Virus record (IMG/VR): IMGVR_UViG_3300024348_000001
Span: 32,001 to 96,000 of that record
Length of the DNA: 64,000 bases
Reading direction: 5' to 3' (one strand)
Origin: a virus
This document shows positions 1 through 64,000 of the stretch, piece by piece. The position numbers and the translations under genes are program-made. Each line of letters opens with the position of its first letter. Within the stretch, counting starts at the first letter, position 1. Below the pieces are notes generated by a model. That model was given only the letters and a program-made list of their open reading frames with translations. It did no database searches and was not told where the DNA came from.

Positions 1-130
1 TTAAATTTCCTCTTATCGACTTTGTGACGGAGTAGGCATCGCTGCCCGAACCTACTTGCAGTAAGAACAATGTGGCGCTGTGCCAATTGATCTGTCTTCC
101 CTTGTAAATAATCGATCGTAACTTTGTCAT
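1..130 (-). CDS. Partial hypothetical protein running off the window edge
   Basis: ATG at 130-128 overlaps the TGA of the resolvase gene; frame stays open to position 1. Confidence 0.45.
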   Translation of the reverse strand, partial: MTKLRSIIYKGRQINWHSATLFLLQVGSGSDAYSVTKSIRGNL

Positions 131-681
131 CACGCACCATATACCTTTCTGCGTAAATACTCCGCCAGCAACAAACCCTCCGCGCGATTGTGATCAGCCT
201 TACGGGTAAGTTTGACGTTGGGGAACATGGCTGCGGCTTTCATGCGGCTGAATTCTTTATCCTTGCCCTGAAGCCCCATGTTCTTCTTCCATGAAATTGG
301 AGCTACGACTTCGTGGTAATAATCTAGCGCCGTAAAGAACAAAGACCACATGCCAAAACCAACACCTACACGAAAACCTGTGTAGGCATTGGCTCCTTTA
401 CCTTTGATCTGAACCTGCGCCTCTTCCACACAAACCCTGATCCGTTTACGCAAAGGATTGAAAGGCTTAAACAATTCGACGATAGCTCTGTGATCAAACA
501 GAGTTTTGGTTTTGGAAGAACCATCTAGTTTTTTGCCAGAGCGTTCCGTTTTGTATGTGGGTATGTCCACCACACACGCAAAGTTGCCACACAGAAATCC
601 AATGGCGCCTTCCGACCCGGGATCAATTCCCACAAAGATGAGTTCTTCGCTATTGGCGACACTTTTCAGAAACTCATCCAT
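130..681 (-). CDS. RuvC-like Holliday junction resolvase
   Basis: FVGIDPG, VCVEE, WKKNMGL and DHNRAEGLLLA motifs of phage RuvC-like resolvases. Confidence 0.85.
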   Translation of the reverse strand: MDEFLKSVANSEELIFVGIDPGSEGAIGFLCGNFACVVDIPTYKTERSGKKLDGSSKTKTLFDHRAIVELFKPFNPLRKRIRVCVEEAQVQIKGKGANAYTGFRVGVGFGMWSLFFTALDYYHEVVAPISWKKNMGLQGKDKEFSRMKAAAMFPNVKLTRKADHNRAEGLLLAEYLRRKVYGA

Positions 682-886
682 GTGTTGACTCGCTGTAAGT
701 GCTTATAAGTTTCGTCAGGTAATCCTGAGCTTTTTTCAGATCGTCTACACCGTTCTTATCCCTGTAACGCGCAATGTACTTAATGACATTGCCTTGCAGA
801 AAACCTTGAAACTGATCCTTTGTCATCCACGCTTCCATGGCATCCCACGGCTGAATTGATTTGTTGTAATGCTCAGGTGTCGCCAT
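674..886 (-). CDS. DUF3310-like phage protein
   Basis: PEHY..IQPWD..FLQGNVIKYIARY..KNGVDDLKKA; start reset to ATG 886 behind a GGAGGA RBS. Confidence 0.8.
   Translation of the reverse strand: MATPEHYNKSIQPWDAMEAWMTKDQFQGFLQGNVIKYIARYRDKNGVDDLKKAQDYLTKLISTYSESTHG
696..705 (-). promoter_or_regulatory. TAAGYACTTA motif (TAAGCACTTA variant)
   Basis: 14 nt upstream of the resolvase ATG. Confidence 0.5.
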
Positions 887-1100
887 GGTTATCCTCCGGA
901 TCAGCATCAAGGGAATCCCACAACAACAGGTCGTGGCGATATGGCTTGTATAGGTGATGCCTGTCCCTTTCCCGATGCAGATCAATTGCGCGTCTCAAGC
1001 GTTTGACTTCTGCCATCAGCCGCCGCGCAGATACTACTGTGTCTGTCGGCGTGCTGACGGTCAACATAGCTTCAATGATTCTCAATTCATTTTCAGTCAT
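873..1100 (-). CDS. Hypothetical protein
   Basis: Tightly packed ORF in the minus-strand run. Confidence 0.6.
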   Translation of the reverse strand: MTENELRIIEAMLTVSTPTDTVVSARRLMAEVKRLRRAIDLHRERDRHHLYKPYRHDLLLWDSLDADPEDNHGDT

Positions 1101-1329
1101 GAGGACACAGCAGGTCGCGCGCCCACTCCTGTACCATCATTTCGCCTTTTACCGTCACCGAACAGTTATCGACAATCGCTCCGCGCAATTCTTGAATGGT
1201 GTCAATTAACTTGGCAATGGCACAGGCAGAGTGCCGCAAGTGACATTCTTGCCAATGTGTTGCACCGTCGTTAGATTGCTTGTCCACGAAATTTAATTTC
1301 ATGAACACCAGATCTGCATCACTTAACAT
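1093..1329 (-). CDS. Hypothetical protein
   Basis: Tightly packed ORF abutting its neighbours. Confidence 0.6.
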   Translation of the reverse strand: MLSDADLVFMKLNFVDKQSNDGATHWQECHLRHSACAIAKLIDTIQELRGAIVDNCSVTVKGEMMVQEWARDLLCPHD

Positions 1330-1330
1330 T

Positions 1331-1564
1331 TCAATCCCTCACATACAAGCGTTTGCCGCGCACTTCGACAAAACAACTACCCACATTGCTGATCAATGTG
1401 CAGTACACCCGATACTTACGCTTGTCATTTGCAAACACCAACATCTTGTCAGTAGCTATTTTCCTGCCGTATCCCGAGGGAGACTGTCCGGGCCGTAGCC
1501 CTCCGGGTGAAACTCTTACTGGTTTTTCAATGAGCGTATAGTTCTCAGCATAAGTAATCATCAA
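1331..1564 (-). CDS. Conserved small phage protein
   Basis: PSGYGRKIAT...RVYC..SNVG pattern recalled from a widespread phage family of unknown function. Confidence 0.65.
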   Translation of the reverse strand: MMITYAENYTLIEKPVRVSPGGLRPGQSPSGYGRKIATDKMLVFANDKRKYRVYCTLISNVGSCFVEVRGKRLYVRD

Positions 1565-2388
1565 TTATTCCTTTGACCTCTGTAACGTGTTAGGGCGTCA
1601 GATCTAATAACCGCAGGCGAACCTGCATTAGGAGTTTCTGTCACAGTTTCCGGTACGAGCAATTGCCGAAATTTTTCCATCAAAATATGCACACAAAATG
1701 CGTCTACACTTGCATTGTGCATTTGTGATTTGTTGACGTGCTGATCAAAACCATATTTAACAAAACAATGTTCGCCTAAGTTTGATTTAAGCCCTTTTAT
1801 TCTAAGCGCATTTAATCGCATAAAGTAAGAACGTAATGTGTCAGCTGGCTTAGGAATTGTTACCGGTGTCGGCCCCAATCCATTAGCTTTCTCGATTCCG
1901 TTGGTGTCGATGATGCAGTTATCGTTAAACGTAACTTTGGGAAACTTGAACCTTTGAATGTTGTTAAGAAACATAGGTTCGTCAAAGGCGTAAATGTTGT
2001 GTCCGATGACAGGCACACCTTTGGATAGAAGCGTATTAATCATTTGCGCGTAAAACGTGAATACCTCTTCAGGTGGTTTACCTTCACGTTTCATGCGCTG
2101 GAAATCGAGGTGAAATTGCACTCCTCTTGCGGCCATGGCATTAGATACATTCTGTAACTTGCCTTCTATGGCGTCAGCGAGATCAGCTTGATGTTTAGTC
2201 CAGTCCACAATTGTTGTGAGCCTGTCCACCACTTCGCCGTTACGAACCAGACAGTGACCGAACTCCACAATCAAATCGTTCTGCAAATCTAGCCCTGTGG
2301 TTTCAACGTCGATGACGAAGTAATCACGTGGCCAGCCGCCTCCGTACAGTTTACGAAACTCAGCTGGCCAGTGATTAGCGATCATCAT
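1561..2388 (-). CDS. DEDDh 3'-5' exonuclease (Pol III epsilon-like)
   Basis: IDVETTG, GHNIYAFD and HNASVD motifs. Confidence 0.85.
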   Translation of the reverse strand: MMIANHWPAEFRKLYGGGWPRDYFVIDVETTGLDLQNDLIVEFGHCLVRNGEVVDRLTTIVDWTKHQADLADAIEGKLQNVSNAMAARGVQFHLDFQRMKREGKPPEEVFTFYAQMINTLLSKGVPVIGHNIYAFDEPMFLNNIQRFKFPKVTFNDNCIIDTNGIEKANGLGPTPVTIPKPADTLRSYFMRLNALRIKGLKSNLGEHCFVKYGFDQHVNKSQMHNASVDAFCVHILMEKFRQLLVPETVTETPNAGSPAVIRSDALTRYRGQRNN

Positions 2389-2906
2389 GCTCTCCGCGTT
2401 AAAATGTGAAACGCATCTTTAATCCGTTGCCATCCTACGTACAAACCTCGACGCCATTTAGGAATGGTCATGCGGCGGCTCAGATCACGACCATAGTTGG
2501 CCAATTCCTGATAATTTTCACACGGAGAATGCTCCGCAACGGAAGCTTCTCTTACCCCAGCCCAGTACACGCCTGAGATGACGGTACCGAGCAACGCCAT
2601 ATACAAAAACTGCGCAGGCTCTTCCACCTCAAACCAGCCAGACTCAGACAACGATTCCACCATAGACTTGGTCTTAGGATCTGCCGCAGCAGGCACGAAC
2701 TTGCAAAATGCAGCACAGGCCTGACCAAGTTGCTCATCCGTCACATTGAAGTGTTTCTTAAACGCCGTAAGACAGTTAGGGTTGTTTTCCAACTCCTCAA
2801 GCCTTTGCGCCACAACCATAGCAATGCTGCCGAAGTTGTGCGCTACGTCTCTCTCCGGACGGTATAAGCGCTTATCGTCTGCTGAGAACCGTGCCTGCAA
2901 TCCCAT
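2385..2906 (-). CDS. Hypothetical protein
   Basis: 173 aa ORF with 4-nt overlap to the next gene. Confidence 0.7.
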   Translation of the reverse strand: MGLQARFSADDKRLYRPERDVAHNFGSIAMVVAQRLEELENNPNCLTAFKKHFNVTDEQLGQACAAFCKFVPAAADPKTKSMVESLSESGWFEVEEPAQFLYMALLGTVISGVYWAGVREASVAEHSPCENYQELANYGRDLSRRMTIPKWRRGLYVGWQRIKDAFHILTRRA

Positions 2907-2907
2907 G

Positions 2908-3474
2908 TCAAACCTCCTGCTTCAAATCATCGATGTCATCGCCAAGAAAGAACTTTGCTTGTTCTTTTATATAATCACTTGGCAGGCATCCGTCTTTAGG
3001 TAATTCCTCAGAAAAGTACCGACAGTCCCAACCGGCAGCCTCGTCTCCCGTTACCAGCAAATTGTCTGAATCGTAATATGTGCCGTTTCCTGAAATTGTC
3101 GGTTCCGTCACGTAATTGGCTTCGCCATGCACGCCATGGACTAACAACTTGCCGCCGATTGTGATTGTGAACTTAGCGCCGGGCGGTATTTCACCCAAAT
3201 CTGAATACTGCTTTCGTGCACCGTCGTCTATCCCGGCATAAGTGAATCCGTAATCGTGACACTCTGGACCGTCGGGAGTTACCAATAACGCTGCGCCGTA
3301 CTCAGATTCCGCCAATTCATCCATGGCTTCATCTACACATTTTGCCTCTACCGCAAAATGTTCCGGGAAGAAACTATCGTCAATAGTCACGAGCCAGACA
3401 ATACCACCTGCACCCGGATTGATCGCTGTTGCTGTAATTGGCTGTCCGCGAAACTTACCTTCTGCACGTACCAT
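2908..3474 (-). CDS. Hypothetical acidic protein
   Basis: 188 aa ORF, 1 nt spacing on both sides. Confidence 0.7.
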   Translation of the reverse strand: MVRAEGKFRGQPITATAINPGAGGIVWLVTIDDSFFPEHFAVEAKCVDEAMDELAESEYGAALLVTPDGPECHDYGFTYAGIDDGARKQYSDLGEIPPGAKFTITIGGKLLVHGVHGEANYVTEPTISGNGTYYDSDNLLVTGDEAAGWDCRYFSEELPKDGCLPSDYIKEQAKFFLGDDIDDLKQEV

Positions 3475-3475
3475 G

Positions 3476-4306
3476 TCACTCTCCCTTAGGCTGAGCCAGT
3501 TCGTAAGGTGTTGTTCTCATGCCATATACTTCTGGCAAATCATCCACCGTACGAACCTTTGCGTCGCTAAACATATGTGGATACTTCTTGCTCAAAATCT
3601 CGTAGATTTGCGCAAAGACGTATCGGATTTCCCACTCTGCGTGAGCTGACGTGCGCATCTGGATCATGTGCCTCGCCGCCCTGACATTCATTGAAAACCC
3701 AATCTCGTTTGCAACGCCATTGGGTAGAAACATCCGACGCAACGCCGATGTTACTTTTTTCTTGTAATCGAACGACTGCTTGGGGTCGTTCAAATTCATG
3801 TCTTCGCACGCCATCCGATACTTCATCTCTAGATACTCAAGCGTCAACTCGATGTCGTGCTTGATGGGCGCCAAGATCGGATCCCACACAACCTTCAGCT
3901 TGTCTGTACGCACATACCTGCCAGACGTCTGACTGTATTCCGTACCGACGTGATGCCGTACTAACTCGTGCGTGAACACCCTACTACAGTTCGTAATGAC
4001 AAAGTTAAAATTCACGTGCCCGAAAACAGATCCATGCCCGTGAGCCAAGCACGCAGCAAGATTCGCCGGAATATCCCGCGTTTTATCGATGTTGTCATTC
4101 TTGCCGGGAGACAGCGAGGCATAGCACAGTTTCGCATAGAAGCTTACGAGGCATTCCGCTGGCGACAGTCCCAGCTCCAAGGCATGCCTGTATTGCTGGA
4201 TAAAGGCTTGATTGCCTGTGTCCTCCAGATACCTAATCAATTCCGTGTCGTTTACTTCTGTGAATCCCAACAAATACACAGATGGCGTAACAAACGGTGA
4301 TGGCAT
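3476..4306 (-). CDS. thyX: Flavin-dependent thymidylate synthase
   Basis: HGHGSVF, SRVFTHELVRHH..YSQTSGRY and AEWEIR motifs. Confidence 0.9.
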   Translation of the reverse strand: MPSPFVTPSVYLLGFTEVNDTELIRYLEDTGNQAFIQQYRHALELGLSPAECLVSFYAKLCYASLSPGKNDNIDKTRDIPANLAACLAHGHGSVFGHVNFNFVITNCSRVFTHELVRHHVGTEYSQTSGRYVRTDKLKVVWDPILAPIKHDIELTLEYLEMKYRMACEDMNLNDPKQSFDYKKKVTSALRRMFLPNGVANEIGFSMNVRAARHMIQMRTSAHAEWEIRYVFAQIYEILSKKYPHMFSDAKVRTVDDLPEVYGMRTTPYELAQPKGE

Positions 4307-4313
4307 AAAATCC

Positions 4314-5120
4314 TCACTTAAAAGCCACGGCTACGGGATACTTAGGAACAATATCGTCGCCAAACGTCAAATCAAAGTACGCCACGGTCAATCGGCGTGA
4401 AATATATTTACGCAAATTAGTTGTTAATTCAATACTTGTTACAACGTGTTGAGGACACATTACTTCAAACTCATCGCCTTGGTCCGTTGCGCATACAGCT
4501 ATAGCAAAACCAGCAAACTCACCACGTCCACTTTTTACATCCACAACGTTGTAACTTTTAGTTTTGGGTGTGTGCACTGCCAAGAAAAATACAGAATCGT
4601 TCGATTTGTATCCTTCTGCCGAATGCCGCAAATTAACTCCGGGATAGCCTAACAACAAACAACGCGATTGATAGTAGTTAAGGTCTTCCCGGTTACGAAT
4701 CTTGACCGTTTCCGCACACGTTACCAGTGATCCCGTAAAGGCATTGAGCTTTTTATATCTCTCAGAAAATGCGGCTGTGCTGATCTGATCGCACAATACA
4801 AATTGCACTTTCGTATTATCTGCCTTTAATTTCTTTAATCGCTTTTGCAATACAGTTTGCGCTATGCCGGTTTCTGTTAAAAATCCGTCTAGAATTGCAG
4901 TAGGTTCCTGTGTCAGCGGCCAATGCAATGCGCTGTTAATACGTGGTACTGTTGTGACCGGTGTCGCATCCATGGTCACTAACTGTACTTGATCGTTTTC
5001 AAGATATGCAAAACACCGTTCGCCCTGCAACATAGGCTGACCTAATGCGTTGTCCCATCGTACTTTAGATGCACAGTCTACATAATCGCGCGGAAGTGCA
5101 GGGCTTGGTATTTTTATCAT
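4314..5120 (-). CDS. ATP-dependent DNA ligase-like protein, apparently inactive
   Basis: Ligase layout (QPMLQGERC, LDGFL, OB-fold LTVAYFDLT..PKYPV) but KxDG is replaced by MLQG. Confidence 0.7.
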   Translation of the reverse strand: MIKIPSPALPRDYVDCASKVRWDNALGQPMLQGERCFAYLENDQVQLVTMDATPVTTVPRINSALHWPLTQEPTAILDGFLTETGIAQTVLQKRLKKLKADNTKVQFVLCDQISTAAFSERYKKLNAFTGSLVTCAETVKIRNREDLNYYQSRCLLLGYPGVNLRHSAEGYKSNDSVFFLAVHTPKTKSYNVVDVKSGRGEFAGFAIAVCATDQGDEFEVMCPQHVVTSIELTTNLRKYISRRLTVAYFDLTFGDDIVPKYPVAVAFK

Positions 5121-6028
5121 GAACTAGAATTCCTTGAACAATTGATGCATGCTGTTGCGGCAGCGCCATCGCTAAAATATGCTTGTGTATTACACGCCGG
5201 ACACAGTTTTACCGCATATGTCGTTGGATGACAACCCGCTCTGCATTCTTGATAGCCTATAGGACATGTGTGACATGCAAAATTATTTGCATACCCAGCA
5301 GGACACGCATACTTAGGATTGCGTCGAGCCCTGTAGCGCATTTGCTCTTTATTCCATTTCATCAAGTTTGGAATAGCAACAAGTTCTACAAACCTTAAAT
5401 TTTGTTCGGATTTGTCATAATCCACAAGCGCAGAAAACCGCATTGTCACCAGTTCTAACGGTCCTCTGTACAAAAATACTTCGCGTTTACGCATACTCGC
5501 AGGTAGCCGGCGATACAGCTTTAATTGACGCCATGCTATATACCGACAATACGATAACGGCCACCATGACGTGCTTGTCAACGTGCAAGGAAATCCTGCT
5601 AAAACTTTAAACGTAACGTCGTACCCTTCTACCTTTTTTGCATTAACACGCGCAGTCATTTCCATGATCTGCACAGGCACCCATTCCTTACCCTCAAGCC
5701 GCACGTAAGGACGTACGGCTTTGTTTTCCTTAAGCGTCCAACAGTTACCAAGCAACCGATGTATCAAATCTACAGCCAAAGACTCTGTCAGTTCCGTTCC
5801 AGCAAATGGGCGCAACGATTCCTGTATTGTGTCGTATTGCAATCCGGGCATACGGATTGCTAATGAGACCTGAGCAAAAATGTAATTCACAAATTGCTTG
5901 AATATGCTTCCCACAAGTTTTTGATTAGCAAATTTATGGTAAACATCTAAACCTATGCTATTCTTTTGCGCAATGATTTGTTCAACGTCGTAGCGTAATC
6001 GTGTTGTTTTTTCATTGCTCTCCGTCAT
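5117..6028 (-). CDS. Hypothetical protein with Cys-rich C-terminus
   Basis: 303 aa; C-x9-C-x2-C-x6-C-x3-C then CPAC...CINC. Confidence 0.7.
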   Translation of the reverse strand: MTESNEKTTRLRYDVEQIIAQKNSIGLDVYHKFANQKLVGSIFKQFVNYIFAQVSLAIRMPGLQYDTIQESLRPFAGTELTESLAVDLIHRLLGNCWTLKENKAVRPYVRLEGKEWVPVQIMEMTARVNAKKVEGYDVTFKVLAGFPCTLTSTSWWPLSYCRYIAWRQLKLYRRLPASMRKREVFLYRGPLELVTMRFSALVDYDKSEQNLRFVELVAIPNLMKWNKEQMRYRARRNPKYACPAGYANNFACHTCPIGYQECRAGCHPTTYAVKLCPACNTQAYFSDGAAATACINCSRNSSS

Positions 6029-6563
6029 CGATCAATTCCCCGTATGTGCCAGTTGAAACACCGGTACTTTCATTTACGACAACAATAGGTGTGGTATTTG
6101 TTAATCTAGGCAATTCCGGTGCGTAAATATGTTCGTACGAATAAGTAGCTGTAACATCTTCAGAAAAATCTTCAATTGCAGCGATTGTCAAATAGGATCG
6201 AATCAAATGGTACGGCTCATGCTCTGCGGTACCAACCCCATTTTTCTGTAACTGAGAAAACAATACACCCAACTCACTCCAGTCCCCACTTGTATTGAAG
6301 AAACGCGCGATTGCGTCACTTAGTAAATACAGTCGCTGCGCTTCGCCTCGTTGAAATTCGTTTGGTGCTGTCCAAAATCCCAAGGTAATTGTGCCGTGTT
6401 GTTCTTCCGTCATATCCAATAGTGGCACATACCGATCATCTAAACGCAAATTAAAATACACGCCAATAGAATTACCGTCATCAATTAACTTAACGACATA
6501 TCCGTCTCCGGGTTTTAACTTAGTTAGCGTTTTGGGCTTGTCGTCGTTTGACATTGTGTTCAT
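6012..6563 (-). CDS. Hypothetical protein
   Basis: 183 aa ORF in the operon. Confidence 0.65.
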   Translation of the reverse strand: MNTMSNDDKPKTLTKLKPGDGYVVKLIDDGNSIGVYFNLRLDDRYVPLLDMTEEQHGTITLGFWTAPNEFQRGEAQRLYLLSDAIARFFNTSGDWSELGVLFSQLQKNGVGTAEHEPYHLIRSYLTIAAIEDFSEDVTATYSYEHIYAPELPRLTNTTPIVVVNESTGVSTGTYGELIDDGEQ

Positions 6564-7050
6564 AAATTACCCTGTTTACTTCTGACCAGTAATATTTAAT
6601 TACAGCTTTCTTTGAAAACCCTTGTGCCGTTAACTCAAGCATAATTGCTTTTTGTTGCGCTGGTTCTGGATAAGCGTATTCCCATTTAGCTGCGGCGTTA
6701 CGCGCTTTTATATACAACTGTGCTACCACAGGATCGTTCTGTTCTAAAGTTAACGGTGTTTTATTGATTTTTTTGGCTGCATACGCTGCGTACTTTCTAG
6801 GTAACAAGTGCTTTAACTGCATGTCAATTATGGCTTGATCCGTCGTCAACGCTGTGACTACGCAATATTCTTTAAATTCGGTTGAATAACACACGGGAAA
6901 TATAATCCCGTGTGTTTGCTCTGAAAGCAAATAGCAATTTTTAGTATGTTTCCCGAAGGGAACCGCTTGTTCCACAGCTTCATAAATGGAAAGCTTAACG
7001 TCGGGAAAACGTTCGGCAAATCGATTCAATGCGTGAATAGAAATCAACAT
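6520..7050 (-). CDS. Hypothetical protein, possible BECR-like RNase fold at the N-terminus
   Basis: ISIHALNRFAERF ... CVVTAL pattern. Confidence 0.55.
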   Translation of the reverse strand: MLISIHALNRFAERFPDVKLSIYEAVEQAVPFGKHTKNCYLLSEQTHGIIFPVCYSTEFKEYCVVTALTTDQAIIDMQLKHLLPRKYAAYAAKKINKTPLTLEQNDPVVAQLYIKARNAAAKWEYAYPEPAQQKAIMLELTAQGFSKKAVIKYYWSEVNRVIYEHNVKRRQAQNAN

Positions 7051-7062
7051 GGATCGTCTCGC

Positions 7063-7815
7063 TTAAATGCGGGCAGCGATGTCCGCTATGATTGGATGGC
7101 GTACGATGTTTTCATCGCTAATATGAATTACAGCGACGCCCGGAACTTTACCGATTTTGTCAATAATGTCCATCATGGCGACCCGACCCACAAGGTCACT
7201 TTGTTTTGGATCGCCTGTGATGATCATTTTTGACCCTACTCCAATACGCGTAATAAACAATTTCAATTGCGCATAGGAACAGTTTTGCGCTTCGTCCAGA
7301 ATGCACACCGCATTCTTTAACGTACGCCCGCGCAAATAGGCAATTGGGGCAACCTCCACGCCCTTGTCAATATATTTACGTTGCGCGTTCTCTTTACCCA
7401 CCAGATCATCAAGTGCGTCGTACAACGGGAGCATGAAAGGATGTACTTTTTCCTCAAAGGATCCGGGTAAAAAACCTAAACGCTCGCCGGCTTCCACAAT
7501 AGGACGTGTGATAATAATTTTCTGGGTTTTATTTTCCAGCGCGCTATGAATAGCAAACGCCGTAGCCAGAAAACTTTTACCTGTACCGGCAGTACCTATC
7601 AAAAATACTACGTGATTTCGTGCAATTGTTTCCCAGCAAGAACGCTGAAAAGGGTTAAGGAATTCAAGACTAAATCCTTTTTTCTTTGTAACCTCCATTT
7701 CCATATGGTGTTCGGGTTCTGCCAGATCTTTACGCTGACGAACACGTCGTTTTGGCATGGGCAGGTTTCCGTGTCGCGGGTTAGCCTCAGTGTAAACCGT
7801 AGGCACGGAAACCAA
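7063..7815 (-). CDS. phoH: PhoH-family ATPase
   Basis: GTAGTGKS, ITRP, LGFLPG, YLRGRTL, ILDEAQN, GDPKQSD and RHPII motifs. Confidence 0.95.
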   Translation of the reverse strand: MVSVPTVYTEANPRHGNLPMPKRRVRQRKDLAEPEHHMEMEVTKKKGFSLEFLNPFQRSCWETIARNHVVFLIGTAGTGKSFLATAFAIHSALENKTQKIIITRPIVEAGERLGFLPGSFEEKVHPFMLPLYDALDDLVGKENAQRKYIDKGVEVAPIAYLRGRTLKNAVCILDEAQNCSYAQLKLFITRIGVGSKMIITGDPKQSDLVGRVAMMDIIDKIGKVPGVAVIHISDENIVRHPIIADIAARI

Positions 7816-7847
7816 AAATGTATTGAGATAAATATTTATTTGATCGT

Positions 7848-8210
7848 TTATTCAGGCTTCGCTGTTACAGCAAAACCTACGTAAAACCGCATTGTTTGTT
7901 CTTCTGTGTGCACTTGCTGGCCGATAAACAACAACACTTCTTCAAACTGTAAACGCGGCATGTCTTTGTTAAGCTGTCCCAGAAACTGGGTTGCCTTTTC
8001 CATTCCTGCCGCAAGTAGGTACTGCGGTTCAATCGATGGGACACGATAAGCGTGAATTGGAATGCGAGCGTATTCGCCTATCTGCGTATGCCACATTTCA
8101 TCGTTTGCCAAAGCAAACCATGCTTTTTTGTCTCGAGGAACCACCATGACAGGTTGTTCTTTTGTTTGCAGATATGGTTCGACATCAACCCAAACTACAC
8201 TGACGTACAT
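7848..8210 (-). CDS. Hypothetical protein
   Basis: 120 aa ORF in the run. Confidence 0.65.
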   Translation of the reverse strand: MYVSVVWVDVEPYLQTKEQPVMVVPRDKKAWFALANDEMWHTQIGEYARIPIHAYRVPSIEPQYLLAAGMEKATQFLGQLNKDMPRLQFEEVLLFIGQQVHTEEQTMRFYVGFAVTAKPE

Positions 8211-8992
8211 ATCTTAACCTCAGTTTGTTCACCGTTGGCGTAATGCTCAACAGTGTAGACAAAAGATTTGTAAGGACTAGAAATACCGTCGTACCACAGC
8301 GGCCGCATACTCAAACCACGGCGAGGTGCCCGAGATTCCCGGTGATGCTCGTCGGCGTTAATTGCTACGTGCGTATTGTAATGGAACAACCGGTAACTCT
8401 GTTGATAACACAGTTCACCCAGCACTGCATCTCCGCCATTGTGGTGCATATCTGGAAAAGGATAATCGTGTTTTTTTAGTAAATTTAAACGTGTCGCCCA
8501 CCAACCGCCTGTTGCAAATTTTATCGCATATCCCTGTGGCCATTCTTTATTTGTGTACCACGATTGATTTTTAATTACGCATCGTTGGTTGCCGTTCCAC
8601 ATACTTGTTAACCGATACACAGAACCAACCAAATCTGCGTTAATAAGATAAGTGCTTATGTCTTGCCAGAACGTACGCGGCGCTGATTCACGTATAAAAC
8701 TGTCATCGTCAAACCACATCACGTTACGTTGTTGCGGGTCTGCGTATCGCAACATCTGTCGCATCAACGGATATTTGCCAACGTTTTCATGATTGTCGGC
8801 CGCAAAAAGAAGCACGGGAATATTAAATCCCCGTGCTTCTTCCGTTAAATATTCTTGCACATCTTGCGTTACTGCGTTCATCCCTATGCGTAATTCCGAT
8901 ACGCCGGGATATTGCGCACATCGTTTAATTGATGTCAAACAACGCGCAATCAAATCACGATGTTCGCCGTAACACAAGACGCATACAAGCAT
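8195..8992 (-). CDS. GT-A fold (GT2-like) glycosyltransferase
   Basis: VLCYG, KYPLMR, WFDDD and HNGGD motifs; paralog of the C-terminal domain of 55229..57154; start reset to ATG 8992. Confidence 0.7.
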   Translation of the reverse strand: MLVCVLCYGEHRDLIARCLTSIKRCAQYPGVSELRIGMNAVTQDVQEYLTEEARGFNIPVLLFAADNHENVGKYPLMRQMLRYADPQQRNVMWFDDDSFIRESAPRTFWQDISTYLINADLVGSVYRLTSMWNGNQRCVIKNQSWYTNKEWPQGYAIKFATGGWWATRLNLLKKHDYPFPDMHHNGGDAVLGELCYQQSYRLFHYNTHVAINADEHHRESRAPRRGLSMRPLWYDGISSPYKSFVYTVEHYANGEQTEVKICTSV

Positions 8993-8993
8993 G

Positions 8994-9920
8994 TTAAATA
9001 CCGGTTGGCGTCTTCTTGGCCGGGCGACCACGTTTACGTGCCGGCGGTTCTGTGTTACGCACAAAACCAGTTGGCTCAGTCATTTGCTCCGTACGACTGA
9101 CCGGCGTCGTATACTCACGCTCAACTTCAACACCCGCAGCCGGATCGACTTGTGTATCTTTTGCTGCAATGATCCGAGATACACGCTTCTTAATTTCATC
9201 CAAACGTGACACGGCTGTCTGCGCAGCTAAAAGCATATCTTGCAATCTTGCGCCTGTTTCTTGCAAAATGCTGTCCAGATTGTTTGTGACAACGTCTGGC
9301 GAGATTGCGTCTAGCGGATTGAAAATATATTGATCGGCAACTTCATCCATGTAATTGCCAAACTTTGCAGCCAACTTACCAATCTTCGTCACACCCGCTA
9401 CTGGACTGGTTGGACGTCGTACGGGTCGTCCTGCGTTTGAACTACCGCCGGAACGATCCAAAGCGCCCGAGATAACTTCCAACACTTCGTTTGCGGATAG
9501 CCCGTCACGGATAGCTCGTTCAATCATCGATTTCTGCGCAAGCGGATCTTCCAGACGTGCGGCATAAATCCAATGGTACACAGTCAAGGTCTGTCCGGTG
9601 CTCGTCAACTTACCCTGTTGCTCTACCACGTACTGATGGTCAGGAAACGCACGAGCAAAATTCCGATAATCACGCAACGTTGCTGCGCGGACGTTAAGGA
9701 ACGTCTCCAATTTGGCAATAGCATTAGCTCCATAGTAATTGCTGCTATCGTTCAATACGTCGTCCACCATCGCACCAATGCGATAGAAATGGATAACCAT
9801 TTTCTTACTACTGTCCGTCAATTCTTTCTGCAATTTAAGCGCTATTTCTTGCAGCGCTTGCGGCATTTGCGCAAACACTTCGTGCCGCTGAGCAGACATT
9901 GGACCGATCAGATTCGACAT
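8994..9920 (-). CDS. DUF1016-N-like putative DNA-binding protein
   Basis: YRIG..YYGANAIAKL..LRDYRNFARAFP..YHW pattern; C-terminal AT-hook-like KRGRP; start reset to ATG 9920. Confidence 0.55.
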   Translation of the reverse strand: MSNLIGPMSAQRHEVFAQMPQALQEIALKLQKELTDSSKKMVIHFYRIGAMVDDVLNDSSNYYGANAIAKLETFLNVRAATLRDYRNFARAFPDHQYVVEQQGKLTSTGQTLTVYHWIYAARLEDPLAQKSMIERAIRDGLSANEVLEVISGALDRSGGSSNAGRPVRRPTSPVAGVTKIGKLAAKFGNYMDEVADQYIFNPLDAISPDVVTNNLDSILQETGARLQDMLLAAQTAVSRLDEIKKRVSRIIAAKDTQVDPAAGVEVEREYTTPVSRTEQMTEPTGFVRNTEPPARKRGRPAKKTPTGI

Positions 9921-9969
9921 AACAACCTCCGGTAAAAACAATCCCACCATAACTCTTTTGAATTGGTCG

Positions 9970-10554
9970 TCAATACGTCCAACCCGTGTTTTTAACAACC
10001 TGTAAAAAATTATCAAACCGCTGCACATACACAAATTTGTGACAGTTTAGCTGTGGATATACAAATACAGGTCCGACGAATTCCGTCATTTGCAGCGTGT
10101 GTGCAATCATCCCGTGCGGAAATCCTTTGCGCGGTACAATTAATCCCGCCGGGCGATTAGCAATTGTGTCAACTTTCTCGTCAAAAAAATTTGACAGCAA
10201 TTTGAACACCGTTGAGCGCGAAAACTCTTTGAACAAGCTAGGTAAAAAACAAGACTCGTCAAGATGCAGAGCTTTTGGCGGTTTGACCGCACCTAGAAAT
10301 ACAGGAAACGACGGGAACATATCTGCAAAACCAGAAAAAGTTAATTCCGAACCATTGTTGGCTCGAAGTTCTTGTTCTAGCTTGTTAGCGGCTTTAGGTA
10401 GAAAAAACTTCAACAAAAACCGTACCCGTGTTTCTTCGTATCCTTCGTAGTACGACGGTTGATGGGACAAACCCGCCAGCATCTCTTGTTGGCGTTGGAT
10501 CACTTCTGGATCCACACGCGCTTCAAACAAATCGTCATCATCATCATTTGGCAC
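9970..10554 (-). CDS. Hypothetical protein
   Basis: 194 aa, acidic N-terminus, overlaps the RecA stop. Confidence 0.7.
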   Translation of the reverse strand: MPNDDDDDLFEARVDPEVIQRQQEMLAGLSHQPSYYEGYEETRVRFLLKFFLPKAANKLEQELRANNGSELTFSGFADMFPSFPVFLGAVKPPKALHLDESCFLPSLFKEFSRSTVFKLLSNFFDEKVDTIANRPAGLIVPRKGFPHGMIAHTLQMTEFVGPVFVYPQLNCHKFVYVQRFDNFLQVVKNTGWTY

Positions 10555-12037
10555 GGTTGATCAATCGCTCCAAATGGTTTGCGTAATCCCCAGTCAGTGT
10601 GGGAATGTGTGCAATGCACAATCCCTTCCTGATCTTTTTAACTATTTCGGGATTGGCGTGAAGCATCGCTCCTAGACGACTCCATGACACGGCGTCCTTA
10701 CCGCTCATGCCTAACGTCTTGGACCATGCTTTATTCTCCACATCCGCACGCGTAGGGCATGTCACGTGAATGCCCAATGCCTCCAATCGTGGTTTGAAGT
10801 AACTGTGTCCTCCTTGATTCAGAATGTAATCCAGCAACCAAACAAGGGACCAATTCCAATCCCAGATCGTGTGCTGTCGTGACGGAGCCATCTCCATGTC
10901 ACCGTCAATAATTTCTTCAACATTGTTGTGCCGCCACAACAATCTTGTCGCAATCTTTTTGACGCCTTCGCTGTATGAGTTCTTGAACGTTTCAATGTTC
11001 ACCTCATATCCAACGAACTTTGATGACACGATCTTGTGCTTCGGTCCCTTCGCTTTGGACAACTGAAGCTCGACAGATTCCTGAAACCCTAACTGCTTGC
11101 CGCCACCGATTGAACGCGTCGGTAGTCCTCGTTCGTCCATACCGGTCTTCAACTGATTGACGGTTACCAGCGAGAATGGCCAACCGTCAAACTCCTGCGG
11201 GATAGCTTTGATAAACTTGGTATTAACCAACGCTTCTGTGGCAAAACCACGTGCGGCGTTACCAATACCTTTACCTCTCAAACCATCCTTGCCAATCTTG
11301 CCAAGTATCTTTTCCTGTTCGGTTTCAGAGGCCTTACCTGATACAGAATCGACTCCGAACAAGAACGGGATCTTGCGGCCAAAACCCTGAGAGTCGGCAG
11401 ACCTCTTGGTGATCTTGATGGCGTCGGTAAGGTTGCGCTGCCACTCTTCCAAAGAACCTGCGCGTAGAAGCTGCGTCATCCCAAACATCTGCTCACCCAT
11501 GATTGACGCATACCAATCAGGATTGAACTTAGTCTCGGTCTCGACCAGCCAGAACCCCCCACCGAAACTCATGAACCACCGAGCAAACTCTGCCAACATC
11601 GCAGACTTGCCCACACCCGTCTCAGCCACCAGTTGATACATCAAACCCAACGGCAACGCATCTAAACCCAGCAAATACTCCATCGGCAATGACGGTGTCG
11701 GAATACCGATCATTAATTCTCGAGATTCCGAACCGATGAAATAATTAGCTGGCGTGGTCTTGCGGGCTTCCTCCACAAGTGCCGTCATGAATTTCCATTG
11801 TTGCTCAGGCCGAATCTTGCTTTTGCCTTTGTCCATGTCAGTGTTAATCAATTGCGCAGGCAACAAATCATCATCTGGCATTTCTGGAGCCGTAAATTCA
11901 GGTTCCTCTTCAATTTCTTCGACCTTGGGCTTACGCCCACGCTTCTTAGGTTTAACCGATTCCGTGTCTTCCGTGACAGGAACCGGCGTTACCCCCGTCA
12001 TTTCTTCGTCATCATCGTCCAACGGTGGCAATTGCAT
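10544..12037 (-). CDS. RecA/UvsX-like recombinase with disordered N-terminal extension
   Basis: Walker A ETGVGKS, VDSV, VNQL, GGGKQL and FKNS motifs; start reset to ATG 12037 downstream of the hairpin. Confidence 0.85.
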   Translation of the reverse strand: MQLPPLDDDDEEMTGVTPVPVTEDTESVKPKKRGRKPKVEEIEEEPEFTAPEMPDDDLLPAQLINTDMDKGKSKIRPEQQWKFMTALVEEARKTTPANYFIGSESRELMIGIPTPSLPMEYLLGLDALPLGLMYQLVAETGVGKSAMLAEFARWFMSFGGGFWLVETETKFNPDWYASIMGEQMFGMTQLLRAGSLEEWQRNLTDAIKITKRSADSQGFGRKIPFLFGVDSVSGKASETEQEKILGKIGKDGLRGKGIGNAARGFATEALVNTKFIKAIPQEFDGWPFSLVTVNQLKTGMDERGLPTRSIGGGKQLGFQESVELQLSKAKGPKHKIVSSKFVGYEVNIETFKNSYSEGVKKIATRLLWRHNNVEEIIDGDMEMAPSRQHTIWDWNWSLVWLLDYILNQGGHSYFKPRLEALGIHVTCPTRADVENKAWSKTLGMSGKDAVSWSRLGAMLHANPEIVKKIRKGLCIAHIPTLTGDYANHLERLINRAK

Positions 12038-12051
12038 AGAGTCCCCCAAAC

Positions 12052-12079
12052 GGGCACCGCAACCGAAATTGCGGTGCCC
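12052..12079 (-). terminator. Terminator-like or RNA-processing hairpin
   Basis: Perfect 11-bp stem GGGCACCGCAA/TTGCGGTGCCC with TTTCGG loop (minus strand), followed by GTTT. Confidence 0.6.
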
Positions 12080-12096
12080 ACGAAACAATTAAACAC

Positions 12097-13701
12097 TTAT
12101 TTTTTACGAGGCGGTCTTGGCGCAGGACTCTTTGGAGGAGCATTGCGCGCGGACTTTGGTGGCGGAGGCATATCGTCATCATCCTCGCCGTCTTCTTCAA
12201 AATCGTCGTCTTCGGTGGCTTCACCTTCCTCCAAATCATCTTCATCTACAGGCAGTTGTTTACGGACTGGCGCCGACAATTCTGCATCGTCTTCGTCGTC
12301 ATCTTGAACCGCTGGCCGAACCGGAGTCGCTACGACTGCTTCGTCTTCGTCGTCGTCCATAGCGGGCACAGGAATTTTCTTCAGAACTGGCAAATCCAAA
12401 TCGTCATCGTCATCTGTAAACGTTTGATTGTTTGCAGGACGCGCCGGTGCTGCGGGTTTCTTGCTCACAGGCGGCGAGAAATCATCGTCGTCCTCAACTT
12501 CTACCATTGCAGCTTTCTTGGGACGAGGTGCTTCTTCCGCAGCCGGTACGCTACTCTTGGCGTTACCCAAGATCTTGCGCACGTCTGCGGTCATATACTC
12601 GGACCGATCAAACCACGCCCATTCCACCAACTTAGGAATAGAGCGGAACGCCTGTGCAATAATTACACACTTTTCTTCGTTAGACGGGAAGTGCAAGATA
12701 CCTGCATTCACGCCAGACGGAGTCCAGAAGAATGACGATTTAACAACACGTTCAACCTGTTCTGTGGACAGAGATGGTTTAAACTTCTGTCCGCCCACAC
12801 CAAGCACTCGACTAATCGCAAACTCATAACCCGTTGGTTTCTTCGGGTCGATGGTGCCTGACCACGACATGGACAGCCACTGGCTCTTTGGATTAACAGC
12901 GTTCCGTGCCTGAAGCTTGGTTACCTTCGGGTTGAACGCACACACGAAATAGCCACCCGCAACAGTACGGGTGTCGGGATCAAACGTACCGACAGGATCT
13001 CCGTAGAGATACGGTGCGTTGTAATCCACATCTGGATTTCCATCGAACGAATCCGCTGGCGTGTCGAATATATTGAACAAGCTATTTGCCGAGGCAGGTA
13101 GCTGGATCACACACATTGCCTCGCCGGGTGCTTCACCAAGTGCATGTTCACGACCATTGCCGATATGCTCGACATCGCCATTGGCATACACAAAACCCTG
13201 CATGAAGTTCAGGGTAGTGGGTCGCGTGATTGACGCACCCTTGCCAGCAGAACCAACCATCAACTGATTCCAACGAGCATCCCACGAACGGCCGCCGGCA
13301 AACACACCTTCCTTGTGCGCACGGAAACAAGACCAATAGAAATTGGTATACGGCTCGTTACGGCGTGATGCCTCGTCTCCGGGCTGATGCAACAAGATCG
13401 TGTACTTATCGCGATCATCTCCACCGAAATATTTAGCCGCAGGCACGGGAAACATGAAGTGCGAGTAATGCCGCTGCGCAGCACTCTCACGGCCACCTGC
13501 AAGGTTGTTGGGATTGTCGTAATCTCTGCCCGGCACCGGACGGAACAGCAACGGTCCCTTGGTGTAGTTCGGACGGATTAGCTGGAACGGAAGCGAACAA
13601 CGTGGATCCAATGTCTTATCGTCGGGCGGTGCGCTGCTGCGCTTGTCATTGCTACCGTGTGCCCGTGAATCGTAGCTCGGTCTCTGCCATTTATCAGACA
13701 T
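12097..13701 (-). CDS. Putative ssDNA-binding or recombination mediator protein
   Basis: Lies between PolA and RecA; globular core plus about 150 aa D/E/P-rich tail; no diagnostic motif. Confidence 0.45.
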   Translation of the reverse strand: MSDKWQRPSYDSRAHGSNDKRSSAPPDDKTLDPRCSLPFQLIRPNYTKGPLLFRPVPGRDYDNPNNLAGGRESAAQRHYSHFMFPVPAAKYFGGDDRDKYTILLHQPGDEASRRNEPYTNFYWSCFRAHKEGVFAGGRSWDARWNQLMVGSAGKGASITRPTTLNFMQGFVYANGDVEHIGNGREHALGEAPGEAMCVIQLPASANSLFNIFDTPADSFDGNPDVDYNAPYLYGDPVGTFDPDTRTVAGGYFVCAFNPKVTKLQARNAVNPKSQWLSMSWSGTIDPKKPTGYEFAISRVLGVGGQKFKPSLSTEQVERVVKSSFFWTPSGVNAGILHFPSNEEKCVIIAQAFRSIPKLVEWAWFDRSEYMTADVRKILGNAKSSVPAAEEAPRPKKAAMVEVEDDDDFSPPVSKKPAAPARPANNQTFTDDDDDLDLPVLKKIPVPAMDDDEDEAVVATPVRPAVQDDDEDDAELSAPVRKQLPVDEDDLEEGEATEDDDFEEDGEDDDDMPPPPKSARNAPPKSPAPRPPRKK

Positions 13702-13717
13702 GTCTACCTCACCTTAG

Positions 13718-16700
13718 TTATTTTGCAAATCTCTCAGGTATCCCCAGCCGCGTGCAATCTTCAAGACTGTATGGCTCACCCCAGTACTTTTCAACCACAA
13801 TGTCCACGCCTAAGCGATAAGGACCACCGGGTCGAGGACTACCGTCCAAACCACTGGGATAAATCGGTACACACTCTTGCATTGCATAGGGAATAAGCTC
13901 ATCCACAACGTATTCGATCAAATCGTAGCGAACTTCAAGCAATGCTGCATCATGAATTTGCAGAAGCATTTTAATTTCGTTTTGTAAATCGTTGTCATGG
14001 ATGATTTTACGCATCCATGCCAAACCACGATTTACACACGAAGCCACCATGCTCTGAATAGGAAAGTTCTGCGCTTGTCGTTGAAACTCGCCAAGGATCT
14101 TTTCATCAGACGTGTGGGCAAACCGGCGATACCTCCCGAAACATGAAGTCAGCCAGCGATGATTTTCAGCCCGATCCCGCGCGGAATCGAAGAAAGGCCT
14201 CAATCCTCCATACATCTGGAAGATCGTGTCAATCACCTGCTGTGCTTCGTCTACAGTAACCTCGACACCTTGCTCCTTGGCCTGAAGCGCAATTGCTTTT
14301 GCACCACGACCATAGGCAATGCCGAAGATCACATTCTTGGCCAAGGTTCTGAAGTGCGCCTTGCCGAGGCTTTTAAGTCCTGCCTTTGTTGGCGCACAAT
14401 CCAACCTGAAAGCAAGTTTGGCTACATTCGAGTGAATGTCGTAATAATCCGGATGCGGGTGTTTTCCGCCCTTCACAAGACTGCCTTCTGCATTATATCC
14501 CTCGTCAGGATGCAGCGCACGTGTTGCATGCGAAATCATAGTCGCATCGTCGGCCATTACTGCCATGCCAAACAATTCTGCGCCCTTGTAGTCAAACTCC
14601 ACAAAGGCATACCCATCCGTTGCTTTTAAGATGGAACGCAACTTGTGCTTGTAGCGATCCCCAAGCATACGGAAGTAATCAGGATCTCGCGATTTGCTGA
14701 TGTTTTGTAAGTTAGGACGTGCTGATCTCCAACGCCCAGTTTCTGTTGTAGGAAACAGATTGGTACGCGCACGACCGTCAGGATCAATGAATTCAGCAAG
14801 TCCGCCGTCGTAGGTCAGATTGCCGTCTTCGTCCTCATACTCGCCCGACTCTTGTTGACACGGTGGCCTCAATATAGATTTGAGCACCTGATCCAAAAAC
14901 CTCTGATCCCGCAACAAATTGATCTGATCCATTTGTGCTGGATTATCTTGCGCCAGAATCGACAGAATCATTTTGGACGTACCGGGTGACGCCGACTTAG
15001 TCAAATTCTTTTGCTTCAATTCATGCCATCTGCGAGGAGGCTTGCTGGTGTCAAGCAACGGTTCCAGATACAAACTGCGGCCCTCTTCAGGACGTAATCG
15101 CACAGGTTTACCGTCGGCATCCGTACGTCCGTTTAACGTTTCACCGAATAGAAATTCCTTGACGTGCTGCGTTGACCTGCCGTTGAAGTCCGGCCAGTTC
15201 GCCCAGTTCTTGAGCTGCTCTTCTTTCTCCGCACGCGTCTCCATGAAAGCAAACGTCAACGTGTCGATTCTGTCTCTGTCAATCAAGATACCGTTGCTGT
15301 GCATGTCGTAGATGACGGGCAACGTCAGCATCGATTCCCACAGAGCTTCCCAGCAATTGTTTCCGCAATAGTCGTACGAGATGTACTTCAGTAGCTCGAC
15401 ACAGATACGCCGCGTTACATCGGCATCGTAGTTAGCGTAGGGAATCAGGATTTCATCGGGAACATCACCGTAGCCGTAGATGGCTTGTCCCAGTCGCTTC
15501 TTCTCGTCTCGTTTCCATTTCTCTAGTGGCAAGTCATACCGGGGTGCTGTCGTGTAACGCGTGCTTAATACTTCCAAACCCAACTGTGCAGTTTCTTCGA
15601 CAGCGTGTGCCATCATTCCTGTGTCAAGCCAACCGTGACCTTGCTGTAAATACTTATAGGCTTCAATTGTTGGATCAGGACTTTCTACCAATACAGGACA
15701 ATCACGTATCGGATCAAAGTTGTACATCCTCAACCATTCCAAGTCAGCATTGAGGAAGTGTCCCACCGCCCTCTTGTCCTGCATGAATGTCTGCAACAAT
15801 TCCATCAACGCAGGAACGGCATTCTCACCAGCAGCGTTAACAAAACACGGGTTGCCTCCCGGTTCCGTCAAGACAAAGCATATCGCCTTCTTGTGTCCCC
15901 ACGACGCCTGAAGCGTACGCATGTAGCCACCGGGTTTGCGTGGACTTGGACCATGCCACTCAGCGTCCCAAGCAATCAATCTGTCTTTCAACGGCAATTC
16001 CGTAAACTCGTAATTAACTTCCGCAACCCAGTCTTCTACTTCTTCCAACGTCCTGACGGCCCGGTGATCAACATCTACTTCCGTGTTGTCTAACGTCGCT
16101 CCAGCAATCAACATCTTGAACCTAGCCAGATTGCGTTCAAACTGCCGAGCTTTGACAGGATCCCTTGTCACCTCACTTGGATGAATCGAGACCAACACTG
16201 AACACTCGTGAAATTCTTCAGGCTGATCTTCTGCCGTGTGAATCGGAAACCTGTACGTAAGCACCTGCCCTTCCGATTCAGATACTTTGGCATTCTTACC
16301 AAACAACGCTTTCAGTGCATCCGCTCCCAAGCACAAGATGTACTTGGGCTGCACGATACGCAATTCCTGATGCAACAGCGGTAAGCAATCCGCCAACCAC
16401 GCCGCTTTGATCGTTGCAGCATTAGCGGGCAACAAAAACTTAATAACGTTTGTTACGTACCATTTGTTGTAATTAGTAATTCCGACGGTTTGTAACGCAT
16501 CTTTGAGAGCCTGTCCTGCTGGTCCTACAAAGTTGGCGCAGACCCTTGCCTCTTCCTTCCACGGTACTTTGCCTATTACCATCACGTCAGTAGGCACAGG
16601 CCCAACTGAGAAACTGAACGCTCCTGCCAGATTCTCTAATGCAAAACTGCTATTGCCCGCATACCGTCCCCACAGATGCCCCGGTACAAAGTTCACAGGT

Positions 16701-17074
16701 TCCGAATATCCCGGTCGCACTACCACGGGCAGTGTAAATCCACGTTCACGCAACGCCCGCGTGTACAACTTCAACAGCGTTTCAGCCGGAATGTATTGTT
16801 GCTCAGATTTTTTCTTAGAGTTCTTTTTAGGCAAAATCGTTGCGTTGTGCCCGTCCAAATGCGTTGCATGTAACAAGAAGTTAGGCCCGGGTGGCGGCAT
16901 GCCGGGCGCGTTGTACGCCCAGCAACCTTGCTTGTTGATACGGCTACCAATCACACGCCGTTTAAGGCGAGCGTCGTCAGTAACGGGATCTAGCAAACGC
17001 CGCCTGATTTTTTTAGGTTGCGGCGTATTGTCAGGCGAATCGGACAAATCGCCTTTATGAATGTTCCGCATCAC
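13718..17074 (-). CDS. polA: Family A DNA polymerase with N-terminal uracil-DNA-glycosylase-like domain
   Basis: UDG4-like NFVGPAG/YVTNVIK/LCLG/HPS; exonuclease WDAEW, NADL, YANYD; polymerase TGRWRS..PNLQN, DYKGAE, AKNVIFGIAYG, QIHDA. Confidence 0.95.
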   Translation of the reverse strand: MMRNIHKGDLSDSPDNTPQPKKIRRRLLDPVTDDARLKRRVIGSRINKQGCWAYNAPGMPPPGPNFLLHATHLDGHNATILPKKNSKKKSEQQYIPAETLLKLYTRALRERGFTLPVVVRPGYSEPVNFVPGHLWGRYAGNSSFALENLAGAFSFSVGPVPTDVMVIGKVPWKEEARVCANFVGPAGQALKDALQTVGITNYNKWYVTNVIKFLLPANAATIKAAWLADCLPLLHQELRIVQPKYILCLGADALKALFGKNAKVSESEGQVLTYRFPIHTAEDQPEEFHECSVLVSIHPSEVTRDPVKARQFERNLARFKMLIAGATLDNTEVDVDHRAVRTLEEVEDWVAEVNYEFTELPLKDRLIAWDAEWHGPSPRKPGGYMRTLQASWGHKKAICFVLTEPGGNPCFVNAAGENAVPALMELLQTFMQDKRAVGHFLNADLEWLRMYNFDPIRDCPVLVESPDPTIEAYKYLQQGHGWLDTGMMAHAVEETAQLGLEVLSTRYTTAPRYDLPLEKWKRDEKKRLGQAIYGYGDVPDEILIPYANYDADVTRRICVELLKYISYDYCGNNCWEALWESMLTLPVIYDMHSNGILIDRDRIDTLTFAFMETRAEKEEQLKNWANWPDFNGRSTQHVKEFLFGETLNGRTDADGKPVRLRPEEGRSLYLEPLLDTSKPPRRWHELKQKNLTKSASPGTSKMILSILAQDNPAQMDQINLLRDQRFLDQVLKSILRPPCQQESGEYEDEDGNLTYDGGLAEFIDPDGRARTNLFPTTETGRWRSARPNLQNISKSRDPDYFRMLGDRYKHKLRSILKATDGYAFVEFDYKGAELFGMAVMADDATMISHATRALHPDEGYNAEGSLVKGGKHPHPDYYDIHSNVAKLAFRLDCAPTKAGLKSLGKAHFRTLAKNVIFGIAYGRGAKAIALQAKEQGVEVTVDEAQQVIDTIFQMYGGLRPFFDSARDRAENHRWLTSCFGRYRRFAHTSDEKILGEFQRQAQNFPIQSMVASCVNRGLAWMRKIIHDNDLQNEIKMLLQIHDAALLEVRYDLIEYVVDELIPYAMQECVPIYPSGLDGSPRPGGPYRLGVDIVVEKYWGEPYSLEDCTRLGIPERFAK

Positions 17075-18153
17075 GTATCCTCTTTTGTTTTCTGGCAGAC
17101 CATGCGATTGAACGTCACGGTAACGCCCTGTAACGCTGCCTGTTCTTTGACATACTTGCGCAAGACCCTACGGTTTGTAGACCCGGGATCTGTACCTTCT
17201 GGCAACTTGACGTGAACAAACCCACCAGAATGCGCAAGCAAACGAGGATTGTGCAACAAGTTCTGCACATGCTTCTCAGCGTATGCCTCAGGATCAAACA
17301 ACAACACGATTGGTCGCGCAGGACGCCTAAACGCTGCTGTGATTAATTCTAATTGCCTGTCGCTTATGGAATGGCCGAAAGTGCATACAGCACCATCACC
17401 AAAACCCCATACATCAACAACGCCTTCCGTGATGACGCAGGCGTTGAACAGCCTAGACCTGTCAAGGTTGTACACAACCGTGCTTTTCGACATCCCCGGC
17501 ATCGTAAAGTACTTTGGAGGTAAATTCTTCTGCGTCTTCCAGTCCAGTTCACCAACATATCGTGCCTGCCATCCTTTCAATACTTTGTTCTGATAGACAG
17601 GAATTATCAAACGGTCTTTGGCCAAACTATACCGACTGGCTACACAGTACCGCACGTCGTAAATGCGTTGCAGGCGCCCGGGATCATACCCACGCTCTTG
17701 CACATACTGGATTGCTGCATGTTCTTGTGGCAAAGTCAGCAATGGAACACAATCGCCCGGCCACACGGCAATCGTGTCGCTTTCCGCCACTCTGCGTCCC
17801 GGTTTTACTTGCACCTCGCTCAACGGAATCAACATAGGTGATTCCAGCTTGTCCACAAACTCGGAATAATACTGTGGATTGCTCAAGCAATTCTCGTTGA
17901 AGCAATGTGCCAAAAACCTCATCGGCTTACCGTCAGAACCGTTCTGCCCAAACATGTACGAGATGTACAGGCGGAACCGAGAATCCGTACAGAATGGGCA
18001 GCATACCTGATAGTACTCACCCTTACTGCGGAAATTCAAACGACGCTTGCCCGCCACCATCATGGTGTCAGCATCAAATTGTTGACCAGCGCTGGAAACC
18101 CGAACTCTGCCAAAAAGGGTTTCCAGCCGCTTGTGTAGTGGGAAATTAAGCAT
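17071..18153 (-). CDS. DNA primase (Zn finger plus TOPRIM)
   Basis: CPFC..HCFNENC, RLIIPV, GWQAR, ITEGVVD and LLFD motifs. Confidence 0.85.
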   Translation of the reverse strand: MLNFPLHKRLETLFGRVRVSSAGQQFDADTMMVAGKRRLNFRSKGEYYQVCCPFCTDSRFRLYISYMFGQNGSDGKPMRFLAHCFNENCLSNPQYYSEFVDKLESPMLIPLSEVQVKPGRRVAESDTIAVWPGDCVPLLTLPQEHAAIQYVQERGYDPGRLQRIYDVRYCVASRYSLAKDRLIIPVYQNKVLKGWQARYVGELDWKTQKNLPPKYFTMPGMSKSTVVYNLDRSRLFNACVITEGVVDVWGFGDGAVCTFGHSISDRQLELITAAFRRPARPIVLLFDPEAYAEKHVQNLLHNPRLLAHSGGFVHVKLPEGTDPGSTNRRVLRKYVKEQAALQGVTVTFNRMVCQKTKEDT

Positions 18154-19868
18154 TAGCCAGCTGCGCCCTGTGTCGCCACTGCCGGCGATGAGCGGCGTAC
18201 TTCCGTGGGTGGAGGTACGGTACGGGTATCACTCTTGGAGATCACCGTGTCTCCATCCAAAATCAACTTGTCAGAATAATCGATCAGACGACTAAACTTA
18301 CCATCAACTTTTACCAAAGGATTCTGCATCACCGGCGCACCACGTCGAACCTTAGTGAACGCAAACTTGACAATCTGTTCCTGACCAATAGGCCGCGTCG
18401 TAGTCACAGCCACATCCGCAAACTCACCAATGCTGGCACTCTGCGAACCGTCTGTGTGGTCAATCTGCGTTGCGATGTTGCGGGCCATCTTGTTAGCCTT
18501 ACCCGTCAACTGATGCATGACCAGCGCCGGGATGTTGTAGGTCTTGGCAATCTTCTCGCTTAGAGACCGACCTACCGTGTTGATGACAAGATGCATGTTG
18601 TCAAACGAGTCTTTCTTCTCGCAGATACGATTTGCCAACGCCGATACGTGATCCAGTACAAACGAATACGGATACAATTCGCCATTCATTCGCATGTGGT
18701 TATCCATGATCGTCTGGATATCCGCCACCCCGTTCTTGCCGTACTGCTTAAACTTGGGGTTGGAATCCATGAACTCCACAAACAACAAATGCTTGCGCAA
18801 TAGTTCGATCGCCGTGTTAATCCTCTGCCGTTCACTGACGTAACGCATGCTGCACCCGAAGATATCCGGATTCAAATTGTGCTGCCGCAATGCGTCTCGT
18901 TTCTGCGCTTCAATCTCGTGCTCGTACGGTTGTGTCGGCACGTCAGAATCACTGAAGAAATTCAAATCTCCACGCGATTCGAGAATGCGCTCACGCGGTA
19001 CCTCAGCCAGAAACGTCAAACATCTTTGTTGGAATTCGTTACGTGTCGCTTCTGTCGATACATAGAAAACCACAGGACATTTTTGCACTGCGGTACCGTC
19101 CGAGTGTGTCAGGAACGGTCCCTGCTGCGCTGTAAAGATGCGCTGACACGCCTTTGCCATGTTGCATGCTGCCATGACTGCAAAGGTTGTCTTACAGGAG
19201 CCGAACGGTCCCATAAACAAAAGCATCTCGCCGCCAAGCAATCCACCCCCAACATGCTTATCTATGACAGATACACCTGTGGGAACGTATGTCACATCCG
19301 GCGGCACACCAAGACCGTCAAAGAACAACTCGTCGATCAACGGAGAATCCAAACCTTCCAGCCGTGTCTTGGTTGTTTCAAACGATTTAACCAGCGTGTT
19401 AACACGATCAATGTTCTTGCTGTCGCCTTGAAGTTCATTAAACAACGACGTGGTCAGATTCAACGTAGCCAAATGCATCGACCAGCGTTTAATAATCGAA
19501 ATAGCCATGTCTTGCAGTAATTTATCTGCGGCGTACCGTTCACTGCGTTGGTTCGGTGTTTTAACAAACTCAACAAGCTCATAGATTTCGTCGAATACAT
19601 CCGGTGCAACGTAATCGCCGTACCGTTCTCGGCGCCGTTCAATGATTCCACAGATTTCTTCGTGGAGCGGAAGCCTATCGTGCTTGTCCACGAACCAGCA
19701 AATCAACTGGATTACTTCTGCGTACGCTGGGTTTTCCTGTCCAATCAATTCTGGACGGAATACTTCTCGTACAAATTTTTGCACGTTGATGTTGCAAATA
19801 AACACCCGCAACGCACGTATCTTTTCTTTTTCCGACGGGGCGTCGTTTTCATTAACTAGCTGTTCCAC
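18153..19868 (-). CDS. DnaB-like replicative helicase
   Basis: GPFGSCKTT, VSTE, VLDHV, HQL, ADV and KVRRG motifs; follows the primase. Confidence 0.85.
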   Translation of the reverse strand: MEQLVNENDAPSEKEKIRALRVFICNINVQKFVREVFRPELIGQENPAYAEVIQLICWFVDKHDRLPLHEEICGIIERRRERYGDYVAPDVFDEIYELVEFVKTPNQRSERYAADKLLQDMAISIIKRWSMHLATLNLTTSLFNELQGDSKNIDRVNTLVKSFETTKTRLEGLDSPLIDELFFDGLGVPPDVTYVPTGVSVIDKHVGGGLLGGEMLLFMGPFGSCKTTFAVMAACNMAKACQRIFTAQQGPFLTHSDGTAVQKCPVVFYVSTEATRNEFQQRCLTFLAEVPRERILESRGDLNFFSDSDVPTQPYEHEIEAQKRDALRQHNLNPDIFGCSMRYVSERQRINTAIELLRKHLLFVEFMDSNPKFKQYGKNGVADIQTIMDNHMRMNGELYPYSFVLDHVSALANRICEKKDSFDNMHLVINTVGRSLSEKIAKTYNIPALVMHQLTGKANKMARNIATQIDHTDGSQSASIGEFADVAVTTTRPIGQEQIVKFAFTKVRRGAPVMQNPLVKVDGKFSRLIDYSDKLILDGDTVISKSDTRTVPPPTEVRRSSPAVATQGAAG

Positions 19869-20571
19869 AACGAGCTCCTTGTCGCAAAGCGTAAAACTGC
19901 TTATACAATTCCGGAGCGCTCTTCACGAACGTTTCCGGTAACAGATGGGTCCAATGCGCCGTGTATTCATTCTTGAAAAAATGAAACTGCACAGCAGCTT
20001 TGTGTTTAAACGCTTTAGCGATTTCTTTGAACTCAATCATCCGCGTTGCCATAAACGCCCGATACGCATAACAGTACCGGAACAACATTGAAATGCTCAG
20101 ATTAAAATCAAGTAAGCTTTGTATAACGGCATCTAGTTTTTTGATACCTTGTTGTTCTAAGTACGAAACATTTTGTTCAAACACGTTTTTGTTCACATCC
20201 AACAACGTGCGAATCTCATCGCCTTTAGCGTGTTTAAACTTTTCCCAGTGCTTCAGGCATTGTTCCGAAAACAGATGATTAGGCTCAGGTGGTCGGTGCG
20301 CAATATCCCGAGCGTCAAACTGTATAGAAATGTACGCCTCTGGATCAATTTCCAAAGTCACAAATTTTTTAGCCAGCTTAGGCCACAACGGCGGTATGTC
20401 TTTCTCTAGACAAACGCCGTCATCAGTTTCTACTCCCTGCTTACCGTCGTACAGCTTGGGAATGACGTACACCACCGGATACCCCGCCTTGGCCGTTTCG
20501 TACAGGCTACGAGTCAGACTGTACGCGGCACGGACAGTCTTGGCCAGATCATCAATGGCATTATTTGTCAC
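19852..20571 (-). CDS. Hypothetical protein
   Basis: 239 aa ORF coupled between the two helicases. Confidence 0.7.
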   Translation of the reverse strand: MTNNAIDDLAKTVRAAYSLTRSLYETAKAGYPVVYVIPKLYDGKQGVETDDGVCLEKDIPPLWPKLAKKFVTLEIDPEAYISIQFDARDIAHRPPEPNHLFSEQCLKHWEKFKHAKGDEIRTLLDVNKNVFEQNVSYLEQQGIKKLDAVIQSLLDFNLSISMLFRYCYAYRAFMATRMIEFKEIAKAFKHKAAVQFHFFKNEYTAHWTHLLPETFVKSAPELYKQFYALRQGARCGTAS

Positions 20572-22087
20572 TGATCTCTCCAGACAGATATTCCAACAAT
20601 CGAGATCGCTGCGTTGGGGCTAACTGCTCCCATCCCATCTGTGAATAGGATGTCGCTCGCTTATCCGCACGCTTGGCAAACCGACTGTTGAACTGGTCCT
20701 TGTAATCGTGCACGATGCCATACGACTTGTCGTGATGGAGTCGGGATGTTCGGCCCGGTATCTGCACGTCATTAATCGGAGAAGCGCCGCCGTCACCACG
20801 GATCAGCACCTGCAATTTACGAAAGTTTACGCCCCGATTCCATACCGTGGTTACAATAACTTTCTTAAGTTCGCCTTGCTCAAAGGCTTGTGTCAATTCT
20901 TGTCGTTTGCTGGCAGTTATAACTTCAAAGTCAGGCGGCAACAAACCGCGTTTGTCAAAATACCTTTGATCCCCTTCATCAATTCCCATCTCGCGATACA
21001 CCAGCGTGAATTCCGGTAACAATCGTTTTAGATGTAACGCATGCTCGATCGTCTCAACAGTAATCAACGTTTGAACACTGGCGTCATAAGACTTAGCATC
21101 TTCAGCTATGACACGATTACGCGTTTCGTTCTGCCATATCCCCAATCGTTTGCGTTCAATCGGATCATCGATACCCGCTACAGGATCGTAGTCCGCCATG
21201 ACGTTGTTCCATTGCACCACCAGAGGTACTACCATCTCGTGCTGCACAGCTTCGTCGTAACTAACTTTTAACCTTACTGGACCGAACAAGCCTTCGCAGA
21301 TAACGTCCTTACCGTCAATACGCATATCGTGAGATGCCGAGAATCCCCACATATGCGCATGCGTAAACCGAGCCAGTTTGGCGGAGATTGAATCCACAGG
21401 CGCTTCGTGGCATTCATCGTAAAACACAAAGTCCGCATCTGCGGGAGCGTGATGCAGACTGTCCGCTGTGACACAAAAAATTCTGTGCCCGGGAACCTTG
21501 CGACCTCCTCCAACCAAACCGACCTCCGGAATCATTTGCGCCAGTTCTGGATACAGCCGTTGCGTCATGACATCAACAGACTTGGTAGACACCACGATCT
21601 TGGCATCCGGGAAGAGAATCGCCGCACAACCAATGACAAACGATTTACCCCAACCGGGAGGACAGTCAATCCGCCCGTTGATGTATTTCTCAATAACCTG
21701 AAGTGCCTCGTCTTGCCGGTACCTCAGCTCAAAGTTCAAACTGTTAAGCCTATCCCAATCCGCTATGAATGCGTCGGGACGGGGGTATTCAGTTAAGTTC
21801 TTGTACTTAACTGAATACCCATGCGCTTTCAATTGCTTAGTAACACGTTTGTAAAAACCAAATGTTGTCACCAGCCGGTTTTTGACATCTCGGGTAAACA
21901 TGTCAATTGGTACCGTCATCATCAAAGACTTGTTTTCCCGTTTGGCTTTTACACGCGCTGCACCATACAACGGTTTGACTTCAATACAAGTCAGCACGCG
22001 GCGGAGAACATCAAAGACACGAGCCTCTTGTGAATTAACAATCAGACGGTTGCCGTAACGAATCAATTCTATTGCGGACTGCGGCAT
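20561..22087 (-). CDS. SF2 DNA helicase (UvsW-like)
   Basis: PPGWGKS, DECH, SAS, RGVN and QIPGRTSR motifs; start reset to ATG 22087 behind AGGAG. Confidence 0.9.
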   Translation of the reverse strand: MPQSAIELIRYGNRLIVNSQEARVFDVLRRVLTCIEVKPLYGAARVKAKRENKSLMMTVPIDMFTRDVKNRLVTTFGFYKRVTKQLKAHGYSVKYKNLTEYPRPDAFIADWDRLNSLNFELRYRQDEALQVIEKYINGRIDCPPGWGKSFVIGCAAILFPDAKIVVSTKSVDVMTQRLYPELAQMIPEVGLVGGGRKVPGHRIFCVTADSLHHAPADADFVFYDECHEAPVDSISAKLARFTHAHMWGFSASHDMRIDGKDVICEGLFGPVRLKVSYDEAVQHEMVVPLVVQWNNVMADYDPVAGIDDPIERKRLGIWQNETRNRVIAEDAKSYDASVQTLITVETIEHALHLKRLLPEFTLVYREMGIDEGDQRYFDKRGLLPPDFEVITASKRQELTQAFEQGELKKVIVTTVWNRGVNFRKLQVLIRGDGGASPINDVQIPGRTSRLHHDKSYGIVHDYKDQFNSRFAKRADKRATSYSQMGWEQLAPTQRSRLLEYLSGEISDK

Positions 22088-22123
22088 CGACTGCTCCTTC
22101 CAAGGCAGCAATGTGCCGCCCTC

Positions 22124-22999
22124 CTATGTGGTTAATCCTATATGTTTGTAAAACGCTTTAAGCTCGTCTTCCCGTTTGAAGAACATAGACGGCATAAACT
22201 TAACTTCTTGATGGGTCGTCAGTTTAGCTCGCCACAGCAAATAAGTGTAATCCAACAATTTTTTAGAAACCTTTGTCAGACTAATTGCCGGATCAGAATT
22301 TGTCATGAAGATACGCCACAGAAAATCTTCTGGCCTTGAGGGTTTTTGCTGTTTGTAATACTCACACGCCTTTTCATTGTGCCACGCGTTAAACACCGAT
22401 AGTGCTCGGTCAAAATTTACACCGGGAGTTTCGTCTTCAAAGAACCGTTTACCGTTCGAGTAGTTGATGCCCATGTAAGCATACAGACGACTCAATCTAT
22501 TAGGTTTAAACGGATGCACAAATCTGCGAGGATCACCAATTTCCGCCAATATGTTACCTACTGAATGTTTGTCAATAAACGGAATGAACGACATGAAAGA
22601 CCACGCCGGATGTTGTTTTAAAGCTTTGTCAATTTGCTCAGGCGTACTGTCGGTCTGCAATGACACCAATTTATACGCAAAATACTCAGCCTTATGCATA
22701 ATCGCCGACCGATACTGCGGCTGCGCCAATCCGTGCAGCGTCGCAGTCACATCCATAATCTCAGGCCCAAACACTAATCGTATTTGCGTTGTTGTGTCGT
22801 GAAACAATTCAAACAGGCGACACATCAACGTTGCGTTTTGCGGTGACGCCAACACAGAGATCTGTTTAAACTTGGCCGTCGGAAATGATCCAATAAATTC
22901 CATAACATCTTGTTCGGAATTACATACCGACAACGAATCGTCGGCGTACCAAACCGTTTCGTCATAAGCACAATGAACTTTCAGGTTATTGTGCGTCAT
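22124..22999 (-). CDS. IS110-transposase-like (Transposase_20-type) domain protein, probably domesticated
   Basis: HPAW..IPFIDKHSVGNILAEIGDPRRF..RLYAYMGI; start 4 nt after the SbcC stop; no IS ends seen. Confidence 0.55.
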   Translation of the reverse strand: MTHNNLKVHCAYDETVWYADDSLSVCNSEQDVMEFIGSFPTAKFKQISVLASPQNATLMCRLFELFHDTTTQIRLVFGPEIMDVTATLHGLAQPQYRSAIMHKAEYFAYKLVSLQTDSTPEQIDKALKQHPAWSFMSFIPFIDKHSVGNILAEIGDPRRFVHPFKPNRLSRLYAYMGINYSNGKRFFEDETPGVNFDRALSVFNAWHNEKACEYYKQQKPSRPEDFLWRIFMTNSDPAISLTKVSKKLLDYTYLLWRAKLTTHQEVKFMPSMFFKREDELKAFYKHIGLTT

Positions 23000-23003
23000 G
23001 GCG

Positions 23004-25154
23004 TTATCCCAGTGTGATGATCTGATCAAAACATCCCCGCAAATTATCTGCGTGTGTCACCATTATAATTTGCCGATGTCCCGAAATCTTTGTCGATAGC
23101 GAACTTAGCGCGTCTGCCAAGAAACTCCGATTGTCTTCGTCGAGGTTTGCTGTTGGTTCGTCCAACGCCAGCAACCCGACAACAGACGCCAAAGACAGCC
23201 AGAACGCAATCGCCAAGATAACCTTCTGGCCCGTAGACAATCTACCTGCGGCCTGCGGTGGTTCCCCGGGTTTGTGCACGATGAACGTCAAATCATCGTG
23301 TGCAGTTTCAACCCAGAAGGGACTACCAAACTTGGCCAGATTATCGTTGATGCCTTGCTCCATCCTTTCCATATTGGCAACGGCAACGATGTTCGGCAAT
23401 TTATCCCTATGCACAACCGTTCTGACTTGCTCCAACATTGACAACAACTGACGCATCTTCTTGTTGCGCTTAACCGACATGCGCAAATTATCTAGATCAC
23501 GTTCGTAGCGTTGGATGCTTTTCTGATTGGCGGCAATTAGGCCTTCCAGTTTGGCAATCTCGACTGTCGTTGCATAATGCTTGCGGCGTCTAGCTGTTAC
23601 GTGCTCTACAAGGTCTTCCGTAACCGTGTACGTTTTAGTGCCGGACTGAACGACCGTGTTGTCTTTGATCGTCGTCTCTACGTCTTTCAACTGTACAGAA
23701 AGCGCGCTCAACAAAGATGACGCTCTTGTTGATTCAATCTCGTGAATCCGTTCATCGGCTTCCGCACCACTCAACGCTTGCTTGTACTTCTCGTATTTAT
23801 CAAGCACCGTGATAGCGTCTTCCAAATCTACAAGCGGTTCTTCTACCGCAGGAATGTTGTCCAGAACGGCAGTAGCTGACGCATGTGCTGCCGTTGCTGA
23901 ACTCAAATCATCCTCATACGTTTTCTTCAAAATCAATGCTTGCTGAAGTGCTTGCAACGTTTTCTTGCGCAACGTACACGCTTCTGTCAGCGTCAACAAT
24001 TCTCTGCGGTATTCCACCAACTGAGCCTGCAACGAATCCACAGGCGTCAAACAAGTCGGACACACTACCTTCTTCGTGTTCTCAAACGTATCAAGAATTT
24101 TTGTCAATTCAGCAACACGCGTCAATCGTGTCTGCTGTTCTTCTTTCAACTGATCGTACTGCTCTCGAGAAACATCTTCAGGCGGCGTAAGCGCATCAAG
24201 TTTGCGTTGAGCTGCTGACACTTTAGCTTCGGCAGCTTTGCGTCGTTCTGTAACTGCCTCGTATTGCCGCCATGCTGTCTTAGCGTCTCGAGCTGTCGTT
24301 ACCTGCTCTTCAATCTTAGTCAGGCGTTCTTTGATCTTTTCCGTATGCGCAACAGCTTCAGTCACCGCTTGCTTGGCCGTAACCAGTTTAGTACTAGCGG
24401 TTTCGATCTTGTCAGTCAGCGTCTTCTGTGTCGCCTGCGCCGTTGTCAAATTCTCAAATGCTCTAACAATTGCCTCAAGCGTCAGCAACGTTTTCTGACT
24501 CAGGACCTGCTGCGTACACTCATCCATCTTTTCCTGCACCGTACTAATCTCAGACGTGAGGCTGGCAATGTTGGCCATCAGTTGGTCGCTGTTATCTACG
24601 GTTGTCTGCACCGAAGATGAGTTGGACAGAATGAACCTGCCCAGTGCCAACCACACCGTTTCGCAATGCTCAGTACCACACAACTTCTGAAACGCTTTCT
24701 TGCGATCGCCATCTGTGGCCGCAAGGAAATCGTAGATCAAATGCTGTTGCTTGAAAACAAACCTGTCCAACACGCCAAACTCGACACCAAGGATGTTCTT
24801 GAGTTCTTCGGCAATCTTTTCAGAGTTGGTAATCTCAATGCCGGGAGTGTCGGCATACGTGAACACGCTCTTGTTGGGGCGCAAGCTACGGCACAGTTTG
24901 AAGTGCACGTTGTTGTGTTCTACTTCAATCTCGGCAAAAGCCTTGTCTGTGGGTTTAGCTTGATTGTTGATGCAATCCGCTTTGACACCCTCGAACCGAC
25001 TCCAGTCATTGGTCAACACTGCGTAGAGCAAATTGACCACCGTTGATTTTCCACACCCGTTTCTGCCGACAATACCGACCAGCCCGCACTTGAAATCAAT
25101 CTCCAATTTCTTGTGCGGACCCACATTCAACACTGTCAATTTCTTGATGTACAT
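23004..25154 (-). CDS. sbcC: SbcC/Rad50-like ATPase
   Basis: GRNGCGKS, coiled coil with CPTC hook, LSTGQ, LDEPT and VTH motifs. Confidence 0.92.
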   Translation of the reverse strand: MYIKKLTVLNVGPHKKLEIDFKCGLVGIVGRNGCGKSTVVNLLYAVLTNDWSRFEGVKADCINNQAKPTDKAFAEIEVEHNNVHFKLCRSLRPNKSVFTYADTPGIEITNSEKIAEELKNILGVEFGVLDRFVFKQQHLIYDFLAATDGDRKKAFQKLCGTEHCETVWLALGRFILSNSSSVQTTVDNSDQLMANIASLTSEISTVQEKMDECTQQVLSQKTLLTLEAIVRAFENLTTAQATQKTLTDKIETASTKLVTAKQAVTEAVAHTEKIKERLTKIEEQVTTARDAKTAWRQYEAVTERRKAAEAKVSAAQRKLDALTPPEDVSREQYDQLKEEQQTRLTRVAELTKILDTFENTKKVVCPTCLTPVDSLQAQLVEYRRELLTLTEACTLRKKTLQALQQALILKKTYEDDLSSATAAHASATAVLDNIPAVEEPLVDLEDAITVLDKYEKYKQALSGAEADERIHEIESTRASSLLSALSVQLKDVETTIKDNTVVQSGTKTYTVTEDLVEHVTARRRKHYATTVEIAKLEGLIAANQKSIQRYERDLDNLRMSVKRNKKMRQLLSMLEQVRTVVHRDKLPNIVAVANMERMEQGINDNLAKFGSPFWVETAHDDLTFIVHKPGEPPQAAGRLSTGQKVILAIAFWLSLASVVGLLALDEPTANLDEDNRSFLADALSSLSTKISGHRQIIMVTHADNLRGCFDQIITLG

Positions 25155-26247
25155 CGTCTTTCCTCAGCCATTCCTGTCTCAAAGCTTCTAGTTCGGCGTC
25201 AACATTTGTTGCGGCCAGAAAGCGAGAAACTACAGAGAACAGGCGGGGATCTTCCTCTGGATCTACAGCCAATCTCAGCAATGACGTTGGCGTAAGCACT
25301 TCCACATTTGTCGTGGGTGCGGAGACTACCAGCCTCTCCTTGACTTTAGGTGTTTCCTTCAAGAACAAGTGCACCTTGTCTACACACGCCGCTTCCAATC
25401 GTCTGGCTGCGTCGTGAAGCTCGGCGTTGTACTTCACCCTCAGATACGGTCTGCGTATGTGCGGTGGTAAATGTTCTGACTCCGATGCCAACTGTTCAAT
25501 ACGCGCGGGCAGTTCTGATAAGTATTTATCTAATGTCGGGTCGTCTGTGATCTCGACATCGTCCAACGTTGGCCTAACCTTGAGTTCTCCAACCATCCAA
25601 TGTTCGTCGGCGTGAAGCATAAAATATTTATCGGGCTGCTCGTCGATTGACTGCCGACACGTCGATCCCGGGGAATACACAGTAACAGGCTGACCTGTCT
25701 TGCCTGTGGTGTGAAAGACTTTGTGCACATGCAAATCACCCGTGAAGATTGTGGACACATGCGGCACGTCACTGAAGTTAGCTTCGGGCGTCGTGATACC
25801 GCCCATGAACTCTCCCCACACCTGATGGCTGACCAGAATATCAGTGTCCACAGGGATCTGCGCAAATTCATCGTGAATGCGATCGGCTGGCTGCCAATCC
25901 ATACCGTAAATCGTTACACCGTCAATCATTACGTGACGACCGTGTAAATGTGTGGCGTGAGCATGCGCCGACAACCACGTGGGACTGTCTCTGTCGTGCT
26001 GCCCTTGAATAAAATAAAAAGGGATATTCGCCTCCCTAAGCCTGTCTAGTTGCCGGAAGAACTCTCGGATTGGATAGGCCCGATTTCGTTGCTTATCGAT
26101 TAGGTCGCCGGCCCCAATAACCGCCGAGACTTTCTTAGTCACGGCATGTGTCACAATCTGTTCAAGGGCAAATGCAGCGTCACCAGCCACGGCACGAGTT
26201 GTCCATGCCGATTCCTGCAAATGCGCATCAGCAAAAAACAAAAGCAT
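25096..26247 (-). CDS. sbcD: SbcD/Mre11-like nuclease
   Basis: ADAH, GDL, GQHD and GDLH metallophosphoesterase motifs, adjacent to sbcC. Confidence 0.9.
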   Translation of the reverse strand: MLLFFADAHLQESAWTTRAVAGDAAFALEQIVTHAVTKKVSAVIGAGDLIDKQRNRAYPIREFFRQLDRLREANIPFYFIQGQHDRDSPTWLSAHAHATHLHGRHVMIDGVTIYGMDWQPADRIHDEFAQIPVDTDILVSHQVWGEFMGGITTPEANFSDVPHVSTIFTGDLHVHKVFHTTGKTGQPVTVYSPGSTCRQSIDEQPDKYFMLHADEHWMVGELKVRPTLDDVEITDDPTLDKYLSELPARIEQLASESEHLPPHIRRPYLRVKYNAELHDAARRLEAACVDKVHLFLKETPKVKERLVVSAPTTNVEVLTPTSLLRLAVDPEEDPRLFSVVSRFLAATNVDAELEALRQEWLRKDDVHQEIDSVECGSAQEIGD

Positions 26248-26281
26248 TGTTTGCTCCTGAGTATTGTTACAACAACGCGTT

Positions 26282-26791
26282 TTAAATAGTGAAGACCAAT
26301 GCGGCGTAAGGACTGTCTAAATTGTTTGCAAGTTTTAATTGCACAACACGTACGTTGCCGTCTATTTTAAAATCTTCACGTTTAATTGCGTCTTGAATTG
26401 AACTTGTTAATTCCGCTTCGTGGTTTTCGTTGTATGTGTCTTCATTATTTAGATCAAACGAAAGACCTACAACTTGCACCGTTACATCTAATTGCATTTG
26501 TATTGCGGCGTCATACGTTTTCTTGTACCGTCTTTCGTTAAAAATTGCATTAAAATCGTGTTGTCGTCGATTAAAAACTAAGAACGGCTGGTTTTCGTCA
26601 AAGATAGCCACCATATCCTCTAAAACGTCTTTTTTCATTTCTTCTGCGGTTATACAATCAGCAAGAGAATACGGCGTATCTTTAACTTCGTCGTAAACAG
26701 AAACTGACATTTCTAATTGTTCGTCTGTAAAACCTTTTAACACTTTTAACAAATCTTTGTACGAAGGGTGCCTTTCGTTAAACCGTGACAT
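26282..26791 (-). CDS. Hypothetical protein
   Basis: 169 aa AT-rich ORF with a GAGG RBS. Confidence 0.65.
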   Translation of the reverse strand: MSRFNERHPSYKDLLKVLKGFTDEQLEMSVSVYDEVKDTPYSLADCITAEEMKKDVLEDMVAIFDENQPFLVFNRRQHDFNAIFNERRYKKTYDAAIQMQLDVTVQVVGLSFDLNNEDTYNENHEAELTSSIQDAIKREDFKIDGNVRVVQLKLANNLDSPYAALVFTI

Positions 26792-26807
26792 ATCAACCTC
26801 GCTTAAA

Positions 26808-27017
26808 TTACTCTTCAGTCCAAAATGCCTTTCCGTTTAACTTATCTGCGTATTTTGTATTTTCTAGTCCGTGCAACCCGACGGTGTAATTATTGAATGT
26901 GCACACGATGTAATAATTTTCTTTATTTTTTATAACTTGATATGCCTTAGTGTCAGCAAATACAGTTTTACCTGCGTCAACAGCTTTTTTTATCTTTTCA
27001 ATTGTGTCTAGTTTCAC
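26808..27017 (-). CDS. Small conserved phage protein
   Basis: IKKAVDAGKTV..YQVIK pattern. Confidence 0.6.
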   Translation of the reverse strand: MKLDTIEKIKKAVDAGKTVFADTKAYQVIKNKENYYIVCTFNNYTVGLHGLENTKYADKLNGKAFWTEE

Positions 27018-27110
27018 GCATCATCTCCTATTAATGTTGTAACGTATTGTGCCAATTCTTTGCTAAGAATGAAAAGCAGTTGAGCTAAACCCGTGCTGTT
27101 CATCTCTATC

Positions 27111-27434
27111 TCACACCCCGTTGTTATTTTCGTCGGCGTCTATGCGTTCTATTTTTAAAGCTTTTTTAATCGTTCTACTGAGGTGTTCTTTTGTTATTAC
27201 AAAATCAATCTCATCCGACAGATCACACATAATGTGCTGGGGACCGCCGTATAATTCTTCTTTGTCAATTAAATACCGTTCGCAACATTTTTTTGTATTT
27301 TCAACGTTCGGACAATTACCGCCGCAATAATAACATGGCGACGTCATCATGCTTTTATTTGCGTTTTCTAAATTTTTTGACAAATACTCTAAAGCCGCAA
27401 GCAATATAAAACGGTCTCGTCTTTTCATTTTCAT
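27111..27434 (-). CDS. Hypothetical protein
   Basis: 107 aa with Cys motifs; 4-nt overlap. Confidence 0.6.
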   Translation of the reverse strand: MKMKRRDRFILLAALEYLSKNLENANKSMMTSPCYYCGGNCPNVENTKKCCERYLIDKEELYGGPQHIMCDLSDEIDFVITKEHLSRTIKKALKIERIDADENNNGV

Positions 27435-27634
27435 TCGCCGTCTCCTACTAGCGTTGTAACGTTACGTAATTCCTCAAAGAACGCGTCTGTGTCTAAATCC
27501 ATGCGGTCTAAAATCTTTTCTAGCGTTTTGGGAGCCATAACATTTAACGCGTTTACAACTTCAAGCACTGCGCACAAACCGCTGTATTGTTCCTGTGTCA
27601 TTTTGGGTTCTCCGTCACTGCTATAATCGTACAA
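27431..27634 (-). CDS. Hypothetical protein
   Basis: Small packed ORF. Confidence 0.55.
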   Translation of the reverse strand: MYDYSSDGEPKMTQEQYSGLCAVLEVVNALNVMAPKTLEKILDRMDLDTDAFFEELRNVTTLVGDGE

Positions 27635-27792
27635 GTCCCCGATTCAGATTCGCACCATTCAACGTCAGATTCACCAGACATGGCGCGATCCAAGACCAAA
27701 TCTTCCGCTGCTTCTCTATCGACAGCCTCAACATCAATGTCTGCGCTCATAACCACGTCACGTAAAACTCTAATGCGATACTTTGGCATCAC
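27598..27792 (-). CDS. Small acidic hypothetical protein
   Basis: PKYRIRV..VEA...AE pattern, similar to 45832..46077. Confidence 0.6.
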   Translation of the reverse strand: MMPKYRIRVLRDVVMSADIDVEAVDREAAEDLVLDRAMSGESDVEWCESESGTCTIIAVTENPK

Positions 27793-28112
27793 GCACCTCC
27801 GTTTAATTTGGCAATTAAATTGTTTGCCTGATCAAGTGCCTCATACGAAAAACCGTCTGAGTCTTCGCCATCTTCAATCTCCAAAATTGTCTCAAAAGAC
27901 TTAACAAGCGCAATCAACGTGCTGAGCAAGCTTGGAGCTTCATTAATCAACTTGGCATTTGCTTCTTTGTTCTTGCCGTAAACAGTTACAGACTCCCACT
28001 CTAATGCTTGTTTCCCTCGCTCCGGATGAGGCACATGGAGAATTGTTCCCCACAACGAGTTGTAATGCTTATCGAACTGCCACTGAATGTTCCACGGTCC
28101 TTCTGTATGCAC
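27789..28112 (-). CDS. HTPGPW...ANAxLIxxAP family phage protein
   Basis: MHTEGPW ... ANAKLINEAPSLL; related to 48882..49148. Confidence 0.7.
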   Translation of the reverse strand: MHTEGPWNIQWQFDKHYNSLWGTILHVPHPERGKQALEWESVTVYGKNKEANAKLINEAPSLLSTLIALVKSFETILEIEDGEDSDGFSYEALDQANNLIAKLNGGA

Positions 28113-28121
28113 AATCAGCTC

Positions 28122-28301
28122 CTATACGTTGATGTTCTCTTTGTTGATGTCCAATACGTACCAGTCTGCGCGGTCCATAAAATCGTCTTTGGCCGTTTCA
28201 GCCGCAACGTGCATTGCGTCTTTGTCGTCATCGGCTTCAAAAGATTTGACAATATCCCACGCACCGCTTTCTCGAACGAAAGCGAAGTAATACATCGGCA
28301 T
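28122..28301 (-). CDS. Small hypothetical protein (59 aa, not in the ORF track)
   Basis: Hand translation MPMYYFAFVRESGAW...ENINV; GGAAA RBS; fills the gap. Confidence 0.55.
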   Translation of the reverse strand: MPMYYFAFVRESGAWDIVKSFEADDDKDAMHVAAETAKDDFMDRADWYVLDINKENINV

Positions 28302-28309
28302 GCTGTTTC

Positions 28310-28483
28310 CTATACGTCAAATAGAACGCGCAACAGCTCTTGCAGTCTGCGCACTTCACTTGCCACTTTGTGTAACTGCTTGATACAACCGACGGCGTCA
28401 AAGCCGTCGATTGTCTTCTTGTCTGTAGACTCTTTAATCAGCGTTTTTGGAAACTTTGCAACGGCGCGGTCCGTAATGTCCAT
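28310..28483 (-). CDS. Small hypothetical protein (57 aa, not in the ORF track)
   Basis: Hand translation MDITDRAVAKF...RVLFDV; fills the gap. Confidence 0.4.
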   Translation of the reverse strand: MDITDRAVAKFPKTLIKESTDKKTIDGFDAVGCIKQLHKVASEVRRLQELLRVLFDV

Positions 28484-28973
28484 TGGTCTGCCTCACCACG
28501 TCAATGATGCGCGTGGTGTGCAACTCACCACACATCTCTATATATTTGACGTTTTGAGCCAACTCTCCAAGCTTACAAGGGCTGTCTCGGTATTCAGCTC
28601 CCTTGACAAACGTCGTAGGTTTAAGCGCCTGCATAACGTCAGGCCACTCATCCGTCGAACCTTCAATGACGTAATCCACAAACTTGCACGCCAACAAAAT
28701 GTCTAATCGTTCGGCAAATGAATAGAAAGGTCTAGAGTCACCTTTTAACTTTTTCACAGACTCATCGGTGTCCAAACCGACAATCAACCGTGCACCCAGA
28801 TAATGTGCTTCACGCAACAAATGCACGTGCCCGGCGTGAAACAAATCAAAGCAACCCACAGTAAAAACTATGGGTTGCGAAAACTCTAGTGCCCGTAACT
28901 GGTTGAATGTTTCTACTTTGGACAAATCCACACCAATCGTAGTAATGTCATACCCGTTACGGAATATTCTCAT
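28434..28973 (-). CDS. Heptose-1-phosphate nucleotidyltransferase-like (HldC / RfaE domain II)
   Basis: GCFDLFHAGH, VGLDTDESVKKLKG..RP, ER...L, VKGAEY and TTRII motifs. Confidence 0.8.
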   Translation of the reverse strand: MRIFRNGYDITTIGVDLSKVETFNQLRALEFSQPIVFTVGCFDLFHAGHVHLLREAHYLGARLIVGLDTDESVKKLKGDSRPFYSFAERLDILLACKFVDYVIEGSTDEWPDVMQALKPTTFVKGAEYRDSPCKLGELAQNVKYIEMCGELHTTRIIDVVRQTNGHYGPRRCKVSKNAD

Positions 28974-30010
28974 TTCAACGCATCCTTGCGAGTTACTGTA
29001 GCTGTACCCGGCGTACGCACAGCTACTCCTGCTGCGCTCTGTGCAAAATCACATGCGGCAACAAACGGCATACCTTCCATCAGGCCCACAGCAAGACCAG
29101 CCAGAAACGTGTCGCCCGCTCCGCAAACGTCTGTCAGATTGGGGAGCAAATGCTTATACGGTGGAGGTGCGTAAATAAAATCACCGTCACACGTTGCGTA
29201 ACCCTTATCGCCAAACGTGATAACCAAACGTTTAAACAATACACCGTGACCTGCCACTTGCTGATTAAACACGTCATACACAGCGCGGTACACCAGTTCG
29301 GGTTCTGCATCAGGCGCAATAGGCTGTTCAGCAAACGCCAAATACTCCCGAGCCTGCCGTTCGTTAAACTTAAAAATCGTATCTTTAGAGCCCCACGCCT
29401 GCCAGTTAGAAAGGCGTCTGCCCGGGATATGTCTGCCCGGATCCACAATCAGTAATTTACCTTCAGCCGCAGCCACAATGCGCGCCCTGACATCCCCAGC
29501 CCGAGGTTCTAGACCAAAGAACCCCTTGTGGTAATCAGACACCACAAACACATCAACGTTACTGGGCCACTTCAGATCGTTGCCTGCTTCTTCGCTTCCA
29601 ATCAGGTTGACACTAGACGTCAGCCAGTGGTCATAAGGATCTACATCAAACCGGGTTATCCTTGGGCTCATCGTTTGCGTGATGTCGTTGTTTGTGATCC
29701 TGCATTTAATTACAGGTCGAACGCGCGTAGACGACACAATAGGCGTAACTCCTGCCAGTAACAACTGCTCACGCACAATGGCATAATCATCGCCACGAGC
29801 ACCTGCCGTATACAACGTTACAGCATTATCGTTCGGGCCAAACTTGCTTAGCGATTGCACATTCACTGCTACATTGGCTGCGCCGCCGGGAGTCGTGTGT
29901 CGAAAAGATACATTGGCTTTTAACGTCCCCGGCTGTTCGTAATTGTCTTTTACACTGTTAATTGTCAAATGACGGTCAATAATCGTGTCACCAAATACAG
30001 CGATGTTCAC
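28970..30010 (-). CDS. Heptose-7-phosphate kinase-like PfkB protein (HldA / RfaE domain I)
   Basis: GGAANVAVN, SDYHKG, VDP and DVCGAGDTF motifs; 4-nt overlap with the nucleotidyltransferase. Confidence 0.8.
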   Translation of the reverse strand: MNIAVFGDTIIDRHLTINSVKDNYEQPGTLKANVSFRHTTPGGAANVAVNVQSLSKFGPNDNAVTLYTAGARGDDYAIVREQLLLAGVTPIVSSTRVRPVIKCRITNNDITQTMSPRITRFDVDPYDHWLTSSVNLIGSEEAGNDLKWPSNVDVFVVSDYHKGFFGLEPRAGDVRARIVAAAEGKLLIVDPGRHIPGRRLSNWQAWGSKDTIFKFNERQAREYLAFAEQPIAPDAEPELVYRAVYDVFNQQVAGHGVLFKRLVITFGDKGYATCDGDFIYAPPPYKHLLPNLTDVCGAGDTFLAGLAVGLMEGMPFVAACDFAQSAAGVAVRTPGTATVTRKDALK

Positions 30011-30180
30011 TGATACACTCCTCTAATGTTTCCTGCGTCTGGTGATATGCGTCCCAGTGGTGGCTGGTAAGCATCTTCTTTAGATTTACAATCAGAACAC
30101 CTACGGACACGCGTAGAGTCAGGTGTGATAAATTTCCACTGACACCCAAGACACACACGTACCGTTGGAGTTGGTTGCAT
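30007..30180 (-). CDS. Small Zn-ribbon protein (57 aa, not in the ORF track)
   Basis: Hand translation contains CLGC...RRCSDC; GTGA overlap with the kinase start. Confidence 0.55.
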   Translation of the reverse strand: MQPTPTVRVCLGCQWKFITPDSTRVRRCSDCKSKEDAYQPPLGRISPDAGNIRGVYQ

Positions 30181-30182
30181 TG

Positions 30183-30746
30183 TCATTCCTCAGTAATTAA
30201 ATCGTCGTCATCGCATTTGTCACGGCATTCGCCAACAAATATGTCGCAAGGGTCGCCCTCGCCACTTGTTACGTACAATTTGCTTTTGTCTGCTTCGGCA
30301 TTTAACTTGTCGCTGTAAAGCTCGTCAAGGTAAGCCTCTCGGCTACCTATCCCGTTACAGTAAGAACAGGTCTTGTCGTAACGCGTCAACAACGTCCGAG
30401 CGTTTCTGTAATAACGAAACCAGCCGTGCTTTTCCAATTTCTTAAGATTACCCGCCAAATTAAATTCAGCAGCCCTTACGTGCGTCCTTGCAACGGCTTT
30501 TCTCCATTTCTTGAGAAGCCGTTTATTTGTCGTCTCAACTTTAGCTCGTCCTTTACATTGTGGACATGGCGCTAAATTACTGCACGCCCAAGGCATGTAA
30601 TACTTTCCACTAGGCATCAAACTAAATACCGAACCAATAAAAATCGAACGTTCAAACTGATCGTTCCACTCGTTCCACTGCCATTCCTCCCGGTCAAGAT
30701 CTTTTCTGACACGATCCCAATCAATACCTGTTTCTACAGCCGTCAT
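30183..30746 (-). CDS. Hypothetical protein with two CxxC motifs
   Basis: CPQC and CSYC; RBS and regulatory motif upstream. Confidence 0.7.
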   Translation of the reverse strand: MTAVETGIDWDRVRKDLDREEWQWNEWNDQFERSIFIGSVFSLMPSGKYYMPWACSNLAPCPQCKGRAKVETTNKRLLKKWRKAVARTHVRAAEFNLAGNLKKLEKHGWFRYYRNARTLLTRYDKTCSYCNGIGSREAYLDELYSDKLNAEADKSKLYVTSGEGDPCDIFVGECRDKCDDDDLITEE

Positions 30747-31087
30747 GGCATTTCCTTTCTATAAGTACTTACGATTTTGTTCTTCAATTCGTTGTTCCAT
30801 TCTTGATTCTTGGCAGGGTCACATCGCCATGAAATTATCACCCAGTCATCAATCGTGTCATCGTCATTAATTGTGTACGTCTCAACCACTTCGTACCGTC
30901 TAACTGTTCCAATAATCCGAGCCGTGCGCAATTCTACACGCTTGTCAGCCATGATCGCCAACGTGTAATGACCAATCTCTAAGTCTATTACTTTTAAGTA
31001 CTTAGGGTCATCAATCCATTTTTTGTAACGGTCACTTGCGTGTTTTTCGGCACTTGTAGGTTCACTAATTGGCACAAACACAAACAT
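30743..31087 (-). CDS. Hypothetical protein
   Basis: 114 aa, ATGA overlap. Confidence 0.65.
   Translation of the reverse strand: MFVFVPISEPTSAEKHASDRYKKWIDDPKYLKVIDLEIGHYTLAIMADKRVELRTARIIGTVRRYEVVETYTINDDDTIDDWVIISWRCDPAKNQEWNNELKNKIVSTYRKEMP
30762..30771 (-). promoter_or_regulatory. TAAGTACTTA palindromic motif
   Basis: 15 nt upstream of ATG 30746, just before the RBS. Confidence 0.55.
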
Positions 31088-31096
31088 AGGTTTTCC

Positions 31097-31378
31097 TTAT
31101 TTGTCAAACGACAGGAAATTACCATCTGCGCCCGTAATCGCAGCGATCAATTGCTCGTACGAATACGTGATGTCGTCGTATACATCTTTGTCTTTCAACA
31201 CAGAGATAGTGACAACATCATCGTCAAACTCAAAACGAATAGCTGTGTACCCCAAAGCTTCCGCTGTTGGGGTTTCAGTGACAACAACTGTGCGTTCGTC
31301 ACTAGCCAAAGGAATGGCTTTTTGTTTATTTCGTTTGTTGACGACGTGCACGCTTAGGTTTTGGTTCATCAGGCTCAC
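31097..31378 (-). CDS. Hypothetical protein
   Basis: 93 aa ORF in the run. Confidence 0.55.
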   Translation of the reverse strand: MSLMNQNLSVHVVNKRNKQKAIPLASDERTVVVTETPTAEALGYTAIRFEFDDDVVTISVLKDKDVYDDITYSYEQLIAAITGADGNFLSFDK

Positions 31379-31640
31379 CCCAGTTCATTTCTACAAGAAA
31401 GGCCCGCCAAGCCTCGATCAAGGTCTCACGGGGGCAAAGTACTTCTTTGTCACAGAAAGCGCTCACGCAGTCATAATCGAGGCCCGGAAAGGCACGTTTT
31501 AATTCTGCGTGTAAAAACTTGTACGCGTCAAAAAACACTGTGGCTTTGTAACACGTGCGGTAATGTTCTTCTACCACATCTAACCAACTTACCAAATCAC
31601 GGCGACCTTGAGCATCTTCACTGGCGTTATAGCACAACAT
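31326..31640 (-). CDS. Hypothetical protein
   Basis: 3' part of the 179-aa ORF; start reset to ATG 31640 to remove the overlap with the upstream gene. Confidence 0.5.
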   Translation of the reverse strand: MLCYNASEDAQGRRDLVSWLDVVEEHYRTCYKATVFFDAYKFLHAELKRAFPGLDYDCVSAFCDKEVLCPRETLIEAWRAFLVEMNWGEPDEPKPKRARRQQTK

Positions 31641-31665
31641 ATTTGTAGTTAGCTTAAACGGTATT

Positions 31666-32637
31666 TTATATTTTTGGATCGTCGCATTTGAGATTAATTC
31701 GTCGTCGGGTACTGGCGGAAGTTCGATCATGTAAAGATCCCCATGACTGTTGAAGGTGAAATTTCTTGTCCATGAGTCGGCGCATACCAAAGAGATACCC
31801 AACAACAGCGCCAGCATGAATGTCGGTAGATTGTTGCGACAAAAACAACGCGTCGTACAAACCATACGGAAACGTTAATGCTGAACCAAAAATAGACGTG
31901 GGATCAAAATCAGACGCTAGATGCCATTGAAACGCAACACGGGTACTGATTGACGACGGTAGTGGTGTCTGTAGTGCGTTGGTGTTGGTCAAATGCAACG
32001 ACAGTCGATTAACCGTGAACACGTTGCGTGCCTGTTGATAATCAAACCATGTCGTACTAAAACCACCTTGCGGTTCTGTCACACGACAATTTAACGAATC
32101 GGTTTCAAACCACAGTTGTTCGTAAGATCGTAACAACCTTGCGTTTGTTAAAAGTTGTGCCGCTAATTGTTCGGCATTAGCAACTGAAACAATCGATGGA
32201 ATAAAACTGTCGTCAAATGCATTGCAACCAAAGATTCCCGGAATAATTGGTGCTGACAAAACAAACGATTGACTAAAAGTTACGCCTACATATTTTACGT
32301 CGTTGCGTAAAAGCGCAGGTCGTAATTTGTCGCGACAGAAAATGTACATCTTTCGGAAGAAACAATACGGGCAAATAAAAGAACCACACCGAAAAGCACT
32401 AGCTTTAGTTTCTGCTGTCGGTAAATGGTTGCAATACAATAAACGTTTACTAAATTGTTGAGTTAATACGTCAGGTCCAACACGTTGCAACAATTTGCTA
32501 ATTGCGTTGTGACGATATTGTTTTAATCGTACAACTTGCTGGTTAAACGAAAGTTTTCGTTTGGTGTTGTTCAGTTTGGCATTTACAAAGATCGCATCAA
32601 GAGACGCTTTGTAAAACTTGTGTGGATCCCACGACAT
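31666..32637 (-). CDS. Hypothetical protein, possible degenerate rolling-circle Rep-like (HUH) protein
   Basis: RLLYC...FRC..ICPYC..RK then YVGVTF; no intact HUH motif; good RBS. Confidence 0.5.
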   Translation of the reverse strand: MSWDPHKFYKASLDAIFVNAKLNNTKRKLSFNQQVVRLKQYRHNAISKLLQRVGPDVLTQQFSKRLLYCNHLPTAETKASAFRCGSFICPYCFFRKMYIFCRDKLRPALLRNDVKYVGVTFSQSFVLSAPIIPGIFGCNAFDDSFIPSIVSVANAEQLAAQLLTNARLLRSYEQLWFETDSLNCRVTEPQGGFSTTWFDYQQARNVFTVNRLSLHLTNTNALQTPLPSSISTRVAFQWHLASDFDPTSIFGSALTFPYGLYDALFLSQQSTDIHAGAVVGYLFGMRRLMDKKFHLQQSWGSLHDRTSASTRRRINLKCDDPKI

Positions 32638-32653
32638 TTGGTGTATTCCCTCA

Positions 32654-32723
32654 AAGCGGGGCCTGCTTTAGCAGGCCACGCTTATCTACTTACGTAGTAA
32701 GTAGGTCGTCCTTTAGTAGACCT
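32654..32723. other. Tandem hairpins
   Basis: GGCCTGC-TTTA-GCAGGCC with flanking AAGCG/CGCTT; CTACTTAC-GTA-GTAAGTAG; AGGTC..GACCT. Confidence 0.6.
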
Positions 32724-32727
32724 TATC

Positions 32728-33005
32728 TTACAAACTTGCCATAACATTGCGTGCAGTAACAAGTTATGGCATCGAGTTGTGCTTTACATCCAAAACCTCA
32801 CAAACTTGACGTAAGTCCCTTATTCGATCAGTACATATGGCGTCGAGACAAAAATAATTACTTACGCGTTTGCGACAAACTAAGTTGTTTGTATTGAAGA
32901 AAGTAAGGTGGTTTTTAGCCAGTAAATTTGACGTAACATTGTGCGCACCATAGAGTTGTGTCATTTTATTGTGCTTTACATCCAAAACCTTACAAACTTG
33001 CCATA
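32728..33005. repeat. Direct repeats
   Basis: 32-bp TTGTGCTTTACATCCAAAACCTYACAAACTTG at 32777 and 32969 (1 mismatch); 16-bp TTACAAACTTGCCATA at 32728 and 32990. Confidence 0.85.
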
Positions 33006-33025
33006 TGTACGGATCGTTATTAGAC

Positions 33026-33313
33026 TTACGGCATTGCGGCTTCGATAAAAAATGCGCTTATTTCTTTCCAGTCAATTTTAGACAACGCATCGTTTAACAG
33101 TTCAGCGTGAAGGCCTGTGCATTCGTGTTGCGACAAGTCTTTTTCTAAAGCATTTGCTAATAACTGCGTTGCTTCTTCTACGTCGTTATCGTTGCGTTCT
33201 AGTAATTCTTTTGCTTCGTTGTCCCAATAATTAGTTGCGCCCTCTGTGCCGCCTATCCACATGTTGACAGCCCATGTTTCGTAGGTGGACCAGCCGTTGT
33301 ATTCTTTGTCCAT
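33026..33313 (-). CDS. Small acidic phage protein (YNGWxxYETW family)
   Basis: YNGWSTYETWAVNMW ... ALSKIDWKEI. Confidence 0.75.
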   Translation of the reverse strand: MDKEYNGWSTYETWAVNMWIGGTEGATNYWDNEAKELLERNDNDVEEATQLLANALEKDLSQHECTGLHAELLNDALSKIDWKEISAFFIEAAMP

Positions 33314-33425
33314 AAACGCAAACTCCTAGATTTGTCAGAACATACCGTAAAACATTAAGTATCAAAACGAACTCAACATCGTTTACACTAAAAGCAACGC
33401 ACATGTAAATACCTGAGGTTTTGCC

Positions 33426-34577
33426 ATGCCTACGTTAACCGCAGAACGCGCATTTTTTGGTTATAGAGGTTACAACGCTTCAGGTATTTGGGAAACCGGT
33501 TCTGGTACTTTAAATGCGCATATTGCCAGTGCGTTAGCTGCGTTAGCTACAGCTGTTACTAATCTTGACGACGCTAAAGTTGCGTTACCGTTAGCCAAAC
33601 AAGACGTAGTTGCCGCAAAAGCGGCTCTGGCTACTGCAATTATACTTTTTAAACAACGTAAAACTGATGCTTACGCTGCCGCTGCAATTACATTAAAAGA
33701 AGACCTTATCATTGCAAAAAAAACATACGATCAAAATAAAGCTTCAGCGCAAACTACGTATGATAACGTTAAAACACGCATTTCTGCACCGGAAACCGGA
33801 GAGTTAGCCGTACTTAAAACGGAATTAGACGCAGATAAAGCGACGCTAGTAACCGCTACAACAACTAAAGACAATGCGATTAACACTCCAACGACCGGCC
33901 TTAAAGCAGTTTTAGCAACAGCGTTAGCGTTGGCTAGATCTAATTTGGCTACAGCGCGAAGCACAGCGCAAGGAATTTATACGACAGCGTTGGAAACGTA
34001 CACAACTGACCGCGCAACGGCATTGTCTGCAATTACAACAGCTAAAGTTAATAAGAAAGCAGCATTAGCCGCAATTAACATTGCAAACGCAGCTATTGCC
34101 GCAGCTATTGCCGCTAACAACGCTGGAGCCGAAGCTACAGCACGCGCGCAATTAGCCGATGCAATAGCCGCGCAAAATGCAGCTATTCAAGCGGAAACAG
34201 ACGGACACGCTGCAATTGACGCGGCACTTGTTACACGTAATGCAGCATTGGTTACGCGCAACACTGCATACGATACAGCAAAAAGTACCGCAGACGCTGC
34301 TATTGCTGCGGCTAAAGAAACATTTGCAACAGATTTGGCAACTGTTATGGGCACGTTTAACACGGCTAAAGGCGTGTATGACGCAGCAAGTGCACAATAC
34401 ACATTGGATGTAGCTGACCTTAAAGCAGAACTTGCAACGGCGCTTGAACAACGAAACATTGCGTGGGGGTTGGCCAAAATAATTTTTGACGACATGACTA
34501 AAGACGCAAACGAAAATTTAATTGTTTTGAAACACGCTGCGGACGAAGCGTACAACGCCGCAATTGCAGATGCGTAA
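33426..34577 (+). CDS. Ala/Thr-rich long coiled-coil protein
   Basis: 383 aa open frame, GAGG RBS, 7/11-residue hydrophobic periodicity, followed by a hairpin. Confidence 0.75.
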   Translation: MPTLTAERAFFGYRGYNASGIWETGSGTLNAHIASALAALATAVTNLDDAKVALPLAKQDVVAAKAALATAIILFKQRKTDAYAAAAITLKEDLIIAKKTYDQNKASAQTTYDNVKTRISAPETGELAVLKTELDADKATLVTATTTKDNAINTPTTGLKAVLATALALARSNLATARSTAQGIYTTALETYTTDRATALSAITTAKVNKKAALAAINIANAAIAAAIAANNAGAEATARAQLADAIAAQNAAIQAETDGHAAIDAALVTRNAALVTRNTAYDTAKSTADAAIAAAKETFATDLATVMGTFNTAKGVYDAASAQYTLDVADLKAELATALEQRNIAWGLAKIIFDDMTKDANENLIVLKHAADEAYNAAIADA

Positions 34578-34616
34578 CGAAACGTCAGGACTTATGTGTA
34601 ATGCCTGACGTTTCGT
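34577..34616. terminator. Probable bidirectional terminator hairpin between convergent genes
   Basis: Perfect 13-bp stem ACGAAACGTCAGG/CCTGACGTTTCGT with a 14-nt loop. Confidence 0.6.
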
Positions 34617-34636
34617 AACATGTTTAACAATTAAAC

Positions 34637-34843
34637 TTATTCAGAACTACCACCGTGGTAAGTTCTGTCGTGTTGAGCGCCGCTTCTATAATCGTCGCCG
34701 CATTGACTAGAGCCTAATGGCAAGTCCATGCGACAAACAGAACACTCTCGGCCCCAAAATGCAACATCTTGCTCGGGCATAGGTTTTTTACAGCCGTCAC
34801 AAGGCACAGTAGGTATGTTTGGTACAATCTTTCGTTTAGGCAT
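34637..34843 (-). CDS. Small Cys-containing protein
   Basis: CDGC and CSVC motifs. Confidence 0.55.
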   Translation of the reverse strand: MPKRKIVPNIPTVPCDGCKKPMPEQDVAFWGRECSVCRMDLPLGSSQCGDDYRSGAQHDRTYHGGSSE

Positions 34844-34846
34844 GTG

Positions 34847-35203
34847 TTACTCCGTTAGTTGAGCTTCGATCTTTTCGGTCTTACCCATCCAAGGACATGG
34901 TTTGATTGTTACAAACCAATCTTTGAGCGACGGGATGTGGCCTAGATCTTCTTTGACATGGCGTTCCGCAATCCACCTTACAGGGATCTTTCGCCCTGTG
35001 GAAATTGTGATGGTGTGATCTGTTCCGCCAAATAATCTTTCGGCTTCGTAAATGCCTTGCGAATGGTGTCGCAAGGCACGGTGTCTAAAATCACCAAAGT
35101 GTTCTTTTGACGCGTCGAACCAGTCGTGGATTTGTATGTAATCCTCGACCGTTCCGCCCCATACTTTGACACAGCTCAAGGCATGGTGGTAGGGGTTGGC
35201 CAC
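34847..35203 (-). CDS. DUF6915-like protein
   Basis: MANPYHHA..WGG..DY..IHDWFD.SK..RHRALRHH..HVKEDLG. Confidence 0.75.
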   Translation of the reverse strand: MANPYHHALSCVKVWGGTVEDYIQIHDWFDASKEHFGDFRHRALRHHSQGIYEAERLFGGTDHTITISTGRKIPVRWIAERHVKEDLGHIPSLKDWFVTIKPCPWMGKTEKIEAQLTE

Positions 35204-35205
35204 GA

Positions 35206-35670
35206 TTAAACCTCTTCCGCTACGTTGTTAAGGTTGAACGTTCCTTCGACAACGTTTACGACGCGTTCGTTAAATTCACACCTAATTGCGCCGGTATCGA
35301 TGTTGTAATAGATTGTCCCGGATGTGCCTTCGTTAATTTCCCAGCCGGGAATATTTTGACTTAAAATGTCATACGTTACCGTCTCCAATGCGTCTGCAAG
35401 TGTTAGTTCTTTTTGTTTTATTATCGGTTCCCACTTGCCTTCGTGGTGTGCAAAACCTTCTTGTACGTCAAAATCGCCGATACTAAGCGTTGCCGGGTGT
35501 TTTGGCGGCATTGAGTCGTTGAACTGGAAATCCATGTCTTCGATTTGACCGCTGTCTCCGGAGCCGTCAAACGTTACGACAATCCGTGCGTAGTTAGATG
35601 CCTTGCACACCGACAGAACTTTGCGCCAAATATTCAAAGCATCGTCTTTCATAGTAATTTGCATAATCAT
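35206..35670 (-). CDS. DUF6878-like protein
   Basis: FDGSGDSGQIE ... GWEINEG.SG; adjacent to the DUF6915-like gene. Confidence 0.7.
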   Translation of the reverse strand: MIMQITMKDDALNIWRKVLSVCKASNYARIVVTFDGSGDSGQIEDMDFQFNDSMPPKHPATLSIGDFDVQEGFAHHEGKWEPIIKQKELTLADALETVTYDILSQNIPGWEINEGTSGTIYYNIDTGAIRCEFNERVVNVVEGTFNLNNVAEEV

Positions 35671-35683
35671 CCCATCCTTATGA

Positions 35684-36109
35684 TTAAACTTGTTTCTTTA
35701 TCTCGGCCAAGTCACACGTTCCTGTGCTAGTTTTTACACGGCTGAATTCACACTCAATTAAGCCGGTAGCCGTGTCGTATGTAATTGTTCCGGTGTTGCT
35801 GTTGCTACATTCCCATTTGTAAAAATTATTTATTAAAATTTCGTACGTTACTATTTTTAACGCGTCTGCAAATGTTAGTTCTTTTTGTTTAATTATTCGC
35901 GTACAGCTATCTGTACAAAATTCTTCTACATCAAAAACGCCAATACTATTGCAAAACTGAAAATCCGTGGTTTTAATTTGACCCTTGTCCCCATCGCCTT
36001 TAAACGTCACAACAATATCTTCGTGATCAAAATCTTCGCACAGCACTAAAATTTTGCGCCAAATATTCAAACCATTGTCTTCCATTTCAATTTTAAATGC
36101 CATGATCAT
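35684..36109 (-). CDS. Diverged tandem paralog of 35206..35670
   Basis: Shared NIWRK, IVVTF.G.GD.GQI and IIKQKELT.ADAL..VTY; start reset to ATG 36109. Confidence 0.7.
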   Translation of the reverse strand: MIMAFKIEMEDNGLNIWRKILVLCEDFDHEDIVVTFKGDGDKGQIKTTDFQFCNSIGVFDVEEFCTDSCTRIIKQKELTFADALKIVTYEILINNFYKWECSNSNTGTITYDTATGLIECEFSRVKTSTGTCDLAEIKKQV

Positions 36110-36309
36110 CCCATCCTTATGATTAATTCTTCTGCTCCAAACACTTTCTTCTCGCCGCAAGATTTACAGACACCACGACGCATGTCTGGCTCAACGCCAT
36201 GAGTTTCTGCGTGACAAGCGATGCAGAAACCTACGTTGTCGCCTGATTCACACGCCGCTATGATTCTGTCCAGATCTAGTTTTGGCACGGTGCGTTCCTC
36301 CTTGGCCAT
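36106..36309 (-). CDS. Small Zn-ribbon phage protein
   Basis: GFCIAC..GVEPD..CKSCG..VFGAEE. Confidence 0.7.
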   Translation of the reverse strand: MAKEERTVPKLDLDRIIAACESGDNVGFCIACHAETHGVEPDMRRGVCKSCGEKKVFGAEELIIRMG

Positions 36310-36545
36310 GACGAATACCTCTTATCGTTTCTGTCAATTTCCCCAATTACTGCATTGAGTATTGGAACTAGCGCTTCGTTCTCGGTAAGTATTTGCTTGT
36401 CTTCGTCCGGATCGTTTTGCTCTTTAATCATTTGTTTTAAAAGAGCTATGTCTCTTTGTGTTCCCAATACTGACAACGTAAACAAACTTTGTATCAGTTG
36501 TTGAATTGCAAATTTCGTGGAGCTCTGTAACTGCATTTGCATCAC
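36276..36545 (-). CDS. Hypothetical protein
   Basis: 89 aa ORF in the run. Confidence 0.55.
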   Translation of the reverse strand: MMQMQLQSSTKFAIQQLIQSLFTLSVLGTQRDIALLKQMIKEQNDPDEDKQILTENEALVPILNAVIGEIDRNDKRYSSWPRRNAPCQN

Positions 36546-36622
36546 TCCTCGAGTTATTAACCTTTAACGCCAAAGGCCACGGTTTTACCCGTGGCCCGTA
36601 CGTTAATCGTAAAAGCGTTGAC

Positions 36623-36928
36623 TTATCGGTAACGTACGCAGGCAAACCAGCCATTGCGGCCGCGAGACACTGCAATCTCTACTGGTGTTCTTTTCCCCCA
36701 GTAGCAGCAATTGTGAATGGCGTCTTGTGCGCTACGGGTGCTGAAACCCACACCTTCGTACCTGAACGATCCGCCGCGATGAGCCATACGTCCTGTTGAC
36801 GCAGACGCATTGGCGCTTGCTTGAGCCGAAAGGCCTCCTGCCGCCGATACAGGTGCAATCATCGAAACACTCAAAACCAAAGCCAACATAGCCATCCTGA
36901 CCATATGTCGAAATCCTTTCATGAACAT
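36623..36928 (-). CDS. Small secreted protein of a planctomycete-type family
   Basis: Signal peptide; EGVGFS...CCYWG.RTPVEI.V.RG.NGW motif (recalled, not searched). Confidence 0.65.
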   Translation of the reverse strand: MFMKGFRHMVRMAMLALVLSVSMIAPVSAAGGLSAQASANASASTGRMAHRGGSFRYEGVGFSTRSAQDAIHNCCYWGKRTPVEIAVSRGRNGWFACVRYR

Positions 36929-37009
36929 GCCATCATTGTCCGGCTCGTTCTAAGCCCGGGCCGCTATAACACTGTTTTAAGTTTTGTTTGTCAATACCGA
37001 TCGAGACTG

Positions 37010-37555
37010 TCACTGAATGTTGTTTTCTGTTTCCCACAACTTAAGTGCTTTGTCGATACCATTTAACGTTTCCTCTGCGGTTTCAACTTCTTCCATACAA
37101 ATCGTGTTAATGACAGATTCTTTAGGTTGATTGGCAACCATTTTTCGTTGATTGTTTATGTGTTTATTCAATAGTTTGGTCAGTAACCGCGCAATAACTG
37201 GTGACACTTTAATTGATAACGTTGCAACTGTAGTTTGCATTTCTCGATTGTCATACGCTTCTGCTGATACGCGGCGCATGGCAGGCGGTTCAAATATCAG
37301 TTTGTTGTCATTGTCATATCCAAACCATGTACCCGGTATTTCCGGTGTACCGTCAGGTAAACGATGCAGTCGTTCTTCCGGTGGCCGTTGATCGAAGGAC
37401 CAGCGCAAATCACTTAAGTATGCTACAAAGTCAAAACAACTGTCATAGTCAGTTAGGCACAAAATGTGAGCATGGAAAATTTCTGATCGTTGTGTCGAAG
37501 TAAGTTCGGACCACGTAGCAAATTCCGGATTGTACTGCTTTGTTGACATCAGCAT
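37010..37555 (-). CDS. Hypothetical protein
   Basis: 181 aa ORF. Confidence 0.65.
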   Translation of the reverse strand: MLMSTKQYNPEFATWSELTSTQRSEIFHAHILCLTDYDSCFDFVAYLSDLRWSFDQRPPEERLHRLPDGTPEIPGTWFGYDNDNKLIFEPPAMRRVSAEAYDNREMQTTVATLSIKVSPVIARLLTKLLNKHINNQRKMVANQPKESVINTICMEEVETAEETLNGIDKALKLWETENNIQ

Positions 37556-37575
37556 ACCTTTTAAAACGATGGGGG

Positions 37576-37788
37576 TTAGGACGAATGCCGTTGGCGGCCA
37601 CTGTACATGGAGTACATGAATTCGTCCATTTGCATATCAAGTTTGAACATTTCGCCAGTTTTTAACTTAATGGCGCACGTGTGATCCGACACGTTATCTT
37701 CCACGTAAACAATTTCGTACGTATTCACCGTCAGTCGTCGTCCGTCGTGTAATCGAGCAACTACAAACGGATTAGGATCTAGGCTCAT
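37576..37788 (-). CDS. Small hypothetical protein (weakly FlbD-like)
   Basis: VNTYEIVYVE..IKLKTG pattern. Confidence 0.5.
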   Translation of the reverse strand: MSLDPNPFVVARLHDGRRLTVNTYEIVYVEDNVSDHTCAIKLKTGEMFKLDMQMDEFMYSMYSGRQRHSS

Positions 37789-38080
37789 GGGTATCTACCG
37801 TAAAAGCCAAACGGATCTTTGCATCGTGACCTTGAAGTAAGACCACGTTGAATTGATGTTGCAAAACACATTCGTAAGTAAGGCGCACTGTTACAGAAGA
37901 CAAACTGAACAATAATTCGTAACCACTTTTACTTTGCAATTCATCTAGGGTCATTTTTTTGTCGTTGTATTCCGCTGACTTTAACGCAATTGCCGGGTTT
38001 TGACACAACGGACAACAAATAGAGTAGCTTGGGCCAGTTTGATTAACTGTCAGTTGCAGGTCGAGTTTTGTTCCTAGCAC
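37772..38080 (-). CDS. Hypothetical protein with CPLC motif
   Basis: 102 aa packed ORF. Confidence 0.55.
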   Translation of the reverse strand: MLGTKLDLQLTVNQTGPSYSICCPLCQNPAIALKSAEYNDKKMTLDELQSKSGYELLFSLSSVTVRLTYECVLQHQFNVVLLQGHDAKIRLAFTVDTHEPRS

Positions 38081-38375
38081 GTTTTTTATTCCTTATCCAT
38101 GTCTCGGGTATAGTCAGGTCAGCAAGTTGCAACGCTTTGACTAATTCATCTACAATCCTGTCCCCGTTATCAGGAAGCATTTCTTTGATCTGATCACGGG
38201 TTAACGGAATGATTTGATACAGATACACAAACCCTGCTTCTTTTTCAATGTGGTTGATTGTGCGCACAGATAGCGGCAATTCAGCTATGGCTGAATATTG
38301 CGGCGTTTCTTGTTCAACCGGAGCGGGTTTAAAGTAACGGCGTTTGCGCATAATTGTTCTCACATCACTAAGCAC
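38043..38375 (-). CDS. Stand-alone RNA polymerase alpha-CTD-like protein
   Basis: IAELPLSVRTIN..EAG...L....DQI....G...DEL, matching the alpha-CTD helix-hairpin-helix pattern. Confidence 0.65.
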   Translation of the reverse strand: MLSDVRTIMRKRRYFKPAPVEQETPQYSAIAELPLSVRTINHIEKEAGFVYLYQIIPLTRDQIKEMLPDNGDRIVDELVKALQLADLTIPETWIRNKKRARNKTRPATDS

Positions 38376-38418
38376 CGACAGTACTTACAGTAACGTGAAA
38401 TTAAGCACGATTCTAGCT

Positions 38419-38973
38419 TTACCCTTCAGTAACGTCATAGCGTCCGGCTTGGAATTCTTTCCAGATGCTACTGGGGCGCGGTCCTGTTTGATTGTTATAT
38501 TTACCTTCGTACTTCAATGTGGTGGTTCCTTCTACTGTATGAAAAGCTACTTGGCAGATTTCCACGTTGGCATAAATGCGTACAGGATGCACAACCGTGA
38601 TTTCCAAGGTCCATGTGCCGTTAAATCCTATGTCACCGAATCCTGCGGTGATGTGCACAGAAATACCCATACGCCCAATTGAACTGCGTCCTTCAATAAA
38701 TGGGGCATACACGTTTGTATGCGTTACTTCATTGGTGTGGCCTAAGTACAGAACGTTAGGTTCCAGCACATAGCCTTCTGGTGGAATTTCAATTGGGATT
38801 GTTGTCGGTTCAGTACGCAAATCCAGTAAATGCGTCGTATCGTACTTTAACAGTGTTTTGCCGAGTGTCAGGTTTACACTGTTCGGGTTTAACTGGCGGA
38901 GTCGAAACGGGCGGATGACTATTTCCCCCGATTGCATCGCTGTTCGTATTGCGTTGGCCGTTAAAACCGCCAT
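38419..38973 (-). CDS. dcd: dCTP deaminase
   Basis: LNPNSVNL, GRSSIGRMG, AGFGDIGF.G..TLE and ICQ motifs. Confidence 0.92.
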   Translation of the reverse strand: MAVLTANAIRTAMQSGEIVIRPFRLRQLNPNSVNLTLGKTLLKYDTTHLLDLRTEPTTIPIEIPPEGYVLEPNVLYLGHTNEVTHTNVYAPFIEGRSSIGRMGISVHITAGFGDIGFNGTWTLEITVVHPVRIYANVEICQVAFHTVEGTTTLKYEGKYNNQTGPRPSSIWKEFQAGRYDVTEG

Positions 38974-39166
38974 GAACTGATCCTTGGTTTACAATTTCGT
39001 AAAATCCTGCACTAAATACTTTTATATACGGCATGTCTGTCGCTACAAGTTCTTTTTGCGGCAACGTATAAAAAGCATCACAGTTAGCTTCTTGCAAGAC
39101 GTAACACGGTTCTTTAAGCAATTGCGCGCGCATATAAGCTTCTTTTAAAGCATCTTGCAACAACAT
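38810..39166 (-). CDS. Hypothetical protein
   Basis: Fills the gap upstream of dcd but overlaps it by about 160 nt. Confidence 0.35.
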   Translation of the reverse strand: MLLQDALKEAYMRAQLLKEPCYVLQEANCDAFYTLPQKELVATDMPYIKVFSAGFYEIVNQGSVHGGFNGQRNTNSDAIGGNSHPPVSTPPVKPEQCKPDTRQNTVKVRYDAFTGFAY

Positions 39167-39179
39167 AAAATTACTCGTG

Positions 39180-39521
39180 TTATTCCTGTGTTTGACTAAG
39201 GACGCGTTTGGCTTCAACCAGCAACACTTGCATTTTTTCTTGGGCAGAACTAACCATAGTGTCGATGTGCTGGATCATGCCCTCTAACATGCGTGTGGTT
39301 TGTCCGATACCGCCAAACAGCTCGCTTGGCGATTTTTCATTCTGAGACCGGGTTTGCCAAATACCTGATATGGTATCGGTAAGATTTAACTCATTGTGGT
39401 AATCAAATATGACGACGATTCCCCGTAAGTCTGCGTGTCGAAGCAACGCTTTTAACGCAACCTCTTGAAATTCCATGGCAACGTCGTGGTCAAAACGGGA
39501 GGGGTTCGTCGTTTCGGTCAT
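39180..39521 (-). CDS. Hypothetical protein
   Basis: 113 aa ORF in the run. Confidence 0.65.
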   Translation of the reverse strand: MTETTNPSRFDHDVAMEFQEVALKALLRHADLRGIVVIFDYHNELNLTDTISGIWQTRSQNEKSPSELFGGIGQTTRMLEGMIQHIDTMVSSAQEKMQVLLVEAKRVLSQTQE

Positions 39522-39843
39522 TTGATTTATTCCATGTTAGTCGCGGCGTACGACAACGGTGGTGAAACACGTCGTTGCCGATGTTTGCAAATCGTGAAAC
39601 ACTGAAAGCAAACGCCGGAAACAACCAAAGGTTATTCTGTGTCAGTTCGCTTGCCAATACCAATCCCGCAAAACAGAAACCAATCCAAACTGAGAAACAC
39701 CAAGGACAAAGCAACAAATTACTGAAGTAATTGTTGTACAGTTCCAGCCGTGCGCGCTGCTCTGCAAACAAAGAACTGTGATGCCATATCTCAATGACTT
39801 GCCACGTGGCGAAAGCCGCAAGCAATAAACTAAACCAATTCAT
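39490..39843 (-). CDS. DUF1360-like membrane protein
   Basis: Hydrophobic helices with LLLCPWCFSVW. Confidence 0.65.
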   Translation of the reverse strand: MNWFSLLLAAFATWQVIEIWHHSSLFAEQRARLELYNNYFSNLLLCPWCFSVWIGFCFAGLVLASELTQNNLWLFPAFAFSVSRFANIGNDVFHHRCRTPRLTWNKSNDRNDEPLPF

Positions 39844-39989
39844 AGTGTTTCTCCGTTGTTAGATTTTTCACGCAAATTCAACAGTAAATACAGTAGAAAG
39901 GATGCTGCAATCATTGGGATGTAACTGCCAGTCAATACTGACAGTATCGTGCCTGCTCCTAAGGAACAGACTACAAACTTAAAGAACAT
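39840..39989 (-). CDS. Small two-TM membrane protein (49 aa, not in the ORF track)
   Basis: Hand translation MFFKFVVCSLGAG...NNGETL; ATGA overlap with the next gene. Confidence 0.45.
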   Translation of the reverse strand: MFFKFVVCSLGAGTILSVLTGSYIPMIAASFLLYLLLNLREKSNNGETL

Positions 39990-40007
39990 GTGTTTGCCTG
40001 TGGAAGC

Positions 40008-40069
40008 GTTGCCGGTGGAATTCTTTTAAGCGCACTACCCGCATTTACGTGCGGAACTCCACCGGCAAC
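40008..40069. other. Intergenic stem-loop
   Basis: 12-bp stem GTTGCCGGTGGA/TCCACCGGCAAC enclosing a CCGCA/TGCGG hairpin. Confidence 0.6.
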
Positions 40070-40074
40070 AAAGT

Positions 40075-40290
40075 TTATTGTACCGGTTCATTGCTCCATG
40101 GTCTCATCGTTCCGCGATCTGGTTGCGGTTTACCTTCTGCTTCAAGGAAGGAACTGATCGGGCGTTTATCGACTGGAAGGAAGTTAACAAGTAAGTCGGC
40201 AGGGTAGACGCGTGGTCGGGGACGGAGACTTTCGTTGGGATTGATTCCGGAACGGCGGAGGAACGTGACGGGGGAGCGCGATTTAGCCAT
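40075..40290 (-). CDS. Small basic hypothetical protein
   Basis: AAGGA RBS; ends next to the stem-loop. Confidence 0.5.
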   Translation of the reverse strand: MAKSRSPVTFLRRSGINPNESLRPRPRVYPADLLVNFLPVDKRPISSFLEAEGKPQPDRGTMRPWSNEPVQ

Positions 40291-40439
40291 GGCATGTGTT
40301 CCTTAAGGCTGGTACTACTGTAGATGCTTAACAATGTTTGCACTGTACCGAGGACAAGGGCAAAGATAGACTCAAAGATCAATTTTAACAAACTGTGCAA
40401 ATTGTCAAGAAACGCGTCTTCGGCACTTTTGCGCGGCAT
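40104..40439 (-). CDS. Hypothetical protein
   Basis: AGGAG RBS; 3' half overlaps 40075..40290. Confidence 0.45.
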   Translation of the reverse strand: MPRKSAEDAFLDNLHSLLKLIFESIFALVLGTVQTLLSIYSSTSLKEHMPWLNRAPPSRSSAVPESIPTKVSVPDHASTLPTYLLTSFQSINARSVPSLKQKVNRNQIAER

Positions 40440-40453
40440 AAGGTACTCCTATC

Positions 40454-42325
40454 GTGACTGAAGCCGTTGATTTAACGCCAAAAATTCTAGAACCTGAACT
40501 TGTTGGCTATACCAGTGACAACGTCAAAAAAATCTTGAAATTGCAAAAGGCATTGCGAGAAAGCGGAACGCCGACGCTTAAGCCTTTATTACCGTTGCTA
40601 TTTTCACTTAAAGGAAAGCCGTATTCGTTGGATAATTATTTTCCGTTTGAGCCGTTTTTTCGTACGAGGATTCCGCGCGCAACGTTACTAAAAACCGGAC
40701 GACAGGTTAGTAAATCCACGTCACTAGCTGCACAAGGAATTAGCACGGCGATTTCAATGCCGTATTTTTCAACGTTGTATGTGACACCGTTGTATGAAAT
40801 GATTCGACGGTTTTCACATAACTATGTTCGGGAATTTATTGAATCGTCACCAAGTAAAGAACTTTTGGTTAGCGAAGACTTGGCGCAAAACGTATTGCAG
40901 CGTCAATTTAATAACGGTTCTAACATGTATTTTTCGTATGCATTTTTAGATGCGGAACGTACTCGAGGTATTCCCGCAGATAAAAATGCTATAGATGAAG
41001 TACAAGATATACAGTATGATTTTTTACAAATCATTCATGAAACACTTTCTGGCAGTCCATATGCTGTGAAAGCTTACTCTGGCACACCAAAGACACTAGA
41101 TAACACAATGGAGAAATTGTGGCAAGACAGTAGTCAGGCTGAGTGGATTATTAAATGTCATCATAGCGGTTGTAACTATTGGAATGTACCTTCGCTATCT
41201 CATGATTTATTAAAGATGTTAGGACCATGGCACGAAGAAATTAGTGAAAAGATTCCCGGAGTTGTTTGTGCCAAATGCCGTAAGCACTTAAACCCTCGGT
41301 CAGGTCGGTGGGTACATGCGTATCCAGAAAGACGTTGGTCGTTTTCTGGCTATCACATTCCACAGATTATTTTGCCTATGCATTACGCCAACCCTGAAAA
41401 ATGGGACATTTTGATTGGCAAATCACAAGGCCGGGCAAATACGACATTTACTACGTTCTTGAATGAAGTGTGCGGAGAAAGTTACGACGAAGGTTCTAAA
41501 CTGTTGTCGGAAACAGATCTTAAAGCTGCTGCTGTATTACCGTGGCCGAACGACTGGCGGAAAGCTGCGGATCAGATCGGTGGATACGTTCGACGCGTAT
41601 TAGCTGTTGATTGGGGTGGCGGTGGCGGCACGCTTAAGGCAACTGGTGACAGCGGTAAAAGCCGCACCAGTTTCACGTCGTTAGCTGTATTGGGTTATCG
41701 TGCTGATGGCATAATTGATGTTCTGTGGGGCATGCGTTCACTTAAAACCCACGATTATTATTACGAATCACAGTTGGTTGTAGAAACTCTTAATCGGTTT
41801 CGCTGTTCTCATCTTGTGCATGATTATGGCGGCGCTGGAGCCATCCGTGAAACGTTTGTGCATCAAGCTGGTTGGCCTGCTGAGAATATTGTGCCGATTG
41901 CTTATCACACAACAGCCAAGCACAACATTATGACGTTTCATCCCGCCACTGAGTCACATCCACGCCACTGGTATTCCGTAGACAAATCACGTGCGTTGGT
42001 GTTGACGTCGCAATGTATCAAGTTTGGATTAATTCGATTTTTCCAATACGATTTTAAATCAGCAGACGATGCTGGTTTAATTCGAGATTTCTTGGCGTTG
42101 CTAGAAGAAAAAATTGATGGTCGCGGAACAACAGATCGATACGTGATTGTGCGGCATCCTAATTTACCTGACGATTTTGCACAAGCCGTTAACATCGGTT
42201 CTTGCGCGTTGTGGCACATTGCAAAACGCTGGCCAGATTTGTCCGTTACTATGAAATTTCAAATCCCTATGGATCTGGAAGAATTAGCCAAACCCCGTCG
42301 CGTCGTCGATTGGGAGGAGATCTGA
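40454..42325 (+). CDS. Terminase large subunit (GpA-like, with internal Zn-finger)
   Basis: GRQVSKST, RTRGI, IDEVQD, SGTP, CxxxxC/CAKC, and nuclease AVDWG ... DDFAQA motifs. Confidence 0.85.
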   Translation: MTEAVDLTPKILEPELVGYTSDNVKKILKLQKALRESGTPTLKPLLPLLFSLKGKPYSLDNYFPFEPFFRTRIPRATLLKTGRQVSKSTSLAAQGISTAISMPYFSTLYVTPLYEMIRRFSHNYVREFIESSPSKELLVSEDLAQNVLQRQFNNGSNMYFSYAFLDAERTRGIPADKNAIDEVQDIQYDFLQIIHETLSGSPYAVKAYSGTPKTLDNTMEKLWQDSSQAEWIIKCHHSGCNYWNVPSLSHDLLKMLGPWHEEISEKIPGVVCAKCRKHLNPRSGRWVHAYPERRWSFSGYHIPQIILPMHYANPEKWDILIGKSQGRANTTFTTFLNEVCGESYDEGSKLLSETDLKAAAVLPWPNDWRKAADQIGGYVRRVLAVDWGGGGGTLKATGDSGKSRTSFTSLAVLGYRADGIIDVLWGMRSLKTHDYYYESQLVVETLNRFRCSHLVHDYGGAGAIRETFVHQAGWPAENIVPIAYHTTAKHNIMTFHPATESHPRHWYSVDKSRALVLTSQCIKFGLIRFFQYDFKSADDAGLIRDFLALLEEKIDGRGTTDRYVIVRHPNLPDDFAQAVNIGSCALWHIAKRWPDLSVTMKFQIPMDLEELAKPRRVVDWEEI

Positions 42326-44002
42326 TTCAACGTCGTCTTCAACGTCACCCGGGTATTGATAAATTTTAGGTTCTTGGAAAAGTCGTGATATGCGGCGAAG
42401 CGACATGTCCCCCGAATTAATCTTGGGTAAGCCAAGTCCGGCATCAATACATGTTGTAATAATTTTTTGCTGAAATTGGTTTTCGTCGGCTAGTTCTGTT
42501 TTAGAGAAAGTGACTGGCAACGCTTCGCCTTTAAACCACAACACACTTTCCGCCACGTGATCAATTCCACGCTGACAGATTGATTTAAGTCTGACAGAAA
42601 AATTAGTCATTTGCAGAAAATCTGTAGGCGCAAGTCTTATAAACCAACCGTCTTTGTTTTCAACAACAAGCCATGCTTTATTTTTGTCAAACAATCGCAC
42701 GCACTTTACGCCATCAATAACAGTGTGCTCTTGTGCCCAGTCTTTGTACTCGTTTGCAATTTCATCAACATCTATATTGGCTAGTAATAAAGCGTTGAAG
42801 AATTCTTTGACTTTGTTTGAGGGTGCAGCCGTTAACCATTTTCGCAACGCATCACGCCAAGGCAAAGCACGTCGAATAATGTAACGCATCAGATCTTCGG
42901 GTTTTTTGGTTTTAATCATTTCAGCAAACGCAGCATCAGTCATGTCCAACAACGCTAGCATGCCACCACTGGAGTAAGCGGCTTGTATGACAGACGGTGT
43001 TGGCGCGCAGCCGACAATGACAATATTTTTTTGTTTAACCGCTGACCACGACACCGTTTGCGTATTTTGATGCGGTTCAAAAAACCACGATACGATAGGC
43101 AAAGGCGTGGTAGACATTAGCGCGTGTCGAGATTGAATACGCAGCGCAATCAACGGATCTTCTAGCGCTATCGCATAATCTCCGCATGTAGTTTGTCCAA
43201 GGATGCTAGCGGACAATCCCCACAAGCCTGCATCGTTTGGTCTGGCTTTGCTATTGAACGTGTTGTCACTGGTACGGCATCGCGTGTAAAGCCTTTGCAA
43301 TTTACCGTGCCTATTTCCAACGCACAGCATGCCTTGAATAAGTCCGGGTGCTAGTTCGTATGGCAGCACCAAAACGTCTCCCCATCCACCCGGAAAACGC
43401 ACAGGCAACGTAATGATGCGATCGTATAAATGCTTTTTGCGAGATGTACCTACGTAATGTTTGTAAGGGCTACCTAATGCCTTTTCTAATTCCTTGTTAT
43501 GGTTTGCAGCAATGTATCGTTCTAATTTAGGAACGAACGATTCCCATTTACGTTGCGACAAATTAAATGTGTTTAGTATCGCGTTAACAGCCATGGGTGG
43601 TTTGCGAAAGTAAGATTCACAAGCTGCCCACGCGTCCGTCGCTTTGTGTCGAGCTGCAATAAATTGTTCTTGGTAGCGCCGAATTGATTCTATCGGTAGA
43701 CTTATCATAGAGGGGACGGCGCGTTTACCAAGTTCGACGAATGTGGCGTCAATAGTCATATTCCAACATGCGGCAAGTAATTCAACAAAGTCGCCATTAT
43801 GTTTACAAGCTTTACAATGCTGCCAACCCACGTTATTTGTGGTATCCTGATAGGCAACCATGCTTTTGACTGCATGACAGAGCGGACAATCAACTGTGAC
43901 CGGCAAAGCGTCAGCTTTGTCAAGATTTAGGAAACCGGCAACAACGTTCCAGTTGAGTTCGATATTAGGAGGGAGCACGCTATGCCTCGTAATGTAGACC
44001 AC
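42284..44002 (-). CDS. Degenerate primase-like protein (Zn finger plus eroded TOPRIM)
   Basis: CPLC...CKAC..GDFVEL; LWGL..IALEDPLIAL; no TOPRIM DxD; start uncertain. Confidence 0.55.
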   Translation of the reverse strand: MVYITRHSVLPPNIELNWNVVAGFLNLDKADALPVTVDCPLCHAVKSMVAYQDTTNNVGWQHCKACKHNGDFVELLAACWNMTIDATFVELGKRAVPSMISLPIESIRRYQEQFIAARHKATDAWAACESYFRKPPMAVNAILNTFNLSQRKWESFVPKLERYIAANHNKELEKALGSPYKHYVGTSRKKHLYDRIITLPVRFPGGWGDVLVLPYELAPGLIQGMLCVGNRHGKLQRLYTRCRTSDNTFNSKARPNDAGLWGLSASILGQTTCGDYAIALEDPLIALRIQSRHALMSTTPLPIVSWFFEPHQNTQTVSWSAVKQKNIVIVGCAPTPSVIQAAYSSGGMLALLDMTDAAFAEMIKTKKPEDLMRYIIRRALPWRDALRKWLTAAPSNKVKEFFNALLLANIDVDEIANEYKDWAQEHTVIDGVKCVRLFDKNKAWLVVENKDGWFIRLAPTDFLQMTNFSVRLKSICQRGIDHVAESVLWFKGEALPVTFSKTELADENQFQQKIITTCIDAGLGLPKINSGDMSLRRISRLFQEPKIYQYPGDVEDDVESDLLPIDDATGFG

Positions 44003-45148
44003 ATCGCTGACAACAACGGCGTTGAATTATACCGTCTGTCGTTGACGCATACTTTGCCAGAATTTGTCAAGAAGGCAAGTCCTGAAAGTATTTATGACGT
44101 CAAAGGCGTTGCGTCTAGCAATTATGCCGATGTGATTAGTCATCAGTTTCCGTGTCACACACCGCAATGCACGTGGTTGAGCACAGCTTTTTTCTTTGAT
44201 AAGAAAGCTGAGTTTTCTGAAAAAGATCAGAAACGCATAGAGTCTCGACTTGAAAAGTTTGCAGCACATTGGGGTATCCGTTCGGAATACAGTGCTGTTA
44301 AGTCTCGTAGTAATCAATTAGAAAAGACAGCTACTGACGTATTGCCTGATTCCAGTTATGCGTGGGTATGGGTTGATGATTCTGGATCAAAAGATCGCAG
44401 ATTGCCGTTGCGCAATGCTTTAGAAGTTAAGACAGCAGCAGATTGGTTACATCAATACCGTGATAATTTCACGTACGCTGATCGTAATCGCATGGCTGTT
44501 AAGATTCTTGAGAAGGTAGCACAGTTTGGCGCTGCCGTTGGTGACAAACTTGAGTTTCTGGAAAAGCAAGCTGGCCACGGCGTATGCAATCCAAAAGAAG
44601 TGCATGCATTGTTGCAGGACCGTATTAAGTTGGCGAACAACGACGAGCACCGCAACATTTTGCAAGCGCTGGCTGACAGCGTGCTTAATACGCCTAAGAT
44701 GGTTCTGACCAGTAATCAATTGGTGAAGTTGGCCACAGTCATCGACACGACGGACCGTGCGCTTAATTTGACTAAGGGTTACGGTTCTATTCTTCAGCGC
44801 CCAGAAGATGTAATTTTTAGCGCTACGTTTACTAAGACAGCTTCTGAATTGCATGAGCATGTATCGACAACGTCTGGCCGCATGTACAACAAACAAGACT
44901 TTGGCAAGGTTGCATTGGATGACCTTAAGTCTTTGTTTGGTGAAGATTTTGCTGACCGCGTGCGAAGTGGACTGGACGTGGACGCGGAAAAGCTGGCGGA
45001 AGAGATCTCAACTCTTCCGCGTCCTGACGCCGAAATGTTTGACTCCCTAATGTCAGAAGTAGGAGTCAAACCCGCAGTTGTTAAGACAGCAGGTGTTCAC
45101 ATGAACAAAGCTGCTGCGGCTTATTATGCTAATTTACTGACGCACTAA
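43982..45148 (+). CDS. Hypothetical protein, possibly head or scaffold associated
   Basis: 388 aa open frame co-oriented with terminase; repeated K-T-A motifs; function is a guess. Confidence 0.6.
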   Translation: MPRNVDHIADNNGVELYRLSLTHTLPEFVKKASPESIYDVKGVASSNYADVISHQFPCHTPQCTWLSTAFFFDKKAEFSEKDQKRIESRLEKFAAHWGIRSEYSAVKSRSNQLEKTATDVLPDSSYAWVWVDDSGSKDRRLPLRNALEVKTAADWLHQYRDNFTYADRNRMAVKILEKVAQFGAAVGDKLEFLEKQAGHGVCNPKEVHALLQDRIKLANNDEHRNILQALADSVLNTPKMVLTSNQLVKLATVIDTTDRALNLTKGYGSILQRPEDVIFSATFTKTASELHEHVSTTSGRMYNKQDFGKVALDDLKSLFGEDFADRVRSGLDVDAEKLAEEISTLPRPDAEMFDSLMSEVGVKPAVVKTAGVHMNKAAAAYYANLLTH

Positions 45149-45395
45149 GCCGTTCTAGAAACCTTGAACGATTTTGATCGCGCTCTTCTGCGGATCCCGG
45201 CGGTGGCAACTTAAACAAGCGTGCAACTTGAATCATCACAAGCACGTAATTACCTTCGTCTTGTTCTAGCCATTTTGTGGCATTACGACTTGGATAAATG
45301 CTTATTTTGTTTGCGCCGTCTATTGTTGTCAAAACGGCTTTGAATTTAAGGCCGTTAAACTTAAACCACTTTTCGTGCTTGATACGTTCTTGCAT
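45129..45395 (-). CDS. Hypothetical protein
   Basis: 88 aa ORF convergent with the plus-strand gene. Confidence 0.55.
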   Translation of the reverse strand: MQERIKHEKWFKFNGLKFKAVLTTIDGANKISIYPSRNATKWLEQDEGNYVLVMIQVARLFKLPPPGSAEERDQNRSRFLERLSASVN

Positions 45396-45679
45396 TATGT
45401 TGCCTCCAGTACGTAATTAGTCACTAGCCAATCAACCTCAGCTTTTACCGCAGCATGATACGAATCAAACACGACGGGCAGACAGAAGTAATGTTCTGTT
45501 CTGCCCGTAATCTTAAACAACGGCTCAAAGTCTACCGAAAATTTACCGGCGCAATCGCCGGTTTCAATTACTTCTACTCTGGATGCACGGGCAGGCATCT
45601 CATGCCTGTGGCGATATGTTGTCGCCTGATCCACTACCTGCCGGATTGATCCGTCCGGGAGGTATCTCTTGACTGTCAT
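45395..45679 (-). CDS. Hypothetical protein
   Basis: 94 aa, TAATG coupling. Confidence 0.6.
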   Translation of the reverse strand: MTVKRYLPDGSIRQVVDQATTYRHRHEMPARASRVEVIETGDCAGKFSVDFEPLFKITGRTEHYFCLPVVFDSYHAAVKAEVDWLVTNYVLEAT

Positions 45680-45845
45680 TGGTGCTTAGTCCTTCCCATG
45701 TCTCTGCTGGCCATTCTTTGTCGATCATGTACCGCCACTGCATTTCTTGATCGAAGCATTTACGGCAGACAGCGATAACCCACGTAGGCGTCAGTCGCAG
45801 GTTACGGCGCTCGACTGTATCGTTGCAACTGTCACACGTTCTCAT
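45600..45845 (-). CDS. Small Zn-finger-like protein
   Basis: CDSC...CRKC. Confidence 0.5.
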   Translation of the reverse strand: MRTCDSCNDTVERRNLRLTPTWVIAVCRKCFDQEMQWRYMIDKEWPAETWEGLSTNDSQEIPPGRINPAGSGSGDNISPQA

Positions 45846-46077
45846 GTTCAGTTCTCCGCCATGCAATCGAACTAGGCGTCTCTCTGATCATCCATTCGTA
45901 CCCAGAGCCAACTTCCAGCATCGTGATGTGCGCGATGCTTTCCAGCTCGGTTCGATACTCACTAGGATCAGCGTGCTTTACCATATCTTTTGCTTTTTCA
46001 AGCGCTTCGTAACGGTTGTCCGCAAGCACGTCTAGCGTGTGCGTTTGAATTGACGTGATCTTAACTTGGTATTTCAT
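45832..46077 (-). CDS. Small phage protein (DpnD/PcfM-like pattern)
   Basis: MKYQVKI...V.ADN..EALEKA. Confidence 0.6.
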   Translation of the reverse strand: MKYQVKITSIQTHTLDVLADNRYEALEKAKDMVKHADPSEYRTELESIAHITMLEVGSGYEWMIRETPSSIAWRRTEHENV

Positions 46078-46259
46078 CCTAACTGCTCCTTTGCGGCTTC
46101 GGCCATCTGTGTAAGTTGATCGAGAGCGGCTTCAAACTTATCGTCATTGCTACCTGCCAATTGCACCGCTTTGTCCAGTGCCAGTGGGTATTGCAGGTTC
46201 AGTTCGGTCAGCACCTTCACACAAAGTACCAATGCCGCTGCTTCTGGTCGTGAATACAT
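46074..46259 (-). CDS. Small hypothetical protein
   Basis: GGGAG RBS plus upstream motif. Confidence 0.65.
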   Translation of the reverse strand: MYSRPEAAALVLCVKVLTELNLQYPLALDKAVQLAGSNDDKFEAALDQLTQMAEAAKEQLG

Positions 46260-46271
46260 GACTGTCTCCCT

Positions 46272-46283
46272 ATAAGTACTTAT
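46272..46283 (-). promoter_or_regulatory. ATAAGTACTTAT 12-bp palindrome
   Basis: Core lies 13 nt upstream of ATG 46259. Confidence 0.55.
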
Positions 46284-46504
46284 TTATTGTAATTTGCCTT
46301 GATGTAATCCATCAGTAACGTCTCAAGCCAATGCACTTCTTCCAATGCTTCTATGACCGACGACGTCCAATCCACGCTTTGGACTGCGTTTCTGTCGTTG
46401 GCCATTTTCTTTAGGTCTTTTTCGGTAAATGCCGTTTCGGCAATTTGCTTTAAATCAATCTCTACAAATTGCTCGGCCATTAGCGTCCTCCGTCGGCGAT
46501 ACAA
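46280..46504 (-). CDS. Small acidic hypothetical protein
   Basis: Packed ORF; true start probably the internal Met (MAEQ). Confidence 0.6.
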   Translation of the reverse strand: MYRRRRTLMAEQFVEIDLKQIAETAFTEKDLKKMANDRNAVQSVDWTSSVIEALEEVHWLETLLMDYIKANYNK

Positions 46505-46683
46505 ATTATGATTGTCGAATGAACGCTAAAGTCGGCGCACGCTAACTTATCGCCTACTTTTGCGTTTTTTACCCACGCTTGGACAGTTACTTTGTCGCCG
46601 CCAAAGTGTTTTAAGACATGAGACGTATTTACCGTTGCAACGGCGTCTCGTCCAGACATGTCTTTCAACAAAAACATCTTCAC
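46480..46683 (-). CDS. Small hypothetical protein
   Basis: AAGGAG RBS plus upstream motif. Confidence 0.65.
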   Translation of the reverse strand: MKMFLLKDMSGRDAVATVNTSHVLKHFGGDKVTVQAWVKNAKVGDKLACADFSVHSTIIICIADGGR

Positions 46684-46695
46684 GGTGATCTCCTT

Positions 46696-46707
46696 ATAAG
46701 TACTTAT
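46696..46707 (-). promoter_or_regulatory. ATAAGTACTTAT 12-bp palindrome
   Basis: Intergenic; core lies 13 nt upstream of GTG 46683. Confidence 0.55.
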
Positions 46708-46711
46708 GCGT

Positions 46712-46933
46712 TCAGTTCTTAGCTCGCCATCTATCGAGTAATCGCTGCGCGCGTTCTGTCAACGCTGCGTGTTTAACCGCAGGCAATCTGCTGTTTTCCC
46801 ACGCTCCTAGTTCTTCTTCTGACGCTTCTTTGTATCGATCACTGTCGTGGATAGTTACGTACCCATCTACGGCATCTACGTTAGCAGGAGCGAATGATCC
46901 AAAATTGCTAATGTGGTAAGTCCTTGTTTTCAT
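46712..46933 (-). CDS. Small hypothetical protein
   Basis: 73 aa ORF. Confidence 0.55.
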   Translation of the reverse strand: MKTRTYHISNFGSFAPANVDAVDGYVTIHDSDRYKEASEEELGAWENSRLPAVKHAALTERAQRLLDRWRAKN

Positions 46934-46946
46934 ATGCCTGCCTACG

Positions 46947-46975
46947 AAAAGGCCCGGGGTAGTGTGCCCCGGGCC
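46947..46975 (-). terminator. Rho-independent terminator
   Basis: GGCCCGGGG/CCCCGGGCC stem followed by TTTT on the minus strand. Confidence 0.75.
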
Positions 46976-46980
46976 GTGTA

Positions 46981-47150
46981 ACTCTCACACCAGAGTTTAT
47001 TTAAACGCAAATAAGAAACGGTTGTTGTCAGAGCATCAAGACCGGTTCCTGTCTCGATTGTGTTGGTATGTCTGTCTAGCCGTTAGGATTGCCAGCGTTA
47101 AACAACAGACATCGTAGTGACGTTATGACTCGTCCGCTCTGACAGCGGGT
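46981..47150. ncRNA. Candidate structured RNA
   Basis: ORF-free gap with several stems (see findings); family not recognised. Confidence 0.3.
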
Positions 47151-47191
47151 AGAATAAAACAAGACCCCGCCCAACCAGTACGCAAAGTGTA

Positions 47192-47332
47192 TCAGAATTC
47201 GTTACGTTCGTCTATTAGGCGATCAATCGATTCGTCGTATAAGGCTTCGTCTTCTTGTTCCAATTCGTCCATTTCTTCTTCCGAATATTCTAGATAATCA
47301 TCGGGTGGATCAATCGGCTGCTCAGGTCCCAT
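47192..47332 (-). CDS. Very acidic 46-aa protein (not in the ORF track)
   Basis: Hand translation MGPEQPIDPPDDYLEYSEEEMDELEQEDEALYDESIDRLIDERNEF; overlaps the upstream stop. Confidence 0.6.
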   Translation of the reverse strand: MGPEQPIDPPDDYLEYSEEEMDELEQEDEALYDESIDRLIDERNEF

Positions 47333-47576
47333 GGCATTCCTCCCATCGAGCAATTGTGGTTAAGTTAATAGGCCGGCGTTTGACGACACCGGCCTTTGGT
47401 GGTATTGCGCAGTATTGGTGCTTAGATACCTTGAGTTGCAGTTCTGACAATAGCCGTTGCGCGTCGTTCAAATACTCGTCAATCAACACGGGGCCAAAGT
47501 AATCGTCATCTCCGTGAAACAAATCGATTACTTTGTCTACGCACCTCCGGATCTCTTGCAGTTCTTCGGAAGTCAT
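47322..47576 (-). CDS. Hypothetical protein
   Basis: 84 aa ORF with RBS. Confidence 0.6.
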   Translation of the reverse strand: MTSEELQEIRRCVDKVIDLFHGDDDYFGPVLIDEYLNDAQRLLSELQLKVSKHQYCAIPPKAGVVKRRPINLTTIARWEECHGT

Positions 47577-47586
47577 ATCACCCCCG

Positions 47587-48885
47587 TCAATCTTTTTCCC
47601 ACAACTTGATAGCGTCCAGATTCACAGCACGCCTTACTTTCTTCACGTCATCGGCCTGTTCAAGCAACGTTTCCACGCTGCTGGTCAGTGCCGTAGCCAA
47701 AGACTTACGGAAACTCTTGCTTTGCTTGATCTCGTGAGCGATCTCTTCGCTACGCCCACCGACACGACTAAACTGTGCCCGGATTTGATCCAAGGCAGCA
47801 TCCATCTGAACGCCTTGCGCACCCAACATGGATCGGATGTGACCGAAGCCATTCAGCTTTTCCATGATGTGCTGGATGGTCGAAGTGGTGATACGCTTGC
47901 GCTCTTCCGTTTCGACAGGACAGAACCGTGTCTTGAACGTTTCTGTGGGCATCGTCAAGACTTCGGTAACTTTCTTGTCGCCATCCACGGCGTACTTCAA
48001 CTCGACCGTGATGTTGTCTCCGCTAACAGTCTGCCGCACGACTTCGGCGTTAGTGAAGCGGACAATTTCAGTATCCATCTCGTGTGGATGGACTCGTGTT
48101 CGTTGCACCAATTGATTGGCCAACGTTTCAAAAGCCGTCTGCAACTCCGACGTGATATAGTCGGTGGCAGTCTGGATTGTACGGTCAATTTCCGAAGCGA
48201 CACGGGAGCACTCCCGTTGGTAGATTGCGGCTGGTAATCGTACGGATGGCTTGTACGCCGTGTAGACAGGATCGCTTACAGTGATGACCTGCCGCAAGTT
48301 ATCTGGGTAGTCACGGAGGTTGAACTGATCTCCAAGGCGTTGACGGTCAAGATCTAGAATGGAATCCCAGACTGTACCGTCAACATCAGTATACGGAACA
48401 TTAAGATGCTCCGTCACCCGATCTGCCGCTGAGTACAGTTGGTCTCGTCGCAAGAAGAAACCGCGCTCGAACTCTTCCATGTCTTCGACGCGGATCAGCC
48501 TGACGCCGCCTTCGATGGTGGTGTCGTTAGCTGCATTAGCCTTTACGATTGTGAAAGCATCTCGCCATGCGTGGATATTACGCCGACAGGTGCTCAATTC
48601 ACTCAGCAAAGGATGTCCTGACGTGAGCAACTTTTTGCTGACACCGAAACCTTTGCTTTCCCCGGACACTACCGAGACCATCTGGAATTTAGTCTTGGCA
48701 TCGACCTGTTTCGATTGAGAAAACCAAGAACATGCGTACGTAACTTCCTGACAGTTCAAAGCAATATTAGTAATCGTGGCTGCGTGCTGGTTTGGACTAA
48801 TCGTTGGCTTGGTCTCATCGAAATTGAAACTCATCTGCTCGGATCCTGTTGTGATAGTGCTCATACGTTTCTTTCTCCAGTTCAA
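47587..48885 (-). CDS. DUF3150-like protein usually associated with the AAA cassette
   Basis: SKKLL...HP...GVRLI..RLGDQFN..DYP..YQREC.RV pattern recalled from planctomycete mobile elements. Confidence 0.55.
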   Translation of the reverse strand: MNWRKKRMSTITTGSEQMSFNFDETKPTISPNQHAATITNIALNCQEVTYACSWFSQSKQVDAKTKFQMVSVVSGESKGFGVSKKLLTSGHPLLSELSTCRRNIHAWRDAFTIVKANAANDTTIEGGVRLIRVEDMEEFERGFFLRRDQLYSAADRVTEHLNVPYTDVDGTVWDSILDLDRQRLGDQFNLRDYPDNLRQVITVSDPVYTAYKPSVRLPAAIYQRECSRVASEIDRTIQTATDYITSELQTAFETLANQLVQRTRVHPHEMDTEIVRFTNAEVVRQTVSGDNITVELKYAVDGDKKVTEVLTMPTETFKTRFCPVETEERKRITTSTIQHIMEKLNGFGHIRSMLGAQGVQMDAALDQIRAQFSRVGGRSEEIAHEIKQSKSFRKSLATALTSSVETLLEQADDVKKVRRAVNLDAIKLWEKD

Positions 48886-49148
48886 ACTTCTTCGGTAACA
48901 AACGACACTGCCTGATCAAGAGCTGCGCGCGCTTGATCTGTGGCTTCGTTATCATCTTCTCTGTACGTAGCCCACATGACTTTGAGGGCTTCTAACAAGA
49001 CAGGTGCTGCTGCAATTAATCGGGCATTGTCAAAGGCTTCCAAAGGATGATTGACAATGTGGGCCACTGCTTCCCCTTCGGGATCATTTACCGGACCAAC
49101 GGCTAGTACGAATCCGTCCTTGAAACTCCACGGACCGGGCGTATGCAT
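48882..49148 (-). CDS. HTPGPW...NARLIAAAP family phage protein
   Basis: Diagnostic motif; start reset to ATG 49148 behind GGAGG. Confidence 0.75.
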   Translation of the reverse strand: MHTPGPWSFKDGFVLAVGPVNDPEGEAVAHIVNHPLEAFDNARLIAAAPVLLEALKVMWATYREDDNEATDQARAALDQAVSFVTEEV

Positions 49149-49160
49149 AAGAACCTCCGC

Positions 49161-49194
49161 AAAGTGGGCCGGGCAAAGTTTATCCCGGCCCACT
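49161..49194 (-). terminator. Terminator-like hairpin
   Basis: 11-bp stem AGTGGGCCGGG/CCCGGCCCACT just after the AAA gene stop. Confidence 0.65.
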
Positions 49195-49204
49195 ACGAGT
49201 ACTG

Positions 49205-50974
49205 TTATTCACCACGAAGCCGACGACGCCCTGTAATAGGCGGTGTCGTGGTTTCCGTTGTCGCTGTGGCAGCTACCTTGAACAGCTTGCCAGTTGAAGC
49301 ATCTAAAGCGCATTCCGAAGCCCATTTATCGAGCTTGCCAATTTGCTTTGCCGCAGACACAGCAACAGGACGGATACGCTGCTGAGTCTCGGACAAAGGC
49401 TCGGCCAACCTGCAAGCCAGACGACACGCTGAACGGATCTCGGCAGGAGTCCATCCCTCGTCGTTCACGATGTAGCCTTGCACAGCACGACCTAGAACAT
49501 CATCAAGCGCCGTGATTTGTGCAATGTATCCGTCACGCCCAGCTTTATCTTTAACCAACAACGACATTGCAATCCTTTGAGCAAAAGCCCCAATATCCTT
49601 TCGTTTGGCTTTGTACTCCTCGATGATTCCGTCCACATCTGCTTCAAACTTGCGGGCGTTTGGCACTCCGGCGATCGTCGCAGGGAAGAAGCGCTTGAGG
49701 TAAATGTTCCATACCTCAGCCCGTTGCTTATCGTCAGGAAGTCGAACATAGAAAATAGCATCGACACGTTCGGCACGAGTAAACGCCTCGTGCATGTTAC
49801 TGATGTCATTCTCGGTGAACACCCAGAAGATTGACTCTTTGATGTCATTCATCTGGGTCAAGAACGTACCCAACATGCGGCTGCCGACACCGCCGTCACG
49901 GTCACCACCTGCGGCTGGCATGACCTTGGACACCTCGTCGATGATCACGACGCACGGGGACATAGCTTTGCACACCTGAAAGAACTTACGAGTGTTCTTC
50001 TCGGTCTCGCCCACCAAACCACCCATCAAGTTGCCGGGATTAGCCAGCAACGTAGGAATGCCAAACTCGTTGCCCGTTGTCTGGGCGATCAGAGACTTAC
50101 CAGTACCGGGAGGACCAACCAGCACAATACCCTTAGCTCGGGCATCTTTATCAATTGCGTCCATGGGGTTAGGCGCCAGCAACTTGCGCAGGAAACCCTT
50201 GACGCCTTCATTACCACCGACATCGGCATACTTGAGACGCGTGTCCAGCAACTCGACCAGACCGTCCTGATTGAGAATCTTGGCTTTGTACTGCCAGACA
50301 CTTTCAGGCGGCACTTCCTTGTGCTCTACATAAGCCGCAGCGAATACTCCTTCGGCCTGTAGCCGCGTCATGCCCAACGCAGCCTTGATGGCCTTGGTGA
50401 CCCGTTCTGGATCAACTGTAGTCAACACCCCTACAGTGTTGTCGTAGATCTCCTTCAATTCGGCTTCGTCGGGCAACTGGTGATTAACGGCGTGGAATAA
50501 AGGAGCCACCTCCTCAGGGAGTTTGGTCCCCGGAGGACTAACAACCACAATGGCTTTTTGGAACTCCTTGCCGATTGGGCAGAAGTTCTGAATGGCGGCA
50601 GACAAGCGATGGCGCTCGGCAGTCAGAGACAGGTGACCATTCTTCAATACCAGAATCGAAGGCAAGAGAGGTTGCTCTGCGCCTTCCTCTGTGCTGGTGT
50701 TGAACTTATCGTAAAGTGGCCCGTCCTTGACCATGCCATTGATCAAGTCCACGGGTGATTCTTGTCCACCGCGATTGAGCATCACCGCAGCGTCATCGCC
50801 TTCAGTCTTTTTGCCGTGGAGGCCCTTGTGGGCGTCCCAGATCATAAGATTCCATTGTCGCTTACGGCAGACATTGGTAATCGCAGCGATTGCGTCCTCG
50901 ATCTCGTCCGTATGGACGAAGATTGCGGGCTGACAGGCGTAAATGGCGGTCTTGAATTCGTTGGTCAGGCTCAT
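49205..50974 (-). CDS. AAA+ ATPase (Ycf46-like)
   Basis: GPPGTGKS, IIDEV, GVGSRMLGTFL and RAERVDAIF motifs; start reset to ATG 50974. Confidence 0.85.
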   Translation of the reverse strand: MSLTNEFKTAIYACQPAIFVHTDEIEDAIAAITNVCRKRQWNLMIWDAHKGLHGKKTEGDDAAVMLNRGGQESPVDLINGMVKDGPLYDKFNTSTEEGAEQPLLPSILVLKNGHLSLTAERHRLSAAIQNFCPIGKEFQKAIVVVSPPGTKLPEEVAPLFHAVNHQLPDEAELKEIYDNTVGVLTTVDPERVTKAIKAALGMTRLQAEGVFAAAYVEHKEVPPESVWQYKAKILNQDGLVELLDTRLKYADVGGNEGVKGFLRKLLAPNPMDAIDKDARAKGIVLVGPPGTGKSLIAQTTGNEFGIPTLLANPGNLMGGLVGETEKNTRKFFQVCKAMSPCVVIIDEVSKVMPAAGGDRDGGVGSRMLGTFLTQMNDIKESIFWVFTENDISNMHEAFTRAERVDAIFYVRLPDDKQRAEVWNIYLKRFFPATIAGVPNARKFEADVDGIIEEYKAKRKDIGAFAQRIAMSLLVKDKAGRDGYIAQITALDDVLGRAVQGYIVNDEGWTPAEIRSACRLACRLAEPLSETQQRIRPVAVSAAKQIGKLDKWASECALDASTGKLFKVAATATTETTTPPITGRRRLRGE

Positions 50975-50984
50975 GCTTCTCTCC

Positions 50985-51016
50985 AAAAGAAAGGGTCCCT
51001 GCAAAAACAGGGACCC
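50985..51016 (-). terminator. Rho-independent terminator
   Basis: GGGTCCCTG/CAGGGACCC stem followed by TTTCTTTT on the minus strand. Confidence 0.7.
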
Positions 51017-51047
51017 GTGACGTGTAACTAATTCCTACTAATCGAAC

Positions 51048-51245
51048 TTATATCTGCTGCTGATTCTCTACTCTTTTCTCGAGGAAGCTTGGCTCGACGG
51101 CCTCTGCCGTGTCGTGGCCGTCAAGTGCACCTTGACGCCGCAGATACGGAGCCATGGCCTTGCGGCAAAGATTGCCGCCAAAGCCTTGCGCTTCTTTACT
51201 GATTGAACCGTCGATACCGTACTTTGTTACAATTACCGGTTCCAT
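51048..51245 (-). CDS. DUF2997-like protein
   Basis: IDGSI..EAQGF.G..C pattern. Confidence 0.65.
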   Translation of the reverse strand: MEPVIVTKYGIDGSISKEAQGFGGNLCRKAMAPYLRRQGALDGHDTAEAVEPSFLEKRVENQQQI

Positions 51246-51254
51246 TGTCTCTCC

Positions 51255-51752
51255 TTAGCTGAGTCTTGCTTCCGCAGGTTTGGTATGCGACACATAGCTG
51301 CCGTCCGGTTGGCGAATAAACTCAATTTCATCGCCCAGTTGTTGTGCCGCAATAGCATCGGACGCCATGCGGTAGTGCATCTGCAATAGCGGCGCAATTG
51401 TTTTCTCATCGCGCCCGTCTTTGCTCTGACTAAACACCGGGTGGCCGATTACATCGTGCAAGCCAAACCCGTTTTTCCACTCATCGTACTTAATCAAGTA
51501 CGACCCTGCGTTTTCCGGGTCGGGCACGATGCCGACCTCGTACGGATCAAGCCCGTGTTTTTCTTTGATAAGCCGGGCTTGTTCTGCTGAACAAGACAAT
51601 ACCATGACCGCATCATTGCAATCGTGGTGTGCTCGATACGTTGCACGGTCATGAACGGTCATTCCCATTAATCGCGCGGCCATTCTTACCGCATTCAAAT
51701 CCGTAATGAGTGGCCGCCCTTTGATACTCTTACCAGTTACCATGAACGACAT
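51255..51752 (-). CDS. DUF1257-like protein
   Basis: ITDL.A..A...G...YEVG......Y...YD.W...L.Q.Y; synteny with DUF2997-like and AAA genes. Confidence 0.6.
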   Translation of the reverse strand: MSFMVTGKSIKGRPLITDLNAVRMAARLMGMTVHDRATYRAHHDCNDAVMVLSCSAEQARLIKEKHGLDPYEVGIVPDPENAGSYLIKYDEWKNGFGLHDVIGHPVFSQSKDGRDEKTIAPLLQMHYRMASDAIAAQQLGDEIEFIRQPDGSYVSHTKPAEARLS

Positions 51753-51806
51753 ACAATCCTCCAGCCTTGATTAGGCAATGTTTATTCGTTGTGCCGGGGT
51801 TAAAAT

Positions 51807-52037
51807 TCAGTCAGTTTCGTTAAAGAAATTTGCGACATCATCATCAGTGTCAGGATCAATGTCGGGACGGGTGTTACTAATAATCTCTTGTTCAAACTCT
51901 TCTATAAGCTCTGCAACTGTATCGTGGCGTACTGATAATTTTTCAACTAAGAAACTCATGACCTTACGCGTATCCCAACCCATAGCGACCATTGCGGCGG
52001 ATAAGACTTCGCTTAGCGTATTGTCAGTGATAGTCAC
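51807..52037 (-). CDS. Small acidic hypothetical protein
   Basis: 4-nt overlap with the upstream gene. Confidence 0.55.
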   Translation of the reverse strand: MTITDNTLSEVLSAAMVAMGWDTRKVMSFLVEKLSVRHDTVAELIEEFEQEIISNTRPDIDPDTDDDVANFFNETD

Positions 52038-52759
52038 GAGGTTACTCCCTTATGTAGAAGCTGTTGTAATTTTTTAACAATCTCGTCTGTCGAACCTTGC
52101 TTTAGTTGAAGCGCGGATAATTGTTCCATCAGTTCTTGCAGACAAAGACGCAGTGTTGCTTCTACTGCGTCTTTTTTTCCTGTCTGCACGTCGTTAACAG
52201 CTGCAAACATTTCCGGGTCATCTGTGAAATCGTATGACACGGTTTTGGCGTAATCTTTGACGGCAAGTCGCAATACATCTGGGGCCTGCACAAAACCTTG
52301 TTCGTCCAGTATGAATGCGATGTATCTGCGAATCTCAAGACAAAACAATTCATCGTCTTCGTCGGGTGGACTTAACAACAAAGCTTCTGTAATCGCCCAC
52401 GCACACTCCATGGCATCCGCAGGATCAAATTCATCGGGCTGGAAATCATCAAAGGCTAATACGTTGGCTAACTGCACAAACCTTGAAGCATTCTTAAAAA
52501 ACAAATCTGTCGTTACAACCGTAATTGCCGCAAGCAATCTGTCGTAATTTGCTTTTGGCAATTTAAGCGCAAAGTCGCTTTCAATTTCTAACCGAATCGT
52601 TTCTGGATGCCATGTAAGCAATTCTGGACCGTAATGATCAAGCCCCATGACAAGCAAAGTTGTGGCAAACGTTTCAGGATCTGTCCAAAGTTTTTTCCAC
52701 GTACTAAGTGTTTGTTGTGGGACGGTCAGGGTCGATCCCATGAGTATGCTGTCGTTCAT
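52034..52759 (-). CDS. Conserved large-phage hypothetical protein, possibly virion-associated
   Basis: WHPETIRLEIE..F..DPAD..E.AW.ITEA pattern recalled from large phages. Confidence 0.6.
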   Translation of the reverse strand: MNDSILMGSTLTVPQQTLSTWKKLWTDPETFATTLLVMGLDHYGPELLTWHPETIRLEIESDFALKLPKANYDRLLAAITVVTTDLFFKNASRFVQLANVLAFDDFQPDEFDPADAMECAWAITEALLLSPPDEDDELFCLEIRRYIAFILDEQGFVQAPDVLRLAVKDYAKTVSYDFTDDPEMFAAVNDVQTGKKDAVEATLRLCLQELMEQLSALQLKQGSTDEIVKKLQQLLHKGVTS

Positions 52760-53213
52760 TCTCTTGCTCCATCGCCAGAATGTATTCTTTCTTGCGATTG
52801 AATAGTTCTGTCACATTGCAAACGACAAGCGTCACAGGCGTTCGCGGTAATTCTTCTAATTTATCACCACTGGAAACTTCTAAGAACTTTTCTTCACCTG
52901 TCCAGCCAACGTATTTACCATCACAAACCGTCAAACCAAATGTTGTCATTGCGGCTTTAGTTTCGTCTTTCCAAACATTTAAACATTTTACCAGTTGCTC
53001 TCTGTAAGTGCTTATAATTATTTCCTGATCTGCATCTGAAAACAGACCAAGATGAATAAGCCACTCCAGCAAATAAATTAAAATTTGCGTTTTGTCGTCA
53101 AGCCCTTGTTTTAACTGGTCTTGCGTCAAATGCAAAAAACGGCGGCAAAATTGCTCAAACCTTGGATGGGTTAGAGTTTTTGCCGCCGTTAATACAGTTT
53201 TAGTTGGTGTCAT
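52704..53213 (-). CDS. Hypothetical protein
   Basis: 169 aa coupled ORF. Confidence 0.65.
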   Translation of the reverse strand: MTPTKTVLTAAKTLTHPRFEQFCRRFLHLTQDQLKQGLDDKTQILIYLLEWLIHLGLFSDADQEIIISTYREQLVKCLNVWKDETKAAMTTFGLTVCDGKYVGWTGEEKFLEVSSGDKLEELPRTPVTLVVCNVTELFNRKKEYILAMEQENERQHTHGIDPDRPTTNT

Positions 53214-53530
53214 CAGAATTTACGTGTTACCGGTACGTCGATGCGATAACGACTTGGCTGCCTGTCAGGATGAGTTGGTGGCAGTTCTGTATTGTTCATG
53301 TCAAGCACTATGCCCTGTGCGTTGACAGGATATGGCCCAATAACGTTGCCGTTAATATGTGTAAGCCCCATATGCGCTACGGAGGCAAGCGCAAAGTGCT
53401 TGGCCTCATTACCCGACAGCTCTTCCATCGCCTCTGCAAACTTTCCAATGCCATGATCACTCTCGACGACTACCGTACCACGCGACATGTCTGGGGTGTA
53501 GGACGTAGCGTTTTCAATAATCTTAAACAC
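53213..53530 (-). CDS. Hypothetical protein
   Basis: GGAG RBS; downstream of a sigma70-like promoter. Confidence 0.65.
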   Translation of the reverse strand: MFKIIENATSYTPDMSRGTVVVESDHGIGKFAEAMEELSGNEAKHFALASVAHMGLTHINGNVIGPYPVNAQGIVLDMNNTELPPTHPDRQPSRYRIDVPVTRKF

Positions 53531-53578
53531 AATTACTCCAATACATAAGAAAAAGGTTGGACTTGTCGCACCGAAAAT

Positions 53579-53606
53579 ATGATAAGTTCCCCAAATAAAT
53601 TGTCAA
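53579..53606 (-). promoter_or_regulatory. Sigma70-type promoter
   Basis: TTGACA (53606-53601), 16-nt spacer, TATCAT (53584-53579). Confidence 0.6.
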
Positions 53607-53661
53607 GCACGGTACTGCGTTTGAGCGCAATACCGTGCTTGGAATCAATTTATTTGGGGAA
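53587..53661. repeat. Long nested inverted repeat
   Basis: Perfect 16-bp outer arms (53587-53602/53646-53661) and 11-bp inner arms (53604-53614/53631-53641). Confidence 0.9.
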
Positions 53662-53668
53662 ACTCATT

Positions 53669-54019
53669 TTATTGTCTTCGGCGATATAGGGCGCCACGCA
53701 AGTGTAGCGTGGTGCCCAGAGCGATGATCTCAAGCAAGTGGACTAATTGTCCACAGCCTTGTTGCACTAGGCCATAGCCTAGTGCATAGATGATTAGCAT
53801 CGTAAACCAAATCCCAAATCCGCTGACTGGGACTTGTTCTACATCCGGTCCAAAATTTACGTTTATCGGGGCCGGGGTGTAGTTATACACCACCGACGGA
53901 GTTGTCGGTGGTGTTGCGATGATAATATCGTCATGAACTGGTGGCTTCTGTGCCACCGCTTTTGTCGGCTCCTCGATTAGATCGAGGAAGTTGAAACTCC
54001 TGCGAGGCACAATGGCCAT
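53669..54019 (-). CDS. Pro-rich membrane protein
   Basis: AGGAGG RBS; two C-terminal hydrophobic segments. Confidence 0.6.
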   Translation of the reverse strand: MAIVPRRSFNFLDLIEEPTKAVAQKPPVHDDIIIATPPTTPSVVYNYTPAPINVNFGPDVEQVPVSGFGIWFTMLIIYALGYGLVQQGCGQLVHLLEIIALGTTLHLRGALYRRRQ

Positions 54020-54096
54020 AGGTCCTCCTTGCTCATCTCGTTATAAATAAACGGGATGCAAAGAATATGACGCGTTTTTGCCTTGGATTTAGGCTG

Positions 54097-54408
54097 TTAA
54101 AATACCAGCGTAAGGATTTTACCGTCGCCAGAACGGTATGTAATTCTTAACTCTTTCGTGTTAAGCATTTCCTTAAGTTTACGTTTACGCTCACTGTCCA
54201 ATCCTGCCACAGATTTTTTAGCTGCTGCAAAAACATTCGCTGTTTTATTTCGGTTGCATCCACCGCAACCACCACGAGGAACGGTTCTTAATTGCTGCAA
54301 GAATGGAAACTCTTGTACAAACGCGTCATTAGCAGCCATAGAGGCTAAAGTGCTGTCTTCTATAACAACCATTTTTTTGCGGTTATCTGTAGACATACCA
54401 CACCTCAC
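54097..54408 (-). CDS. Small basic protein with CxxC
   Basis: GGCGGC motif; coupled to the upstream gene. Confidence 0.65.
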   Translation of the reverse strand: MRCGMSTDNRKKMVVIEDSTLASMAANDAFVQEFPFLQQLRTVPRGGCGGCNRNKTANVFAAAKKSVAGLDSERKRKLKEMLNTKELRITYRSGDGKILTLVF

Positions 54409-54860
54409 GAGTTAGAGAATGAATCTGATAGGGACTGTGACGGATTTGGCGCCGACGCATCACCTACAGTAACTTCTTCCACCAAAGACAATACATCTAA
54501 TTTTTTACTGGACGTGATTAGCGCTTGAGTCATTGCTACGATTCGTGTCCATGCGTCATCTGCCAACGTGATGGACGGAAAATCAAGTTCAAGCATATTA
54601 CTACGGAAAAACGGATATGTTGTGGTTTCGTCCGGTTCATCGACAGGATAAACTTCCATGTCGTAAGGGCTGGCAATGGTTTGAAACATATCTGACGTTT
54701 CACCAGTATGCGGATTAAGCGGTGACCTTAAAAAGACAAAGATGTTGGCGTCAATGTTGGTTGCGTCGGTTACAACAATTCTTAGACGCACAGCAGCATT
54801 TTGCTTGTACTGCACTTCTTGTGATTGATACCGTTGCAGTTTCAGGCTTTTGTCGGACAT
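54405..54860 (-). CDS. Hypothetical protein, possibly structural
   Basis: 151 aa, AGGAG RBS. Confidence 0.7.
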   Translation of the reverse strand: MSDKSLKLQRYQSQEVQYKQNAAVRLRIVVTDATNIDANIFVFLRSPLNPHTGETSDMFQTIASPYDMEVYPVDEPDETTTYPFFRSNMLELDFPSITLADDAWTRIVAMTQALITSSKKLDVLSLVEEVTVGDASAPNPSQSLSDSFSNS

Positions 54861-54869
54861 GAGCTACTC

Positions 54870-55229
54870 CTAGAAACGCAACACGCGCGAATTGTTTTCG
54901 GCATCTTTATAATACAACACCACCTCACGAATTTCCTGTTTGAGTCTTGCGCAGAAATATTGCTTTAACGGTTGAAGCACATCGGGATCTACGCGGTAAA
55001 CGGCATGTAACTGTTTACCTAAAGCGTTAACAGATTTATCCAATGCTTGTCGAATTGTTGTGCAACCGCTACAAGGATCTTCTTCCTGTCCCATGGCAAT
55101 ACGCAAAGCTCGGGCGTGACTTTCTTTACAAGGCTCCACTAAAGGCTCAAAACCGGGTGGCAGAGTTTTATAAAAATTGTCGTCACCAAACATTTGATAA
55201 AAGTGTGTTGTGTTTAATACAAGTTGCAT
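54870..55229 (-). CDS. Hypothetical protein with CxxC
   Basis: CSGC; TAATG coupling to the GT gene. Confidence 0.65.
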   Translation of the reverse strand: MQLVLNTTHFYQMFGDDNFYKTLPPGFEPLVEPCKESHARALRIAMGQEEDPCSGCTTIRQALDKSVNALGKQLHAVYRVDPDVLQPLKQYFCARLKQEIREVVLYYKDAENNSRVLRF

Positions 55230-57154
55230 TATTTACGCCCCCACGGAAAAGTTTCAGAAAAACCGCGACGTCCGCCTTTATCTTTGGGCGGGCACCAGAC
55301 GTATTTCTTTCCTGCATTGAAGTCTTTGATTTTACCACCAAGCTGATGTACTTGCGCACCTATGGTAATATCTCCGCCGTTGTGATTAAGCCTAACGTCG
55401 GGAATGTTAGCTTGCTTCATAGTTTCAGTTGCCAGTGCCCAAAAATAACCCACGGCAAAATCTACACAAGAACCGTTAGATGCCAGCATTTGTTTATTCG
55501 ACAGCCTCAAGTGTACGTTTCTAAACCAGTCGCTTTGGCGGAACCATAAGTCAGGTCTGTGTCCGCCGATAGCCATGGCGCTTAGATCGTGATACATCTT
55601 GGTACCGTACAACCGACAACCTTCTCGATGATTCAAGTTAATTGTTTCGGCTAGACGCGCTGCCCACATGGAATCAATAATTTTCGTGTCGTCATCAAAC
55701 CAAACAAGATATGGCGTAGTGACAGGACAACTTGGATCGTGGAACATTTCACGCATGACTGGATACTTTTTGGCATTGTCTTCGTGATGGTAGATTTTTG
55801 TAACGACGGGTCCAAGCGACGCCACAAAATCGTACGTAGCTCGAGATACGGCATTTAAACCGACACGTAGATCTATGCGTCTGCGGGGCAACGTTTTGAG
55901 AATGCCTTCAATGCAAGTTTTAGCTAACTCAGTGTGATCGCCGTAGCAGAGAACAAAGATTGTAAACTTGCCACCGATGTAAGGATTGTCCATAACTCCA
56001 AACAGATCAAATTCGGTTTCCTGTGATAGGTCATGTTTTTCAGGAGGAGGGGGCGCAGTCTTAACAGTCACCACGGTTGTCACGGGTTTTAGGATATCCA
56101 ACGTAGTGGCTGTTTGACTGACATTTTTAACAGGAAGAACATTTTCTAGTGAATATTTACGGGATGGCTGCGAAATAGGAGGTAGAGTCCCGTCTTCGTA
56201 ATATTCCATGACTTTCTCCACCACATGATCTACAGTGATACGGTTTAAGCATTCAGGCACCGGTTGTTCGTCGGTACGTACAGGATGCAGACATAACTGT
56301 AATTTTGCTTTGCTGTTTGTTAAATCCATTTGATCAATAGGCACGGTTCGTTTTTTCCAGCACCCCGACGTTTTACAACAATCCATTTGACCTATCGTGT
56401 GCAAAAACTTATGCGGCACTTTAACGGGAGCGCATGTGTCGGGGAATTGACCGTGATTGGAGTAACCTTCCCACCACCACTCTTCGCGTCCTCCCGCCAA
56501 CACAACGCATGGCTTGTCGAACACGGCGGCGATATGCATAAACGATGTGATGCCGCAGATGACACCTTCAGCGTGGTAGATCAATCTAAACAAGTCGGCA
56601 ATGTCATCCGTAGATCCAACCATGTATTTCACGTTGTTAAGCACAGGATGGACGTTGCGCGTAAAGGCTGCTCCTGCTTGTACGCAATTAATGCCATACT
56701 TGAGTAACGTATCTACAACGCCTTGAAATCTGGAAGGCAACCACCATTTGGCTGTCATATCTACTTTGCCACCACCAACGACAACCCAGTATCTACCCGC
56801 AACTAATTTTTCTTCTTTGTTGGGACCGAGAAAAATTTCGCCTTTAGGATGCAGCACAGGAACGTCAATACCTGTGCGTTGTTTCCATTTCTTATGGAAG
56901 AATGATACGAAATGCTGTTTGACGCCTGATACCGATTCACGAATGCCGTCGTCGTATTCCATTTGAATGACAGGAGCATTTAGCTTGGGATCTAAAGGGT
57001 AGACGTAAGGAAAGTACCGCCAGTAAGACGAATAACTTCCTGCCATAGAAATGCGGTATTTACCGGGATACGTCAGATTCAAATCTCTAACAACCGCTGA
57101 CAAGGCCACGGTGTCACCCAAGGCCCAACGATTATGAATGACGTAAGGTTGCAT
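55229..57154 (-). CDS. GT9 (heptosyltransferase-like) - GT2 fusion glycosyltransferase
   Basis: N-terminal ALGD, KWW..RF, ITSFMHIAA.F.KP.V.L.GG, Cys motif CC...GCW..C..EC..IT; C-terminal WFDDD and HNGGD. Confidence 0.8.
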   Translation of the reverse strand: MQPYVIHNRWALGDTVALSAVVRDLNLTYPGKYRISMAGSYSSYWRYFPYVYPLDPKLNAPVIQMEYDDGIRESVSGVKQHFVSFFHKKWKQRTGIDVPVLHPKGEIFLGPNKEEKLVAGRYWVVVGGGKVDMTAKWWLPSRFQGVVDTLLKYGINCVQAGAAFTRNVHPVLNNVKYMVGSTDDIADLFRLIYHAEGVICGITSFMHIAAVFDKPCVVLAGGREEWWWEGYSNHGQFPDTCAPVKVPHKFLHTIGQMDCCKTSGCWKKRTVPIDQMDLTNSKAKLQLCLHPVRTDEQPVPECLNRITVDHVVEKVMEYYEDGTLPPISQPSRKYSLENVLPVKNVSQTATTLDILKPVTTVVTVKTAPPPPEKHDLSQETEFDLFGVMDNPYIGGKFTIFVLCYGDHTELAKTCIEGILKTLPRRRIDLRVGLNAVSRATYDFVASLGPVVTKIYHHEDNAKKYPVMREMFHDPSCPVTTPYLVWFDDDTKIIDSMWAARLAETINLNHREGCRLYGTKMYHDLSAMAIGGHRPDLWFRQSDWFRNVHLRLSNKQMLASNGSCVDFAVGYFWALATETMKQANIPDVRLNHNGGDITIGAQVHQLGGKIKDFNAGKKYVWCPPKDKGGRRGFSETFPWGRK

Positions 57155-57165
57155 GGGGAACTCTG

Positions 57166-57175
57166 TAAGTACTTA
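57166..57175 (-). promoter_or_regulatory. TAAGTACTTA palindromic motif
   Basis: Intergenic; 11 nt upstream of ATG 57154. Confidence 0.55.
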
Positions 57176-57230
57176 TGCTTAGTCATGTAAGTTTAGGGTA
57201 AATTTTTTCTAATGCAATTTCAACGGCTAA

Positions 57231-57791
57231 TTAATCATTTGACGGGTGTCGCTGCAACACGGTTAAGCCGTTATTGACATTGGTGTGGTAACAGACAGAC
57301 CATTCTGTGTGTTGACGACAAAAATCCGATATTGCTTGCTGTAAACCTTGAGGACCATTGCTAAAGCCCGATTCGTCGGTCTTTCCAAACGTATGCGTAT
57401 CGTGCATGATTATGCACCCACCTTGGTTTACGTTTGTGTGGTGTCGCATTAATTCGGCGTACAGTTGCGCGTAATTGTGCAAAGTGTCGATAAACAACAA
57501 GTCTGTGTCAGCAATGGTGATAGAAAGCGTGTTACCGACACAGCCAGAAAAATCAACGTTTAGTTCTTTTGCAATTCGTGCGTGTTCAGAAAAATAACAC
57601 GGGAAAATGTCGTAAGACACTAATGTTTTAGGTATTGTTGCAAGTAACGCCCACGTCGATACGCCGGTACGAAAACCAAACTCTGTGACGTGTTTGCACT
57701 TCTTCGCAAAACTGTAAAGCGTTTGAATGTGTTCAGACACGTCAGACGGCGTGTTTATTGCATCAAAAAAATAATCAGTTATATTTTTCAT
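57231..57791 (-). CDS. Class I SAM-dependent methyltransferase (Methyltransf_24-like)
   Basis: EFG.RTG.ST, DLLFIDTLH and IMHDT motifs. Confidence 0.8.
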   Translation of the reverse strand: MKNITDYFFDAINTPSDVSEHIQTLYSFAKKCKHVTEFGFRTGVSTWALLATIPKTLVSYDIFPCYFSEHARIAKELNVDFSGCVGNTLSITIADTDLLFIDTLHNYAQLYAELMRHHTNVNQGGCIIMHDTHTFGKTDESGFSNGPQGLQQAISDFCRQHTEWSVCYHTNVNNGLTVLQRHPSND

Positions 57792-58510
57792 ACTGGAATG
57801 TAATCCGCGTAATTGTATTTCCAGTGCGGGTTTAATTTAATGTCGCCTACGGGCATACTTCCTGATTTTATGTTGTCACTTACGACACTTGCAGCTAACT
57901 GCGATACGTCACCAGTGCCCCATCCCGATGCATGATAGTTGTTTGCCGTACCCCAGCGATAAATGTAAAATCGATCTTTTTCCGGTATGTCTTTACTAAA
58001 AGCACCAAACACATGCACAAGCCTACCAATAAGCTGCGCATCAATTGTTCCAGTGTCTTTGTGTTCTTCGTACTGACCTATTTCTTCAAAAATACAACGC
58101 CGAATTAGTAAATTACATTGAAATAAATTTCTAGTTTTAGTTATATGCTGATGTGCTTCTTCAATATAGGCCATTGCGGTGTGAAACAAACCTGCGGGAT
58201 TCAAATTTTGCTGCTGCACTGTTAGTTTGTTTTTTAGGTAAATATCGTCGTCTTCCCACGGCGTAATGTACTCGCCAGAACACAACGCAACGGTAGTATT
58301 AAACTTTTTGCCTAGCGGTATAATTCTTTCCTTAGTATTAACGATTACTACCTCAGGATGCTCAAATATTAGTGTTTGTTCTGCGCAATCGTTGACAATT
58401 ACAAGTTCTTTTTCTCCAGCGTAATCTTGCTGAAGAAACGAATGGATTGCCTCTTCCAACAAAAAAGGTCGGCCGTACGTAGCGCAAAAACAAGATATTT
58501 TTGGTAACAC
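57788..58510 (-). CDS. GT2 glycosyltransferase
   Basis: CATYGR..LEEAI.SFL.QDY..ELVIVND; WEDDD. Confidence 0.85.
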   Translation of the reverse strand: MLPKISCFCATYGRPFLLEEAIHSFLQQDYAGEKELVIVNDCAEQTLIFEHPEVVIVNTKERIIPLGKKFNTTVALCSGEYITPWEDDDIYLKNKLTVQQQNLNPAGLFHTAMAYIEEAHQHITKTRNLFQCNLLIRRCIFEEIGQYEEHKDTGTIDAQLIGRLVHVFGAFSKDIPEKDRFYIYRWGTANNYHASGWGTGDVSQLAASVVSDNIKSGSMPVGDIKLNPHWKYNYADYIPV

Positions 58511-58525
58511 GAGTTTTTCCTTAAA

Positions 58526-59392
58526 TTAGTCGTGGGCTTTAATAGTTACAGCGTTATCGTAATTACGGGTAAATATATCTGGATAAATTTCTGTTAAACC
58601 TTGCTCTGCTATAGTTCTTTGTTCCAACGGTAATTTTCGGCCAAAATATTCACGTAATTGCGGAACATTCCAACCCATCTCATAGCCAGCAATTAAATAA
58701 TTATGGAATTTATCGTTAAGTGTTAAATTGTACGGGACGGCGCCAAATCTTGGAAAACGATGACACCACCCAAGCCACGGCTGATACATGACACGTCCGC
58801 CTTGTTTGCGCACCTTATCGTGAATATAAATTTCTTCCCCGGCAAATCCTTTAAAATGTTGCGAAAAAGCTGGCCATTTATCTTTTTGCATAAACATAAG
58901 GGCGCTGCCGTGTGCTAAAACTTCACGCGGCGTATCACCGGTATGCTGATTGTTTACAAACCACGTACCATAAAAATCACCACGTAATTCTGGGGCAAGC
59001 TCTGTTGCAATGATCGCATTTGCTTCGGAACGCAATGGTCCTACCCACATGTCGTGTCCTACTTCGCCTGAACGTGCAGCCGCAACAAGTCGTGCGATAG
59101 CGTTCGGCGCAAGTAAAACGTGACAATCTACGAGAAGAACGTGCGTACCCGTAGCGTGTTCCCAAACACTATTTTTTGCGTGTGCCGGTCCTCTATTTTT
59201 AGGCGCATGCACGTAACGAGCTTGAGCGTTAGCGCAAACATTTTTTATTTCACCGCGTCCTGCTATTGGATGATCGTCAACGACCAGCAATTCCACGCCA
59301 GTAAGATCGTGATGCATGCGGAGCGAAGATAATGTCCACCACACGCCTTGTGGATCGTCGAATGTAGCCATGCCCACTGTCAAGTTATACAT
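58526..59392 (-). CDS. GT2 glycosyltransferase
   Basis: VGMATFDD, LVVDD, G.A.AKN, VDCH and F.GFAGEE motifs. Confidence 0.8.
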   Translation of the reverse strand: MYNLTVGMATFDDPQGVWWTLSSLRMHHDLTGVELLVVDDHPIAGRGEIKNVCANAQARYVHAPKNRGPAHAKNSVWEHATGTHVLLVDCHVLLAPNAIARLVAAARSGEVGHDMWVGPLRSEANAIIATELAPELRGDFYGTWFVNNQHTGDTPREVLAHGSALMFMQKDKWPAFSQHFKGFAGEEIYIHDKVRKQGGRVMYQPWLGWCHRFPRFGAVPYNLTLNDKFHNYLIAGYEMGWNVPQLREYFGRKLPLEQRTIAEQGLTEIYPDIFTRNYDNAVTIKAHD

Positions 59393-59828
59393 TTTCTACT
59401 CTCGGGGTGTAGTCGTCGCACGCAATGCAATTGCGTACTGCGGTATCCCGAGATGATATACGGCACTGGCTATGAAGGCTACATGAGTGTAAAATTGCCA
59501 AAGATCCGCCGCATCCACACGACGGTTTTTCTTCAAGTGCCGCGCCTAAATGCTGACACGGAGAAGCCATGTGCAGTTTTATTTTGCGCAACATCGCCAT
59601 TTGTTCGTCAGTGGGTTGCGCGCCGCGATTCGGTGGCGGCGTTGCACCCGTTGTAACAATTTCAGTTGTAGTTGTGTCAGGATCACCGCCCCAAAACGTG
59701 CGATACCGCGCATCATGCTCGTACAGCCAGCAAACTCGGCATCCATCGCGAGAAGGAAAGTGTTTACAGGGTTTCATTCTGTCACCGTCCAATACACTCT
59801 TCCAGTACCTGTGGCTCCGTATTTCCAA
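59385..59828 (-). CDS. Small Cys-rich protein
   Basis: PCKH..CRVC and PCQH..CGC..C..H..C..CIAC. Confidence 0.65.
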   Translation of the reverse strand: MEIRSHRYWKSVLDGDRMKPCKHFPSRDGCRVCWLYEHDARYRTFWGGDPDTTTTEIVTTGATPPPNRGAQPTDEQMAMLRKIKLHMASPCQHLGAALEEKPSCGCGGSLAILHSCSLHSQCRISSRDTAVRNCIACDDYTPRVENV

Positions 59829-62119
59829 CGAAAGCCTGAGTCGTTGTAAGACGCATAATAAGTACCTAAAAGGTCATCACGTGGATTTTCAAAATTTGGC
59901 GTTACTGGACTACTACCGGTAATAATAAAAGGATTACACGAATCTAGCGGGCATGTTGGGCCAAGATTCAGGGTGCCGCTTTGGCCTGAGTCGGGCAGTA
60001 CACCGTCACCCCACCCGGGATACGGCCAACACGGAGTTCCTACTCCTCCATTTGCAACGGAAAGCCAGTGCGGATTACCAAAACTTTTTAAACTTTGAGG
60101 TTCACAACAAAAGTACCCGGTGCCCAGCATGCCGCCAAGCGTCATAGCTACCTCATATGTGGGTAACGAATAATACATATATGAAGGATCAGTTTCGAGA
60201 CCAAGGCCTCTTAACCCAGTATATTTACCGGCATTACGTCCTTTACACATGCAATCCGTCGCATGATCGTAATAACCCGACCCTGTCCCCTCAGGCCCTC
60301 TGTGTGGGTATAGCCTCGACACTGAAACTCTAGCGCTGAAATACAAATCAGGATCAATATCTGCACTTGTAGTAGTACTTGATCCGTACAATAAACCATG
60401 TTTATGTTTGGGACAACGTGTGTGAAAGTAATCGTAATACACTCCCGGAATATAAGAAACTGTACCGTCACACGGAGGAATTCTTACGCTACCAGTGCCT
60501 ATAATGTAATCTACTAATCCAGTTGTTACATTACCGTAATCAACACGTCTAGTGCGTTCTATTCTGGTGTCAAGCACAACAGAAAATCCATCAATACAGG
60601 GCATAACATTTTCAGGATCGCTAAACGTAATGGTTAATGTACGTGGAAAATAAGTCAATCCTTGTTCACACCAAAGCGGAATAGCTCGTTTTTTACAATC
60701 GGAGCATGCGGTTGTAATTATGCACGGAGCCGTTGTAATTTGTCCGTCGTAAGTACCATCGTGGTCAGGATATCCGCAAAAACATCCATTTTGATCTACA
60801 TACTGATAATAAGGATAAGGATCTGCTTGTACTAAGTCATATTTGCCATAATCACAGCGATCCAGTCCGTATTTTAACCATTTTGCACTTGTAGCGTTCC
60901 ATTGCCAAGAACATGACTCTCTGCATACCTTTGGACCTCGTGTTGTTGTTGTTGTTGTTGTTGGCAATACTATAGAATTAGATACACAATAAAGATAACA
61001 ACGTCTTATCATGTAGTCAGCACTATCGTATATACGGTATTCACCGTTGTCTGGGTCGTATGCTTCATAACTATAATTAAGGACGCCTTGGCTGCCATCA
61101 CTTGTTACTGAAGAAGCGCGACAACCCGTAGGACAAAACGACTGAACAACTATATTATTTGGTGATTGCCCGTAATCCCAAATAGAATAACCAGCACACG
61201 GTGCCGTCGTGGTCGTAGTAGCCGTTGTGCTAGTTGTAGTTACGCCGGGAGCTCCAGTTGTTGTTGTGGAGGTTGTTGTTGTAGGTACGCAAGCGACGCG
61301 TATTTCTTGTCCGGCAAATGCTCCGGGATTAGGTGGACGTTCTGGGCAACCGCACGGACCAGAACAAGTTGTATAGCCTTGTGACCACGTATTGGATATT
61401 GTCCACACCCACGTGCAGAATCCGGCACACGGTCCCGCCGTAGTAGTAGTTGTTGTAGTGGTCGTTGGTGGCGTGTTGCTACAAGATAAAATTGCTGCTC
61501 CGCCTATAATTGTACCGGAATACGCAGGCGGTCCCGGGCAATAACAACCTGCGAAACAATCAGATGCTAGTAAACGCCATCCGTCTGACTCCCACAAATA
61601 TAGGCAAGAACTAGCACAGGCCGCAGGTGTCGTTGTTGTACTTGTTGTTGATGAGCTTGATGTTGTCGTACTTGTTGACGCTGGTGTGTTTACACGGCAA
61701 AACGTATAATACGTATCACCCTTTTCAAATTCTGATAGTGGAGGCGCATCGCCACATACACAATCTTCGCCTTCGCACGCGTTATCAATTAATACCCATC
61801 CAGAACTTTCATACGACCACGAGTAAATGCAACTACCAGCACACGGTGTAGTAGTTGTAGTTGTCGTTGATGTCGTACTAGAAGTTGTTGACGTTGAACT
61901 GGTGGTACTTGAAGTTGTTGTCGGTGCTGTTGTTGATGATGAACTGGTGGTACTTGAAGTTGTTGTCGGTGCTGTTGTTGATGATGAACTGGTGGTACTT
62001 GAAGTTGTTGGTGCCGTGGTCGAGCTGGTGGAGCTGCTCGTGCTCGAGGTCGTCGATGACGAGCTACTAGACGAGCTACTACTCGACGTGCTCGAGGTCG
62101 TTGGCGGCATCGTGCTCAT
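59774..62119 (-). CDS. Mucin-like Thr/Ser-rich protein with repeated Cys/Trp domains, putative virion surface protein
   Basis: About 90 aa S/T tract, then about five C-x3-C-x-(W/Y)-x-W modules separated by poly-Thr linkers; no signal peptide. Confidence 0.8.
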   Translation of the reverse strand: MSTMPPTTSSTSSSSSSSSSSSTTSSTSSSTSSTTAPTTSSTTSSSSTTAPTTTSSTTSSSSTTAPTTTSSTTSSTSTTSSTTSTTTTTTTPCAGSCIYSWSYESSGWVLIDNACEGEDCVCGDAPPLSEFEKGDTYYTFCRVNTPASTSTTTSSSSTTSTTTTPAACASSCLYLWESDGWRLLASDCFAGCYCPGPPAYSGTIIGGAAILSCSNTPPTTTTTTTTTAGPCAGFCTWVWTISNTWSQGYTTCSGPCGCPERPPNPGAFAGQEIRVACVPTTTTSTTTTGAPGVTTTSTTATTTTTAPCAGYSIWDYGQSPNNIVVQSFCPTGCRASSVTSDGSQGVLNYSYEAYDPDNGEYRIYDSADYMIRRCYLYCVSNSIVLPTTTTTTTRGPKVCRESCSWQWNATSAKWLKYGLDRCDYGKYDLVQADPYPYYQYVDQNGCFCGYPDHDGTYDGQITTAPCIITTACSDCKKRAIPLWCEQGLTYFPRTLTITFSDPENVMPCIDGFSVVLDTRIERTRRVDYGNVTTGLVDYIIGTGSVRIPPCDGTVSYIPGVYYDYFHTRCPKHKHGLLYGSSTTTSADIDPDLYFSARVSVSRLYPHRGPEGTGSGYYDHATDCMCKGRNAGKYTGLRGLGLETDPSYMYYSLPTYEVAMTLGGMLGTGYFCCEPQSLKSFGNPHWLSVANGGVGTPCWPYPGWGDGVLPDSGQSGTLNLGPTCPLDSCNPFIITGSSPVTPNFENPRDDLLGTYYASYNDSGFRWKYGATGTGRVYWTVTE
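61896..62010. repeat. 45-bp tandem repeat (about 2.5 copies)
   Basis: GAACTGGTGGTACTTGAAGTTGTTGTCGGTGCTGTTGTTGATGAT at 61896 and 61941, partial copy at 61986. Confidence 0.9.
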
Positions 62120-64000
62120 TATACACCACCCGTCGAGGTCGTGCTGGTTGTTGTCGGACCAGCCGTGCTAGTTGTTGTAGTAGTAACACACAGGTACCCG
62201 TACGGTATACACACGGTAAGAAATTCCGGCGTAAAAATACCATTAAAACAAGATATACCTGATACAAAATCAAAAGTTAATATGGCAGGCGGTGGTGTTG
62301 TTGTAGTACGCGTATATTGAATTAAATATATAGGCACACTGTTATTATACAAGGTTCCGCTATAATAACCTAAATAACGCCCGGGTATAACAGTGTTAGT
62401 AATCACATTTAAAATTTTAATAGGACGCCAGTCTATGAACCCGCCGTTAAATCTTTGTACGTATCCGTCGTACAGACCGGCACTACCGCCTTCGTTAAAA
62501 GGGGAAAGCGTAGTTACCCGCACGGCTTGTGTAAAAGATTTACTTTCGACGGTGTACAAATAATCATTTATAGGTTGTCCGCTGCCGTACAAACTAAGAC
62601 TACCAGAACCGACAGAGCCACTAAAACGACCAAAATATATTTTTTGGTCTTCTAGCGGCAAATTATTACTGTCTTTTATTTTAATATCGTAAGTTTCTTC
62701 AAAAGAATCTGTATCGTTGTTGTAATTTAAAAGATATCCGGGGTAATTATTATTTTCGTCAACGTCATAGTAGCTAACTTTTACGCAAGCTACGTCATCA
62801 CGGGTGCGTACTAGATATACAGATTTTCCTGAACTTTCTTTTCCGCCAAAACTACCGATATATATTTTTTTTAACAATGGCGCGTAGTCAACATCGTAAA
62901 CCGTTACTTCAGTTGGACTTGCAACGGTAAAACCATTAGTTGTCGGATTAAATGTTAAAAGGTTTGCACGATAATGTCCAAACGCGTTAGGCGTCGTACT
63001 TATAACCTGCACTAAAACACCACCACTACCACTACCACTACCACCACCGCCACCGCCGGGACTAGCACCGTAAATAGGAGTACCGCCACCGCCGGGACCG
63101 CCGCCGCCAACAAAACCGACTAATACACCAACATACGTTTGAACGGAAAGCTCCGTACCTCCAAATGTTGGCTGTATTTCTATGTAATTCAAATCGACGT
63201 AAGTATTAGACGCGGGATCGTATGCAATAATGTAACCCGGATAATTGCCGTTAATCGTAAGCGTAGTACTAGAAACTCTTATCATGTAGACAACAGAACT
63301 GGGTTCGGGCAAAGACAATTCTAAGCGGGCTTCAAATTGAAAAATGCAGTTTGTTGTATTGTTTACGGTTAAATAAATTTTTCCTGTGGGTGTTGCGGTT
63401 GCTTCAGCCGCAGTAAATTCAACGTCAGTACCGTCTTCTGACAATGACGTCAGCGCAGGACAACAAGTCACAATGTCCAAATCAGCCTTAAATTCATATG
63501 AACAGTCTTCAGTGTTTTCAACTGTTAGATAAATGGTGCCTGTGGTTAGTTCACCGTCAATGCCACGCTCTACATAAACGTCTATACCATCGTCGTTAAG
63601 TGACGTCATTTCGGCGCAGGGTAAATCTAGTTCAAGATCCGCCGCAAATTCAAACGTACAGTCTTCGGTATTTTCAACAGTTAGATAAATAGTACCGGTA
63701 GGCGCCGTATCCCCAACTGCGGGCGATCCATTGCGCGTAAGAGTAACGCTTGTACCGGCGTCGGACAACGACAAGCATGCAGGACAACTAAACGTAAAAT
63801 CTAAGGCCACATCAAAGTCGTAACTACAGTTATCTGAAGGCTCTGCTGTCAGATAAATAGTGCCCGTCGGTAATTTACCTGCAATACCCTGTGAAATTTC
63901 AATTGCAGCGCCCGCAGACGTTACAGCTGTCATAATTGGACAGGGTAAGGCTAAGTCCACGTTTACGTCGAAATCAAAGCTGCAATCTTCTGCGGTATTG
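62119..64000 (-). CDS. Repeat-rich acidic putative fiber or decoration protein (5' partial)
   Basis: Frame is open past 63960 to the window edge and continues the repeat (NTAEDCSFDFDV); TG.IYLT..N...C repeats. Confidence 0.8.
   Translation of the reverse strand, partial: NTAEDCSFDFDVNVDLALPCPIMTAVTSAGAAIEISQGIAGKLPTGTIYLTAEPSDNCSYDFDVALDFTFSCPACLSLSDAGTSVTLTRNGSPAVGDTAPTGTIYLTVENTEDCTFEFAADLELDLPCAEMTSLNDDGIDVYVERGIDGELTTGTIYLTVENTEDCSYEFKADLDIVTCCPALTSLSEDGTDVEFTAAEATATPTGKIYLTVNNTTNCIFQFEARLELSLPEPSSVVYMIRVSSTTLTINGNYPGYIIAYDPASNTYVDLNYIEIQPTFGGTELSVQTYVGVLVGFVGGGGPGGGGTPIYGASPGGGGGGSGSGSGGVLVQVISTTPNAFGHYRANLLTFNPTTNGFTVASPTEVTVYDVDYAPLLKKIYIGSFGGKESSGKSVYLVRTRDDVACVKVSYYDVDENNNYPGYLLNYNNDTDSFEETYDIKIKDSNNLPLEDQKIYFGRFSGSVGSGSLSLYGSGQPINDYLYTVESKSFTQAVRVTTLSPFNEGGSAGLYDGYVQRFNGGFIDWRPIKILNVITNTVIPGRYLGYYSGTLYNNSVPIYLIQYTRTTTTPPPAILTFDFVSGISCFNGIFTPEFLTVCIPYGYLCVTTTTTSTAGPTTTSTTSTGGV

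Follow-up and report, generated by a model that had tools for sequence, protein, structure and literature searches.

A palindromic TAAGYACTTA box abutting ribosome-binding sites, a candidate promoter of an uncultured ~200-kb phage with its own RNA polymerase

Introduction

Class II and III promoters of the T7 group are 23 bp long, asymmetric and read by a single-subunit polymerase, and the early hairpin promoters of N4 are extruded hairpins read by a T7-like single-subunit polymerase carried in the virion. An element of another kind is the epsilon enhancer of the T7 gene 10 leader, UUAACUUUA, a single-gene element located directly 5' of the ribosome-binding site (RBS). The late promoters of T4 consist of an 8-bp box, TATAAATA, with no -35 element, and are recognised by gp55 together with gp33 and the gp45 clamp. 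This late motif is also cited in the genome papers of T4-like phages (PMC1524935). Phages phiKZ and AR9 have early promoters for a virion RNA polymerase (RNAP) and late promoters for a non-virion RNAP (PMC7598289, PMC5312081), where the early promoter of a jumbo-phage virion RNAP is a conserved AT-rich motif of ~10 nt near position -10 of the mapped early starts (PMC7598289). The phage analyzed here is related to Salmonella phage Arash and Vibrio phages D69, D148 and D181, for which we found no published promoter description in the literature. In the cultured relative Arash, the beta, beta' and gp10 proteins are virion-associated (PMC10585845).

Results

Over-representation and placement of the box

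We analyzed the window (the whole 64-kb stretch of DNA presented above) together with the 186-kb virus record that contains it. The 10-nt palindrome TAAGYACTTA was the most over-represented 10-mer of the record, with 17 exact copies against ~0.35 expected, and nine copies were found in the window, where 100 dinucleotide shuffles gave an expectation of 0.12 and a maximum of 2. A sequence-only reading of the window had placed TAAGTACTTA at 30762, 30995, 46273, 46697 and 57166, and TAAGCACTTA, read on the coding strand, at 696, 8649, 41281 and 53005, with ~0.1 chance copies per 64 kb. All nine positions and sequences were recovered, each TAAGCACTTA on the strand of its local gene (minus at 696, 8649 and 53005, plus at 41281), and the shuffles bore out the chance estimate. 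The symmetry is perfect over the 10 bp, and the consensus reads R-TAAGYACTTA, followed by one variable base and then a purine-rich stretch in which the second base past the 3' end of the box is invariably a purine. The core is also a restriction-type palindrome containing GTAC and AGTACT. The boxes of the window and the genes next to them are listed below, where G6 and G7 denote strain relatives.

130..681, minus strand: Holliday-junction resolvase gene, 183 aa (phrog_1770, E = 6e-22), directly 3' of the box at 696
696..705, minus strand: box TAAGCACTTA, 14 nt 5' of the resolvase ATG and within the 3' end of the upstream ORF
8649..8658, minus strand: box TAAGCACTTA, inside a 289-aa ORF in the orientation of the gene, without a called start nearby
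30183..30746, minus strand: 187-aa gene with no Pfam or PHROG match, 3' of the box at 30762
30762..30771, minus strand: box TAAGTACTTA, 15 nt 5' of the ATG of the 187-aa gene, with the RBS AAAGGAAA next to it
30995..31004, minus strand: box TAAGTACTTA, in, or in the 5' part of, a 114-aa ORF (30743-31087), with an alternative ATG ~52 nt downstream
40454-42325, plus strand: large terminase gene, containing the box at 41281
41281..41290, plus strand: box TAAGCACTTA, inside the large terminase gene in the same orientation, identical in G6 and G7
46074..46259, minus strand: 61-aa gene, 3' of the box at 46273
46273..46282, minus strand: box TAAGTACTTA, followed by TAGGGAGA and, 13 nt downstream, the ATG of the 61-aa gene; the upstream gene stops at the TAA of the box; unchanged in G6 and G7, where the flanks differ
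46480..46683, minus strand: 67-aa gene, 3' of the box at 46697
46697..46706, minus strand: box TAAGTACTTA, followed by TAAGGAGA and, 13 nt downstream, the GTG of the 67-aa gene; unchanged in G6 and G7, where the upstream flank differs
53005..53014, minus strand: box TAAGCACTTA, followed by CAGAGAG, in an ambiguous gene model (nearest start of an ORF of at least 35 aa 55 nt downstream, or box internal to a 169-aa ORF)
55229..57154, minus strand: 641-aa glycosyltransferase gene (Glyco_transf_9 match of 22.7 bits against a cut-off of 22), 3' of the box at 57166
57166..57175, minus strand: box TAAGTACTTA, 11 nt 5' of the ATG of the 641-aa gene; homology to G6 and G7 starts 3 nt 5' of the box, which thus marks a mosaic junction

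Across the whole record, nine of the 17 exact boxes precede a called gene start by 11-18 nt, each on the coding strand of that gene (P = 2e-12; binomial test with a null of 0.017 per site), so that the enrichment near starts for which the sequence-only reading had proposed a genome-wide check was indeed found. Five of these boxes fall in the window, where they precede the starts at 681, 30746, 46259, 46683 and 57154 by 14, 15, 13, 13 and 11 nt, respectively, as that reading had also described. The remaining four window boxes have no adjoining called start, those at 8649, 30995 and 41281 being within ORFs and that at 53005 ambiguous. The RBS begins 1-2 nt past the box, the TAA of the box often doubles as the stop codon of the preceding gene, and the DNA 5' of the boxes is usually the coding end of that gene. 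Five more copies with one mismatch were placed like the start-proximal boxes; three one-mismatch copies beyond the window are not independent because they are part of one duplicated cassette. No start codon adjoins six to seven of the 17 exact boxes, which are still ~20 times as frequent as expected by chance, so that the function is not tied to a start codon.

Boxes stand immediately before about a dozen genes, and about 6% of the genes have one. The genes directly 3' of boxes include those for the portal, the resolvase, the glycosyltransferase and putative cargo proteins sharing an N-terminal leader, and boxes were also located upstream of the head and tail-sheath genes; the sequence-only reading was correct that the box links unrelated genes. 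No start-proximal box was found in the 26-kb replication module and none directly upstream of the major capsid gene. Several boxed genes have no assigned function, and the late class of the boxed genes is putative. A second motif class, CTAAATCCA-N17-TATAAC, found with a leader hairpin and terminators at small ORFs near the record ends, looks like a separate, early class.

Orientation and sequence context

Where the centre of the box is asymmetric, it reads CA and not TG on the coding strand in eight of nine cases, including all four asymmetric intragenic copies, which lie on both genome strands. The asymmetric centre is likewise strand-biased in the relative G2 (4/4), giving a joint P = 0.002.

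No stable RNA hairpin was predicted at the boxes, the minimum free energies of -2.2 to -4.0 kcal/mol being no better than those of shuffles (z at least -0.3), and the window had no match to Rfam families. A structured RNA element, a processing hairpin and an intrinsic terminator were rejected for want of a stable conserved fold and of an Rfam match, and hairpin-dependent processing is unlikely because the boxes form no stable RNA structure. On the DNA side, a position table revealed no conserved promoter element within 20 nt upstream of the boxes, and k-mer enrichment within 45 nt yielded no additional conserved element. A sigma70-type promoter, which has -35 and -10 hexamers 16-18 bp apart and, in the latter, A at -11 and T at -7, was rejected, since a conserved -35 element and a T at the equivalent of position -7 are both absent, and the count of sigma70-like sites around the boxes in a consensus scan was not above that in shuffles. 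The box has no TG extension and, lacking also that T, is unlike a sigma70 -10 element.

Boxes in related phages

Three distant relatives have boxes of their own at the equivalent place (AAAAAGYACTTTTT, AAAAAACGTTTTTT and TAGAAACTGG; 13-18 copies each), between the upstream stop codon and the RBS or ATG on the coding strand. The cores of these boxes differ (ACGT, ACTGG) while the gene-proximal place is alike, and the palindromes of G2 and G10 span 22-24 bp. In G9, several boxes follow terminator hairpins and one is located ~120 nt upstream of a tRNA pair. No comparable box was found in G8, the closest relative by polymerase sequence. In the strain relatives (93% identity), every shared box is kept, with 0 of 80 box positions changed versus 27 of 896 flanking positions, which is not significant on its own because ~2.4 changes were expected. 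Strain-specific inserts also contain the box, and one of ~6 homology breaks with these strains coincides with a box. Conservation in related genomes, proposed earlier as a check, was seen for the box sequence among the strain relatives, but farther away it is the place that recurs, with other sequences, and in G8 neither.

In the cultured phages Arash and D69, structural genes, the portal gene among them, are preceded by a T4-late-like (C/G/T)TAAAATA box; in the TAAGYACTTA phage genome, TAAAATA-type boxes are not start-proximal. The box resembles the Arash motif TATAAGTA, but that motif proved to belong to a different, early-type promoter class.

Transcription machinery and comparison with described systems

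The phage encodes its own multisubunit RNAP as one bacterial-like set. Beta and the N-terminal part of beta' are fused in a 1498-aa protein (Rpb2_6, E = 4e-54; Rpb1_2, E = 2e-21), the C-terminal part of beta' is a separate 1369-aa protein (Rpb1_5, E = 1e-18), and a diverged sigma-like protein of 247 aa (Sigma70_r3, 24.6 bits) matches Arash gp10 with E = 6e-9. A bacterial-like fused beta-beta' RNAP with a sigma-like factor is common to the phages related to Arash, D69, D148 and D181.

As with the T4 late promoters, a single short AT-rich box, putatively of the -10 type and without a -35 element, occurs in many copies directly before presumably late virion, packaging and resolvase genes whose leaders would be short, often overlapping the end of the preceding gene in co-oriented arrays. 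TAAGYACTTA is, however, palindromic, and the identity with a T4-type late box was rejected because the consensus R-TAAGYACTTA is not TATAAATA; the absence of a conserved upstream element is common to both. T4 reprogrammes the host core, whereas this phage encodes its own beta/beta' core, and the sole sigma-like protein seen, to be set against T4 gp55, is the 247-aa Arash gp10 homologue.

The phiKZ and AR9 systems resemble this one in having their own multisubunit RNAP and a phage-specific, conserved AT-rich motif of ~10 nt before transcription units, which was found by sequence analysis and varies from phage to phage. The length, AT-richness and copy number of TAAGYACTTA, here known from sequence alone, fit such an early motif, but it is unrelated to the TATG of phiKZ or the AACA-N6-T(A/G) of AR9, and the boxed genes appear late and not early. 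They include the portal gene and leader-bearing putative cargo genes, unlike an early-operon location. In place of split beta/beta' sets of the phiKZ type we found one fused set; this polymerase is not highly divergent, being bacterial-like enough for strong Pfam matches, and is accompanied by a sigma-like protein.

Like the T7-group promoters, the box is a phage-specific conserved sequence with ~15-20 copies between co-oriented genes without terminators between them, one copy being at a module-exchange boundary between strains, although it is 10 bp and palindromic and not 23 bp and asymmetric. An inverted repeat and a virion-carried polymerase (by the virion association of the Arash subunits) recall N4, but the palindrome is only 10 bp and its extrusion would be conjecture. 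The T7 epsilon element is similarly short, AU-rich and immediately 5' of an RBS; TAAGYACTTA also occurs far from any start codon.

Discussion

We infer from sequence comparison a promoter role for the box, together with its start point, reading factor and temporal class. That TAAGYACTTA is a phage-specific promoter, probably a late one, has in our judgement about an even chance of being right, and most likely the box is an element of a well-known kind with a new sequence. The sequence-only reading had offered a promoter or an operator, and its promoter half fits best because the phage has its own RNAP with a sigma-like factor, the box has one reading direction and recurs at the equivalent place in relatives, intragenic copies are far above chance and the replication module has no start-proximal box. 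In the proposed mechanism, the box would be recognised on DNA by the fused beta-beta' RNAP, possibly with the 247-aa sigma-like protein, as a single -10-type element without a -35. The start point would fall at the 3' end of the box or immediately past it, a candidate being the purine that always occupies the second position beyond the box, and the mRNAs would have very short leaders starting at the RBS. Within long co-oriented arrays free of terminators, a distinct class of genes, probably late ones, would thereby receive additional transcripts. Several points count against a promoter. Perfect twofold symmetry (10 bp here, 22-24 bp in G2 and G10) is unexpected, and since the RBS abuts the box, a start 5-7 nt past a -10-type element would either give a leader of only ~5-13 nt or cut into the RBS. 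The capsid gene has no direct box, G8 has no comparable one, and the box does not resemble a sigma70 -10 element.

A role in mRNA is the less probable but foremost competitor, at perhaps one case in several: the box may be a translation enhancer or standby site, holding ribosomes directly 5' of the RBS like T7 gene 10 epsilon, a site for a translational regulator, or a site of sequence-specific cleavage by which the downstream cistron is released from a polycistronic transcript. Its position on the coding strand, abutting the RBS at a fixed spacing, would follow naturally, the strand-specific centre suits RNA as well as a promoter, and the frequent overlap with the upstream stop puts the box at cistron junctions of apparent long polycistronic units, in a stop-box-RBS-start layout common to the relatives. 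Such a role fits poorly with the start-distant boxes (six to seven of 17, ~20 times chance), the absence of stable RNA structure, the G9 boxes that follow terminators or precede the tRNA pair by ~120 nt, and the restriction to ~6% of genes, the capsid gene not among them. Somewhat less likely again is an operator, in which a dimeric phage repressor or activator would bind the palindrome and co-regulate genes whose poorly conserved promoters lie elsewhere. The perfect palindromes, 10 bp in this phage and 22-24 bp in G2 and G10, are the classic signature of a dimeric binder, and the box lies over the presumed 5' untranslated region. The strand bias of the centre (8/9 here, 4/4 in G2, P = 0.002) is, however, not what a symmetric binder would impose, so that the symmetry of a palindromic operator is present without its independence of orientation. 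This bias, and the lack of any other conserved promoter-like element within 20 nt upstream or, by k-mer enrichment, 45 nt, weaken the operator half of the sequence-only reading; besides, what lies 5' of the box is mostly the end of the preceding coding sequence, and no candidate regulator was identified.

We consider it improbable, although conceivable, that the palindromic boxes, including TAAGYACTTA and the 22-24-bp AAAAAGTACTTTTT and AAAAAACGTTTTTT of the relatives, form a new twofold-symmetric class of promoters for a virion-carried, bacterial-type multisubunit RNAP. Recognition would then be of AT-rich dyads that are transiently extruded or melted, in the way that an altogether different enzyme reads the hairpin promoters of N4, or would depend on a dimeric factor replacing sigma as the source of specificity, with starts so near the coding sequence that some mRNAs would be nearly leaderless. 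Very improbable is a DNA-level role outside expression, as a nick site, a handle for recombination or module exchange, or a target of methylation or restriction. That a mosaic junction with G6 and G7 begins 3 nt from the box at 57166, that strain-specific inserts contain boxes and that the core is a restriction-type palindrome would all suit such a role, but it leaves the spacing of 11-18 nt to starts and the immediate RBS unexplained, only one of ~6 homology breaks is at a box, and the relatives keep the gene-proximal place with different cores.

If the box acts in mRNA, it would be an unusual shared signal for translation or processing. If it is a promoter, it would offer a short orthogonal promoter and polymerase pair and raise the question of how a bacterial-type polymerase uses a symmetric 10-bp element abutting the RBS. 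That each lineage has a box of its own at the equivalent place makes the promoter question testable in cultured relatives, and a promoter would provide a transcription map for the little-studied ~200-kb phages related to Salmonella phage Arash and Vibrio phages D69, D148 and D181.

Box copies and their position at gene starts

All nine window positions at which the sequence-only reading had placed the box, TAAGYACTTA, a 10-nt palindrome ahead of ribosome-binding sites (RBSs), were found to carry the sequence that it had stated.

Exact boxes in the window
30762, 30995, 46273, 46697 and 57166: TAAGTACTTA, exact match
696, 8649 and 53005, minus strand: TAAGCACTTA, exact match
41281, plus strand: TAAGCACTTA, exact match

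Its estimate that such copies are rare agreed with dinucleotide shuffles, in which 0.12 copies were expected per window with a maximum of 2 in any shuffle, and the five copies that it had assigned to gene starts lay 14, 15, 13, 13 and 11 nt from those starts. In the whole 186,054-bp IMG/VR record (estimated completeness 86%), of which the window represents bases 32001–96000, 17 exact boxes were detected, and TAAGTACTTA and its overlapping words ranked first among the repeated 10-mers. For the positional test, gene starts were called by RBS score blind to the box and were used instead of a null counting any in-frame ATG/GTG, which was inflated (0.17). The proposed enrichment near starts held genome-wide, where 9 of the 17 boxes preceded a called start by 11–18 nt on the coding strand, against a null of 0.017 per site (binomial P = 2e-12).

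A tenth exact box precedes a gene of 397 aa by 47 nt. The six or seven exact copies without an adjacent start (window positions 8649, 30995, 41281 and possibly 53005, plus three elsewhere in the record) alone amounted to about 20 times the whole-genome expectation. Five one-mismatch copies had the same start-proximal placement, including one TAAACACTTA and three TAAGCATTTA, the latter of which head paralogous genes and are duplicates of one cassette.

Anatomy and direction of the box

In an alignment of 15 start-proximal copies, all written in the coding-strand sense, conservation was limited to the box itself (ten positions), the purine that precedes it at −1 and the purine-rich segment +11 to +15, which represents the RBS and begins with A or G in every copy. 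No conserved element was found in the 20 nt upstream of the box in these 15 copies. At least five copies provide, through their TAA, the stop codon of the gene before them; other copies form the last coding part of that gene and are read through. A TA centre makes the box a perfect 10-bp palindrome; where the centre is asymmetric, CA was on the coding strand in eight of nine exact copies, and the box is therefore read directionally. Asymmetric intragenic copies had CA in 4/4, three of them in plus-strand genes. An RNA hairpin or terminator was rejected for this genome, as the folding energies of four boxes with their flanks, −2.2 to −4.0 kcal/mol, did not improve on those of shuffles, and no Rfam family matched in the window.

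Genes carrying the box

The window has a GC content of about 46% and is 96.5% coding, with nearly all genes on the minus strand. Directly downstream of boxes we found the portal gene (a homologue of gp204 of the Salmonella phage Arash), a Holliday-junction resolvase gene, a 641-aa glycosyltransferase gene and several small genes without an assigned function; boxes were also seen ahead of the 397-aa gene, located 5′ of the tail-sheath gene, and ahead of a 112-aa gene adjoining the major capsid gene. An N-terminal peptide (MITASELGKLAA, MFTAAELGMLTA, MTAHDLGVLAA) is common to five boxed genes, and in three of them the box–RBS–leader cassette is identical, indicating that these three box copies arose by duplication.

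Boxed genes with the common leader peptide (genome coordinates, all outside the window)
154544–156088
163764–164870
164889–165899
172905–174083
176265–176582

Directly ahead of the major capsid gene there is no box; downstream of the box at genome position 156100, a run of co-oriented genes extends to the major capsid gene, its last member, and contains no further box. The replication and recombination module (26 kb, genome 33.3–59.4 kb), which contains DNA polymerase, helicase, SbcC-like and UvsX-like genes, was free of start-proximal boxes. The distribution of boxed genes looks late rather than early. Arash homologues were detectable for only nine proteins of this phage, too few for temporal class to be transferred from Arash by homology.

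Other signal classes in the genome

A second promoter-like class, CTAAATCCA-N17-TATAAC(ATG), was present in about eight copies on the coding strand, mostly near the record ends, and several copies were followed by a leader hairpin, an RBS and a short ORF. This class looks like an early promoter class, and the box is therefore a separate class. We also detected seven strong hairpin terminators, each ending in T8–9 AGCTATY.

Positions of the other signals
Window ~54055–54092, minus strand: CCTAAATCCA-N17-TATAAC(ATG)
Genome 2316, 2764, 27577, 180199, 180697, 183594 and 184655: CCTAAATCCA-N17-TATAAC(ATG)
Genome 1913, 2336, 27226, 179611, 180218, 183198 and 184345, minus strand, outside the window: hairpin terminators

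The terminator tail TTTTTTTAGCTATC also occurs in the distantly related contig G2 (62% GC) at 191020–191050, directly before a G2 box. Separately, a hairpin with a 16-bp stem at window 53579–53641 (minus strand) overlaps a near-consensus sigma70-type promoter (TTGACA-16-TATCAT).

Polymerase genes and cultured relatives

No near-identical cultured phage was recovered from the phage collection by megablast with 20 kb of window sequence. The nearest cultured relatives, with about 30% protein identity, were Arash and the Vibrio phages D69, D148 and D181, which belong to a group with a phage-encoded fused β–β′ RNA polymerase. The corresponding genes were identified at three loci of the record.

Transcription genes (local coordinates of loci L010, L012 and L013)
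L013:918–5414, minus strand: RNA polymerase β fused to the N-terminal catalytic part of β′, 1498 aa; β catalytic domain Rpb2_6 (E = 4e-54) and β′ double-psi domain Rpb1_2 (E = 2e-21)
L012:9574–13683, minus strand: C-terminal part of β′, 1369 aa; Rpb1_5, with further AAA/kinase-like, acylphosphatase and DUF5661 matches
L010:88–831 (genome 112088–112831), minus strand: diverged sigma-like protein, 247 aa; homologous to Arash gp10 (E = 6e-9)

The 247-aa protein scored 24.6 bits against Sigma70_r3, below the cut-off of 25.3, with additional weak whole-family sigma matches, and no match to Sigma70_r2 was found in this phage. Purified Arash virions contain the β, β′ and gp10 proteins (PMC10585845). 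In G2, the polymerase β and β′ matched those of Arash in six and three separated pieces over 11 and 5 kb, respectively (34052–44868 and 46867–52158), a pattern suggestive of inserted elements, for example introns, inteins or genes for homing endonucleases.

Two motif classes, a TAAAATA type and a TATAAGTAA type, both apparently new to the literature, were found in Arash (OQ632216.1) and D69 (OZ195729.1). The motif TGnTATAAGTAA, with 16 copies in Arash and a −35-like TTCAAT in D69, lies ahead of early-type genes and a tRNA gene, and (C/G/T)TAAAATA, which has two differences from the T4 late box TATAAATA, lies ahead of structural genes, including the Arash portal gene, and also of the Arash endolysin gene. 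An alignment of the box with Arash TGGTATAAGTAAAGTGTA as a common −10 element was ruled out by D69, where copies of this motif have a −35 element and leader hairpins and precede early-type genes; the class that corresponds to Arash TGGTATAAGTAAAGTGTA in this genome is CTAAATCCA...TATAAC, not the box.

The box in strain-level and distant relatives

In the strain-level relatives G6 and G7 (~93% identity), every shared box was kept, with changes at 0 of 80 box positions versus 27 of 896 flank positions, which is suggestive of box conservation but not significant. Strain-specific inserts of both relatives carry the box. At the box at window 57166 (site 57166–57178), homology with the strain relatives (IMGVR_UViG_3300042890_003048 and 3300042469_000894) begins 3 nt 5′ of the box, and in place of the 5.4 kb that lies 5′ of it on the coding strand, these relatives have a different sequence of 3.2 kb.

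Among more distant relatives, identified via terminase and polymerase, the exact box was absent from five related contigs, and its AAGTACTT core was absent or at background in G8, G9, G10, G11 and G12 and common to the G2 box only. With the exact box or core missing in most distant relatives, the box sequence is not conserved across the group. Three of these relatives have a high-copy element of their own at the same place.

High-copy elements of distant relatives
G2 (202 kb, 62.5% GC): GATCTAAAAAG[T/C]ACTTTTTAGATC, 14 copies; asymmetric centre CA on the coding strand in 4/4
G10 (219 kb, 50% GC): ATTCTAAAAAACGTTTTTTAGAAT, 18 copies; ATG/GTG 16–28 nt downstream in 12
G9 (208 kb, 62.5% GC): TAGAAACTGG(M)WTCTA, 13 copies; several after a terminator hairpin, one ~120 nt upstream of a tRNA pair

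The upstream stop codon is just 5′ of, or inside, the G10 boxes. The palindromes of G2 and G10 have CTAAAAA as their left arm, which is similar to the late-type box of Arash and D69. No comparable element was found in G8, the closest relative by polymerase sequence, and a motif search in G8 and G1 gave nothing convincing. G10 also has an ARAGORN tRNA call at complement 89121–89193 with anticodon CTA (labelled tRNA-Pyl), which may be an amber suppressor tRNA.

Interpretation of the box

The box is a directional DNA or RNA signal at gene fronts, phage-specific and differing between lineages. Because such a signal occurs here in a group with a bacterial-type polymerase and a sigma-like factor, a promoter is the most economical reading, to which these sequence comparisons lead us to give about an even chance. 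Published jumbo-phage promoters are phage-specific, about 10 nt long, AT-rich and centred near −10 (PMC7598289), a form that the box matches. With a T4-like geometry, transcription would start two bases past the box, at the purine present in every aligned copy, and an mRNA starting there would have a leader beginning at the RBS. The twofold symmetry, this very short implied leader and the capsid gene without a box are points against a promoter.

The sequence-only reading had proposed a promoter or a transcriptional/translational operator, and the promoter half of this proposal is favoured. An operator for a dimeric protein, which fits the symmetry of the box, is weakened to the point of being quite unlikely by the strand bias of the centre (P = 0.002 with G2 included) and by the lack of a separate conserved promoter element in the 20 nt upstream. 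The position and strand of the box also fit an mRNA-level signal, namely a translation enhancer, regulator site or cleavage site, but this is unlikely, as the many boxes far from start codons are left unexplained and no stable RNA structure was found at the four boxes folded. Some other DNA-level role, in nicking or module exchange, has one mosaic junction as its sole support and is highly improbable.

As a kind of element, promoter boxes read by phage-encoded polymerases are already known; the novelty here lies in the sequence of the box, in its being a palindrome and in its place directly against the RBS. No published promoter description was found for the Arash/D69 group, the words promoter, motif and terminator do not occur in the Arash paper (PMC10585845), and a literature search with the box motif strings gave only unrelated matches. 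Both the classes of genes that carry the box and the T4-late-like element found in the cultured relatives are suggestive of a late role for the box in this phage.

Follow-up and report, generated by a model that had tools for sequence, protein, structure and literature searches.

A two-layer mosaic of genes at the end of a phage tail-fibre operon may encode fibre glycosylation

Glycosyltransferase genes occupy the 3′-terminal part of the tail-fibre operon in an uncultured phage of ~190 kb, raising the question of what these enzymes modify and whether they form a single system with the Thr-rich proteins encoded beside them. We analyzed a 64,000-nt window, the whole stretch of DNA considered here, from the 186-kb IMG/VR genome of this phage. 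A first-pass annotation had described a candidate virion glycan-shield system encoded by one minus-strand operon. All genes that it listed were recovered on that strand where it had placed them, including the repeat protein, the gene of which extends beyond the window end. After a Baseplate_J gene, successive fibre ORFs lead to P0005 and P0002 and on to the transferase block:

62119..64000, minus strand: 3′ part of the gene for P0005, the repeat fibre protein, which extends as far as window-equivalent 65421 (genome 94119-97421)
59774..62119, minus strand: P0002, 781-aa Thr-rich poly-Thr/Cys-module protein (S/T leader, Cys modules, variable C-terminal region)
59385..59777, minus strand: P0004, 130 aa, 10 Cys in two clusters, conserved companion of the transferases
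58526..59392, minus strand: GT2a, 288-aa soluble GT-A glycosyltransferase (PF00535, E 3e-11)
57788..58510, minus strand: GT2b, 240-aa soluble GT-A glycosyltransferase (PF00535, E 4.5e-7)
57231..57791, minus strand: SAM methyltransferase, 186 aa, Methyltransf_24 (E 1.8e-6)
57179..62588, minus strand: swappable cassette of 5.4 kb, delimited by blastn against the near-identical relative L004
57166..57175, minus strand: palindrome TAAGTACTTA, 11 nt upstream of the fusion ATG
55229-57154, minus strand: P0001, 641-aa fusion of a GT9-like GT-B half and a GT-A half
54405-54860, minus strand: 151-aa partner of the fusion, with a homologue in 15/16 viral loci
54097-54408, minus strand: 103-aa partner of the fusion, with a homologue in 16/16 viral loci
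53604..53641, minus strand: terminator-like hairpin with a 16-bp stem, ending the fibre/transferase transcription unit

Throughout the block, start codons overlap the preceding stop codon or lie very close to it, as at the P0005–P0002 (TAATG) and P0002–P0004 (ATGA) junctions, and the genes are translationally coupled. On the minus strand of the block before the 16-pair hairpin at 53641-53604, no strong-stem terminator-like site was found, the best having 6 pairs; a sigma70-like promoter (11/12 matches) follows the hairpin. The overlapping or abutting codons and the lack of an earlier strong-stem terminator make a single operon tenable, as the first-pass annotation had it, with co-directional, coupled genes of mosaic origin.

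That origin became apparent on blastn comparison with L004, where the alignment stops at 62589 and restarts at 57178, with flanks of 90-98% identity. In place of the cassette, L004 contains 3.2 kb of unrelated ORFs, an exact replacement. Exchanged together are the poly-Thr-tailed tip of the P0005 fibre and the genes for P0002, P0004, GT2a, GT2b and the methyltransferase, and the TAAGTACTTA palindrome lies just within the conserved flank next to the boundary at 57178. P0005 shares 81% identity with the L004 fibre up to residue ~945. The fusion is 99.7% identical in L004, although L004 lacks the poly-Thr protein, GT2 and methyltransferase genes there. The block is, thus, an evolutionary mosaic comprising two layers instead of one system.

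The two Thr-rich proteins have a modular layout. Full-length P0005 (1100 aa) consists of ~11-12 copies of a 52-aa two-Cys repeat, four domains of ~60-120 aa and the poly-Thr tail. P0002 (30% Ser+Thr, 42 Cys) begins with a ~90-aa S/T leader (residues 5-92), followed by five Cys modules separated by poly-Thr linkers, of which modules 1-3 share the same six-Cys spacing, and a variable C-terminal region of ~310 aa ending in ...YGAT.G..Y.T.TE. Only ~4 close homologues of P0002 were present in libraries of 5.8 and 1.8 billion proteins. The S/T tracts are retained in all homologues and use all Thr and Ser codons, a mixture that points to selection at the protein level rather than to slippage repeats. 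Among the genome's ORFs of >=70 aa, long S/T tracts are unique to the block proteins. A single 10-residue S/T tract occurs elsewhere, in a 76-aa ORF.

Both cassette transferases are matched by PF00535, GT2b carrying DDD at residue 87 and GT2a VDCH instead of DxD. The methyltransferase weakly matches CmcI/rhamnosyl O-methyltransferases. The enzymes are soluble, and neither TM helices or signal peptides nor a flippase or ligase were detected, which fits direct protein glycosylation in the cytoplasm. In L004 and L006, a counterpart of the P0004 C-terminal half immediately precedes the GT9 fusion, and another lies beside a GT9-like gene in a Planctomycetaceae locus (L077).

Cassette genes recur in a second phage background. 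The gene set follows the tape-measure gene in 36 siphovirus contigs, representing only ~4-5 independent lineages because most are close kin (GT2a ~72% identical). GT2a homologues share 53-78% identity across 36 viral loci; the poly-Thr/Cys protein was found in 24/24 siphovirus loci and P0004 (53-69% identity), directly upstream of GT2a, in 29/31. GT2b was present in 27 of the 28 siphovirus loci with enough downstream DNA and the methyltransferase in 26/28. In siphovirus L031, genes for MCP, adaptor, Neck1, major tail protein, tape measure and a 299-aa protein precede the cassette homologues, and siphovirus homologues of P0002, located after the tape-measure gene (TMP), have the same ‘MSTMPPTTSS’ leader. 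Five siphovirus genes between GT2a and GT2b (peptidase C1, HNH and others) are absent from the window, which shares only the Thr-rich protein, P0004, GT2a, GT2b and the methyltransferase with this set. The GT9 fusion was found in none of the 36 loci. A tail-fibre or tail-tip gene position in two unrelated phage backbones argues for the Thr-rich proteins being virion proteins, as first proposed, and P0002 is a probable distal fibre or receptor-binding protein. The proposed tie between these proteins and the transferases also held, since the L004 swap and the siphovirus loci reveal their inheritance together with glycosyltransferases and methyltransferase.

The fusion P0001 follows a different pattern. 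Its parts are:

56162..57154, minus strand: GT9-like GT-B domain, residues 1-331 (PF01075, fold matches)
56012-56161, minus strand: disordered 50-aa linker between the halves, from the model
55232..56011, minus strand: GT-A domain, residues 382-641, with invariant DDD487-489

Although the N-terminal half barely exceeds the PF01075 cut-off (22.7 bits versus 22), its AF2 model (pLDDT 88.8) yields VIA Z scores of 23.5 for 3tov, 21.7 for WaaF, 20.9 for TibC and 19-20 for WaaC, clearly placing it, by predicted fold, in GT9 (VIA Z 19-23.5). It has a conserved base Asp14 and Lys136. The Cys-containing segment noted earlier was borne out: C259, C265, C288 and C302, encoded at 56249-56380, are invariant in 43 phage homologues, and the cluster is kept in 10/10 other homologues, with one V at 288. 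The fusion belongs to a GT9-like clade of its own, marked by these four invariant Cys. Its C-terminal half has no Pfam match and aligns with 6p61, BcsA, HAS, GalNAc-T2, TarS/TarP and SpsA at VIA Z 15-18; a 30%-identical GT-A paralogue is encoded in an ORF at window 8195-9064 (matched stretch 8375-8989). We detected ~600 full-length homologues of the fusion, many on 180-240-kb contigs. In 16 viral loci it forms the end of the fibre module, in most of them with the 151-aa and 103-aa partners directly beside it. Both partners also occur in L065, L070 and L081, and distant relatives of the 151-aa family have a variable poly-Ser N-terminus.

Stand-alone GT9-like relatives occur in Planctomycetota and Verrucomicrobiota. 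In the L077 cluster, a P0004 homologue and an HldE-like gene accompany a GT9-like gene whose product is fused to a Methyltransf_24 domain, while a Verrucomicrobiaceae MAG contig (L078) has GT9-like genes beside Cys-rich or Ser-rich proteins. In L081, GT2a-like and GT2b-like genes lie directly upstream of the GT9 gene and no poly-Thr protein is encoded. A possible heptose supply is encoded far from the block:

28434..30010, minus strand: split HldE-like pair matching rfaE profiles, comprising a PfkB kinase (28970-30010) and an adenylyltransferase (28434-28973)

The HldA/HldC-like genes reported by the first-pass annotation are, therefore, present and best match rfaE domains I and II, but far under the equivalog cut-offs. 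The pair is 40% identical to the L077 HldE-like gene, itself one gene away from a GT9-like gene. Of the proposed route to a phage-made heptose donor, GmhA, GmhB and HldD are not encoded in the phage. Nor did the suggested co-occurrence of hld, GT9 and mucin genes hold up; the pair is confined to close relatives and missing from fusion-bearing relatives that are 88% and 92% complete, and the poly-Thr siphovirus loci lack GT9. Heptose use by the modeled GT9 domain is plausible.

Gene content and fibre-operon context suggest that the fibres are probably sugar-coated. Drawing on the observed folds, conserved residues, synteny, cassette boundaries and co-inheritance, we favor, at a probability of about 0.52, two-layer fibre glycosylation, in which the operon end encodes fibre proteins and the enzymes for their cytoplasmic O-glycosylation. 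Layer A would be a horizontally exchanged cassette, its fibre tip and P0002 having small Cys-rich modules joined by long poly-Thr/Ser linkers. The enzymes GT2a and GT2b would transfer sugars from nucleotide donors straight onto these linkers and the methyltransferase would cap the glycan, with P0004 in an assisting part, giving a mucin-like distal fibre that would be stiff, resist proteases and end in a variable receptor-binding part. Layer B would consist of the conserved GT9-like/GT-A fusion and its pair of small partners; tied to the phage lineage instead of the cassette, it would most likely glycosylate proteins of the fibre module at large, many of which are rich in Cys. Its GT-B half may take ADP-heptose, boosted here by the phage HldA/HldC-like enzymes, and its GT-A half may attach a second sugar. 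We infer fibre proteins as acceptors, the identity of the sugars and a role in shielding or adhesion; ‘glycan shield’ would accordingly name a putative function. Several observations go against the two-layer reading: GT2a-like, GT2b-like and GT9 genes occur together without a poly-Thr protein in L081, the HldA/C-like pair does not track the fusion across relatives, the heptose-binding Asp261 of WaaC is replaced throughout the clade, most of the siphovirus loci are close kin, and the GT folds do not single out protein-directed enzymes.

The same L081 arrangement would suit one integrated pathway, in which GT9 primes poly-Thr with phage-made ADP-heptose, the glycan is lengthened by the GT-A domain and the GT2s, and the methyltransferase adds the cap. 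The co-directional, tightly coupled genes, a C-lobe Cys4 insert as in TibC and the combination of GT9-like, HldE-like, Methyltransf_24 and P0004-like genes in L077 also fit. We nevertheless consider this unlikely, and the original notion of GT9 and mucin proteins as a single system is not supported as it stood, with the poly-Thr module lacking any GT9 in 36 siphovirus loci and the fusion lacking poly-Thr proteins in L004 and distant relatives. The HldA/C-like pair is missing from near-complete fusion-bearing relatives, and the heptose-binding Asp of WaaC is absent.

Rather doubtful, too, is that, during infection, the transferases remodel an envelope glycan of the host, such as its LPS or capsule, which could serve superinfection exclusion or keep progeny off debris, the poly-Thr linkers being plain flexible spacers. 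A shared match to one receptor would then keep transferases and fibre genes travelling together. In seroconverting phages, receptor-binding proteins co-vary with receptor-modifying enzymes, and co-inheritance is, therefore, also compatible with a host-surface target. Characterized GT9 enzymes mostly target the LPS core, the GT9-like profile matches WaaF and WaaC rather than TibC, and the weak best matches of GT2a/GT2b are lipid-linked glycan enzymes (PglI, WcaA); by fold, the GTs resemble enzymes directed at lipids, polysaccharides and proteins to the same degree. Against remodeling of the host, membrane-spanning Gtr-type components, a flippase or a ligase were not found, and the genes lie inside a late structural operon, with no lysogeny genes noticed in passing among the window's annotated large ORFs. 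The fusion has long been kept across fibre modules of very different hosts (GC 0.42 to 0.61), and maintenance of pure S/T tracts of 10-90 residues on an exposed fibre would be left unexplained. Incidental fibre adjacency, with the enzymes glycosylating DNA, small molecules or other virion parts such as the capsid, seems quite improbable. A separate cluster of the genome holds at least four more GT2 genes, which indicates glycan chemistry not confined to the fibre, but fibre-tip adjacency is repeated in two unrelated backbones and the swap boundaries are exact.

Two-layer fibre glycosylation can be compared with several known systems. LPS heptosyltransferases WaaC/WaaF and a Veillonella GT9 (PDB 2h1h, 1psw, 3tov) provide the best fold matches to the fusion (Z 19-23.5, with the PF01075 match), and Asp14, Lys136, Thr203 and His207 correspond to WaaC Asp13, Lys192, Thr262 and His266. 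Unlike in WaaC, Asp261 is replaced by Val/Ile in 53/53 clade members, and because this residue binds heptose, the donor may not be heptose. Further differences from WaaC/WaaF are an N-lobe shorter by ~55 residues, the Cys4 insert and location in a phage fibre operon rather than an LPS core cluster. GtrABC seroconverting transferases are membrane proteins of temperate phages that target the O-antigen. As in those phages, the transferases here are linked to receptor-binding genes, but they are soluble enzymes in a late structural operon, and no lysogeny genes were noticed in passing among the window's annotated large ORFs.

TibC/AAH O-heptosylate Ser in an extracellular adhesin (PMC4358343). The likeness to Aah/TibC pointed out earlier extends to the GT-B catalytic core (VIA Z 20.9 over 266 residues), four conserved Cys in a C-lobe insertion and a cytoplasmic location. 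TibC-family membership was rejected: the fusion lacks the N-terminal beta-barrel, the model beginning at the equivalent of TibC residue 96, its Cys spacing differs (x5/x22/x13 versus x2/x15/x11) and no sequence match was obtained at E<=1. Unlike TibC, the GT9 domain here also has a GT-A domain as fusion partner. O-glycosylated linkers are exemplified by the Ser/Thr-rich disordered regions of membrane proteins in streptococci (PMC12041528), and, as in such mucin-type systems, pure long Ser/Thr tracts separate folded modules with GT-A transferases nearby; those systems operate outside the cytoplasm or in the secretory pathway, whereas a phage fibre would be modified in the cytoplasm before assembly. 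In mycobacteriophages, as summarized in PMC12619734, mass spectrometry showed glycans (Freeman et al. 2023, Cell Host Microbe); the acceptors in these actinobacteriophages are the C-terminal ends of subunits of the capsid and tail tube. Both cases involve phage-encoded soluble glycosyltransferases among or next to structural genes, and the mycobacteriophage enzymes are believed to modify virion proteins in the cytoplasm, at extensions that contain Ser/Thr (PMC12619734), as proposed here. The candidate acceptors here are instead poly-Thr linkers of predicted fibre-tip proteins, and the enzymes come from other families: a GT9-like/GT-A fusion, two GT2s and a Methyltransf_24 protein.

From 64000 down to 53600, ORFs are tightly packed on the minus strand, many with overlapping stop and start codons (TAATG at P0005/P0002 and ATGA at P0002/P0004). 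In this order, the strand carries the 3′ part of the gene for P0005 (a repeat fiber protein), P0002 (a 781-aa Ser/Thr- and Cys-rich, mucin-like protein), P0004 (130 aa with ten Cys), two soluble transferases termed GT2a and GT2b, a Methyltransf_24 methyltransferase and P0001, a 641-aa fusion of a GT9-like and a GT-A half, followed by small ORFs of 119, 151, 103 and 116 aa. Read past the window end, P0005 comprises 1100 aa: a 52-aa unit is repeated about 11–12 times, a smaller domain follows in four copies, and the protein ends in a poly-Thr tail. Upstream of it lie ten ORFs without family matches and, before them, a Baseplate_J/wedge gene; this chain of ORFs leading into P0005 marks the block as the end of a tail-fiber module. 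No strong-stem terminator-like site was found on the minus strand of the block before a hairpin at 53.6 kb, the best stem having six pairs. Counts of promoter-like and terminator-like sites were at shuffle level, with only the hairpin/promoter pair at 53.6 kb standing out. The main features are:

57179–62588, minus strand: swappable cassette comprising the fiber tip with its poly-Thr tail, P0002, P0004, GT2a, GT2b and the methyltransferase
54405–54860, minus strand: 151-aa partner of the fusion
53669–54019, minus strand: last gene ahead of the terminator, encoding 116 aa with one TM-like segment; the unit has no other membrane-like protein
53641–53604, minus strand: hairpin with a 16-bp stem, followed by a near-consensus promoter
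28970–30010, minus strand: PfkB kinase, HldA-like
28434–28973, minus strand: adenylyltransferase, HldC-like
8195–9064: stand-alone 289-aa paralog of the GT-A domain of the fusion (30% identical), in the replication-gene region

The window spans bases 32001–96000 of an IMG/VR record with 186 kb and an estimated completeness of 86%. Large ORFs in the window include a PolA–UDG fusion, SbcCD-like genes and a large terminase, and no tRNA genes were found there. The nearest cultured TerL is that of Salmonella phage Arash (30%). Cultured-phage records contained no DNA or protein match to the block, the fusion or its GT-A half, and the best hit for GT2a was a 22% match only; in PHROGs, none of nine block proteins was matched. 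‘Moraphage’ (PMC12619734), which lacks an RNA polymerase and has a family B polymerase, represents a different lineage and was set aside as not applicable.

The boundaries of the cassette emerged from L004, a near-identical relative that is collinear with the window on both flanks and encodes a fusion protein 99.7% identical to P0001 (640/641, tblastn). Homology ends at 62589, inside the fiber gene at residue ~945, and restarts at 57178, 24 nt before the ATG of the fusion, and this exact break and restart delimit the cassette. Between the breakpoints, L004 carries 3.2 kb with ORFs of 151, 361 and 511 aa, in which we found no Pfam family, poly-Thr, GT2 or methyltransferase. The GC content of the cassette (0.445) equals that of its flanks, so its transfer was not recent.

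The same genes occur on a second backbone. GT2a homologs with 53–78% identity were detected in 36 viral loci of small siphoviruses, mostly close kin and representing perhaps four or five independent lineages. In one of these, L031, genes for an HK97-type capsid, a head–tail adaptor, Neck1, the major tail protein, the tape measure and a 299-aa protein are followed by a 184-aa homolog of the last P0005 domain that has the Cys element and poly-Thr end in common with it, a poly-Thr/hyper-Cys protein with the MSTMPPTTSS leader seen in P0002, a P0004 homolog, GT2a, five other genes, GT2b and the methyltransferase. The five genes between GT2a and GT2b include a papain-family peptidase (L031:11778–12674) and an HNH nuclease (L031:12982–13332). 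Where the siphovirus loci had enough flanking sequence, the poly-Thr/Cys protein was present in 24/24, P0004 in 29/31, GT2b in 27/28 and the methyltransferase in 26/28. The window cassette consists of precisely the genes held in common with the siphoviruses and contains none of the five intervening ones, peptidase and HNH nuclease included. This common gene set is the strongest argument that the six genes cooperate and that the Thr-rich proteins belong to the tail tip. The best-conserved DNA of the cassette is the junction of fiber tail and P0002 leader, where one base serves both stop and start (TAATG). Its identity to a siphovirus with a GC content of 0.54 reaches 88% over 193 nt (window 61992–62184 versus L031:8346–8538). 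The junction may be a recombination handle or may be constrained for coupled translation.

The GT9 fusion is missing from all 36 siphovirus GT2a loci, which thus carry cassette genes without GT9, and L004 has the fusion without the cassette. The block, described by the first-pass annotation as one integrated glycan system, therefore resolves into two separable modules, a swappable cassette (layer A) and the conserved fusion with its 151-aa and 103-aa partners (layer B), which changes the genes that belong together in tests.

The candidate acceptor of the cassette, P0002, consists of an S/T leader of ~90 residues, five Cys modules and a C-terminal region of ~310 aa. Modules 1–3 have the common spacing C-x3-C-x17-C-x4-C-x-C-x18-C, and the linkers between modules are 10–29 residues long and mainly Thr or Ser. 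The S/T tracts draw on every one of the four Thr and six Ser codons and are thus maintained at the protein level. Among ORFs of at least 70 aa in the genome, only P0002 contains long S/T tracts. Signal peptides and hydrophobic segments are absent from both P0002 and P0005. Close homologs of P0002 are rare: three were found in 5.8 billion proteins, and an exhaustive HMMER search of 1.8 billion representatives added P0129, returning nothing else beyond its own cluster; a metagenome scan found two short contigs only. Pfam and PHROG contained no family for P0002, viral_contigs no match and the ESM Atlas no usable match; for P0004, all ESM Atlas matches fell under a meaningful score. Linkers and modules are kept in all P0002 homologs, while module number and the C-terminal region vary, a sequence pattern typical of receptor-binding proteins. 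The C-terminal domain was modeled by AF2 with a pLDDT of 41.

For P0001, an AF2 model from a 43-sequence alignment (pLDDT 88.8) predicts two domains separated by a disordered linker at residues 332–381. Residues 1–331 gave a marginal PF01075 match (22.7 bits versus a cutoff of 22.0, E 7e-5); precomputed PF01075 matches exist for most homologs of the fusion, and the family profile retrieved WaaF and WaaC at E values of 0.003–0.005. In structural comparison of this region (VIA Z), the best scores were 23.5 for 3tov (265 aa, 2.8 Å), 21.7 for WaaF (1psw), 20.9 for TibC and 19.2–19.9 for WaaC. By its modeled two-lobe GT-B fold, this half is a GT9 protein, and the scores to the four references are effectively tied, with no real separation. 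Residues D14, K130, K136, T203, M206, H207, GGRE221–224, C216, C259, C265, C288 and C302 are invariant in 43 phage sequences, as is the G13–D14 pair, and C200 is nearly so (42/43). Ten further homologs outside the phage set keep the invariant residues save for two single substitutions, R at 136 and V at 288, with D14 conserved in 10/10 and K136 in 9/10.

HMMER alignment to WaaC equates K136 with K192, T203 with T262 and H207 with H266; D14 was matched to Asp13 by position and structural range only. WaaC/WaaF-type GT9 enzymes use ADP-heptose as donor and Kdo2-lipid A or core as acceptor; in WaaC, Asp13 in the first loop is catalytic, Lys192 binds phosphate and Asp261 contacts heptose within the D-T/S-G-x-x-H motif. 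At the position equivalent to Asp261, all 53 clade sequences have Val or Ile. TibC requires an N-terminal β-barrel (residues 1–97) for activity, binds iron through a C-lobe finger of Cys 339/342/358/370 and has a β-hairpin thumb and a dodecameric ring (PMC4358343). P0001 lacks this barrel, its residue 1 aligning to TibC residue 96, and neither the 641-aa protein nor its homologs have an extra N-terminal domain. The invariant Cys 259, 265, 288 and 302 are located in a confidently modeled C-lobe insert with a spacing that differs from that of TibC. Searched against PDB sequences at E ≤ 1, the family profile listed WaaF, WaaC and PnsB1 and did not retrieve TibC. Given the missing barrel, the Cys spacing and Val/Ile for Asp261, we treat the protein as belonging to a distinct GT9-like clade, neither a WaaC/WaaF ortholog nor a BAHT member.

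In the model, the C-terminal half (residues 382–641) has a clear GT-A fold with Z scores of 15–18 to many GT2, GT27 and other GT-A enzymes and an invariant DDD487–489. Pfam gave no match for it, PF00535 included; it is best called GT-A, without assignment to a family. Lipid-, polysaccharide- and peptide-directed enzymes are resembled equally well. Outside the window, at 4–8 kb and 21 kb of the genome, a separate cluster contains four further GT2 matches, bringing the phage to at least eight GT domains.

Beyond the window, ~600 full-length fusion homologs (44–56% identity) were identified, many on contigs of 180–240 kb. In 16 viral loci, the fusion closes the fiber module, making this position a recurrent feature, with a homolog of the 151-aa partner in 15/16 and of the 103-aa partner in 16/16, mostly adjoining the fusion. 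The 151-aa protein could be an acceptor or adaptor; in distant relatives, it has a variable N-terminal poly-Ser stretch of ~7–30 residues (alignment A2), and the version in the window phage has a Ser-rich C terminus instead. Hyper-Cys proteins (for example, one of 273 aa with 37 Cys and one of 478 aa with 53 Cys), other transferases and methyltransferases often occur upstream of the fusion. In the fiber modules of three distant relatives, the genes just upstream of the fusion (L007:2705–3526, L010:8204–9640 and L015:3511–4350) encode hyper-Cys proteins with 34–53 Cys in 273–478 aa and a common C terminus. The two halves can also occur apart: in two Aquaspirillum MAG contigs (L070 and L081; GC ~0.6), they are separate genes, showing that the fusion is not obligatory. 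Cys-rich proteins, a collagen-like fiber and a GT25-like gene lie near these transferase genes.

Stand-alone GT9-like homologs with 30–43% identity are present on large contigs of Planctomycetota and Verrucomicrobiota MAGs. On a 484-kb contig of a Planctomycetaceae MAG (L077:5001–10712), a GT9-like + GT9 + Methyltransf_24 fusion is one of four adjacent genes, the other three encoding a sulfotransferase, a bifunctional HldE-like PfkB–cytidylyltransferase, the C-half of which is 40% identical to the adenylyltransferase of the window, and a 114-aa Cys protein homologous to P0004. An integrase-like ORF lies upstream of this cluster, and sulfotransferases are also found near the GT9-like genes of L075 and L076. 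On a Verrucomicrobiaceae MAG contig (L078:4177–8123), the GT9-like domain forms a fusion with an Erv1/Alr sulfhydryl oxidase, and the gene directly before it encodes 262 aa that include 21 Cys and a long poly-Ser/Gly tail. The arrangement points tentatively to a role of the clade in the maturation of disulfide-rich proteins, either secreted or of fibers. A search lacking a positive control found no Erv1/Alr in the window phage and five related records. Although single loci, L077 and L078 link the clade, independently of the phage, to an HldE-type enzyme, a methyltransferase and P0004-like and Cys/Ser-rich proteins.

The best NCBIfam matches of the kinase–adenylyltransferase pair at 28434–30010 were rfaE_dom_I (85.7 bits, cutoff 345) and rfaE_dom_II (111.5 bits, cutoff 181.5), and the pair also matched phrog_7878 (E 5e-30). 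SIS_2/GmhA, GmhB and an HldD-type epimerase were not found in the 86%-complete genome, so the remaining steps to ADP-heptose would fall to the host. Both NCBIfam scores of the pair fall far under the equivalog cutoffs. One 97%-identical relative also encodes the pair, but two fusion-carrying genomes (88% and 92% complete) and two siphovirus records lack it; it is therefore an accessory of the sub-lineage. A role in supplying the GT9 domain would fit the pair, although the domain does not depend on it.

We favor a reading, at a probability of roughly 0.5, in which two putative layers decorate the fiber: GT2a, GT2b and the methyltransferase would act on the poly-Thr linkers (layer A) and the fusion on fiber-module proteins generally (layer B). 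The fiber proteins would be glycosylated directly in the cytoplasm, a route favored by the solubility of all enzymes, by the absence of a flippase, a ligase and membrane components of Gtr type, and by the late structural operon, the exact cassette swap and the synteny on two backbones. Against this count L081, in which GT2a-like, GT2b-like and GT9 genes occur although a poly-Thr protein is missing, and the absence from the clade of the heptose-binding Asp of WaaC. Remodeling of the host surface matched to the receptor is the main non-virion rival, and we regard it as quite unlikely. A single heptose-primed pathway, as proposed by the first-pass annotation, is possible, though the data do not call for it, and seems to us rather unlikely. 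That the enzymes are unrelated cargo is very improbable given the precision of the swap and the recurrence of the same gene set in siphoviruses.

More tentatively, and with clearly less confidence than in the two-layer reading, we propose that the GT9-like Cys4 clade (C-[GP]-[VI]-T-x-x-M-H, GGRE and C259/C265/C288/C302) might represent unrecognized cytoplasmic protein glycosyltransferases, possibly heptosyltransferases, analogous to and distinct from the autotransporter heptosyltransferases. Their targets would be extracellular fiber proteins rich in Cys and in Ser/Thr, both in large environmental phages by the hundreds and in Planctomycetota and Verrucomicrobiota, and some lineages would have an HldE-type enzyme dedicated to supplying the donor. 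If so, mucin-like O-glycosylated tail fibers would be a trait common among phages and traded horizontally. The locus offers a testable case, in which the receptor-binding fiber end would be mucin-like and sugar-coated, with acceptor and enzymes traded as one cassette between siphoviruses and phages of ~190 kb. If this case holds, sugars on fibers would be a neglected factor in host range, in the stability of particles and in how phages evade proteases or anti-phage lectins, and a function could be assigned to the GT9-like/GT-A family with its ~600 members.

Phage virion glycosylation and protein heptosylation as such are known. To our knowledge, phage-encoded virion glycosylation has so far been shown only for mycobacteriophage capsid and tail-tube proteins, and we know of protein heptosylation for autotransporter adhesins only; our literature search turned up nothing published about GT9 in phages or about fiber glycosylation of this kind. 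New here are the candidate acceptor in fiber-tip mucin-like linkers, the traded acceptor-plus-enzyme cassette and a large uncharacterized GT9-like clade tied to fiber modules. As in mycobacteriophage virion glycosylation, the predicted transferases of this locus adjoin structural genes and are co-inherited with their candidate acceptor.
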